A stretch of 63,946 bases of DNA, the filler included, from Sluysia triapertura (Eukaryota): assembly GCA_046118255.1 (NCBI GenBank). It is 5 parts of 5 records of this genome, joined end to end, with 100 filler letters (N's around TTAATTAATTAA, not from the genome) between each part and the next. Parts side by side here need not be neighbours in the genome. Positions count along the whole stretch, not along the records: positions 1 to 11,338 come from JBJNIA010185868.1; positions 11,439 to 24,281 come from JBJNIA010078489.1; positions 24,382 to 38,771 come from JBJNIA010261176.1; positions 38,872 to 52,768 come from JBJNIA010015420.1; positions 52,869 to 63,946 come from JBJNIA010189253.1. The stretch is one strand, 5' to 3'. This document shows, one piece after another, positions 1 through 63,946 of this stretch. The position numbers were made by a program, and so were the translations under genes. Under the pieces are notes generated by a model. The model did not search any database and was not told where the DNA came from. It saw only the letters and a program-made list of their open reading frames with translations. Within the stretch, counting starts at the first letter, position 1. Each line of letters begins with the position of its first letter.

Positions 1-2329
1 TGGATATAGGACTACATATGTCAATATCATAAAATTTTCTAGTATTTGTTTGCTTTTTCATTTTATTGGTTACTAATTTCCGTTTTTTATTTCGATTAAA
101 TGTTGCAATTTCATACTGAGATGTCATTGCAAAAAAGTCATTATCCAGAGAATTTGTTGGAGAACAACGGCCCTTTTCCATTGGTGCATTAAGTAAATTG
201 TTTTCTGAATCTTCAATGATAATTTTTTCTCAGAACAGCTTTGTCACTGTCATCCGTTTTTTTGTTTTTATTATATTTGATTGGTAACCTAGATTTTTTG
301 ACGATTTATCCACTTTTCTTTCGTTGGACGCTTTTTTGATAATTGTTGATTTCACGTCTTTTTTCTGCGATTGCATTTTGAAATCGTTGATTTTCTGCAT
401 TCCTTCTCTCATTAAACGAACTTTTGAAATTTTTTTCATGTTCATTTTGCATCGTTTCTGTTTTATTTGTTGGTTTTTGATTCTGTAAATAAAGAATCAT
501 TTTTCTAGAAGATTGCATGCTTGTATCAGTTTAGTATCCATAGTACTTGATATTAGAGATTAATCTTGAAAATTTAAATATGATTTATTTCTGTCACACA
601 AATTTTCTGTAATGTATGACTTTTGTTAAATTTTCACTTTGAATAAATGTGTCTTTTTGGCTAACACTTTAATGTCATCTTCATTACAATCATACAAATC
701 AACAGATGATTTTTGTATAGACACGTTTTAATTCATCTAGCATTTCATGAAATATTTAAGAAAGCTTTTCCTTTAACTTTTCTTTTACATCGTGAGATAA
801 TTTTTAGAATCCATACTTTGACATCTGAAGCATCGTCAACTTCACCTGATCTGTTCATCTTCTAATTTGAAGTGCTGATGATGTATTAATGATGTATTAA
901 TGATATTATCATATGTAATACTACATCGATCAACATTGGCCAATCAAGATCATCTAAAACTAAGTCTATAGAATTTTTAAATGGCTTCAGTAGCAAAGGC
1001 ACAACAATGGTCATCAATAAAATACTGAAAGTACCTATCATGAAAAATAATTCCGTTCCGAATGCAGCCATTGCTATATTAAATTTATAATGTTGCCACA
1101 AAATTAAATGCAAATTCTGATATAATACTGTAAATTACTATCACTATTATTGAACATTCGAAACTTTCATTAATAACTGATACTACATTTGTTAAGATTA
1201 GAAAAATGAAAACAAACACTAAAGAAATTCTACATATTAAATGTTTTGAACCATTTAAAGTTGGCTTTGTTAACTTTCGATTTTCACCTTTACATTTCGA
1301 ATCTCCCGAAGATACAGGTGATGTATTGATAACACAATTTAAGCTTTTGGAAATTCTGTTAGAAACATATGGATACAGTGGTGGTAACTCATCGAAAAAT
1401 CTGCTACCTAAACGATTTGACGTAACTGTAACAAGTGAACGACTACAAGATTGTATTATTGAATTTACTGTAGATGAAGATCATATAAGTAGTAATAAAA
1501 CTATAAGAACAAGGACAATAATAGTGATAAAAGAAAAAGTGCATAAGAATAAACATACATATACACGTGCAAACATATGTACATATACACACAAACAAGA
1601 GAGTGAAAAAATAATGTAATGTGACAATAAAATTATAATGACAACTGATGTTAAAATTATAATAGGATTATTATGTAGTTTAATGTGATAATGTTGATAA
1701 CAACATGAAATTATTAGGAGAATTATTATTGTGATAGAAATTATGATAACAATAAACATTACCAATGATAATTATACATCATGACTGTTTATTTTTTGAA
1801 TGAATCGAGTAATTTATTTAGTGTTTTGCTTATGTAAGAAACGTTCATTTGTGATGATATGCGTTTGTGATTTTGTTGCGAAAATGTGGAATCCACATCA
1901 ACTATTGAAGTTATTTCTAAAAAATTTTTATCTACTAGTTTCGCTTCACAATGTCTTGAATTATAATAATCTGAATCTAATACCTTTTTTAATCTTTTCA
2001 GTGTTGTTACTAATTTTAATAAAGAGTTGCTATAGGAATAATCGTATATAAATTGTTGGTTTCGCAAAACGGGTACTGTGGAAGTAACATGAGAAAAATC
2101 GTGCCAAATTTCTGCTTAAGTGAATTAAAGATGGCTTACGAATTTGCAGTTGAAGATTTTATATTAAGCACAGGCGTTTACGCGTTAACACGTTTATTTA
2201 TATCATCAATTTCAACATTAAACGGCAATGTTCAAATGAATAAAATTAACAAAATAACGACCACTTGGTAATAAAATGTAATCATTTAACCATAAATGTC
2301 ACCATAAGGCTGCTCGTAATGTCCTTTAG

Positions 2330-4341
2330 AAATAAACGCTTGACGCTGTTGTCTGCTTGACAGATTGGCAATTATTGATCTATGCCTGTTGTCGTATCGA
2401 AAGACTGAAACCAGCTTTACACTGCGTTCCACGCTCTGTGAATGGCTACAGGCAAGTTAGCAATGTCTGCTTTGAAGTGGGTGCTTCGTCGCAAGTGAAG
2501 TAAGATCATCCCAGTTAATGGGTGGAATTTTCTTCTGTGACTCTTGATGACCAGTTTTCCTGTTCGTCAGAATTAGATCAAGTGCAATGTTCCTAACACC
2601 ATCACTCTTCACCATAGCGTACAAACGTTTTCTGGTAGAAGACAATAGACACTGCCATGGATGCCGTGCTTGATAGCGCCTTTGACGCTTTCGTGTGGAA
2701 GATTCAGCCACATAATGGCATCAAACAGCAGTGATGGTGACTCATGCAGTTTCGATGAAATTTTGATATCAAATTAAGCTGGAGCATAAACACAAACAAT
2801 GTAAAGCACAAATTTCTTAAGATTGCTTGTGGGCTTGTTGACTCTGGCATAATTCGGTGGACCAATTTTCCTATTTGATTATCAAATATTCCACATCCTA
2901 TATCTTTGCAGTATTCATAAAGTAGTCGTTGGTCACTGCTGAGGTCCTTCAGAGAATCACAGAACAAATCCATCAATTAGAGGATTCTCCACTTTATCAA
3001 ATGACACTTGATTACTGCGAATGTCATTTATCATCTTTCACTCAAGATCCTGTAAAAGTTGTTTGACCTGTCGCTTCATCATCCAGTTTCTTGAACAGTG
3101 CTCTTAGTGGCAATTCATTCTGGTACAAGGAGCATCCAACAGTGTTAAGACTTCTTCCCAACTTTATTTCCAAATTAACAATTGAACCATTCTTTGCACC
3201 CATGTTTGCAACAGTATTGTTAACAAGAACGGCTAGGATACTATCTTCCTTCCTACACTCCTGAAATACACCGAGTGTCAGCTTTGCCAGAACTTCACCA
3301 GTGGCACCAGTAGTTTGAATAACCTTGTGAGTCAAATACTCACCAGATGATAGACCATCTTCGATGGTAAAAGTTAGATGAAACTCTCGAGTCACACATT
3401 TCTTAAGAATGACCTCCTGATCAGGTGTAGCTATACGTCAAAGTATTATAATCTACTTTCTCATTTATTCTGACACAAATCAGTTTGGTCTTCTCAAGTT
3501 ATGCAATTCCTTCAACGATTACTTTAACCTTTTAGATGTCTAACTTGCATTTGTCCATCAGGTCTCAGTAAATGCCTGGTGTCGTGCAACAAAGTATTCC
3601 CAAGAACTACACTAATGTTAGATGAACACTCACCTCTTACAAGCCTCGTCGTATATCTTGGAAACTTTACCAGGCTATAGGGGTCAACTGGCAACTTATC
3701 TGGCTGCCATTTATCACATCCATCATCTGATGATAAAGTATGTTTGACTCTTAATTCTTCTGGTTGTTGTTGTTGCCAGCCCCGCTCTAAGTAAGTTTCA
3801 TTGTCGGATGATTTGTTTTACGTCTTCAGCTGCTGCAACTTAGCATCTCGGCGGGTTGATCAATTAATGACATCTGAAATGTACCTTGGGCACTTGTAGA
3901 ACAGATGCAAAGAATGTGCTCTTGACAGCAGTTTTGCTTCTTACACTTAACTCTGGAATCACTGCATGAAACAGTCTCCAGTGAACAACAAGCTGATAGA
4001 ACAAACATTTTGTCCAATTTTGCATCCACATATCTTTTCTGACTTGCTTTACCATGATTTCTTTTACAAGGAAGAACAAGTCTTTGAGTTCTTCATAATA
4101 GATTTATCAATAATGAAGGGCAGCTTGAAATTCACTGAACCTCAGATGGATTTGAACTCTGTGGCTGTTTGATTCACATAGACCATAACGTCCGCTCTAG
4201 GGTGGGTGTTAATTAGGTAGCAAAAGTACCGAATCAGCTACCTCTATGTAGATAGATTCATTAGCTGAATTCACAAATACCACCTCCGAAATTATCTTCG
4301 CTAGCCTGACTCGTCAGTCGACGTTTCCTTGCTTTAGGCAT
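2330..4341 (-). mobile_element. Decayed DDE DNA-transposon transposase, Sola2-like
   Basis: Frameshifted minus-strand ORF pieces from ATG at 4341 (MPKARKRR). Motifs: Cys-rich N-region (CSDSRVKCKKQNCCQEHILCIC), 'NTVANMGAKNGSIVNLEIKLGRSLNTVGCSLYQNELPLRALFKKLDD..TGQTTFTG' (D-G-T-x-x-N-T-G...C-x-L-H-x-N-E-L-P-L-R type), 'DLSSDQRLLYEYC' and C-terminal 'SHSQSVERSVKLV'. GC is above background. Superfamily is from recalled motifs; termini not found. Confidence 0.7.
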
Positions 4342-4436
4342 TTTAATCAATTCTATAAAGTATCTACAATTACCAAAAAAATTTGGAGTGTAAACAATGC
4401 AATGTACTTAGATTATTGAACAAAATTATTACCAAC

Positions 4437-4455
4437 GTGTGTGTGTGTGTGTGTG
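4437..4455. repeat. (GT)n microsatellite
   Basis: Direct observation. Confidence 0.9.
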
Positions 4456-5459
4456 TATTTCATGTAATAATAAATTTTTAAATTTTAAATAATTTTAATC
4501 TTTAAACATTTAAATAATTAAAATCTTTATTAAATTAAATTATTAAATAAATTAAATTGAAATTATTATTATTATTTATTGTTATTATTATTATTTAAAA
4601 AACATCATTATAAAAAACGAAATTATTATAGTTATTATTATTTGAAAACATTATTTAAAAATATTTGTTTATTTGCTTATAGCGATAAATACTATAATGA
4701 TAAATACTATTAATGCGTTGAAATTTTGTTTGCTCTCTCATAAGTAAAATATTTAGTTACTTATATTGTTTTGTATTGTTTAAAGCGTTGAAATTTTGAT
4801 GAAAAGTTATTGAATCGAAATTTATTATTGGGAAATTAATCGACTATGTGGAAGTTTTATTCGATTGTTAATATACTGATATAAATCGATTGAGAAAATA
4901 AAATAAATTGATTTGAAAAACGTTAGTTTTTATGCATTTAGGACAATTTTAAAAGAACATTAACTATATTTAAAATTAAAGAAACATTTTTGTAATTTTT
5001 TTAATTACGACATAAATTTCTTTTGTAAGTTAATTACCGTATATGTTAATTACAATTAATATTTTTTAATAAACCTTCATTATAAAATTCTTATTATAAT
5101 ATTGTTATAATACGTGTAACGAGCAAATATTTATCTTGCAGAAATCTTATTAAAGAAATAATTAACGTTAATATATTCGTGTATATTATTAATATTTTGT
5201 GTATCGAATTTGATTTCATTAATTTAATATATTCGTGTGTGACTATATTTTCAGTGAATTCTATAATATAAGATATTTTTCAAAACAAAAAATTGCATTA
5301 CAGCTGTTATTGTAAGAAACTATAATACATTAAGAAATCTTTTGCTAATAATAGGGAGACTATATTATTATTCACCTCCAACTTTCAATTTATTCTTACG
5401 ACGCTGCCATCTATGCGCTGACCCTTAATAAATTAAAACAAGCAATTAAAAAACTAATG

Positions 5460-5830
5460 GATTGTAAAAATCATTAATGAAAATATTATTCTAAATGGAA
5501 TATTAATGTAAAAATATTAAGTGATTAATTTTTAAAACATTGTATTAATTATTCTAAATGAAATATTAGTGTAAAAATATTAATCGATTATTTTAAAAAG
5601 GCAAAATATTAAGAGAGTTAATAATTAATGGAAATTATTTTAGAAATAATGTATTCCTCTAATGGATTATTAAAAGCAAAAATATTAATGTAAAAATATT
5701 AATTGATTATTTTGCAATAACTCTAATGGATTATTAAAAGCAAAAATATGTAAATTGATTATTAATAGAGTTAAGAAATTAATGGAAATTATTTTAGAAA
5801 TATTAATGGAAATTATTTTAATGCATTTAT
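5460..5830. repeat. Degenerate AT-rich minisatellite
   Basis: Recurrent units such as 'tctaaatggaatattaatgtaaaaatattaa' and 'ctctaatggattattaaaagcaaaaatat'. Confidence 0.7.
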
Positions 5831-8604
5831 TTTTAATGGTTTAATAATGTTTGTTCTGATTGGATTGAAACGGAAATAAATACAGTAGAATTTTTATTAA
5901 TAAAATAATAATCTTTCGTTCGTACAACAGCAATTAAAACTTATTTTGTTCCTGTGTAATAATTGTGTATATTTGTCTACACAAAATATTATTTACGTAA
6001 TCAAAGCAATATATCAAGTAGTAAGTTTAATTAATATGTTTGAAAACTTTTAATTTTACATAGGAGTTATAATATTTAACTTAAAATCAAATTCTTTCGC
6101 GTTGGCTATTAAAGTCAATCATAAAATCTAATTAAAATATTATTTAGTTTCGATTGGGCTGTCAGACTCGATCAAGTTTAAATTAAGTATAAATTTGTTA
6201 AATTATTTTACCATTTTTATTAGTGTTCTTTAGTAACGTATTTCGCAACATTTGTTGTACATTACTATAGTTTTGACCTAAATATAACTGTTAAGGTATA
6301 TTATACAAATTCTTTATGTTGGGAATCGAGACGAGAGATACAGTAAATGCAGCACGAAAGAGAAAAGCTGTTGGAATAAATTAACATATAATGATATTAA
6401 ATGATTTTTTATTTTATAATGATTTTTATTTTATTTTAACAATTGGATATTTTATTTCATTAAACATTTGAATATTTTTAGTTATTTATTTATATATTTT
6501 GTTTTGTTTTATTTTATTTATTTTTATTTATTTATTTTATTTTAATATTATTTATTTTAATATTATTATTCATTAAAAATCATTACTATTATATCATAAT
6601 ACAAAACAAATAACAATTTTAAATTATTATTTTAATAAATTAAAAAATATACAAATCAAATCGTTCAAAACATAAACAAGGAAGTAAGAATTGTATATAA
6701 AGCCACATTTTAGAATTAAGGAAACACAATGCAGGATTAGAATTTCAGAAGTGAAGCAAAATTTTCCAAAAGCAAAAAATTTTTCCATGCATAGGTAACT
6801 TTTTATTACATAAGTTTTAACTATTCTAACCCTAAAAATGTAAAATATTAAAATACACTTAAACTTTATCATATTATCCTATACCGTAAACGGATAGGTT
6901 AAAATCACTTTAAAATTATAATTGCTTTGTATCTAAACAGTAAGTTTAAGATACTAAATTGATTATCGTTATTATTAGTATAAAACTAAGTTGTATCTGA
7001 TCGATTTATTTGTGAATAAACTTTAAGGTATCTATTGTTTTTTAAATCAATTTTATAAAATATAGTTCGTGTAAATCAGACCGTAACAGGCTGGTTTAAC
7101 CTCCAAGCTAGAGCGTAATTACTAAACAAAAAAGGAAAGAATAATCTCACGCTTATAATACTTTTAATCTCAACCTATAAGGAAATTAACTGTCTCATTC
7201 GTAGGTAATCACTGCCTCTTTTGCCTTAAAGATTAATTAGACTGTCGTCAGGTAGTGACGTAAATCGTCTCTAATTAGCCGAGCTCTCCTTCAGAAGATA
7301 ATTTTTTTAAGTAGGTTCTTTTTAGGAAAAGACACTTGCATTTATAAACTGCATTCGCCGTTCTGAATTCACTTCTTACACTGCAAATATATATACACGA
7401 TACTCACTTTACTTGCAACTACGCCAATTATAAGTCTTATATTGCAAGCGAACTCTGTTGATTTTATTTTTGCTTACAAGTTAGTTTAAGATAACAGGTT
7501 AAATTGTGGAAATCCTTCAACACTGACACAACTAATCTAATGTATACGCCACGTTAAATATTGAAGAAAATCTTCCCATATCTTCATATTGTGATGCTTA
7601 TTATTGAAGTTAAATTTATTGCACACGTTTAAGTAGCACATAACTATTGTTGTGTGATTAGTCTCTTTTGTTGAGTTTATTTAAGATTAAGAGTGGATGT
7701 AAAAGAATCGCTTGAGGGATGCTTAATGAATTCACGAGATTATTATTCGTTTTGCGCCTAATAGCAAATTTAACTTTTTCTTTGCTCTCGATGTGCATAT
7801 TAATTCTTAATTAATTAATTAATTAATAATGCATATTAATTATTTACGCTTATAAATTTCGACTTATTTTCATTTGTTTAACTATTTAAAACATTAATAA
7901 TAAATTTTCAAATTACTTTTTTATTTTATTTTCGACTATCTTTTTAAAAAATTTAAAAACCGGCTTAAGATCTTTCAAAAGCAAATAGCTATAATTTAAT
8001 CGGTCAGTTAATTCGAAAAGATATAACAAATATAAATTCAAACTATAATTTAATTTCATAAAATTCGAAATTAAATTCTGTTGATGGTAAATAGTGATAA
8101 AAATCAAAATTCGTATGTTTTTATTGATTATTATTACTAATACTGAAACATAAAACAGATTGGCGACATTTTATAATGCGTAATGATACTTTAAAAAATT
8201 CAGTAATCAAATGTTCGTTTCGGGTATACTTAGACATATTCTGTGTGGATTGGTCACTACTTTACATTCTAGACTTAGTGATAACTTTTTCTTCTCTGTA
8301 TGTGTTTAAATTTAGTTTCATAAATACATAAACCGCTATTGATCTTCGAATTAAAAATTTCAAATAAACATGTTTACATTCAAATGGCATATGTTGTAGT
8401 TAAATTTATCTTTTATTGACTATAAACTCATGAGATTTATACTGTCTAACGTTTTCATAGAGAAATTTTGAGACCAATAATTACTACGTCATGAACAAAC
8501 AAAGCTAATTACTTAACCGTTTTAATAGAAATTCTTAATTTTTTGTCCTAAATCATAATTTTTATTAAAAAATTAATTTATTAATTATCAAATTTTTATT
8601 TTTA

Positions 8605-10083
8605 GCATTTATTAAGAGCTCCTGCAGCATAGATATGAACGACAATCAATTTATCAATTTGATAACGAAATGCCACTAAATACTTCAAATAATCTACTTT
8701 AATAACTGGATTTGAATTAATTGGTCCATTTAAAGTGATTTGAATCAACAAATTCTATAGTTAATGTAACTTCTACTTTTTCAGTTCCATCTTTCGATGC
8801 AATAGTTGTGATAAGAAATAAAGTTGAATCTTTTAGTTTCCTATTTTCTACGGAATTTTTTGCTTACCGAGTGAGCAAATGTTGAATATACTGGCTAAAA
8901 TTTGTAGCAACTATACTTGGAAATAACGACAAAGTGATTTCAGTAATTCTCAAGCTGATCTGAATCAAGACTGAACATTTGAACCATCAATATCCAAATG
9001 GATATATTCATCTGGTCATCTTTAAATGTCTTGATCAGAGTGGCGAAATTCTATGTTTGGAATGATTATGTTTTCACATAACTGAGGCAAAGGCACATTT
9101 TCACCAAACAATTTTTGATGATGACCTTTTTGAGCAACCAAGTACAAAAAATCTAGAGATTAACTAAATAAATTGTCGTATCTTGACTCTGAATTACAAT
9201 TAAAAATTATTTTTAAAACAATCGAAATAAACATAGGTAAATATTCGGTAAATTCTTCGCCATACTTATTTTGATATAAACAATTTTACATATTTCTGTT
9301 TTAATTCCTTCTATAATACCTGGCATGTCACGACTAGAACCAACCAAAATATCATTTGATTAATTTAATAACTCATGAAATTTATTCATTCAGATTTTCA
9401 TATTGTCCTCAAAAAATTCTGGTAAATCTTGATGGTTAATAGGACGGAAAATTTCACAAATTAAATAAACAGAATTGGAATGAATGTCTAAAGCATTTTT
9501 GTCATTGTGATTTTCTAGAAATAATTGTAACGTCTGATTAATTTAACTTTTTAAAGGTTTTAAACTTTAAACTTTTAAACAGGTTTTAATTTCATCAGAA
9601 CATGCTTCAGTGCGATATCTTTTTTAAGACTCACAAGTTTGAAAAATACCATTAATTGTCATAATATTACCTTCTTTAAGTTTTATAACAATTGTTGGTA
9701 ATAAAGAATTCCACCTTCCTGAAAAGCATAACGCCCAATCGAACTAATAGCTTCCGATAATTGTTTTTGTATATTCACCTCACTATTTATTAACACAACT
9801 TCGAATATTTGTGATTTCATACAATATTTCTCCATTTATTTCTCCATTTCATACAATATTTATTATGTAGGATACATCATCATTATGTCTGTACCTATTA
9901 ACTAAGTTTTTAAATGTAATTGATACAGCTATTTTGTCGTTAATGTCAGAAGTCTTGGTAATAATTGCAGTATTGTAGCATACTGTTCTTGTCTTTCCAT
10001 AGCTTCAAACTTTTCCTCAGCGGCACGATTTTCAACTGGACTAAGAGTTAATTCCAATATTTGTGACAATGAATAACATCCAT
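8605..10083 (-). pseudogene. CSE1L: Exportin-2 (CSE1L/CAS) N-terminal half, intronless, frameshifted, 3'-truncated
   Basis: Collinear motifs from ATG 10083: LTLSPVENRAAEEKFE, IAVSITFKN, IQKQLSEAISSIGR, INGIFQT..KRYRTE, QDLPEFFEDNM, KYGEEF, CENIIIPNIEFR, EYIHLDIDGS, KDSTLFLIT, PVIKVDYLKY, VVHIYAAGAL. These follow the order of CSE1 family motifs. Many stops/indels; no introns seen. Confidence 0.9.
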
Positions 10084-10100
10084 TTTCTTTTTAAGTGGTT

Positions 10101-10253
10101 AACAGAAATAGTGCCATCAAACATTTCAATAGCTAATATATCATAATGAGCTTTACTCCAGCTTAAAACTGTAACACCTGATTCTAATTTAATTAATCTT
10201 AGAGGATAATCGATATTTTTAAGAGACCAACAAAAAATAATACATATGCACAT
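10101..10253 (-). pseudogene. Axonemal dynein intermediate chain (DNAI4/WDR78 or DNAI1-like) WD40 fragment
   Basis: IFCWSLKNIDYPLRLIKLESGVTVLSWSKAHYDILAIEMFDGTISV matches the CWSxKNPxxPERx..SGVTxxDFS..PxLLAVGxxDGTxxxY repeat. Preceded by branch point/acceptor 'ttttctaactgttgtttag'. Confidence 0.75.
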
Positions 10254-11267
10254 CTAAACAACAGTTAGAAAACATAAAATTACTAATTTCAGAAATAAAA
10301 TACGACAATAATTTTAATAATATTAAATAACCATGATAAATTTTGATAGTAAGATTGTGCTTGATTGTTAAATTGTATAAGATTATAAAAATTGTGTTTG
10401 AGTTTTGATTTGACATTTTGTGTTAAATTGTGTTGAAGCTTGTTCAAGATTTTATGTGTTGTGTTGTGTGGAGGTTTGTTATTATTGTGTTTACGATAAG
10501 AGTCCTTTTATCTGTAGCTCACAGTTTAGAACAAATAAATAATATGTTATGATTAATTCTTGCGAAAGTACAGTCATAACAGAAGCTATAAAACTGAATA
10601 GACCACGTTTTAATTGTAGCTTATCGCTATAATGACAATTAAAAATTAGATTATTTATGTTCTTTGAATTAAGGTGTTTATTAACTTTTAAACTAATTGA
10701 ATGGTTTAGTATGATTGCATTTAGAACTGAATATGACTTATGCGCATTCTTTTTACTTAAATTGTTACTAATGATTTAATGTCGGGTCGGATTTATTCCA
10801 CCTAAGTACCGAATTTAACAATTTTATTTTACTTGGCGGGCTTAATGTTATTCATTAATTTTAATGATTATTTCTTATTAGTTTTACGAATATTATAACA
10901 TTTATATAAAATACAAAGATTAGGTTCACACAAACAATTATTAATGAATCAAGATTATTATTTAGGAAAAATAATATCTCTTCTGTAACCAGGTGACATG
11001 ATAATTGATTCGTTAGGTCAGATTGATTTGTATCGCTAATCATCTATTCAATGTCATTATCTTTCATAGATTTTATTGTGTGAAAAACTATTGGGAAATT
11101 CTCCATCCAAACTATTACATTTTAAACAATGTTTAACAGTTTTGTATGACTTTAATATATCACATGATTTAATAATTTCTTTGTTTTCATATAGTTTGAT
11201 ATCCATTTGATACTATGATCAACATCTGTCAATTCTTTAATCTATAACTTTAGTTTTTGGTCTAAAA

Positions 11268-11338
11268 CAGTGGTGTCAAACCTTTTTGCTTTACGGGCCG
11301 CATGATTTGCCTCCGCGGGCCGCCACTTTGACACCACT
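11268..11338. mobile_element. hAT (Buster-type) mini-element or collapsed MITE
   Basis: TIRs CAGTGGTGTCAAA...TTTGACACCACT(G, lost in gap), internal gggccgc motifs, left flank gtcTAaaa fits an NNNTANNN 8-bp target. Confidence 0.75.
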
Positions 11339-11438
11339 NNNNNNNNNNNNNNNNNNNNNNNNNNNNNNNNNNNNNNNNNNNNTTAATTAATTAANNNNNN
11401 NNNNNNNNNNNNNNNNNNNNNNNNNNNNNNNNNNNNNN
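11339..11438. other. Assembly linker gap (44N-TTAATTAATTAA-44N)
   Basis: Identical 100-nt structure four times in the window. Confidence 0.97.
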
Positions 11439-11785
11439 ACGATCCCTCGTAACTTTTTCATATATTATCTAATCTTATACTCTAATTGTAGGTATCATTC
11501 TTCGAGGTATTCCTAAATACATTTTTATGGCTTCAGTCTTAAGATTGACTGCAAGCAAAGCATAAAGTATGAATGCAATAATGAAAGATGAATGTTGATT
11601 TTAAATTCTTTAATGTCATTATTGTATTTGGAGATTTTAAGATTAATTAAACTGATTTTAGTAATTTTATTCGGTATTTTAGTTGGCTTTCAGTTCTTAT
11701 TGATTTAATTATTTAATTTATTTAATTTAGTGCTTATACTTTCCTTAATAATAGGTATAACAAAATAATATGATCGTGTGATGAA

Positions 11786-12043
11786 TCAGTCATTTGCTTT
11801 TATTGTTTCATTAGCATTAAGTATCCAAGCGTATATAATTGAAAAGTTTGACTCAGGGTAATAATTTAACATGGTAGTTTGTTTCGGTGGAATTAATTCT
11901 AGAACTGTTTCCTTATCGGTCCCGTATCTTATTATAATTGAGTTTTTTGATAATGGATTAGTTACTTTAATTGGATCGATTTCAGTGATTATGGAACAGT
12001 CCATCCATTGTTTGATGAATTTATCATAGAATACATAAGGCAT
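11786..12043 (-). pseudogene. Continuation of the decayed compact ORF array, unknown product
   Basis: 85-aa ORF on the same strand directly downstream of 12204-12956, with stops in between. Confidence 0.35.
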
Positions 12044-12203
12044 TGTTTAAATCCAATAATATTGTGTATGTATTACTCGATTGTTATTTTTACTTGATAT
12101 AATTGAGATTCAAATAAATCTTCGCATTTTATGATCCAATATTTTGTAGTCTTATGTTGTGGAAGTAGTACATAACTTATTTAAGCAACAACTAAGAGAT
12201 AAA

Positions 12204-12956
12204 CTAACTAATTTGCTTATCCACAACTATTATTACGTCAGTCTTAGCTTGAATAGTTATTTGTATATTATTGTAAAACATTTTCCTACTTAACCTATTT
12301 ATGTTTAACTCAGATGAATCAATATTAGTTATTAAACAAATACATAAAAACACTGATGACATTTGTAATTCATTGTAATCCGTATTGTATTCATATATTG
12401 GTGATGTCATTATTGGCGGTAATGGTAGTCCTGGAGGAGGAGCATAAAATCTATTATTTCTTGGAATCGAATAATGATTATCATTATCGTCATTGGAATC
12501 AGAATTAGTATATTTGCATTTATTTATAATGAACATCATAATCATTAGTAAAGTTATTATTAATGCAATAATAAGTAGTGTTGCAGCAATTACCAAAATA
12601 ATTATTGACAGATCCTTTTTCAGTGTATCTATAATTGTAGTTGGCTTTTGAATTCCTTGTATAATAATTTTATCCCGATGTTGAATAAATATTATTATAT
12701 ATCTGTCTTCAGAAAGTAAATAATCTTTGCACATCGTTGCTGGATATTCTATATTAAGTAAAACAGGTTTGTGTAATTCCCATATACTAAAATTAAGTAT
12801 CGCCGGATTGATACATATGTAATGTGCTTTAATGTTCTTAGTTACCTTAATTTGTACTTTTGTATTAAAGTTATAAAAATCCAAGTATTTCGATTTGTAG
12901 ATTCTCTGTGACACATTCGTAATTGATATTAATGTTAGTAAGGTAAGTAACATCAT
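12204..12956 (-). CDS. Intronless type-I membrane-protein-like ORF of unknown family, probably viral/TE accessory and partly decayed
   Basis: 250-aa ORF: hydrophobic N-terminus (MMLLTLLTLISIT), ~95-aa ectodomain, long TM (LSIIILVIAATLLIIALIITLLMIMMFII), tail with Tyr/Pro motifs (HYSIP, YAPPPGLPLPP, IYEY), then a second signal-like segment (MSSVFLCICLIT). Confidence 0.45.
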   Translation of the reverse strand: MMLLTLLTLISITNVSQRIYKSKYLDFYNFNTKVQIKVTKNIKAHYICINPAILNFSIWELHKPVLLNIEYPATMCKDYLLSEDRYIIIFIQHRDKIIIQGIQKPTTIIDTLKKDLSIIILVIAATLLIIALIITLLMIMMFIINKCKYTNSDSNDDNDNHYSIPRNNRFYAPPPGLPLPPIMTSPIYEYNTDYNELQMSSVFLCICLITNIDSSELNINRLSRKMFYNNIQITIQAKTDVIIVVDKQIS

Positions 12957-14401
12957 ACTCGGTACCTATTATTATAACCCTATTACAAGTGATTATGTAG
13001 TAAAAGTAAATAGCATATTGATTATGGTAAAGATTGAGAGTGCAACTATTAAAACATTTTGTATATCTAATCAACTTTTCTTACTTATATTCTTACTTAG
13101 TTTGGTAGCAATATTCGTTATTTTGTTTATTGTAGTAGGTAATGCTGTACCTGTGCTTTCTTCTTAAAACTATCCATAAAATCTATTGTTACTGTCTTAT
13201 TGTAAAGTTTGAACACTATTATTGCGGTATATTGAATTGAATGCTGACATTTGAAAATATTGTCTTTATTATTAATGGTTCAAAATATTTGCAATATATA
13301 TCAAAATTATAATCAGGAATTTTGTTTTTATTATCAATTTCAGCTGTCCAAAATCTTTTGAAGGTATTTGACAGGAAGATGTCTTGTTTAGTATTAGTAT
13401 AATTTGTTAAATTTACTGGATAATGAGTTATCCTTGTTGTTAATTGAAATGGAAATATATATAAATGGAAATTATATAAATGAATCTATTATTTGGAATT
13501 CCTCTTATAAACATTATACTGCTATCAGTAGTATTATTATCATTATCATTATTATCTATTCCTATACCCGAAGTTGAAGAAACCGTGGTATCACACTGTG
13601 GAGGTCAATATACATCTTGCTTTTAACAAAATATTAATGTTTTAACTTATTTTTAATTTTTTATTAAACAAATTTAAAACGTTGATTAAATAAAAATATT
13701 TTAACTTTAATTTTATAACAATTAACAAAAAACAAAAATTTTTAATCAACAAATTAGGCCTAATGCCTTTAAGGAATAAACAATTTAAATAAAACACAAA
13801 ATATGATATTTTATTTAAAACACTGTAAAATAACACAAAGAAATAAATAACATTTACGTCATTGTAGATGAAGGATCTAGAGAGCTGAGAAATTAAGTTA
13901 ATTATGGGATAATTAATTGAAGGCTTTACTGTGTTCATAGCATGAATCTTATTTATAAATAAAATTGAAAAATATAAAATCATTAGGTTTCGCAGTATTT
14001 ATATTATATTTCACATAATTCGACATGTCATGTATTGGTAACAAATTTTGACAACATGGCTTAGTAAATGTTTGATTTCCATTTGGTAATTTTACTTTTG
14101 TTCAATTGAAGTTTATTAGAACTCGGCCATATGAGTGGATAATATAAAGGAATCATTATACAAGTCATTATTACAAAAATCAAAACCAAGGTTTGTACTG
14201 CTTTCATCATTAACGTAACAATTTCATAAATTTCATGGTTAACGTAGTAATAAAAATTGATTTTTTTACCATGTTTATTTTTTATTAATTTAATTTTTTA
14301 GTTATTATTAAACAATTTTTAATAAATATTAATCAAATAAGATTGTGTTATTTAAAATAATGTCTAAGCTTTAGTTATATATAATTAAATTTTGCATGAA
14401 A

Positions 14402-14915
14402 CTAATTTAAAAAATATAGTGATAATTCTTTGGCAAAAATATCTTCTTGATTTTCGAGACTCTTAAAAGGATTTACATCAAAATTTGTTTTCAGCGCTAT
14501 ATAATATTCAAAAAAATCTGTTCCAAGTCCATCAATCAAAATTTTATACTTTTTAAGCATATCTAAAGATTCTTCTAAAGATGTTGGTTGATTCTTGCAA
14601 TGACCGCCATTTCTTGGTTCAATTAATGCTAATTTACGTCGTAGACCATCCATTCCAGCTTCTAGCATAGCAGCAATTACTAAATAAATATTAGCTCTGC
14701 CGGATACAATGCGATTCTCAATAAAATTATGATTATGCGTTTCTGCGCTAGTTTTAACTCGATAACCTACTGTTCTATCTTCATAATTCCAACTAATTTT
14801 ATTTGGTGCCCACGATGCTTTGACAATACGACGATAATAGTTGAATGTTGGATTAAAGAAATCCGTTAATGCTTCGGAATGCTCGATTAATCCAGCTAAA
14901 AGTGTTGACCAGTTT
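14402..14915 (-). pseudogene. Glutamine synthetase type I / lengsin-like C-terminal fragment
   Basis: (KTGQHF)LAGLIEHSEALTDFFNPTFNYYRRIVKASWAPNKISWNYEDRTVGYRV...IENRIVSGRANIYLVIAAMLEAGMDGLRRKL...PTSLEESLDML...GLGTDFFEYYIALK to stop at 14402. This is the GS catalytic-domain C-half; the N-half is absent and a 1-nt deletion lies near 14900. Confidence 0.9.
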
Positions 14916-14916
14916 A

Positions 14917-15774
14917 TGCACAGAACATTTTCTCGATGATTGTAATACAAACAAAACTTGTATTATACATTGTACAATTTCCAAAGATGATTTTGCTATA
15001 AACAAAATACAAATACTTTTTTCAGCATTTTGATAGACTTGGCTAAGTTCAACAGGTTCTGCTGACGAAATTAGCAAAAATAAATTGTAAGCTATCACTC
15101 CACAAAGGTCAATTAAAAGAAGATTATCATCAAGTGCTTCTGTTAATTGCCTAAAATGTAATATTCGCATTTTGTAAAAACCAATTATTGTTACGACTGC
15201 ACTACTGGTTAGTAGAATTCATTCAGATATATGATAGACAATAACAGCTTTATATTTGTCTCTGCGAAACAATATAAATATAGCTAAGCCCACCAAGCTT
15301 GCCAAGAAAAACAAAAGTCCAACAAAAAGACCTTTGTGAGATTTATGACATTTCGGATTGCGAAATTTGATTGGTGGATTATTTGTATGATTTTATGTTT
15401 ATAGGAACTTTTCTATGTAAAGAATGATCATCCGAATTAATACCAGCATGAGTATCACTGTAAATTAATTTATCTTGATATATGTTTTTATAGTTAAGCG
15501 AACGTAAAGATGGCGACAAACTTTCTGTATACATTGTTTGAAAAGTTTGTTTTTTAAAGTAATTTGATTTAATAATTGCTTGTATAATTACCATCGAGTT
15601 TTTGAAGCATCTTATAGAGAATAGCTGCACATATCAGACTGTATTCTATAGCACAAGGAAATAAATATGGTGATACGAGATAAGCAATTTGATTTGAACA
15701 TGTAATTTGAGAAAAATTAGAATGATAACCAGTATCGTTTTGATAATGTAATACTACAAATGAATAATGAATAT
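14917..15774 (-). pseudogene. OTOP: Otopetrin proton-channel internal fragment
   Basis: SPYLFPCAIEYSLICAAILYKM (otopetrin FPCxIEYSL motif), CHKSHKGLFVGLL, LDDNLLLI, SLEIVQCIIQVLFVLQSSRK. In-frame TGA at 15219-15221 plus frameshifts. Starts at acceptor 'ttattttag' (15775-15776). Confidence 0.88.
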
Positions 15775-16899
15775 CTAAAATAATTATTTATTATTAATTT
15801 TTACAATATAAACAAATTTAAAATAAATAATAAAAATAATAAATAATAATTAAATAACAATAATAAATAATAATAGTATTACAAAAGGATATCTAAATAA
15901 TTTTTGACGAGGGAGTTATTAATATATTTATTCTAACAATAAATGAAAATGTAAAGTGAGTCCATCTACGATCCTAGGCTTACATACTTAGGTCAGACCG
16001 TAGGATTGAGGTTTGATAATTTACTTAATTTTAGAAATGTTAACTAAGATACTTATGTGTCCGTGGTTAGTGGTGATAGTAGTAGTACTATAATTTATTA
16101 AACATATGTTGCTTAGATGCTATGGGATATGTATTATGACCGATTAGTATGTAATAATGTATTATTGTAATAATCTATTACAATAATCTATTGTAATAAT
16201 GTAAAGTAAATAGAGATTAAAAAAATAGTTGTTATTGTTATTGTAATTATTTTATTAACTTTTTTATTATTATTTTAAAGTATTATTAAAGTATTGTTAT
16301 TTTCAAATATTATTAAAATATTATTATTCTAAAGGTATTTATTAAATATATTATTATTAAAGACAATTATTATTAATCATTAAATATTATTAATCTAGTG
16401 TAATTTAAACTTATAAGTATTATAATCGATGACCTAATACGTAGAGAGATGATAAATGGTGAACGCTTTGTTACTTAGTCACAAAAAATTTTGTACACAT
16501 TGTTTTTAAAAGTTTAGTGTTATCATTAATTGTTACCATTATTCACTGTTATATATTTATTTGATTTTTCATTAAAACGTTGATAAACGAAAATATACTC
16601 AACTTATAATAAATTCGACTTATCTAATCATTGAACTATAATTTAGAAAAACATCTTATTTTACAGTTGTCCAAACAAATTTAATCGTTATTTAGTTAAT
16701 TAAGGCATACTTTTGAAAAAGATAATTTAAAAAATTTAATTTAATATTTATCAAACTTCTATTTAGTAAAATTTCGTTACGGATTTAATTTATTTAATCA
16801 AAAACATTGAAGTACATATATAATAATATTAATATTTAGAATTTATATATCATATTTGTATATATCCTATTTTAACATTTTGTATATAATTTTGAAAGA

Positions 16900-17850
16900 T
16901 CCTCTAGTTTAAAATTCAAAATAATCAATTCAATAACATTATTACATTATTTAACATTTTACATCGTTACCTTTTCAAAATTTATCAAAACCTTTTTCAT
17001 ATTTTACATTGTTTTAGATCCATTAAAACCATTTTTCATACTTCAAAACATTTTAAATTCACAATGTTTCAACATCCAAATAATACTTACATTCAAACCA
17101 TTAATGTACATTTCAAATCTCATTTAAAACATGTTATCTCACAATCCTACAGTATTTGAATCACAATTTACATCTTAAATTATTGTAGAAAACATACTAA
17201 AATTAATTCAAAACAATTTAAATTCACAATCCTTCAACAATCAATTTTCAACACCATAGAAAAACATTATAATCACATTTTAAATTTATTTTTGAAAAAA
17301 TATTAATGGAATTTTAGTTATTTTTATGTAAAGAAGTAGAACAAGTAAAAGAAAGTTCATGTAACATAAAATTAAAAGAATTATGCATTTTAATTATATT
17401 CTTTTTATTTTATTATAATTATTATTCTTATTTATTTATTTATTTATTCATTCTTCTTATCATTATTATTATTTTAGTACATTTATTATTATACCATTTT
17501 TATTGCCATAATCATTATTATTTTTAGATTAAATGGCTTTGTTGATTTTAGTTACTATAAAATAAATTAAACGGAATCTGTCATTGCCAAACAAATATTC
17601 ACACATGCACATATATAGTTGGAAGTGTGTTTCCACAGGCAATCAATATAACTAACTTTGAACACTTTTAATTTACTGCACATACAAGCATACAAGGTTA
17701 CAATTTAATCTATGATAATATAGCATTTGGTTTGGCATCCAATCAAGTCCATCTCTACGTTGTAATTCTACTTATCGGGTTTGACGTCCAATCATCATTG
17801 ATATCATTATGTTATTCAGTTAAAAATTAAAGATTCTGAAAGGATTTTTA
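16900..17850 (+). repeat. Copy of C/A-rich interspersed element with promoter-like 3' module
   Basis: 17050-17150 aligns by eye with 21217-21330 ('cattttaaat.cacaat...tactta.at..aaaccatta...gtaca.ttcaaat.t.atttaaaacat'). Followed by TGTCA, two CCAATC and a TATA-like 'catataag' near 17895. Confidence 0.6.
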
Positions 17851-18305
17851 ATGGATTTGTAGGGAAATTACACAAAATTCATCACATTTCATCACATATA
17901 AGCACTTCTCATATACACCGACTATTAAACAAACTACTAAACTCATTCAAAAAACAAACATGATCATCACACTTAATTATCTTTAACTACAGCTATTATT
18001 TTTACAATTCAAATCGTATTAATAATATACATATATAATAATTATAGTCATTATTGTTACATAATATAAATATCAGATAATAACTTTTATAATAATTTTC
18101 ATAATAAATTTCTACATCAACATTTCAGTATTAATAAATATAATAACCATGTTATTGTTATCATTATTATCATTTCTTTTATCTTTAGTATCAATCTTTC
18201 TATTTTTTTGTTTTTCTTCAATTTTTTTAATATGCTACACAATATCTCTAATCCTATAAATCCAACCATATCTCTTCATCCTACCAACCTTTACTTTTTC
18301 AACAG

Positions 18306-18619
18306 AGCTGTATTATGTCTTCTGTTGCAAGTACAAGCATCATCACAAACATCATCACAACCACCATCGCTATCACCATTTTTCACTCGTCATCGTATAT
18401 GTGCAAATTGACATAGAATTGGTACCAATGTGAACACTGGAGCTTTCTCATCTCCTTCAAATTCTCCGCATATTGTGGCAAGTAGTAGTGTTCTTAATAC
18501 ACCAATATTAAGACAGAGAATACATTATGATTCAGATTTCGTATCTCCTCCGAGTACGAAAAGAAATATTACAATTGTTAGATCTGCCCAATCAGAAGAT
18601 GATGATGAATATAATAATA
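18306..18619 (+). pseudogene. Orphan exon-like coding fragment (Ser/Pro-rich, unknown parent)
   Basis: Acceptor 'tttttcaacag' (ends 18305) and donor 'gtatgt' (18620). One frame is open across the exon except a TGA at 18409 (RHRICAN*HRIG, plausibly CGA>TGA). Confidence 0.45.
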
Positions 18620-19766
18620 GTATGTAAACTTTTTTTGATGCTTTTAATAGTTTCTGATATGTTGCTAATATCTTTATATAAACAATTTGTATATGTAATG
18701 AACCAGCATTTATACTTAGAATCTTAAATGTATTATTATCAATCATTATAGCATTATTATAAATTACCGTAGCTGAATACCACACATGTGATTGGTGAAA
18801 CTAATGTATTTAGTGTCAGAGATTGTGGAATAATTCAGTTAAAAAATGTTTCGTGTTATCCACATTTTAACGGACTCGCAAATTTTAAATATATTATTTT
18901 AATTATTAGTGATTAATATTTGACGAATACATAACTAAGTATTGTATTTAGTAATTCTTGTTGGTAATTGTAAGATCCTCTAGTGGATTTAAATATAAAT
19001 ATGGATTATATAGGATTTATTTTCAAATTAAGTGAATCTTTTCTATTTCCAATAATTATCTCAATTACAATAATAATAATAATTATTATTTTATTGATGG
19101 TTTCAATTTTTTCTATGAATAGTATTTATTTTAAATTTTCTAACAAAACTAATTTTAATTTCAACTACGTAATTTAAAATATTAAATCGATAAGCTTGTT
19201 CAATATATTTTTACTCGTCAAATGAGTTTATCAAATTTAATAATTCAGAAACATGTTAAATTAAATTATACTTAATCGTGTTTTCTATGAAAATTAATTT
19301 AAATTATGTTGATGGTTTATATAATTTATACTTTCTTAAGGAAATTTCCATTTCTCGTGTCATTTTACTAATAAAAAATAGGTAATAAGTGTTGAATACA
19401 TGATAATAATTCAAAATTTGTCATATTTTTAAAGCAAATAAATACATTAAATCCATTATTTATACTTTTAAATCACATTTTAAAATTAATTAAACGTTTC
19501 AATTTTTCAGTTTAAACTTTACAATATTACATTTATCTATTCGGTCTTTAATGTAGCGATTTTCTCTATTACTGAGATTAATTTTATAACTCGATTATGA
19601 ATTTTTAATGTAACGTCTTTTGCTTTCATTTGTATTTTTAACCGTACTTTCTTGCTTATATTAAACGATCTTAAGGTTTATTTTAGGAATTTAATGTTTT
19701 TAATGGATTTTTTCTATTAAATTTAGTGAATTTAAAGGATCGCGATGACGTTGATGGCAAACTAAC

Positions 19767-21120
19767 ATCACTTCCCATTTATAAAAGTTGTCCACAAATT
19801 TTTAAAGAGAATTAAGATTGTAGAAAATATTTCGCGGATTTAGTATTTATTGTTGGTAAATATGTGTACATTGTTATACTATCATGCAATAATACTATAT
19901 TATGATATCAACAAATATCGTAATTATTAGGTAAACCAGTATAGCGTGAGTGTTACTTAAATCATTCAAATTGTACTGGTCCACGTCGAAATATAGGGTA
20001 TTAGTTGGCCGAATTCATCCAAATTGACTCCTGGAGGTAAATGTTTCGGATTTGTTTGTCTAACTAGAGAGCCTGGATATTAGTAGTTTGGTTTGTAGAA
20101 TTCGTCGTGGAATTGATCTGGAGTATTGGACTGTTTGGAGTTGACAAGTTGTGGGAGAAGAGGAAAAGAGGCGGGGTTTAGTATAAGATGGGCTGAGCAT
20201 GTAGGGGAATTAAAAAAGAAAAAGAAAGAGTACCAGACAAGTTTTGAGGAAGGAAAGATGGCATTTTGAACGAGATCTATACAAGGCATCTTAAGCAGAA
20301 AATGGTAAAGTAATTTCAGCACGTGTTCGTTCTAGTAAAAGAATCAGCGAAAGAGAAAGAAATAAGATGCGTGCTAGTGAGATTTATTATCCCTCTCAAC
20401 CAACCATAAAGAATATTAATGTGTGGTAACAAGAAACCAAGAATTTGTTGTGTAATGAGATCATTCAAAAGCTTCTAATATTTTCTATATCCACGCTGAT
20501 GAAAGATTTTCATCATCTAACCCATGTATTTCCTTACAAATATTTTGAACTCGAACTCGCTTTGTCTATGGTGTGGAGTCTTTAGTGATATGGCATAAAA
20601 CCTAACTGAATAATTTGGTAATTATTATTCACGTCCAAAACATGGTGAAAATCAACAAATATCAACCTACTTTCGTCAAAAACAGGAAGTGATGGAATGT
20701 GTGTCTATGTCAAGCATTCCCGCACTTGTACGTATGTGGAATATAAAGTAGTTAAGCACGATTTGGACTTCAGAGGAACAGGAAAAAGTACTGTAAAAGT
20801 TGTGGAATATTCGTCGGCCTCTATTCTGATTTAGCAAGATTTGGTAATCTTATCAAGTTTTAATCAGGAATATCAATAAACTCGAAAGAAGAGAGAAGAT
20901 CATTGACAATAACCGAAGGAAATGCGGATTGCAAGCTAAATAGGTAGGTTGCAAAGTTTTCGTCAATTTCTGATTTAAGAGGATTATGAGTGGATTTAGA
21001 ATTTAAGAATAAAGTAGAATGAATATCCTTCTTACAAAACCTGTCAATACTCCCATAAAAAGACTTGATTTGGGTAGAAATTCTAGAAATATACAATGTA
21101 CGAAGGAAGAGATAACACAA
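19767..21120 (-). mobile_element. 3' part of an LTR retroelement: decayed env-like ORF, polypurine tract and start of 3' LTR
   Basis: ~1.2 kb higher-GC broken ORF ending in a hydrophobic segment (ISTWTSTI*MI*VTLTLYWFT), then 'aaatgggaagtga' (19780-19768) directly followed by TGTTAG (19767), a typical Ty3/gypsy PPT-LTR junction. Confidence 0.45.
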
Positions 21121-21129
21121 AATACAAAA

Positions 21130-22068
21130 AAATTAGTAAGTTATTTTACATTTCTTAACATTCCACATTTTACCTTTCAAGATTCAATTCATTAAACATT
21201 TTTTTACACTTTATAGCATTTTAAATCCACAATCTCATAACATTAAAATTATACTTAGATCTAAAACCATTAAACGTACACTTCAAATTTAATTTAAAAC
21301 ATTTCAAGTTCACAGTCCTTCAACATTCACATCATTTATATTATTGAAAAACTTTAAATTTTCATTTTAAAATCATTTTAAACATCGTAATCAAAATGGA
21401 ATTTCTTTAACATCTTTAACTACGTTATTATTATTTTTTACTTATACATAATGCTTTCTAAAATATAATATGAATTAAAGATATGTAAAGAATTTTAAAA
21501 GAATTTGTAGTCATTAAATATTTCAAAGAAGATTTATGGTTTAAAGCAAAGTATAATTAAAAAGAATTAAAAGATGTATTTAAATAATAAAAAAAGTTTA
21601 TTTTTTTAATATTTTCATTTTTGTTTTTATTATTATTTTATTTTTTTATTAATTTCATTTTATTATTATTAAACTTATTTTTTATTATTACAATTATTAT
21701 CCTTAACATTTTCATTATCATTATTATCAATATTAATCATTGTTATTTGCACACAAAAAGTTAATTTTATTTCTGTCAATCTCGACAGTTCATTTTGTAC
21801 AAACATTGAATTGCCTGTCACCATTTCATAATCACTACCACATTAGTTTTAAAAACTACATGGTGACAGGCATGCATTTTAGTCATTGTTTTAATTGTGC
21901 AGCGTTTCAATTTCCCTGGATTGGGGTTGGTTGAATCAGTGTTCATTCTGCTCTTGTGCATTGATTCTGACTCACCAATCAATCATTGGCAATTCGTGGT
22001 GTTATTCAATAATTATTAAAAATTAGTTCACAAATTTAAAAGTTAAAAAATTTTATTGATTTTTTCAG
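21130..22068 (+). repeat. Copy of C/A-rich element with double-hairpin promoter-like module
   Basis: Similar to 16900-17850. Perfect 13-bp IR tgcctgtcaccat (21812-21824)/atggtgacaggca (21860-21872); second IR gattgg..gaatcagtg/cattgattc..ccaatc (21919-21980); acceptor 'ttttttcag' near 22068. Confidence 0.6.
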
Positions 22069-22178
22069 TTTAATCAGAGTAAAACAGAAATTATCAATTA
22101 GTGAACAATTTTTTGTTCTTACACTTAATGAATTTTATAAACGATAACTATCAATTGAATTATGCAAGTAGAACAAAT

Positions 22179-22403
22179 GACCCTAAAAGAATGCACATAT
22201 CAAATATTCCATTTAGCTATCGTGAAGTACTGAAAGGCTATGGTGTAATTCTTGATGTGGAAATTATTTTCAATAAAAAAGAATCAAAATGATTCGGCTT
22301 TGTTACTTTAGAAAACGCATTTGATACAGATAAAGCAAAAAATGATTTAAATGGAAAAGAAGTAGAAGAACGTAATCTGGAAATTAATCTTGCTACTCTC
22401 AGA
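22179..22403 (+). pseudogene. RBFOX: RBFOX (Fox-1) RRM fragment, intronless
   Basis: [69 protein letters not shown] versus Fox-1 PKRLHVSNIPFRFR...[25 protein letters not shown]...EGRKIEVNNATAR. Internal deletion and Gly>TGA at 22290. Confidence 0.9.
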
Positions 22404-22689
22404 TCTATCTTCAATAAAAGAAAAAAATATGTTTTAGATGAAACTAATGCTTTCAATTTGGCAAATACTGAAGTGTGGAATAAATTACAATTTCACCCAT
22501 TCAGAGAAATTTGTTGCCATTTTCATTTTGATAATGCTTTTAGAAATGCAAGAATTTCCAAAAGCGTGCAGTCATTGTAAAGTAATATGGATAAGCTGGA
22601 ATCCGTAAAAAGAAAGAGCTCTGTTTCTTCAGATATGGTTATCCCACCAAATATAACATTTGATGCACAACCAAAACATGAAAATTATG

Positions 22690-22780
22690 AGTAGCAACAG
22701 AGTCGGGATATGTCAATCCACTGCAGACGATTTTGGAATATGTCGTAGATTTGGCTATTCATGCCCGTACAGCCATAATA
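22690..22780 (+). pseudogene. CCCH-type zinc-finger-like fragment
   Basis: GICQSTADDFGICRRFGYSCPYSH (C-x9-C-x6-C-x3-H). Confidence 0.4.
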
Positions 22781-24281
22781 GTTTCGAAACTAATTATAAT
22801 CCTATCAGTGATCAAATGATCATATTAATAGATTCAATAAATTATTACTTTATTTACGAATCAATCCCACAAATTCGCTATCTACAAGTTAAGCAATAAA
22901 CATAAGGATCATCAGATGACTCCGAACTACAGATTAATGTCAAGAGTAAACTTTATTGTTATAAAAATTTTTATATATAGTTACAACTTTTTTTAAGAAC
23001 TTGCTTTGTGAAACAATCGCTGGTTGTCCAAGACGCAAGTCATTCGCCCATATTCCTGATAAATCAATAATCGTTAAAACGTCTACTATTAAAATTTATG
23101 TTAAAAAATAAAACTTCAGAACTTAGTCTTAAAAATTTGTTGTATGAATTTTTTTGTAAAGTTGTCATAAATGTATTTATTTTCCTTCAAAACAATTTAA
23201 TTATAAAATTTTAATTGCTAAATATATAATAACAAAAAATATTAATAATAAAAACGTTCCATCAACCCTCAAATACATCAGTCGAAGTAATGAGGTGTTG
23301 GTTTTTTGATTTTTATGATTATTTGTTGTTAACCTCAAAATATGACGTCTTAAATTATTTATTTTGTTTTTTGTGTAATTATAATTATTGTTTAAAATTT
23401 TTCAATAAAGATTTTGTAAATTATAGTTTTTTAATGAATTTTACGCTAACCAATATAATCCAGGACCTTAAGCCCGATGCTCTTTCTAAATTAGACACCT
23501 ATATCTTTCTAAATTTATGTAATTTCGTTAATATGACACTAGTGAAATTTCTACTTCATCGTTTTTAAATATCATTTATTATGGCATTTCGTTTTGAAAT
23601 AGTGTAAGTCAAAGTTATCCAAAAATTAACTGAAGCGACCCATAATGAAATTCATAAGCTTGTGATTTTCACAGAAATCAAGTAGATACCGTTAAGTAGC
23701 TTTAAATCGAATTTTATTATGTAATGTTTAATATATTTATTTATTAATTAAATATATCAATTATGTCGTATCCAGAAGAAATTATAGAAGCATAATGAAG
23801 CAATAATAATAATAATAATAATATACATAATTCTCATTTAATGCGGCTGTCAAGAAATTAAATTATGTATTTTTGTTACGAAACCCAATCAAATGAAGTA
23901 GCCAATTCCCATTTCATTGGATGTTTGGAAATGTAATGCGTTCAAATGTGCTGACATGTGTTTGAAAATTAAAAATAAACAAATAACATTTCGGAAAATA
24001 AAAATTACTCACAATAAACAAATTCGCAATTAAAAAATTAGTAGAGAAGAAAGTTCAGCCGAGCTAAAAGGTACTATTAAGTGTCACGTAAAATAGTTAC
24101 AAATTAAACATTTATGCAGCATATGGACGTACTAGATGTTATGATAATGATAAATTATAATTATGTAAATGTTAAAGAATTTAATCCAGTAATATAAAAT
24201 TCTCGAAGTATTGCATTCTTTTCCTGGTTGGTAATTAATTTAAGATATTTCTCATCTTCATCACTGCTAATTTCTCTTGAG

Positions 24282-24381
24282 NNNNNNNNNNNNNNNNNNN
24301 NNNNNNNNNNNNNNNNNNNNNNNNNTTAATTAATTAANNNNNNNNNNNNNNNNNNNNNNNNNNNNNNNNNNNNNNNNNNNN
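24282..24381. other. Assembly linker gap
   Basis: 44N-TTAATTAATTAA-44N. Confidence 0.97.
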
Positions 24382-24478
24382 TTTTTATGTCAGTGATAAA
24401 GTTTTAAAGTTATTCACATTTTTCTTCCCATGGGGGGGGGGGGTAAAATTACCCCCCAAGTTGACTAACAAAGGTTAA
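24382..24478. mobile_element. Probable right end of a TTAA-targeting (piggyBac-type) MITE
   Basis: GC-rich subterminal palindrome ggggggtaaaattacccccc and terminus 'aacaaagg|TTAA' (24475-24478). The other end is lost in the gap. Confidence 0.4.
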
Positions 24479-39057: not shown

Positions 39058-39693
39058 ACATATTATTCAATTTAAAATTTAAACAAAGTTATTTCAATAA
39101 ACATGACATAAAATTCATTTCAATATTGGCTCACTATTATATACTTATCTTTAATTTTACGGTTCACCATTAATTTGAACAAATATTTAAGTTTTATTTA
39201 ATTTACCATTCATAATCATTTACACATAATGTTCGTTTGAAATATTTGGACATTTTTTTGGTTCTATTTTTAATTCAGCATTTTTAATTCGGCATTCTAC
39301 AATAAGTATTGGCTCACTATTATTTCATTTTATTAACTCTAATCAAAAGTTTCATCAAACATTTCAATCATGAATAAAACATTCGACATATTCGTTTCAA
39401 TTCGATAAAGCAATAACGCTTTACGATTTTCGATTAAAAGGATTTATTTACAAAGTATTGAAAGTATTCTTTTTTAAAAGTACAACAATAGTAATAATTC
39501 CAAAAAATAAAATATGCAGTGAATTCCCGCATATTTTTGTAAATATTTAATAAAAATTGACCATAACATACCATGACATAATTTGAATAAGAAAAATAAT
39601 TATAATAAATAATATTAATCAGATATTAGGGTGTGATACCCATATTCTTATATCTCGAAAAACTACATTTAAAGCATTAGAGAATTCTATTAA

Positions 39694-39792
39694 CATGTTC
39701 GCTACCACACGGCTCATATTCGAACAATATATCAACAATATATCACTGGTCTGTGGTAGACGGTGCACTTTTTCATAGTGGTAGCGAACGTG
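39694..39792. mobile_element. piggyBac-type MITE (99 bp)
   Basis: TTAA|CATGTTCGCTACCAC ... GTGGTAGCGAACGTG|TTAA, 14/15 TIR match. Confidence 0.85.
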
Positions 39793-42700
39793 TTAATCAT
39801 ACAAAAAAATATAGAGGAAAAACAACAGCAAAAAGGGCAAGTTCGATTTTGGTATTTGTAACTAATTCGTGGTAATACTTCGGCATTATAGGTATTACTG
39901 ACAATAATTACTAAGTAGTATATAAAGGTATATAATGTACAAAATCGTATTACATATACTAAGTGATATTAAATTGTTGAACTGTACAAAATTATTATTA
40001 ATGTACTGAGTGCTGAATAATTACTACTGTTATTATTATTACAAAATTAGCTATAGTAGTGTAATGTAAAGATATAATTCTGTGAAAATTTTTGCCTAGC
40101 TATAAAGTAAAATAAATTATATAGAAAAATTTTAATTATATGCAGGAGTTTAATAAATGGTAAACTATATATTATGTATATTTATTTAATAATTTACGCA
40201 TCATATTATATATTTATACATAAAAATATATATAATATATTATAAATAAGAATTTAAATAGGAATTTAATTCAATAATTGTATAAAGGTGATAAACAAAA
40301 CATAAAAGAGGACACGCGAAAAAATAAAAACAGAAAGAACAAATTTTGAACTGCAATTTTTAGCTGATTTATTTGAGACAGAACAGTATTAATTAACTCA
40401 GCGACGGTTCAACAATTAACATAAAAGAACGATTTTTATTGGTACATTGGATCTATTCCGACCAAAATCCAATCAATTAATTCGATGAGAGTTTGATGAT
40501 TAACATAAAGGAATATTTTTTATTTATTTTTAAAAGAGAGTACCTAATTGTTTATTAAACTATCTACTTTGAATTTATAAATATAAACTTTTTGTATAAA
40601 ATTAAATGATTCTAAATATTATTTTATCAAATTTGTAATATAACGAATTCTTGTGTTGTTTATAATTAAAATTATACTTATTGTGTATCGTTTTAAATAA
40701 AGTTTTATTGCTGAATCTCAAGGTTTCAAAGATTTAAAGTAATAATTTATATCTTAACCAGCACTTCCATCTTTAAGAACAGAGACGACTATCGAACCAA
40801 ACCTTCAGACTTAAATTATAAAAAGGAAATCGATTTTGAGCTAATAGAAGAATTATTTTAAGTGAATTGAAGAAAAAGGTATTTGATAAATTGTTCAACT
40901 AATGTAAAAAATTCATCAGCAAACGAAGTAGATAATAAAACTGCATAGATTTTATAAGGCCAGACTTAGAAAAAGCCTTTGCATTGTTAAGATTGCGAAA
41001 GGAATTTTAACATCAAACCTGTAAACGAGTTGTAAATTAAAAGTTATTCGATTAAGATTCACACAACGGTAAAGAATAAATTTTGAGTAATTCGAGTTAA
41101 AAGACATAAAAGACAAAGTCTGAACGTAAATTAACTTATAATCACCTAAAAGCATTTTAATATTCACAAATTTTACACTTACACTTACAACAACAACAAT
41201 AATAATAAAGCAGCACCAAAACCTGAGGAACAATTAATTATACTTTGAGAACCATTACAAAAATTTGCTTTATAAAATACATAAATACATAAATACATAT
41301 TGTCGTTACTTTTTAATCAGTTGATTAAGTATAAACGCATTTCCTTCTCTAGGATTCAAGACAGGTTCAAAGTTATTCTGGACATTAAATATTTAAGGTT
41401 GTCATAACAATCCTCTAAAATAACTTAAAATTGTTATTTTCCAAAAAAGAAACATATTTTCTAAAAAGGAAAACTAATTTCTAAAAATAGAAAAAGTTTA
41501 TAGAATGTTATATAGAATTCTATTCGTTTTTGATTAGGTGTTAGCTCATACATATAGCTGCAGCTGAATCACAAGGACGCCACTGTTATTACATCATTAT
41601 TTTTTCAAGAACTCGCAAGTCATTTCATCGTCAATCACTTATTGCTACATTCAGTGACAGTAATTATTTGGGTAGCAGGTATAAGATCCTTAATTCATTT
41701 TGGCAGTACTTTCCCGGATTCTGTTTTCGATACGTGTTCAGTCCATGTTAAATTCATAAGTTATTTTTATTTTCGAAGTTAATATCTTAAAATCAACGTA
41801 AATTCTTTTTTAAACGATGCTTTAATTAAAAAATATCTTTTTTATCATTGACCTTTTTATTTTGTATAACTTTTACATTAAATATTGTATTAATATATTT
41901 TTACGTTGATTGACTATTTGACTAATCTATTGCGTAAGACGTTCATAAAGTAATCACTAAGATAAGGTGATAAAAATCAGACCCTTGAAGTACCATATAA
42001 GAAAATACAAAAGTTTAGGACCACAAAGTAATTTTTTTTAGTAATTATTGAAAATTTTAGTTACTTTACTCTAACCGGACCATGCTCAATTTTATTTTGG
42101 TGTAGGTTAAGAATTAAGAAAACCTCATCACTTATTAAATTGAAGCTGCATAGATCAATATTGAAAGTTCAATAGTTTGGTTTGATAATTAAGGAATTAA
42201 CAAACAAAATTCAAACAATATTTGATAATAATCGAGTTAATTTATATGAATAATTTATATGAATTTAATAAGTTTTAAGATAATTCAGTAATCGAGATTA
42301 ATTTATATAATTTCTTTTAGACATTAAAAGATAATTCATACTAAACCTACGCATCTCGGACAAACAAATGCATATCTCATATTAAGCTTATACTAATTTT
42401 TATATATTTTTATCATTCTATTATCCGGATTGTTATGATGAAAAGCGGTTGTAGTCATCAGTATACAATCTAATTTATTGTATGCGAACATTGATTTTCT
42501 TTAGAATTATAAAGTACAGTTTATCTAAAAATTAAAAATATTTTAATTTCAGATCAAATTAAACGATGTAAAATGTACAGTAAACACAATTTTCAATAAA
42601 AATTGATTTACTACATACAAAAGCAGCACAACAAATTGATATTAACAAAAATGAATATAACATAATACAATATTAATCGTATCATTTATTTAAATTACAT

Positions 42701-42794
42701 TATTTGCTTCGATAATTATCCAAATTTAGCGGGATCAAATGAACTTTTTAAGTGAATTGCACCACATGAAAATTTAAATTTAAAATACACAAAC

Positions 42795-43050
42795 CCAATT
42801 CATTGTTACAAAGAACTTGAAGACCTTCGCGTAAATAAATCGCACCAGAAGGATCACCAAAATAACTCGGCGCATTTGAAACAATTGCAGATGTTACCAT
42901 CAATGCAGATGTTGAGTCATCGTATGTAAGTTTATTTCGTTTTTTATGTTTTTTCTCTCGTTTCATTGATGACGTATTCATAATAGAATTCGGTTGACTA
43001 CTAGAAGTACTAGCACTATCTTCACTGCGAGCATCTTGATCTTCATTGTG

Positions 43051-43112
<62 letters not shown>

Positions 43113-43258
43113 TACTATGTCTTTTTGTTTTATTATTAGTAGTATCCGGTACTGAATCTTGAATTTGAGATGCTGTCATTAGTGTTGAATGGCGTTGCTC
43201 ATCATTTGAAAGGCCTGATTCATCTGGTGGAGGTTTCGCATCTTTTTTTGGCCTTAAT
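42795..43258 (-). CDS. CLIP4: CLIP3/CLIP4-like CAP-Gly protein, exon 4 (poly-Asn linker and start of third CAP-Gly)
   Basis: Acceptor ttattttattag, phase-2 join with exon 3 (QK|LRPKK). Ends YLREGLQVLCNNELG at donor gtttgt, resembling the start of the last CLIP4 CAP-Gly (LHEGSQVL..NEM). Confidence 0.8.
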
Positions 43259-43779
43259 CTAATAAAATAATCAAAAGTTTAGGATATAATTATCGTTTTA
43301 ATAGATAATTGTTCATTAAAAATAAGTAGAATTTGGATAATTTATTAAAAACAAATAAGTTTTGTTTTGTTTTTCAAAAATTATACAACAATATTTTTTA
43401 TTTGTTTATTTGTTAATTAAGATAATCAAAAATTACAAATATATAATTGCTGTATTATTTTTGCTATACAAAAAATTGGTAATTATTTTGCATACTGATA
43501 CACTGATTGTCTATCTTATTTAGAGAATACAGGAACTTCATCAAAAGATGCACAAAAGCACCACTATTAAAGCAAGCTAAATAGATGTCTGTAGATATTT
43601 GTAAACTCAGTACAAAAGAGTAGTTTGTCTTTATTCTATTAATGACATTAACATATTTATAAACTAAAGCGATTCATAAAATTAGTCCAATTGTAATACA
43701 ATTACACCATTTACATTTTATATGCGATAAAAACAAACACATGTATTTAGAAAAAAATGATTAAGCACTATAAACTTAC

Positions 43780-44155
43780 TTTTGTAATCTCGAATGGGGA
43801 GCAAACACACCTTTATTTGTCGGACAAGTAAAATATCTCACTCCAGCAACTTCACCGTCATTTCTACCAACTGCTTTATCAAGCTCGATACCAAACCAAA
43901 GCCCGGGAGAAAATTTAGCAGGTCCGATAAACCTGATAACACCTTTACGTTGCCCAGCGACAAGTACGCGATCACCAATTTGTAAATTAGTATTATTAAC
44001 AATGGAAATTGAAGTTGCAGTTGCAGACGTAGGTACAGAAATTGGACTATTACGCAATCCTGAATCTACACGTGCTACTACTCCCGATACATCTACTGTA
44101 CCATGATGAACAATAACTGATGCACCCCGAGGTTCCAGTGCATGTCGAGGTGTTC
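43780..44155 (-). CDS. CLIP4: CLIP3/CLIP4-like CAP-Gly protein, exon 3 (second CAP-Gly)
   Basis: LQIGDRVLVAGQRKGVIRFIGPAKFSPGLWFGIELDKAVGRNDGEVAGVRYFTCPTNKGVFAP. Acceptor aaattag (phase 1), donor gtaagt. Confidence 0.92.
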
Positions 44156-44396
44156 CTAATTTTAAAAGTATTATCTAAACTTAATATTTTAATGACGGAA
44201 ATACCTATCAAAACATTATAAATACATTTCAAAAATTATCATATTAAATCTATCTGTATAAATAAGTACAAAATACAAATACAAAATACTATTTCAAAAT
44301 ACAAATAGTAAAAGTAAATAAATTGAAACATCATAAAGCTATAGTACCATATAAGCGAATTCATAAAAATAAACATTTAACTATGAATATACTTAC

Positions 44397-44730
44397 CAGG
44401 CCTTCTTCCTAGACTGTTTGTATTTGTTCTCGAAGCTGGTTTAAGTCGTGTAACTGGACAAAATACACCTTCACTTTCTGGTGCGACGCAAGTAAAATAT
44501 CGAACACCATCTACCATACCTTTATTCCGACCTTGTCCTCTACCTACTTCAATTCCAGCCCAAACACCGTCTGCAAATTCTACAGGACCGCAGTACCTCA
44601 AAATACCCTCTCGACACTCTTCTACATTTTGATTATTAGATTGTGGATAATTCTCTGACGGTAATGGTGACGATGATTGACCACTAGAGCTTGTTATTTG
44701 AACCCTATCTCCAATATTCATTCCTAAAGC
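44397..44730 (-). CDS. CLIP4: CLIP3/CLIP4-like CAP-Gly protein, exon 2 (first CAP-Gly)
   Basis: ALGMNIGDRV...GILRYCGPVEFADGVWAGIEV..GQGRNKGMVDGVRYFTC..GVFCPV. Acceptor tcttttag, donor gtaagt. Confidence 0.92.
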
Positions 44731-44790
44731 CTAAAAGATAATGCAATGTTTTTAGTATTAACTATTTTTAATGTATATATATATATATAC

Positions 44791-44838
44791 CATTTTTAAT
44801 ATATCTGTAAAGTGACAGACATAATACTCATTCTTCAT
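44791..44838 (-). CDS. Candidate first exon of the CAP-Gly gene (MKNEYYVCHFTDILKM)
   Basis: ATG after AAA, 48 nt, phase-0 donor gtatat, 60-nt intron, in frame with exon 2. The true upstream exons could lie elsewhere. Confidence 0.45.
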
Positions 44839-45559
44839 TTTAAATTTAATCAGTAAAATAATTTATCATTTTTAATTATTATTAATTAAAAATTATTAAA
44901 ATAATGCTTTAGTATCAATTTAAAATGAGATTACATATAGTCAATATAAATTCAAAATTTAATAAATAACAATTAAATTCAAAGTGAAAATGTAGAAATA
45001 ATTATTTTAAAGTTTGATTCTATAAAGTTAATTTGAAATTAGAATTTATAAATATTAAATTTTACTGTTATAGTCAAAAAATTATCCTAAAATGAGAATT
45101 AATAATAACAATATGAAATCAAATTTTAATATCATAAAACTCGATCAAAATTAAGTTAACGTAAAGATTCATACGTTATGATTCACATGTTATGGTTACG
45201 ATGAAATATGATTTATATATTTTTTTCTATATCAATTCTTGTGTTTTATTATTAGTGGTCAATCATGCTATACTAGATAAATGAATTAGTATACATATGA
45301 ATGGCCTCGCAGCCAAATCTAACTTCATGAAGTTATTTTATATTTAATGATTATGATTATAATTGTGGTGACCAACTCATTCATTCAAAATTTTACACTA
45401 CATAAAACACAAAACAACCACACAATTACATAACAGTTTAATATATTAAACCTTAATAATTTGAAATTTAAAATATAACCAACAATGAAATTTCTATAAA
45501 AACAATTTTAACTCTTTACTATAACTCTTTTTCTCACTCACTTCTTCACAACTCGTTAC

Positions 45560-46400
45560 TACCTATCCTACAAAAAGAAATATTGGAAGCACTTGAAGAA
45601 TAACGAGCTAAATGCATATATAGATAACGTAAAAGATATGCGCATTTATGTTAGGCGTTCAAAATTTCAACCAAAACAAAAGGAAGCTTTATATAAGTTA
45701 TGGGATTTAATAATTCGATTGCTCGTTTTGAAGACGAAAATTCAGAATTTAATACCGAAGCGAGTTTTATTAAACTTAGCCCGTGCGTTGTCAAAAAATA
45801 GTTCAGGTGTTTTAAATTGTCTTTCTAATGACAAAAAATGTTTAGAAGTCTTGGATGTTAAAGAAAAATACATAGAAAACTCAAAAACAAAATCTCAAAA
45901 CGATAATATTTTGACTTTCTTTGGGAAACGTTATGATATTAATAATCAAGTTATAGAACCATTAAAAAATTTAAAAATGTCATGATACTTTTTAAAAACT
46001 TGTCAAGAACATATTAAATGTTTTTGCAGATTACCCTTATTTTGACAAAGATTTATATTTTAACTACAATCCGATTTCTGGTAAATCTGAGCAGAATTAG
46101 TCGATTACTCAGAAAGAAGCTGTAACAGACACTTCAGATAGTATTGAAAGAGTGATGAAACTCCTGATGCGGTTATGAAAATTAATGATGCTGATTAAAA
46201 GCAATTGGGAAAAGTAGAAAATAAGAAGCCATCAATATGGAATCAAAATTACGACAGAAAAGAGATGAAGCAACTCAATAACCTCAGGCCATTCGATTAT
46301 AAAGCAACTGTGACTTATATGAGGCAGAAGATAAACGGAAATTCTACTGTAAAACTACAAATTGACGTAGACCTAGTTTGAAAAAAAGGTGAATCTAGTG
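45560..46400 (+). pseudogene. Decayed intronless ORF, unknown parent
   Basis: 130-aa ORF continuing in broken frames to ~46400, preceded by a C/A-rich leader (45365-45560) resembling those of other cassettes. Confidence 0.4.
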
Positions 46401-47269
46401 AGTATAACCAAATAGCCAAAATAAAAATTTTCTTAAAATTATATTTTACTGCAACGTATAATGTTGGTGTATATTTTATATTTATAGGCCACTAAAATTA
46501 ATACCTTTCACAACAAAAATTATCACACACTAATCATTAACATCCTTATTTCAAGAGTGTTATAAAGTTATTCAGACAGTTATTCAAAAGTGCTATAAAA
46601 GTTTATATAGACATTGTAATGTAAACATTGATTGAAATTTTTTCAGGGTTTTTAGTAAAAAAATTAGATTTGAAACATTAATCAAAAACTAATTCATAGT
46701 TTTATGAAAATTCATGTTAGAGATATTTACTTAACTACACTAAAGTTCTTTATTCAAAGTCTCAATCTAAATATCCTTACCTTTTTGTCAAACAAGATAT
46801 GTGTGCAAGATTTGCTTCATTTCAAAAATAGTCTTAATTACAATGACACAAGTTACACAATCCATTTTTTCTTTGTGGATTCTTTCGCATAGCACCTAGT
46901 ACTACATTCAAAATCAATTTGGTATTAGTTCATATTGGACGCTCGACCATCAAAATTCTTAATGTTAGCAATTTTTCTATTATATATATATATATATATA
47001 TATGAAATTGGATATATATTTTATTATCCCAAATCTTATAAATCGTATAAATCTTTTGACTTAAGATTTTTGTAATTTAGAAGTGCATAAATTTGAAATT
47101 AATATTGATATTAGAATTAGAACGTAAATATCGTTTGATAAACTTAATTAATAAATCTCTTTCAAATAATAATCTTTATAAATAATTTAAACTATTATTC
47201 AATAAAACTAACATCATCCACAATTATTATTACTAATATTTCTATATTATCTCATTTTTTGCAAATCAA

Positions 47270-48570
47270 CAGCAACTCTTTCACATTATAATATTTTTCC
47301 TTTAAACTTACAATCATTTTTAATCGTTTCTAATTCTGATAATTTACTTTCAAATTCTTTACAACTTGTATCAGAAATTTACGATTTTGAGGCGTTTATT
47401 ATTGTTCTTTATTTTATGAGTTAATGGTAATTTAGTAAATTTCTGTTCGAATAGAAACATAATATGCATCTCATTACATTTATTTTGAGTGAACTCAAAG
47501 AAGGAATTTAACGTCAAAAATTACTTTACTGCTAGACTTAAAATAAATCATATACAAAACTATACTAGAACTCATCAATATTTCTTTTTCGGCGTTAAAA
47601 TACTGTATCTTCTTTATTTTATGATTTTGTAGCAAGTTGTTGATCTTTATATCTTTAAATATGAATTTAACAAATTGAACTTCATAATTATTAAAAAGTT
47701 TATCTTTATTTATTTCCAGGAAAAATGAGAACACTACTATCATTTATAAGGAACAAAACTTTAAAAATACTAATACGAAAATCTATTATTAAAACATCAA
47801 TTGTTATAAATTTTAAAGACCATTCAATCATGTTCAGATTAAAAATTTTGTTTTTTACTTTTATTTCTTTTGTTGACCCCGTGTAGTGCAGGAAACACCT
47901 TTGCTCTCCACCAATCCGGCTGCGAAACATATAAACTGAAATAAAAGTTAACAAATATATAAAATTAGAACTCACACTAATTGATTCAGCATTGCAAAAG
48001 ATTCTAATAACCAACTCAAGATGTCCTTTGTCAATTGATTCATTCATTAATGAGTTACTCTGTAGTAATTTGCTGAAACGAAGATATTGCTTCATTGATT
48101 TAAGTCCATTAATTAATTTTAAATATGATGTAGCAACTGTTGAATGAACTCGTCATCATACTTGAATATAGGTTGACTGTGTCTCTCGATATCTTATTTA
48201 CTTGAGTTGGAACCAAAATTACAGTGTTATGCTGGAGTTTACTATTGATTGGGACACAAAATTGTTTTTTGAGCATAATAGTGACCATCGGTTGATCAAT
48301 CAGAATTTGAGAACTTCGATGATCATTTTTTGAATTTCTAAAACATCAAAAACTTTGTTTACTAAATTATTCATCATTATAAATCCTAATCGACTTGTAA
48401 TTTTATTCGGGTAATCCTGATGAATTGATAGAATCGTATTGTAATTGTTAATGATTGACTCATGTACGTCTGATAAACCCTTAGAAAGATCTTGATAATA
48501 TTGCTTAGTTTCATATTGATTCCAGTTTTCTTTATCATAATCGTTATGTGTTAGCTACTTCATTTTGATT
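47270..48570 (-). pseudogene. Unidentified decayed coding fragments fused downstream of the GT31 fragment
   Basis: Broken frames (DYDKENWNQYETKQYYQDLSKGLSDVHESII...; MKQYLRFSKLLQ...). Includes a possible ~40-nt intron gtgagt...ttttatttcag near 47974-47935. Confidence 0.35.
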
Positions 48571-48579
48571 GAAGCCATC

Positions 48580-49249
48580 CTCCAAGCATCTTAAATAGGA
48601 TAGTACATTATTATCAAATATTGTAGGGAAAATATCATTTTGATTTAACATTTCTAATTACTGTAGCATTAACTTGTAAATTACTAATTATAAGTGGAAT
48701 GTTTTGTGCTTCGAGTAAATTCTTATTACATATATCAATAAGTCGTGGAACATTGAGAAGGACATCATTGTCAACTTTAACAAAATATGTAACATGAGAA
48801 CATGACATATAAACTACTTCTAAACCTGACAGAACCTTTAACGATAAATTCATATAACTATCCACAATTGATGGTAAGAAAACAAGATCATTATATAATG
48901 ATTGTTCTTTGTTAACAAAATTTATTTCTTGTTTAACTTTCTCAAGTTCCAAAGTTGTTGGAGAAACGATAAATAACAAACGAGTATTATTTGCATGATA
49001 ATTTGTTAAATTAAGAGATTGAATCGATTTTTGTAATGTACCCAATAAATATGAATCATCTTTTGAGTCATGATTATATTTTATATACGCATTTAATAAA
49101 TCTGTATAATTTTTTGATAACCATTGCCCCCAAGTAAAACGTATAGTATTACGTGTATTACGATCTTTTATTGAAACAATTACCATTATTATCATATTGA
49201 TTGATTTATGAGGACAAATCCAATTAAACGAAGAACTCTTATTAGAATA
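48580..49249 (-). pseudogene. Beta-1,3-galactosyltransferase / GT31 family fragment
   Basis: RNTIRFTWG, LLFIV, EQSLYNDLV..IVDSYMNLSLKVL, YFVKVDNDVLLNV (DDD motif altered to DND), VIRNVKSK*Y (conserved W to TGA), then breaks off. Acceptor at 49250-49251. Confidence 0.88.
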
Positions 49250-49779
49250 CTAAATATTAAAAATATGTATTAAATAATTTAATAAAATATATAAGCATGT
49301 ATATAAAGTTTACTTTTTGAAATTAAATTTTAACTGAACATTTTGTTAAATAACCTTTTGATTGAAAAGATAAGCCCACACTATTAAAATGAAGAAGACC
49401 ATTTTTAAAGTATGTACATAAATTTAATAAGTTTAATAATACATAAAATTTCATTAACAACATCAACAAATGAACATCACACATTGCAACGACACCAATC
49501 CTAAACCATGTACACAAACATTTATATATCAAAAACATTTTAAACCTTAAAATAACCATTGAATTATATGTTAACATGATAGTGAAATTTTTGTAAAACT
49601 TACCTTCTCTAACATTTTTTTACGCATCATGGACTATTACTACTACTCCTACTCCTACTCCTACTCTTACTACTACTACTACCTCTGCTGTTAATACTAA
49701 TAAAACTAATTTAAAAAGTTGGAAAACAAAATGTGAATAATCCTTTAGAATCTCCAGAATTTCATAATGTAAGTATTCC

Positions 49780-50230
49780 GATTAATAAGATCTCTCAAGA
49801 AAATTTCATATAATTTGTTTCTGGTAGCCAAAAGAATTAATCGAAAGAGAGGACATTTAGATATCAAAAATTATGAAAAAATTTATAAGAAATGTTGATT
49901 ATTATTTCGTCAAATATCATAACTATTTTTCTTCAATAGTAAATTGTAAATTTAATTATCGGTTGAATTCAAAATATATACAAAATTTTGAATTGTTTCG
50001 TTACTTGTTTAACATTGAACAACAAATAATAAACTTGATTAATGAAATGGAATACGGAAATACTATTTTAGAATTTAGTGTTTACAATAAACAATACGTA
50101 ATTTCTTACGCTTGAGGTAAAATAGTAAATAAAACCCCAAATTATAAGTCACTTGGTTTGATTAGATGATGAATTTAGATATTTAAAGAAAGTACTAAAA
50201 ATGTCCATATAACCACGAAGAATCTGAAAC
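49780..50230 (+). mobile_element. Possible highly decayed Penelope-like RT remnant
   Basis: FIRNVDYYFV (cf. RYVDDxF), LFRYLFNIEQQI..EMEYGNTI (cf. FLxxLNxIxxxIxFTxExExxNxLxFL) and LDDEFRYLKKVL (cf. LxxELxxLxxVF) in the expected order. Confidence 0.3.
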
Positions 50231-50964
50231 AAATCAACTCAAAAATTTGTATTAAACTTTTAGTGAGTTTATTATGCTTTATATTTACCATATCTTTTAC
50301 TGATTTAGTTTTAGTAATTTTTGTATTACAAGTGATCCAGTTTATTATTTTTTTGATGTACTAGAGGTAGGTCAAGACCCCATTAATGTCAAATTTCTGA
50401 TTATGCTCCGAGAAATAATCAAAGATAATTTTCCAAGAATTAGAAATACAAAATAATTTTAAGCTGTATTGAATTTAAACAAACTCTGTCCATTTGAAAT
50501 TGAAATAAATCTCAACCGAAATTCTAAACTGTTTTATATTTTAATGAAATTACTAAGTAATAATGATTTCTTCCTGAGTTTACGAATAATTACGAAGTAT
50601 AGACTAAATTCACTTGACACATATTAGAGTGAAAATAAATTTTCATTCGATGCATACTACTCACTTGTGAACAAAATTCTATCATGAAACTATAAAATCG
50701 TACTTCAATTCATACCAAGAATATTTTTATGAGTATATTATAAGAATCAATAACATAACCAATTATTTGATAACGCATAGTGATGTTACATTTCCTATGA
50801 AATTTTGAAATAACATTAGAGACTCTTTCAAACTTAATAAAATCTACTCGGTTTAATTTCGTTTCCAGCACAACACTCATATCTAATGAGTCTACATTCC
50901 TAAATCATACACCAGATTCATAACATCACAAAAAAGGTTCAGGAACTCACTTTAAAAAGTGGTG

Positions 50965-51103
50965 TCAAGTAATATAAGACGCACCTTAAAAAACTTTTTA
51001 GTTAAATTTTAGGAAGATCACCTTATAATCCGGTGAAGTAAGTAGGCTAAATAGATTGATTACCAAATTTTTTAGGATGCATCTTATAGTTCGAAAAATA
51101 CGG
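50965..51103. mobile_element. Right end of pogo/Tigger-type element
   Basis: 'aatataagacgcacc...tgcatcttatagttcgaaaaatacgg|TA' is a typical terminus. Confidence 0.65.
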
Positions 51104-52692
51104 TATTTATTTTGGTTTAATATTATCCTAAATGAAAATTAATAAAATAGTCATAAAAATATTATTTATTGAATATAAATTATATGATTTTTAGTTATTT
51201 TAATTTTAACAGGATATTGAACTAACTTACGCTTAAATCATTGATCCACAATTTAATTTAATTTTTCCAAAATTCAAAATCACTTTATGAAATTGTTCAG
51301 AATTAATTATCCAAAGTTAATCGTCAAAATCAACTGTCCAAAATTATATACCTTGCAGCACTGTTTGCAGTAGTTTTGCTTATAACAATGTAAGGTCAAT
51401 AGTTAATTTTCACATAACATTTTTGTTATGGTAGACATCATATAATTTATTTCGATAATAATTTACATTATATTATGAAAGTATAGCCACTTTTCTCTCT
51501 GTAATAATTATTTACAATTCTATTATATTTTCTCTATATTATAATTCATATTATAGTACTAGTTATGCACTTTTTTCAATTATATCCGTCTTGTTAGTTG
51601 GACTTTAGATATATTTTAGATTTATTTTTCATTATAACTATTTATTTATTTATTTACTTTTATTTGTTTATTTATTTTTATTCTGTAGATACTTTTGTGT
51701 GCTAATGAAGTGAGTCAGATTCCTTGCAATTTGTTTTAAATATTTAAAGCGTTTTCTAAGTCTTTTAACGTTTTCTAAAACTTCTCTAATTAACTCTAGC
51801 TTTGTCATAAGTTGATTTTAAAGTAGGTGTAACAGATTTTCTGATTTAAATTTGTATTTCAAATGATAATTATTTCAAATCTATTTCAAATAGGACTCAA
51901 AAAAGTTATTAAAATGTGCCTCTTATACATATCTTGTATTTTATGAAAGTATATTTTATGAATTTTCTATGTAAAACAATTCGATCTTCAAACATTATTT
52001 AATAATCTCCAAATTAAAACCATTTAAATCTAACTCGAGTTCTGGGCAAAATTTCCAAAGTGTATAGTTTCAAATTTCTAATCGATAGTTAAATCATGGG
52101 TTATTTCTTTATTTATTTCATTTATGTCATTTATTTATGAATATAACTGACAGAATACAATCAATGGCATAACTTATTATTTATTACTTTGTTGTGAAGT
52201 AATTTATGTGATGAATCATGAATATCTCATTTAAATATTTGATAGTGATTATGTACAAGTTGTAGTTTTAATAACATCATTAACTTCATTTACATCTTGA
52301 AAGACATTGATTCCATTTCTAGTATTGAATAATATAGTTAAGATATTGATAAAATTTAAATTGAATAAAAACAAATGTAGTTTCAGAAAATCAATAAAAT
52401 GAAAGTATGTTTTTTATTAATTATAATTAGTGTTTAGAGCAGGTTTCCATTATAATATATTTCTTTATTTAAATAATTATAATAAATTTGCATTTCATTT
52501 TTAGTTTAAAATAATATTTAATAATTTTATATTATTATTAATACTGTAACTGTATCTGTGTATTTCTAAATTTTTTGTTTTAATTAGTAACAAATACATT
52601 TAATTTCAAATAATATAAAGAAACTGAATCAAATGAGTTTAAAATCAATATTTGCTTGTTTAATATTGTTATAATCTTTATTATTATTATTA

Positions 52693-52729
<37 letters not shown>

Positions 52730-52768
52730 TACTACTACTACTACTACTCTACTTTGTGACGAAAGTAT

Positions 52769-52868
52769 NNNNNNNNNNNNNNNNNNNNNNNNNNNNNNNN
52801 NNNNNNNNNNNNTTAATTAATTAANNNNNNNNNNNNNNNNNNNNNNNNNNNNNNNNNNNNNNNNNNNN
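52769..52868. other. Assembly linker gap
   Basis: 44N-TTAATTAATTAA-44N. Confidence 0.97.
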
Positions 52869-52880
52869 TTATTATTATTA

Positions 52881-52944
<64 letters not shown>

Positions 52945-53041
52945 TAGGTCAGTTTTCATGATAGTACCTGCTTTGTGTATTCTTCTCATTTTATTGGGTA
53001 TTTTCAAAGGTAGTAAAAGAGTATCCAAAACGCAATAGTCA

Positions 53042-53073
<32 letters not shown>

Positions 53074-54482
53074 TATTATTATTATTATTATTATTATTAT
53101 TTTACTATACTTTACTTTATTCCCTTAATTGATGCGTACTGGTATTATTTTATCCTATGTTATTTACATACAAATAACATAAAATTTGCATTTTGATATC
53201 CTTTTAAACCTATTTTTGTTCTTTTGTCTTTTATTCATATTGTAATGTCATGAATTTCATTTTTATTTTTAATTGTAATTTGAAAAAATAAACTGTTGTA
53301 TTAAGATTTATTCTATATAAATCTTAAAATAATAATAATAATAATTATTATTATTATTATAATATTTTTAATAATTAATGACATGAGTTATATTTTTTAT
53401 AGAAATTCTTTACTTTATTAACTATACTAAGTTTTTGAACAAATTGTTATTCTGCTACCTTAACACTTTGATACGTCGTCGCAAACATGACTGAGTGACA
53501 ATATTCGGTAACGTAGTTATCCAATTTCTATATTACTTTTTTTTCTAGCCAAATAAAAACCAGTTGCTGCAGCAATGTTAGTCTTTGATTTTAATTATTT
53601 ATTTTTTCAGTTTTTTTAAATGTATATCTACATTTAATTTTAAATAGGTTCAAAACGTATTAGTTTAAATTTATGAACCTTTTTTAAACTCTAAAAATGA
53701 ACGTTGCTTTTAAGATAAGAAAATAATTTATTTTAATAAATATGTTGATTAAAACAACAGTTTGTAATACACATTTTCGAATTAGTAACTGATGAAGTTG
53801 AAATATCTAAACTTTAGGCTTTAGTTCGGCGCAATAATAATAATAAAATTTGTTTTTGTTTCTTTTATTTAGTGTTACAATATCTACTTAATATTTATAA
53901 ATAGTATATTAAGGATTTATTAAGCACACTATGGAGATGTTTATTTTCGATTCGGTTCAGTCTCATAATTAAATAAAGAATTCGAAAAAATGATAATAAA
54001 TTTTAAATTTGCATGTCAACATTATAAAATAAAATATGTTTACTCTTTACAATCTTTTTCTTCAATAATTCAATCATATAAACTGTACGTTGTTTAAACT
54101 TGATTTGATATCTCAAATGATATCATATTATCTTAAAGTTAATTTTTCATTTGAATTAGCGCCGCAATGATTATTTAAAAACAAATGTTAAAATGTCAGT
54201 AAAATTTTTTTCCAAAAAGTCAATAACAATATTAAAAGTAGGAAGCTACCACAATTTACAATACTTCACATATTGTACAAATGTTTCACTGTGTAATAAG
54301 TTATTCAAATAATTAAATTTATTTGTAAACAATTTATTTTTATAATATTGTAAACGATACCTTATTATCAACTAAGATTACATTTTCTTATTAGTATTGT
54401 CAACTGCTATCACCATCATCTCCTAATCATCCTTAATTATAATTACTATTATTAATTATTATTTTCATTATAATTATAATAA

Positions 54483-54544
<62 letters not shown>

Positions 54545-55426
54545 GAAATTTAAGTTTCGGAATATAAATCTACCAAAATCATCTATCTACCAGATTTTAA
54601 TGCAAGAATGTAATTTAAATTCAAATATTTAATTTAATATTTTTTAATTAAACATTAATTTTGATATTGAATATTGAAATAATTGATAACTTTTTTGTAG
54701 TTTGTAACATTGTTATGATAAAGAATTGTCATTTTTAATAATTTTTAATCATTTTTATATTTGTAATGTTTATTTAGTAAAACAATCACTATATGATTTA
54801 TGTGTTAATGTTAAATTATGACTAAAATTTCGATAGATTCTAGAAATAGCTGTTTTAGTGTTTTTTTAATGTATTGATTTTCATATAGATTTTACAACAA
54901 TACTTTTCATATTTATACAACAATTGAATATATTTCTCTACGATATGGCACATTGTTTTGTGTCAAATGTGGAATTTGAAGAAAAATTAAAGTTTTCTTA
55001 ATAAAAACATATTTCAGTTTTGTTTATTTTAATATGTTTAAGTGTAACATGCAAGCGAAATTATTGTTTGTTGTAGATAATTTCTTCGAAAGAAAGTATT
55101 TCCACGGTTTAAAACAAAATGATTAAATGTACTATATTATACACTGGCTGAGTTGGTGTAGATGCATTTATGACAAATAGTTATGTAACTTAACTGCACT
55201 TTATTTAGATTTACAGTAATTAAGAAAATAAGTTAGTTGCTCTAATATTGCCAACATAAGGTTATGTTCAATATATGTGTATTAATACCAATGTATGAAC
55301 AAAGCATTAGAATTTGAATCCATTATAAGAGGTTCGTATTAAGATATAATGTGAAAAGTACAAACATATAAAACTTTATGTATTTACCTCTTGCATGATG
55401 TATTTGCTTAATATATGAAAAACATC

Positions 55427-56600
55427 TAGTGGCCAACACTCATAATTAAAATCCGTCAAAAATTCATTCTTTGTTCACAGATTTAATGTCACTAAAATTC
55501 AAATTTTAAAATAATCACACTTTTCACTTACAAACTACACAAACACCATAAAATAACATTCGATATTTATAACACCTCATCAACTCACATATATCAACAA
55601 TTTAATTAACATTTCAACCATCCATAGCATAACAAACTTCGACATTTAACCTCGAACAATTCACAACATTTACTCATAAGATATTTGATCAAACAAATTA
55701 TAATCACAATATAAAGTACACAAGTCATAAACATAACAACATTATTCAACAACGCCAACAAGTACCTTAGAGGCATATATCATTTCTATCTAAAACCTTA
55801 ATCAACAACACCGAGCTAAATCCACTTCACAGACTTATATTCATCACTCACAACTACTCTCAATAACATTATGGTTTATTAAAATGTATTTTGTAATCGC
55901 TATTCAAATTAAAATAACTTCTACCTTTCAATAAGCATTTAAACCATTAAATCTTGTTTTCAAACTATAAACCTTCAATAAGTTTCAATAAATGCTTCTA
56001 ACATTCGTTATTTCACTTACAATCTAAACCATTACAACTGTTAAAAACAAATTTAAGATAACTTTAAAACATTCATTATCGCACTGTGAAGCAACTACAA
56101 ATGAAACATCACATATACCTTGTTGCCGTTGCTCCTTCACAGTTTATTAATTGATTTTGCTCCTTTTTATTCGATTTATATGTTATAGAAAGAAAAGAAA
56201 TATAAAGAATAAGATCATGTTAATGTTTATAGAAAGACTTTTAAAGATTTATGCTGTTTTTAACTTTATAACAATAATAATAACAATGATCTTATCAATC
56301 TTGTTATTGTTATTGTTGTTATTATTATCTTTGCACTTTAAATAAAATTTAATCATTGCTGTTCAAACCGGTTGCTGCCATCACCAACGATGACAGTCTA
56401 TGTATAATTTTCATTAGACTGTCAACGTTGATGACGGTCAGTAATCAGTCATCAGTTATTATTTCTCTGCACGTTAATCTATCTACCAAATGTCACCCAA
56501 TCAGAGTACAGCATTACAAAATACTAATTACTTACTTTCCAATGCTCTGATTGGGTAGACAAAATTAGACAGAGTTAAGCAAAAATAGTCACAATTAAAA
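55427..56600 (+). repeat. Interspersed C/A-rich repeat family, copy 3, ending in double-hairpin module
   Basis: The 5' ~230 bp match copies 1 and 2. Hairpins at 56370-56446 (TGACAG arms) and 56495-56556 (acccaatcagag/ctctgattgggt). Confidence 0.7.
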
Positions 56601-57158
56601 ATTTTGTGTAAAAAAATTAAAAATTTTGTGTTACAATTAAAAGCAGTATCATTAAAAAATTATAAAGTAATATAATAGTATCGTATTCAAAAAAAAATTT
56701 CCAGACGCAATTAAAAAATTATACTTTTATTTTCCCAAACTTATTAAATTAAAACTCAATAACTAAATAATTAAAAATCTCGATATATTCTTTATATTAT
56801 CACAAGATTACAACCTAAATATATAAATAACTCTTTATAATAATGAAAATACAAATTATACTTTATAACAATGATCGTACAAATTATTCTTTATAACAAT
56901 TTAAGTCATTATTCAATGACAAATATTAACTAGAGTGACACAACTTATTTAAATTTTCGGACCCGTTAACGCAAAATATAAACACTAAGAAAAATATTAC
57001 TAACCCTTGTTCTAAAAAGAAAATAGTTTATTTGAGTCAATTACTAAAGAAATAAATTTAGTATCGCCGTTATCCACAGATGAACTAAAGCAGCTTCCCT
57101 ACAGTTGAAAAGTTATTCTATTTTTCTTTACTCGGCTTTGTTTCTGTTTTTATTGCAG

Positions 57159-57300
57159 AAATTTAACTGTTTATGTAACAGTTTTATGGCAATTAGTGAA
57201 ATTAAAAATCAGAAATCGAACAAGACAGAAATTAAAGCTGTCTACTTTCTTTTAGTCGGAAATAAGCCGACTTATTTCACCGATTAAATGTTGACAGCTA
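57159..57300 (+). pseudogene. Ras-family small GTPase fragment (G4 region, RERG/RASL-like)
   Basis: After acceptor 'tttttattgcag' (57158): NSFMAISEIKNQ...VYFLLVGNK then, allowing a 1-nt deletion, ADLFHRLNVD, i.e. the LVGNKxDL motif. Confidence 0.5.
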
Positions 57301-57603
57301 TTTCCATCTATGTTCAACTTCATATCATTCTAATTATCTAAAGATAATGGGATTTGTGGCAAACAAATCTAATTAAAATTTAAAATAATTGTTACATTGC
57401 TTTTATAATAACAACGTAATTTGTCAACTTAATTTAAGGATAAAATTAATGAAATAATAAATTTATTTCTCACAGGAGTATTTTGTAATAATACGTTGTG
57501 CGTCAACCGTACGTTGCATGTCTAGTTCAATAACAGATTTGTATTAGTCTCTCTATAAGCATGAATTTGATATGTACTTTATTAATATTTAGACATCTGA
57601 ACA

Positions 57604-59770
57604 TATTTAACTTTAATTTTAAATTATAAAAATTAATTAAAATAACTAATTTTTACGTTATCTACGTTGACGTTCTTCGCAATACTTCATCATTAAAAAC
57701 ACTAATAAAACTCAATATTATACACTAAAACAATATCATTTTATCATGAGCAAACATTTTTATTGAATTATCAAATTAAACAAATTTTAATTAAGTTAAT
57801 TAAGAAATGTATTTTAATATTTTAACAAATAAAACCTTGTAAAAAGTTATTTCTTCATGTTTCTCATTATTTTGTTTTAATTTAAGCATTTTTATACTTA
57901 TCATACCATTACAGTTCATCATAATACCTCATCTTAATTTTTAATAATGTTGAACTTATTCTGTTATCCTTAGTCTTGACCCTTACATCTACCTTTATCC
58001 TTCACCAATCCCAACAATTTACCAGATTTACGATTTAATATAACATTCATTTCTATACTATTTACTATCTGAAATTATTTATTGCCATCCAAAACTCTAA
58101 TCTTCTAGCATCCTATTTTCAAATCCTATTTTAAAAATGACATAAATTCCAGAATATTTCATTTATTATGTAGTTTTATTTTATAAAATCTCTTGATATA
58201 TACTTTGGTAGAATCATATTAAAAATGCTTTTAAGTTTATATTTTTCAAGTCTTATTTTAAGTAATCACTAAACATCATCTTGCAATCTAACATGAAAAA
58301 CAGATTTAATCAAGTTTCGTAACGAGTCTTAAACACAACCCTAGTCGGTTCAAACATAAGTTAATATGTAAAGCCTTCTCAAGTTTAGCACATCTACGCA
58401 ATTTGTATAGATTTAAGTCACCACCATAATCTTTATTTAACAAATTATCTTACTAAAATCATGTGGAAGTTTGTTAGTATTGGACACAGGCGAACTTACT
58501 AACTCGATTTTATTAATTTATGGTCGTAGATTACTTATGTTATAAAAGTCAAATCAATATCAAAAATTTGAAGAATTGATGTATATATTTAATTAAAATG
58601 TTCACTTTGTGAAGTGTTATGTCAAAAAACCTCTTTGATAGCTAATTTATTATCTTTATTGTCGTTATTGTGTTTTCGGATCAACCCGGTTTTTTCCCCC
58701 CAGAGCGATCAACCTGGTTTTTTCCCCCGGGTTCAAATCTTGTTTTTGACATTTTAAAAAATAATATTATTTTAATTCATAATATTTAAATAAAAAAATA
58801 AATAATATTCAAAAAAATATAATAAAATATAAAAAAACAATTCCTATTATTAAAATAAAAACAAAATTCACAAACTCATACTTGTGACACACGCTATCAT
58901 GCTCATAACTAAAATCCTTTAAACACTTATAAGAAGAGTTAGGGTTAGGGTTAGGGTTAGGGCTAAAATATTAAAATATCAAAATATCAAAATATTAAAA
59001 TATTAAAAAAATAATAATTAATTATCAACCCGGTTTTTTTCCCCCGGGGGAAAAAAACCGGGTTGATCCGAATTTTGGTATTAAAACTTTAATTTTATTT
59101 GTATTATGTATTTCTGTGAGTCCTCTATAATACTGGGCTTACAAACTTAAGGGCCTATATACAGATGTCAGAACAAGATTATGGTTGTACGAATTGGAGG
59201 TCAAATATAATTTAGATTTGGTGTTAGCTAAATTCGTAGAGATTATAATCTTCGTCAGTTTATATAAAATCTAAAATGATCAATTATGTATGAATATTTA
59301 GATTTATTGTATTGGGACTGTTCATTTAGTGTAAGAAAGTAGATAAAAAGTAAACGAATTTAAAATATACATATGGAAAAGTATTATGAAATATACGAAA
59401 TATGATAATATAAACTTAATTAAATATTTCTACAACAAAAGTAATGAACAGTAAAATGTTTAAAATCATTTTGAAACCGAAAAATACCTTAGAGTTCCAA
59501 AGACCTTTGTAGGGTATTCAGACCCTTGTGAAAACTTAAGTTACGTTTGGAAAGGTGTCTCGAGGTATGAAGATACCTTTAAACTTCTGAACCTTGGGAT
59601 CATTTGAAACCTTGTTGATCTTTTGAATCTTCGAAAATGTTAATTTAATTAAATTCCAAAAACTAAAAGTTAAATTCATCATTTGCTAGTTATTTTCTTA
59701 TACTTAAGCAAATTATCTGAAGAGTCGGTCCGCCTAATATATGCGCTTTATACCAAAATTGGAGACGTAT
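57604..59770 (+). repeat. Diverged direct repeat, copy A (with insertions)
   Basis: 57604-58000 aligns with 60874-61255, and 59330-59600 with 61395-61655 (e.g. aacagtaaaatgttta.aatcatt.tgaaaccgaa...tttgtagggtatt). Confidence 0.85.
58675..59072. mobile_element. TIR element (MITE) with internal (TTAGGG)4
   Basis: ~26-bp TIRs TTCGGATCAACCCGGT(6-7)CCCCC, extra subterminal copies of the same motif, (TTAGGG)4 at 58939-58962. Confidence 0.85.
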
Positions 59771-59917
59771 TATTAGGAATTTCTAAAATTTCTTATACTA
59801 ATTACTTTACTGTACTAATAATCGATTTCTATAGTTTCTTATACTTGGTGTTTGCCCAACACTTTAACTTATAGAATATTAATTAATTAAATTGATTTGA
59901 ATTTTATTTATATCTTA

Positions 59918-60281
59918 CGCAACCCTTTTTATAGTGTTGCTTTTAAAAAAATAATTAATAATTCCGCAACCCTTTTTATGGTGTTGCTTTAAAAATATCT
60001 TTATGATTTTATATTTACGCAACCCTTTTATGGTGTTGCTTATGAAAACTATTTTTATAAATTTAGAAATTACGCAACCCTTGTTATGGTGTTGCTTATG
60101 AAAAAGATTTTAAATTAATAATAAAAACTTAAAAACCTTCTTAAAACATATTATAACGCAAGGTTTAAAAACTTACAAAAATGATTTATAGTAATAATAA
60201 AATTTTAATGAACTACTCAAATATTACTTGGTAGTTTGTGATTTTAGATGTATATTTCGCAACCCTTTTTATGGTGTTGCT
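59918..60281. repeat. Array of five 23-24-bp palindromic repeats (CGCAACCCTTTTTATGGTGTTGCT) with non-identical AT-rich spacers
   Basis: Copies start at 59918, 59965, 60018, 60073 and 60258; spacers are 23, 29, 32 and 161 nt. Confidence 0.9.
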
Positions 60282-60873
60282 TTGAAAATAAAAATGATTT
60301 TAAGTATATTTTAGGTTTTCTGTGTTAGAGTAAAACCGTAGAAACCTATAATAATAATAATTACTTCGCTATCATGGAATTGAAAAAAATTGATGATTGA
60401 TATTGGTACCAAAATATTGAAATTTGTTCCCGAAGATCAAATGCTAAAATTTGCTCCTAAAAACTTGCTAAAATTCTGAAAAATTTTATTGTGTTGTTTA
60501 TTAAAAAAGCTCACCTATTTATATTTGATTAATTCCAATATGTCTTCTTGTTTTTTAAATTAATTTATTTAAACAAATAATTTCTTTTTTCTTTATTATT
60601 CTAAGATTTTAAACTAATAATCTTTTCATTATTAATTTTCTTTATTTTATTAATTTAATTTTTTCTTTAATTAATTTCAATTCCATTTATTATTTTATAT
60701 TTTAAATATTTTTATTTCTAATTTATTTAATATAATAATAATTATTATTTAAATAAAAATAAAAAATACACAAAATATACAAATTAAAATTAAAACAGAT
60801 AAACAGATAAATACAATTTGGAATTAGAACCTGATAAATTTGATATATACTTTACTTAAACTTAAGCATCATA

Positions 60874-61835
60874 ACATAACTTTAATTTTAAATTATAAAA
60901 ACTAATTAAAATAACTAATTTTTAAGTTATGCTCGTCGACGTGCTTTGTAAAACTTTATTATTAGAAATACTAATAAAAATTATCATTATGTACTAAATC
61001 TAATATTATTTTATCGTGAGCAAACATTTTTTATTAAAAGTTATCAAATTAAACAAATTTTAATTAAATTAATTAACAAATAATGTACTTTAATACTTTA
61101 ACAAATAAAACCTTATTTGTTTTTTTGTTTTGATTCCAGTATTTTATATGCTTAATCTATTATTATAATTCATCATAATGCTTTATCTTAGTTCCTCAAT
61201 GAGGTTTGAGTAATAAACCTTATGTTTTTTCTTAACCTTAACTAATCCCAACAGTTCCTCTTTGTTGCTGAGTAAATTATTATTTTATTCTTACAATAAA
61301 AATAAAACAATATTTAACTTCCTTAACTTAGTATTAGTGTCAACAAATTGGATTTACTAGATCTTATTAATTATGGGATTGTCTAGTTAGTGTATAGAAA
61401 ATAGGATAAAAGGTAAGAGAATTTAAAATATATAAAAAGTGATATAAAATAGCTGAAAGATGATATTGTAAATATAATTAAATATTTATAGAGCAAGGAT
61501 GATTAACAGTAAAATGTTTATAATCATTCTGAAACCGAAGAACACCTTGGAGTTCTAAAGACATTTGTAGGGTATTGAGACTTTTATGAAGATTTAAGTA
61601 ATGTTAGGAAAATGTCTTGAAATATGAAGATACCCTTAAACTTCTAAACCTTTCGAAGTTCTAAACCTTCTAAATCTTTTGAGACCTTCGAGTAATGTTG
61701 CAAAATGTTTGGAACCTTTGAAATGATCAAGAATTAAAATTTCGAGGTTTTCACTTATAAAATGCAAAAATATAATTCTGGAGACGAGTCCACCTAACAG
61801 AAACGTCTTATATCTGATCGAAGGAGGTTTATTAG
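60874..61835 (+). repeat. Diverged direct repeat, copy B
   Basis: See copy A. Confidence 0.85.
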
Positions 61836-62804
61836 TCTTTTAATATTAATTGAAGTAACTAAGATTGATCGTACAATTTTAGTTGGTCACGAACAGTTAA
61901 CAATAATTTACAGTAATTTTGTAAACAGTCACTTAGCAACATGAATCAGTCACGTAAGCAGCACTATTAGTTGCGTAATGCTTAGTTACGTAATCGTCAG
62001 AAGAAATTTAATTAATAATAATAATTTACAAGATTTTGAGTTAGCCTTTTTACAGTCTAACTTTGAAATCAGTACTTTAAATTAACGTTTAAGGTCTAAT
62101 TGTAAAATTTCTTTTTATATTTTAGTATATTGAAATTGAATTATTTAAACAAAACTAAATTTTATAAAAGTAAATGTTTAATGTTTAATTTATTTAATTT
62201 AAAAGATTTAAATTTATTAAATTTACTAAACATAATAAAAATAAATAATTTAATAAAAAATTCTAATAAATGTAATAATTTACAAATGGGAAATTCTAAT
62301 AAAAATGATAAATAAATGTATCTCATAATATTTGTGTTAGTGTTCTCTATATTGAAAAAAGTCGAATTTTAATTAATTCTTAATTTAAAATGCTAAAATT
62401 TTCATGTTTAGAATGATAAAAAGATAATGAATTGAATATGAAATGATTGCTATGAAATAGGATAATCCGAAATGAAGTTGAAATGTTTGTGAAATGGTTT
62501 GTTTAGGAATGAGAACCTTAAACATTTAAACATTTAAAAAGTTGAGTGTGATGAATTCAAAATTAATTAAACTGTAAAAACTAAAGTTAAATTCATTATT
62601 TTTAAGTATGTCAACAATAATAATTGTTATTTTAATGTAAGAAGTGATTCATGAAAAACTAGATCGAGTAGAGTAGAAGAAAAAAATAAGAGTTGATTGT
62701 TAATCGAATTGTGTTTTTCTTGATAGGTCATACCACGTAAATGTCAAAGTCGTGTAAAGGTTTTGATGACATGTGTAAAGGTAATTCCTGATTGTGAGTT
62801 TGAG

Positions 62805-62908
62805 AGTGATTGGAGTGATTGAGAGTGAGATATAAAAGCGAATACTTAAAAAGTTTCAACATAATCGTATCGCACAGTATTGAAGGGAAGATCCATGATT
62901 ATGGTAAA

Positions 62909-62955
<47 letters not shown>

Positions 62956-63168
62956 GTGGATAAATTTTGAATAATTTTCTGAATAATTTTTTGAATCAGT
63001 TAAGTTAATATTAAATTGATTTCATTTGGTTTTAATTGACTTTATTTGATTTTAATTGATTTTTGTTGAGAGACTCCTTACCCAAATTACTTTCTAGTTT
63101 TTCGGCTATCAAGTTAGAATAGAGCTACTCTATAATAAAACTATTATTATTGATTTCAATTTTTTCAG
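62805..63168 (+). promoter_or_regulatory. Candidate Pol II promoter with short first exon and intron
   Basis: GATTGG (~62808), TATAAAA (62831), donor g|gtaaat (62904), (TTA)n-containing intron, acceptor ttttttcag (63168). Confidence 0.4.
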
Positions 63169-63946
63169 ATATTGGCATTTTTTTAATATTGTTTGTTGCG
63201 TTTCCTTTGGTTTCTTTGGATTGATTATGGTGGTCGTAATATTGTCAAAAATTTTATGGCTAACTTCGAAATTAAGTTATTTTTCATTTAGTTTATTTAT
63301 ATTATTGTTCAAGTAGAGAATTATAATAACAATTTGTCCCGCGTCTACGATTAGAGGGAACGATTTTCCATTCTCAAGAAATCAATTCGTTTGAAAGGAA
63401 GGACAATCGGAAATCACCAGTTTGTTCTAAATAGTTTGTAAACTCACATTGAGCTATAATCTACACTTAAACTATTACTTTTCACGGTTGGTCATTAAGG
63501 CCAATCATAGAATCAATCTAAACTATAAATTCACGACACTTTAGTTGGCCCTTAAGGTCAATTATAAAATAATTATTTCAAGGTAGAGTCTAACGGCTAG
63601 ACCTTTATTATAATTTAAATATTATCTTTATTATAATTTTATTATTTCGGTGTTATTAGTAATCATATTTGTCGAAGTTATAATAATTTTATCTTATTTT
63701 GTGTCAAAAAAAATATTAGAAGATTTTCGAGTTCCTTTTATTATAATTGTCTTAATATTAACGTGTAACCTAAATTAAGTCTATAGTTATTTCACTCTAC
63801 GAATAATTCATAATTAATATATATTTTAATCGAAAATAGGTTGATTTCAATATTGTTTCATTAAATTTTAATAAGAAAATTCTAACGGTTATTATATTAG
63901 GATTTGGAGATGTAGGGAACTCGTCATATAGTATTCACCATAATTC

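Follow-up and report, generated by a model that had tools for sequence, protein, structure and literature searches.

Retroelements are already known to capture and fuse pieces of host mRNA in animals, as rare events; chimeras probably of this origin are unusually frequent in the AT-rich DNA of Sluysia triapertura, likely a flatworm, described here. Going by the available excerpts of the papers cited in this paragraph, the closest systems are the LTR-mediated chimeric retrocopies of Tan et al. 2016 (PMC5131818), which like ours are cut at both ends, join two genes in sense and have no poly(A) or TSD; they also bear signs of secondary amplification, which may apply here to cassette B. They differ in lying in recognisable LTR elements with paired LTRs and in their measured microsimilarity, neither of which is shown here, and in density, with 3-4 chimeras in 64 kb here versus 15 polymorphic cases reported from Drosophila and, from mosquito, zebrafish and chicken, 3-10 retrocopies per species that could be dated. 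Helibats (PMC4224331) and DINE-1/HINE elements (PMC4067079) share with our sequence gene pieces collected one by one downstream of a promoter-like leader and a non-coding part with microsatellite, central repeats and hairpin, but no hairpin+CTRR end, Rep/helicase or TSD-bearing nested retrocopy as in Helibat/Helentron derivatives was found here. Pack-MULEs and Pack-TIRs (PMC8277862, PMC6431247) likewise carry host gene fragments inside mobile DNA, but as DNA-level captures between TIRs (Pack-TIR median 224 bp), in contrast to the intron-free pieces of up to 1.5 kb without TIR pair seen here. Burro, a giant Gypsy element of planarians exceeding 30 kb, with multi-kb LTRs and a gag-env-pol polyprotein with MATH/BIR/BCL2 domains (PMC6431247), and the LTR elements of bdelloid rotifers, whose ORF3s include small membrane proteins from spliced messages (PMC5408684), resemble the present case in being high-copy in AT-rich invertebrates and in having small membrane-protein ORFs or domains taken from the host. 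In them, however, the additional domains are intact and occur throughout a family, whereas the cargo here is broken and locus-specific. Our literature search found no paper on such chimeras in flatworms, subscription journals and supplements, which may bear on this, lying outside the search.

The window, i.e. the whole stretch of 63,946 nt analysed, consists of five separate contigs joined by N-spacers at 11339, 24282, 38772 and 52769; the suspicion that they are not adjacent was correct, the contigs being unlinked. The original prediction had proposed at least five loci with recognisable host-gene pieces, of which four are confirmed by Pfam/PDB searches, namely DNAI4+CSE1L (cassette A), otopetrin+type-I glutamine synthetase (GS; cassette B), RBFOX+CCCH finger (cassette R) and GT31+coding-like DNA (cassette G), and the fifth, a Ras piece, gave no significant match. 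In all four the pieces are co-oriented and abut inside coding sequence, as had been claimed; the chimeric pieces are cut at both ends and join two or more parent genes in sense. Sense-fused, intron-free host fragments inside repeat DNA are real at three loci, cassettes A, B and R having no internal intron, and together with at least one seemingly amplified cargo they are consistent with capture by mobile DNA. Captured coding DNA, i.e. host-derived or coding-like cargo, makes up 5,396 of the 63,946 bases (~8% of the window); the proposed density of one cassette per 7-8 kb was too high, as 4 firm cassettes in 64 kb amount to one per 16 kb.

Table 1. Positions of cassettes, leaders and other features along the window
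Feature	Position	Strand	Evidence
Cassette A, 5' piece: axonemal dynein intermediate chain (DNAI4/WDR78 type)	10090..10253	-	PDB; preceded by intron-like tract with TTTAG
Cassette A, 3' piece: decayed CSE1L/exportin-2 coding sequence, 3'-truncated	8605..10089	-	Pfam, PDB, frames
Very high-copy repeat, downstream of cassette B, oriented alike	11439..13630	-	Summed depth 495-60,036 vs 6-7 (not a copy number)
Cassette B, 3' piece: type-I glutamine synthetase C-terminal part and stop codon	14402..14914	-	Pfam, homologues
Cassette B, 5' piece: otopetrin coding fragment, broken, profile 160-369 of 434	14915..15774	-	Pfam, frames
Leader family 1, copy 1: C/A-rich block, ~83-nt internal subrepeats, purine block, T-rich microsatellite	16950..17560	+	Self-comparison
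S/P-rich coding-like stretch, strong acceptor upstream	18306..18630	+	No Pfam match
Leader family 1, copy 2, then hairpins 21812-21872 and 21915-21995, CCAAT word, acceptor at 22069	21140..22070	+	Homology, folding
Cassette R, 5' piece: RBFOX RRM	22170..22390	+	PDB, E 1.4e-22
In-frame stretch and Unkempt-like CCCH finger (C-x9-C-x6-C-x3-H)	22391..22800	+	Pfam, PDB
Leader family 2 copy, sharp 5' edge TGTAG (LTR-like), no cargo identified	26460..26750	-	Homology
Leader family 2 copy, cut by contig end	38872..39059	-	Homology
Cassette G, 3' part: broken coding-like DNA, no Pfam match	47500..48630	-	Pfam scan
GT31 galactosyltransferase exon, cut inside domain	48638..49249	-	Pfam, E 2.1e-13
Likely retained intron and upstream frame	49250..49619	-	Sequence inspection
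Leader family 2 copy (55425-55706), then C/A-rich DNA, hairpins 56366-56449 and 56495-56556, CCAAT words	55425..56650	+	Homology, folding
Short piece with Ras-like G4 look-alike, not significant, after strong acceptor	57159..57300	+	Motif only

The DNAI+CSE1L fusion expected at 10253-8605 was recovered by PDB search for the dynein piece (IC138, E 9.8e-7; DNAI4, E 1.8e-4) and by Pfam and PDB searches for CSE1L, for which Pfam Cse1 was matched in four stretches (E 9.6e-9, 5.4e-9, 4.4e-3 and 4.4e-4) over 1,485 nt with stops and frameshifts and without an intron gap. Colinearity with yeast Cse1 residues 48-230 (E 1.3e-9, PDB search) indicates that this piece begins at about codon 4, a few codons from the N-terminus, and ends at about residue 500. 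Pfam profiles and homologues likewise uphold the otopetrin+GS fusion at 15774-14402, in which otopetrin is matched in three Pfam stretches (E 1.1e-9, 9.8e-8 and 3.8e-12; 860 nt without intron gap) and is abutted out of frame by the GS piece (Pfam E 7.3e-34; 513 nt without intron gap; 169 stop-free codons).

Copy evidence for cassette B comes from contigs of one public run, with 8 of 3,345 pieces listed. Summed depth, which is not a copy number, is hundreds to tens of thousands over 11439-13628, 332-3,623 over 13629-14358 and 49-129 over the cargo, compared with 6-7 for exact-match contigs. Otopetrin 15137-15412 is matched, with 9 letters differing, by a contig of depth 79, and 4 of the 15 differences in the cargo among the matches listed are silent, as expected from neutral drift. 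In a 605-nt contig of depth 15 the GS match is limited to the last 298 nt at 86%, the 204 nt upstream being unlike, and this contig might faintly resemble a parental last exon and intron of GS. The contig matches suggest that the otopetrin/GS cargo exists in several near-identical copies next to a repeat of very high copy number. No contig bridging the otopetrin/GS junction was found among the matches listed (8 of 3,345 pieces); the depth is unbroken across it (49-80). The high-copy repeat contains an orphan ORF (12965-12207, minus strand) with a transmembrane segment by hydropathy and a proline-rich tail, for which homologue searches found none, and its co-orientation with cassette B has a 1-in-2 probability by chance.

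At the RBFOX+CCCH locus, predicted at 22179-22780, the RBFOX RRM and the finger were both found and lie in frame; for the CCCH piece, however, residence in a repeated unit is a more likely origin than capture from the host. The RRM, with one stop and a 5-residue deletion, continues in frame into a stretch to which no identity is assigned and then into the CCCH finger (Pfam UNK-like, E 1.2e-3; best PDB match Unkempt, E 0.24). In vertebrate RBFOX a 93-nt RRM exon is flanked by two introns (PMC3575530, in excerpt), and the RRM here continues without a break past both ends of that exon. The fusion of GT31 with coding-like DNA of no assigned identity, at 49249-47270, is supported by Pfam for GT31, whose piece ends at profile position 126 of 195 and has 204 stop-free codons. 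Judged by its splice-site words, this locus seems to keep a 64-nt intron, a putative GT-AG intron of phase 0 at 49313-49250 on the minus strand, upstream of which lies a frame of 98 codons that includes a hydrophobic, anchor-like segment and gave no Pfam match; a single stop precedes the donor by three codons. In a control, a donor word was equally near at 333 of 793 acceptor-like sites, so that an in-phase intron would be expected by chance at ~14%. The seeming intron counts against one RNA route for all cassettes, and GT31 may instead have been copied at the DNA level. A weak second C-P-Y-x-H trace is present at 50202 (E 0.03).

A Ras GTPase at 57159-57300 was not borne out, Pfam and PDB searches giving no match and the piece having only a frameshifted look-alike of G-N-K-x-D-L, which we take to be the Ras-like G4 motif. 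Searches including Pfam gave no significant match for the loci at 18306, 36580 and 45560. The claim that the pieces follow a splice acceptor holds under a strict rule at DNAI, GT31, 57159 and 18306 and fails at otopetrin (TTTAG, weak tract only), the RBFOX start, 36580 and 45560, the chance of a strict acceptor site within 35 nt being 16-19%.

A C/A-rich and hairpin module had been attributed to three loci, of which two have a leader in common: 16950-17560 aligns with 21140-21750 as its homologue (E 4e-18, 76% over 137 nt; z 25), but the leader at 55.4 kb belongs to a second, LTR-like family. The ends of family 1 are not definable from its two copies, the first of which lies head-to-head with cassette B; a Helentron derivative would likewise be compatible with the subrepeats, microsatellite and hairpin of this family. 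Family 2 comprises 55425-55706 and its homologues at 26460-26750 and 38872-39059, both on the minus strand (72-84%), has the sharp 5' edge TGTAG in two of three copies and adjoins no identified cargo; compared with the family 1 pair, 40/400 and 102/400 shuffles score as well as 55425-55706, and nhmmer gave no cross-match. Significant hairpins lie at 21.8 kb (z -4.3), at 56.4 kb (z -7.1) and at 56.5 kb (z -6.3); the folds at 17.6-17.8 kb do not reach significance (z 0.4, 0.2), and the hairpins have no mutual homology. A supposed gag-like downstream remnant (13.6-14.0 vs 23.2-23.6 kb) is at chance level, 373/400 and 132/400 shuffles scoring as well for DNA and 54/100 for protein. One specific element family with shared flanks is therefore unsupported in the window, since the leaders form two unrelated families, cassettes A, B and G have neither of them upstream in sense, the downstream remnant is chance-level, the CCCH finger is likely resident and GT31 likely intron-keeping.

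Self-comparison revealed no direct-repeat pair enclosing any cassette, on contigs of 11-14 kb that may cut units, and neither RT, integrase and gag domains (300 open frames and 50 read-through frames scanned) nor a clear PBS or PPT were found. The CSE1L, otopetrin, DNAI4, RBFOX and GT31 pieces are 3'-truncated, and GS keeps its stop with no tail above background. Independent retrocopies bearing poly(A) and TSDs, which the original prediction had named as evidence against itself, were looked for: no A-rich tail at the cargoes exceeds the background, whose median is 13 against 11-15 of 20 for the best stretches, and no TSD at the cargo edges is convincing, decay and AT richness weakening this test. 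Cassettes B and G have shared words of 11 and 12 nt, composed of A and T only, in their flanks but off the junctions (background 95th percentile 10). LINE-made retrocopies find no support, the cargoes lacking the hallmarks of an intact 3' end, poly(A) and TSD, and neither do Pack-MULEs/Pack-TIRs, self-BLAST giving no inverted pair around any cassette; the 25 longest of 2,465 inverted-repeat pairs are all microsatellites or spacers. A Helitron end (hairpin and CTRR, before T) occurs at two sites in the window, both at 3.3 kb and none near a leader or cassette, and the frames scanned contain no Rep/helicase domain, which non-autonomous copies do not need. The Burro domains MATH/BIR/BCL2 had no match in the window by Pfam scan, the contigs being short compared with the >30-kb Burro.

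With roughly even confidence, we favour the view that LTR-type retroelements of several families captured mRNAs by template switching and that the chimeras were then passively amplified. The reverse transcriptase of such elements would jump between co-packaged host mRNAs and element RNA, thereby joining host-gene fragments in sense inside repeat DNA, and the chimeras would later be recopied as passengers, themselves non-autonomous, of elements from more than one family; the acceptor before some cargoes would be the element's own, as for spliced ORF3 messages. We infer that the route ran through RNA, that templates were switched, that the carriers were LTR elements and that some cargoes follow an element-owned acceptor, a reading weakened by the lack of an enclosing LTR pair and of a mobilising enzyme. 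In its favour, CSE1L, otopetrin and GS extend over 1,485, 860 and 513 nt with no intron gap, whereas a CLIP3/4 gene resident in the window has GT-AG introns separating exons of ~350-530 nt. Alternatively, a multicopy host transcription unit with promoter, intron and CCCH-finger exon could have been the landing site for LINE-made retrocopies and spread by segmental duplication with no mobile carrier, a model to which jingwei-type chimeric genes are reportedly comparable. This is distinctly unlikely: RBFOX lying in frame with the stretch leading to the CCCH finger, behind a promoter-like leader, and the second C-P-Y-x-H trace (50202, E 0.03) would agree with it, but neither a CCCH finger nor a sense-oriented family-1 leader accompanies cassettes A and B, and two-gene junctions inside coding sequence and tail-less 3' truncation, as in CSE1L, misfit LINE priming at poly(A).

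It is also unlikely that Helitron/Helentron derivatives with a captured promoter collected retroposed mRNAs and DNA pieces serially and amplified them like bat Helibats. The leader subrepeats, microsatellite and hairpin resemble DINE-1/HINE (PMC4067079, in excerpt), and the capture of promoters, exons with introns and nested retrogenes by Helibats (PMC4224331, in excerpt) would cover both intron-free cargo and the intron-keeping GT31; yet hairpin and CTRR|T occur away from leaders and cassettes, Rep/helicase was absent from the frames scanned, the TGTAG edges of family 2 read CTAC on the opposite strand in two of three copies, and nested retrocopies should leave TSDs and tails, none of which were found at the cargoes. 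We very much doubt a mixed set of unrelated pseudogene scraps, DNA-level duplicates and repair fill-ins among repeats with no common process, as two independent insertions would seldom come to lie within a few bases of each other in coding sequence, which is seen here twice with both genes identified, and as captured coding DNA reaches the 5,396 bases given above, even though the flanks differ from cassette to cassette, GT31 seems intron-keeping, the GS and GT31 pieces are stop-free beside a heavily decayed CSE1L and co-orientation in 3 firm loci has a 1-in-8 probability by chance. That the junctions are misassemblies is hardly credible, given the continuous depth at the cassette B junction (49-80), the age and decay of the pieces and three sense-joined cases on separate contigs, although the contigs are short and end in repeats and the B junction is unbridged among the matches listed (8 of 3,345 pieces).

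With low confidence, we consider a novel family that has a fixed promoter-like leader, brings a splice acceptor with it and includes an Unkempt-like CCCH exon as its resident gene part, and which would sample the host transcriptome at a fixed slot, giving about one chimera per 15-20 kb genome-wide, and whose transcripts would feed gene-directed small RNAs like the planarian pseudogene-like 'Spread' piRNA clusters. If the ~8% cargo holds genome-wide, exon shuffling would come near the scale of plant Pack-MULEs/Helitrons, gene annotation would be confused by chimeras and the cassettes would be a concrete candidate source of gene-matching piRNAs (bioRxiv 10.64898/2026.01.28.702291, in excerpt).

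Four of the proposed host-gene fragment loci, cassettes A, B, R and G, are firm, with both partners named in two of them, but the Ras piece of the original prediction gave no significant match when searched, and the same holds for the loci at 18306, 36580 and 45560. The Pfam scan covered 300 of the 490 open frames that span at least 38 codons, chosen as the most protein-like, plus 50 further frames, most with stops as X. In cassette A a DNAI4-type piece is fused to CSE1L. The CSE1L part, 1,485 nt in total, follows yeast Cse1 colinearly from residue 48 on, as it does four Pfam stretches; it carries stops and frameshifts and ends near residue 500. In cassette B, otopetrin (860 nt) is joined out of frame to a type-I glutamine synthetase (GS), of which the final 169 codons are present. 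Cassette R shows an RBFOX RRM in frame with a stretch of no assigned identity, followed by a finger (C-x9-C-x6-C-x3-H) with Unkempt as closest relative, the match being weak, and in cassette G a GT31 exon is broken off within its domain and followed by coding-like DNA without assigned identity. Upstream of cassette A, broken coding-like frames at 10900-11270 (-) may be one more cargo piece; a suspected retained DNAI4 exon upstream, at 10748-10590, received no support from searches. A stretch at 18630-18900 (+), following an S/P-rich stretch, resembles a membrane-protein fragment, perhaps a further fused piece, and has no Pfam match; database searches with the ORF 45512-45982 returned no match. 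A weak C-P-Y-x-H trace at 50202 (+), which lies behind a frame of 84 codons and perhaps an intron, is similar to the CCCH finger end at 22762 (E 0.03).

Cassettes A, B and R contain no intron gap. The RBFOX piece is continuous across both edges of the 93-nt exon that PMC3575530 describes for the vertebrate RBFOX RRM, whose flanking introns may or may not be conserved in this animal. No A-rich tail above background was found at cargo edges and no target-site duplication (TSD) at any cassette junction. Among contigs of X1, a public sequencing run, one of 605 nt (depth 15) is 86% identical to GS over the final 298 nt and unlike it beyond, which may reflect the parental last exon and intron or equally another element copy. 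Ahead of the GT31 exon there is a probable GT-AG intron of 64 nt, whose phase agrees with a frame of 98 codons that holds a hydrophobic segment; one stop lies three codons ahead of the donor. When read on the opposite strand, nine other C/A-rich blocks gave 26-42 open codons at most. The acceptor ahead of the GT31 exon would then be the parent gene's own. A splice acceptor had been predicted ahead of the pieces; by a strict rule it is present at four of the eight starts named, the others failing, at a chance rate of 16-19% within 35 nt. The starts of unnamed cargo in that list were probably picked by their acceptor.

Features located in the window and their main properties
Feature	Positions	Strand	Properties
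Orphan ORF	12965-12207	-	in high-copy repeat 11439-13630; starts with a short hydrophobic stretch; a single strong transmembrane segment; Tyr/Pro-rich tail
Resident CLIP3/4-type gene	44730-42751	-	CAP-Gly domains, GT-AG introns
Family 1 leaders	16950-17560, 21140-21750	+	colinear over ~600 nt, 83-nt subrepeats; stand ahead of the stretch at 18306 and of RBFOX
Family 2 leaders	55425-55706, 26460-26750, 38872-39059		sharp LTR-like start; no cargo recognised beside any copy

Comparing 22 flank segments by self-BLAST and in 462 shuffled comparisons yields two families without detectable relationship to each other. The upstream module proposed to be shared by three loci falls into both, 55425-55706 belonging to family 2 and the other two to family 1; the region at 55.7-56.6 kb has the same feature order (C/A block, hairpins, CCAAT) without sequence likeness to the family 1 leaders. 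Likewise, the gag-like downstream remnants predicted to be similar score no better than shuffles. Cassette B and family 1 face each other head-to-head, and the C/A block ahead of cassette A matched no flank compared. An identical 12-mer is present at the family 1 leader start (16897) and 2.1 kb downstream (18973), both (+). At 26455 lies a tRNA-Leu primer-site look-alike with one mismatch, which may be coding DNA. Weak DNA similarity links 55950-56075 (+) to ~46570-46680 (-) (score 38 vs a maximum of 36, 0/400 shuffles; one of 16 pairs tested), the latter possibly being a leader remnant pointing into the coding-like stretch at 45.5-46.4 kb.

Copy data cover 11439-15790, where 3,198 X1 contigs were placed at 80% likeness. 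Summed depth, which is not a copy number, amounts to 495-60,036 over 11439-13628, 332-3,623 over 13629-14358 and 49-129 over 14359-15380; contigs with an exact match have a depth of 6-7. One contig of depth 79 carries 276 nt of the cassette B otopetrin with nine differing letters, and 4 of 15 cargo differences are silent among the 40 best-supported of 531 rows. No bridging contig across the otopetrin/GS junction was present among the X1 pieces listed. This pattern suggests that a few neutrally drifting copies of the cassette B cargo sit beside an element that is very abundant and equally oriented. The orphan ORF within the repeat had no match among 1.84 billion representatives, Atlas scores of at most 0.86 and no metagenome-contig relative; an accessory or envelope-like retroelement gene is possible. 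A second hydrophobic segment lies in a broken frame directly upstream, this frame having no similarity to the ORF.

The observation holds in part, and the idea of one gene-capturing family is partly supported: the fused host-gene cargo is real, but the flanks split into two families. LTR-type elements would capture host mRNA pieces by template switching, a process described by Tan et al. (PMC5131818), and our cassettes are like the cases therein in both-end truncation, sense multi-gene fusion, missing tail and TSD and signs of secondary copies. The cassette anatomy fits such capture, for which we see roughly even chances. No LTR pair or TIR pair enclosing a cassette was found within the window, and in view of the missing LTR pairs the cassettes are not assigned to the LTR-mediated class. 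Rolling-circle capture with nested retrocopies, as in PMC4224331 and PMC4067079, is unlikely; no Helitron 3' end was found at cassettes or leaders. It is less likely still that a multicopy CCCH gene served as landing site for the cargo. A mixed set of loci ranks lower again, and here the GT31 piece with its 64-nt intron would speak against one single route for all cassettes, while misassembly appears very improbable.

Template switching by LTR-type elements would be a known kind of process; a literature search, covering listings, found no report of this density for flatworms. The Rfam scan of the window gave no match, so a Penelope end of the hammerhead type is absent at gathering score. Pfam identified no mobilising enzyme in the scanned frames except for a piggyBac-type remnant at 31 kb (~30935-32221), which is bounded by TTAA on either side, has short inverted termini and contains a transposase zinc finger (E 9e-7).

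The window has a G+C content of ~25% and, as had been suspected, its contigs are possibly non-adjacent, there being five with N-spacers at 11339, 24282, 38772 and 52769. Frames at 2300-4100 (-), with G+C above the surroundings and no useful Pfam match, are broken and resemble a DNA transposase remnant. A GC-rich inverted repeat ending its contig (11269-11338) is probably a small inverted-repeat element. Two diverged copies of a broken ORF on different contigs, 20328-20474 (-) and 28705-28851 (-), share 39% identity (E 3e-5); neither these nor the ORF 28944-28564 have a database match. The resident CLIP3/4-type protein matches animal proteins, including those of trematodes and molluscs, and one unnamed protein at 60%, with which its exons group in an 18-row tree (17 of 79 matches used; support 98/95) that leaves the link to trematodes unsettled; the gene contains a long poly-asparagine run. 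Going by these match lists, a flatworm source is likely. A third repeat family (57561-57939, 59313-59641 and 60834-61699; 77-78% identity) includes one copy interrupted by ~1.4 kb, inside which lie a perfect palindrome of 44 nt (59024-59067) and, at 58938-58962, four repeats of TTAGGG type.

Follow-up and report, generated by a model that had tools for sequence, protein, structure and literature searches.

Whether two unrelated genes have been joined into a working fusion gene is the question raised by a stretch of the Sluysia triapertura genome in which the coding sequences of an otopetrin and a glutamine synthetase (GS) abut. The locus lies in a window of 63,946 nt (the whole stretch of DNA that was analysed, filler between its five parts included), within a piece at positions 11439-24281 (12.8 kb) of an AT-rich animal genome (~25% GC). 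GC content across this piece ranges from 19 to 38% in 500-nt windows, and the otopetrin-GS mosaic forms a compact island of 1.4 kb (~30-33% GC) with flanks of ~20% GC on either side. All features of the mosaic are on the minus strand, with the otopetrin and GS parts in the same sense (Table 1).

Table 1. Positions of the features at the otopetrin-GS locus, numbered along the window
Feature	Position	Strand	Evidence
Otopetrin piece A, profile 160-198	15593..15709	-	E 1.1e-9, 38.1 bits
84-codon open stretch, frame 1	15382..15633	-	Chance ~4e-4; no credible Pfam match
Otopetrin piece B, profile 226-271, frame 2	15231..15359	-	E 9.8e-8, 31.8 bits
In-frame TGA in otopetrin homology	15219..15221	-	Five codons for five profile positions (272-276)
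Otopetrin piece C, profile 277-369	14916..15215	-	E 3.8e-12, 46.3 bits
Junction zone, frames offset by +1 nt	14899..14928	-	Pfam limits, alignments of relatives, three-frame translation
GS C-terminal ~165 codons, type-I / lengsin-like	14405..14911	-	Gln-synt_C profile 177-333 plus C-terminal tail
Stop in the otopetrin frame, 20 codons downstream of the junction	14853..14855	-	Frame listing
GS native stop TAG	14402..14404	-	Level with C-termini of relatives
Two AATAAA motifs, then an A7 run, ~135 nt past the GS stop	14261..14286	-	Possible poly(A) remnant, not above chance

The surroundings of the mosaic hold further features of their own. On the same strand, downstream of the mosaic, a 253-codon open frame (12207-12965, 759 nt) is very unlikely to have arisen by chance at the local composition; it encodes a single hydrophobic segment of transmembrane type and a PPxY-like tail rich in proline, matches no Pfam family, and is probably a real exon or gene. 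Two plus-strand direct repeats at 17018-17292 and 21187-21385, with ~76% identity in pieces of 137 and 95 nt, are separated by ~4.1 kb and may represent an old repeat or element; between them lies an island of 34-38% GC (19939-20938) with no Pfam or Rfam match. Rfam searches of the piece (11439-24281) on either side of 15812-15860 gave no match.

The otopetrin part is matched by the family profile (PF03189) in three collinear pieces spanning 15709-14916, each above the gathering score (cut-off 27.8 bits). Together these matches cover positions 160-369 of the 434 in the profile; the otopetrin coding sequence as a whole amounts to ~870 nt. The reading frame is interrupted along the way: piece A sits within a frame-0 stop-free stretch (15572-15787), a first +1 frame change within 15633-15572 leads into the frame-1 open stretch, which is probably a variable otopetrin loop, and a second +1 frame change within 15392-15382 leads into piece B. 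Frame-restoring GT-AG intervals can be modelled (67 nt, 15591-15525; 112 nt, 15443-15332), but 1-nt frameshifts fit better than introns, because the open stretch in frame 1 reaches 36 codons further upstream than the first modelled acceptor and because piece B begins nine codons upstream of the second. The TGA that separates piece B from piece C is a nonsense codon rather than part of an intron, because the five codons there cover exactly as many profile positions; a mini-intron that includes this TGA was ruled out on the same count, as well as by local GT-AG intervals that are not multiples of three.

The remainder of the channel, profile 1-159 and 370-434, was not found by Pfam scans of 23 other stop-free segments of the piece (at least 35 aa each), taken from either strand and from either side of the mosaic. 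Otopetrin proton channels are thus resembled in that the middle of the PF03189 profile is covered in order, whereas the full-length, uninterrupted 12-helix protein is lacking: both ends are missing, and the sequence carries one TGA and two frame changes. The otopetrin part is an internal, decayed fragment with no recognisable 5′ or 3′ end.

The GS part is in a different state. It matches Gln-synt_C (PF00120; E 7.6e-34, 117.7 bits; open frame 14402-14950) only over profile positions 177-333 of 344, within a stop-free stretch of 186 codons (14405-14962, 558 nt without a frameshift; listed ORF 14950-14402). At this composition, 186 open codons would be expected by chance with P ~4e-8, and the remaining two frames across the stretch contain 17 and 19 stops. 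A tblastn search of the piece, for which eight relatives 137-448 aa long served as queries, matched no more than the C-terminal ~165-190 residues of these, and only at 14992-14411; over the whole piece there was no second GS segment, and within 9.3 kb upstream no further GS exon. What is kept is therefore the C-terminal ~40% of the enzyme; with its N-terminal (beta-grasp) domain and half of its catalytic domain gone, the locus cannot encode a synthetase.

An exhaustive HMMER search with the GS piece returned 2793 relatives with a top identity of 61%, the best of which (P0001-P0004 and P0006, 45-61% identity) share motifs and the C-terminus with it. In a tree, the GS part is sister to the P0001-P0004 group on a terminal branch of 0.65, which is long but not exceptional. 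Of 31 columns with at least 90% conservation across 26 relatives it retains 29, a number that falls in the spread shown by those relatives; the two losses are an A to D change and a C to Y change in the NCYRR motif, and the arginines and the glutamate of the catalytic motifs are present. In its grouping with these intron-bearing eukaryotic relatives, the GS part resembles animal type-I, lengsin-like GS; unlike animal type-I GS, the mosaic holds only profile 177-344. The closest solved structures by sequence are those of bacterial type-I GS, which match at E ~5e-15 (4lnf, E 4.6e-15, aligned over approximately residues 273-420). That the GS piece came from bacteria or by horizontal transfer was ruled out, since the contigs of the nearest relatives carry GT-AG introns of 44-45 nt; a copepod transcript among the relatives is further evidence against it. 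These intron-bearing relatives and the copepod one, together with the presence of RBFOX and otopetrin genes, suggest that the host is an invertebrate. Judged from its sequence, the GS fragment appears to have undergone little decay, which would fit a young pseudogene and, equally, a still-constrained exon. The contrast between three lesions in ~870 nt of otopetrin and none in ~510 nt of GS is itself uninformative (P ~0.17).

At the junction, the otopetrin homology ends between ~14928 and 14916 (last Pfam-aligned codon 14918-14916), and the GS homology starts between 14911 and 14899, possibly at 14932 (first Pfam-aligned codon 14911-14909). Most of the best 150 of the 2793 GS relatives align from query residues 16-18 (14905-14899); a few alignments extend to residues 4-11, and two conserved columns upstream of residues 16-18 are not kept in the mosaic. 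This leaves 0-16 nt that are assignable to neither parent (4-16 nt when counted from the last Pfam-aligned otopetrin codon to the first Pfam-aligned GS codon or to 14899), and no intron-sized or intergenic spacer. A preliminary description of the locus had reported otopetrin and GS sequence in the same sense within one interval, with neither an intron nor intergenic DNA between them and with a GS part that is open for ~165 codons and runs to its apparent native stop. All of this is borne out by the profile matches, the 0-16 unassigned nucleotides, the 186-codon stretch and a TAG level with the C-termini of relatives. The same description had the otopetrin frame pass directly into GS, and here the sequence reads differently: three-frame translation gave no single ORF across the junction, GS is shifted by +1 nt relative to otopetrin, and the otopetrin frame runs into a stop of its own. 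Followed downstream, the frame passes from 0 to 1 to 2 in otopetrin and then to 0 for GS, each step being +1. The residues KTGQHF, which had been taken as the start of GS, are in the third frame, which is that of neither gene and has stops on both sides of them. Nor does a mid-exon joining describe the GS side well, where the homology sets in no more than ~5 codons away from the point at which an exon begins in both of the nearest relatives with genomic DNA.

The reading as a fusion gene is unsupported, given the frame offset between the parts, the broken otopetrin and the truncation of both genes. "Chimera" is an apt term for the DNA, in which unrelated fragments lie in the same sense with practically no spacer, but does not extend to a translatable fusion, as the product would be out of frame, broken and truncated. 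We consider it likely that this non-functional mosaic is a chimeric pseudogene of an ordinary kind rather than a functioning fusion gene.

Searches of wider collections gave little for either part. JGI metagenomes held no match to the junction pattern or to the otopetrin piece, and no otopetrin in the PDB matched the 121-aa piece. Word-based protein searches with the otopetrin and GS pieces were blank, in a length window that leaves out full-length proteins, and Atlas look-ups recovered only generic GS fragments and nematode membrane proteins.

A further degraded gene copy was observed in the same piece, on the strand opposite to the mosaic. An RBFOX/ASD-1-type RRM at 22158-22400 (+) is intronless and decayed; its halves match residues 22-69 and 71-107 of PDB entry 2err (E 2e-7 each) with a 5-residue gap, and a TGA (22290-22292) replaces residue 70, between SK and FGFV of the RNP1 motif. 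It has the look of another gene copy in decay, and possibly of a processed one. Just downstream, 22700-22790 (+) shows a weak match to an unkempt-like CCCH zinc finger (PF23035/PF25427; E ~1e-3, below the cut-off). The nonsense codons in the otopetrin part (15221-15219) and in the RRM copy are both TGA, although TAA would be expected to be commoner from decay in AT-rich DNA (n = 2). TGA as a sense codon finds no support: the GS part encodes Trp by TGG and is free of in-frame TGA, and a sample of two is too small to judge from.

Clues to the origin of the mosaic come from the genomic DNA of two of the closest GS relatives, L002 (27% GC) and L003. In both, an AG directly precedes the homologous exon, whose first codons read IGK(Y/H)W and lead into LAG; this exon start is five codons upstream of LAG, where the solid homology of the mosaic begins, and falls inside the junction zone. 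Both relatives also have a GT-AG intron of 44-45 nt after DW(F/Y)(I/V)(K/R), a point at which the GS part is continuous. Introns of this kind are not universal, because L001, a more distant relative, is intronless over 377 codons. The mini-introns were located at 706-741 in L002 and 586-633 in L003, and prokaryote-style gene calls on these contigs treat them differently, P0002 stopping in the mini-intron and P0004 reading through. The coincidence with an exon start and the missing intron, both judged against these relatives, hint at an origin from spliced RNA, as a retrocopy or by template switching.

Our tentative first choice for this origin, held at somewhat short of even confidence, is RNA-mediated: a template switch by reverse transcriptase between two spliced mRNAs. 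The reverse transcriptase of a retroelement would start on the 3′ end of the GS mRNA and switch template to the otopetrin mRNA, and the product would read 5′-otopetrin fragment-GS 3′ end-3′, spacer-free. Such an origin is somewhat supported because the GS part reaches its native stop, lacks the intron of its relatives and starts near their exon start, because ~870 nt of otopetrin coding sequence contain no convincing intron, and because a second intronless, decayed copy, that of the RBFOX/ASD-1 RRM, is present in the same piece. A template switch is somewhat favoured over deletion or end-joining of DNA.

There is precedent for such products. Template switching by LINE reverse transcriptase has given rise to U6-L1 chimeras in mammals and to bi- and tripartite chimeras in Magnaporthe (PMC2104539). 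In chimeric retrogenes, reverse transcription of one mRNA begins from its 3′ end and then jumps to another RNA, leaving copies that are "directly fused to each other" (PMC2104539). The mosaic is like them in its unrelated components, which would be copies of two transcripts, fused in one orientation with no spacer into a non-coding product, with a 3′ component that reaches its native 3′ end and a 5′ component that is a truncated internal piece. It is unlike them in that neither a poly(A) tail nor a target-site duplication nor a LINE close by could be established at the mosaic, and in that both components would be mRNAs of protein-coding type, whereas in the known cases one partner is usually an abundant small RNA or a retroelement. 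No reverse transcriptase was seen in the piece, and self-comparison, with 15812-15860 masked, revealed no second copy of the mosaic within it.

Next in line, and in our estimate rather unlikely, is an event at the DNA level, in which same-strand otopetrin and GS genes, either neighbours or brought together by segmental duplication, were joined by a deletion or by non-homologous end-joining and then decayed. This would account for the shared orientation and the lack of a spacer and would explain the junction equally simply, and random breaks give an out-of-frame join two times in three. The marks of retroposition are also not above chance: the putative poly(A) remnant is set against 52 AATAAA motifs on this strand of the piece, no flanking direct repeat was longer than in shuffled sequence, and a target-site duplication was not found around the mosaic. 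Acceptor-like "ttttag" sequences at the 5′ edge of the otopetrin part (15776-15775) and just inside GS (14897-14896) would suit genomic parents, and the modelled introns of 67 and 112 nt would restore the otopetrin frame, so that a genomic origin of the otopetrin part is conceivable. Those introns, however, fit the overlaps of open frames and the Pfam limits less well than 1-nt frameshifts do, and the 8.5 kb upstream, scanned in segments of at least 35 aa, gave none of the otopetrin exons (profile 1-159) that should have survived a local deletion. A DNA-level join would also have to accommodate a GS part that lacks the intron of both close relatives and whose homology starts beside their exon start, a position that a random break would meet by chance with a probability of ~0.1-0.2.

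An artefact, in which a chimeric read or a mis-join made the junction and the frame shifts are consensus errors, appears improbable. The junction is without independent support: 58% of the words sampled from 13900-16400 occur in a single run (contigs, possibly the source sample) and in no RNA run, and the exact ORFs of the locus are absent from the public gene collection. The three frame changes are, moreover, all +1 and near short A-runs. Mis-joins, though, arise at repeats, and this junction is in unique, coding-like sequence; a 1.4 kb island of higher GC in AT-rich flanks is as expected for an inserted or relic unit, and a substitution to TGA is atypical of consensus error. General indel noise in the assembly is unlikely, given that two neighbouring long frames, GS with 558 nt and 12207-12965 with 759 nt, run through intact.

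Even less probable is that the GS part is a living terminal exon, either of a GS-like gene with exons beyond the piece or of a new chimeric transcript, with a putative acceptor at 14897-14896 and the otopetrin relic in an intron or the 5′ region of that gene. Its 186 open codons and conserved columns, including the catalytic-motif arginines and glutamate, would be explained in this way, as would a pyrimidine-rich "cacttttag" directly before the AGLIEH codons, and a GT-AG interval of 31 nt (14926-14896) would bring the otopetrin and GS frames into phase. That interval is shorter than the 44-45 nt introns of the relatives and has a poor donor, however, and the acceptor is ~6 codons off the intron position of the two closest relatives. 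The otopetrin frame is in any case closed upstream by the TGA and two frameshifts, the 9.3 kb upstream contain no further GS exon, and a GS without its N-terminal domain and half of its catalytic domain cannot be a synthetase. Fainter still are the joint chances that the mosaic is a retrocopy of a spliced chimeric transcript (an otopetrin exon plus the penultimate GS exon, by read-through or trans-splicing) or a transcribed young chimeric gene, the +1 offset in the latter being removed by the 31-nt mini-intron or by a consensus error in an A-run, such as that at 14915-14913.

Capture of gene fragments by DNA transposons (Pack-MULE / Pack-TIR and Helitrons; for metazoan Pack-TIRs see PMC8277862) was rejected as a source of the mosaic on the evidence of the flanks and of the rest of the piece. 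Such elements likewise carry unrelated host-gene fragments, often in one orientation and usually decaying as pseudogenes, but the terminal inverted repeats, target-site duplications and further copies of Pack-TIR or Helitron capture were not found around 13700-16600. The longest inverted match between the flanks was 11 nt (shuffle mean 11.4), direct terminal repeats were also at shuffled level and the Rfam search was blank.

If the locus is as it appears, it is one more chimeric pseudogene, which could serve to mark retroposition or rearrangement in the lineage. It is also a warning for automatic annotation, which could call a false otopetrin-GS "fusion protein" here. If transcripts crossed the junction, the locus would be a datable case of the birth of a new gene by the joining of exons from unrelated genes; and if the mosaic were a retrocopy of a chimeric transcript or a young gene, a preserved C-terminal module of GS would be expressed in a new context.
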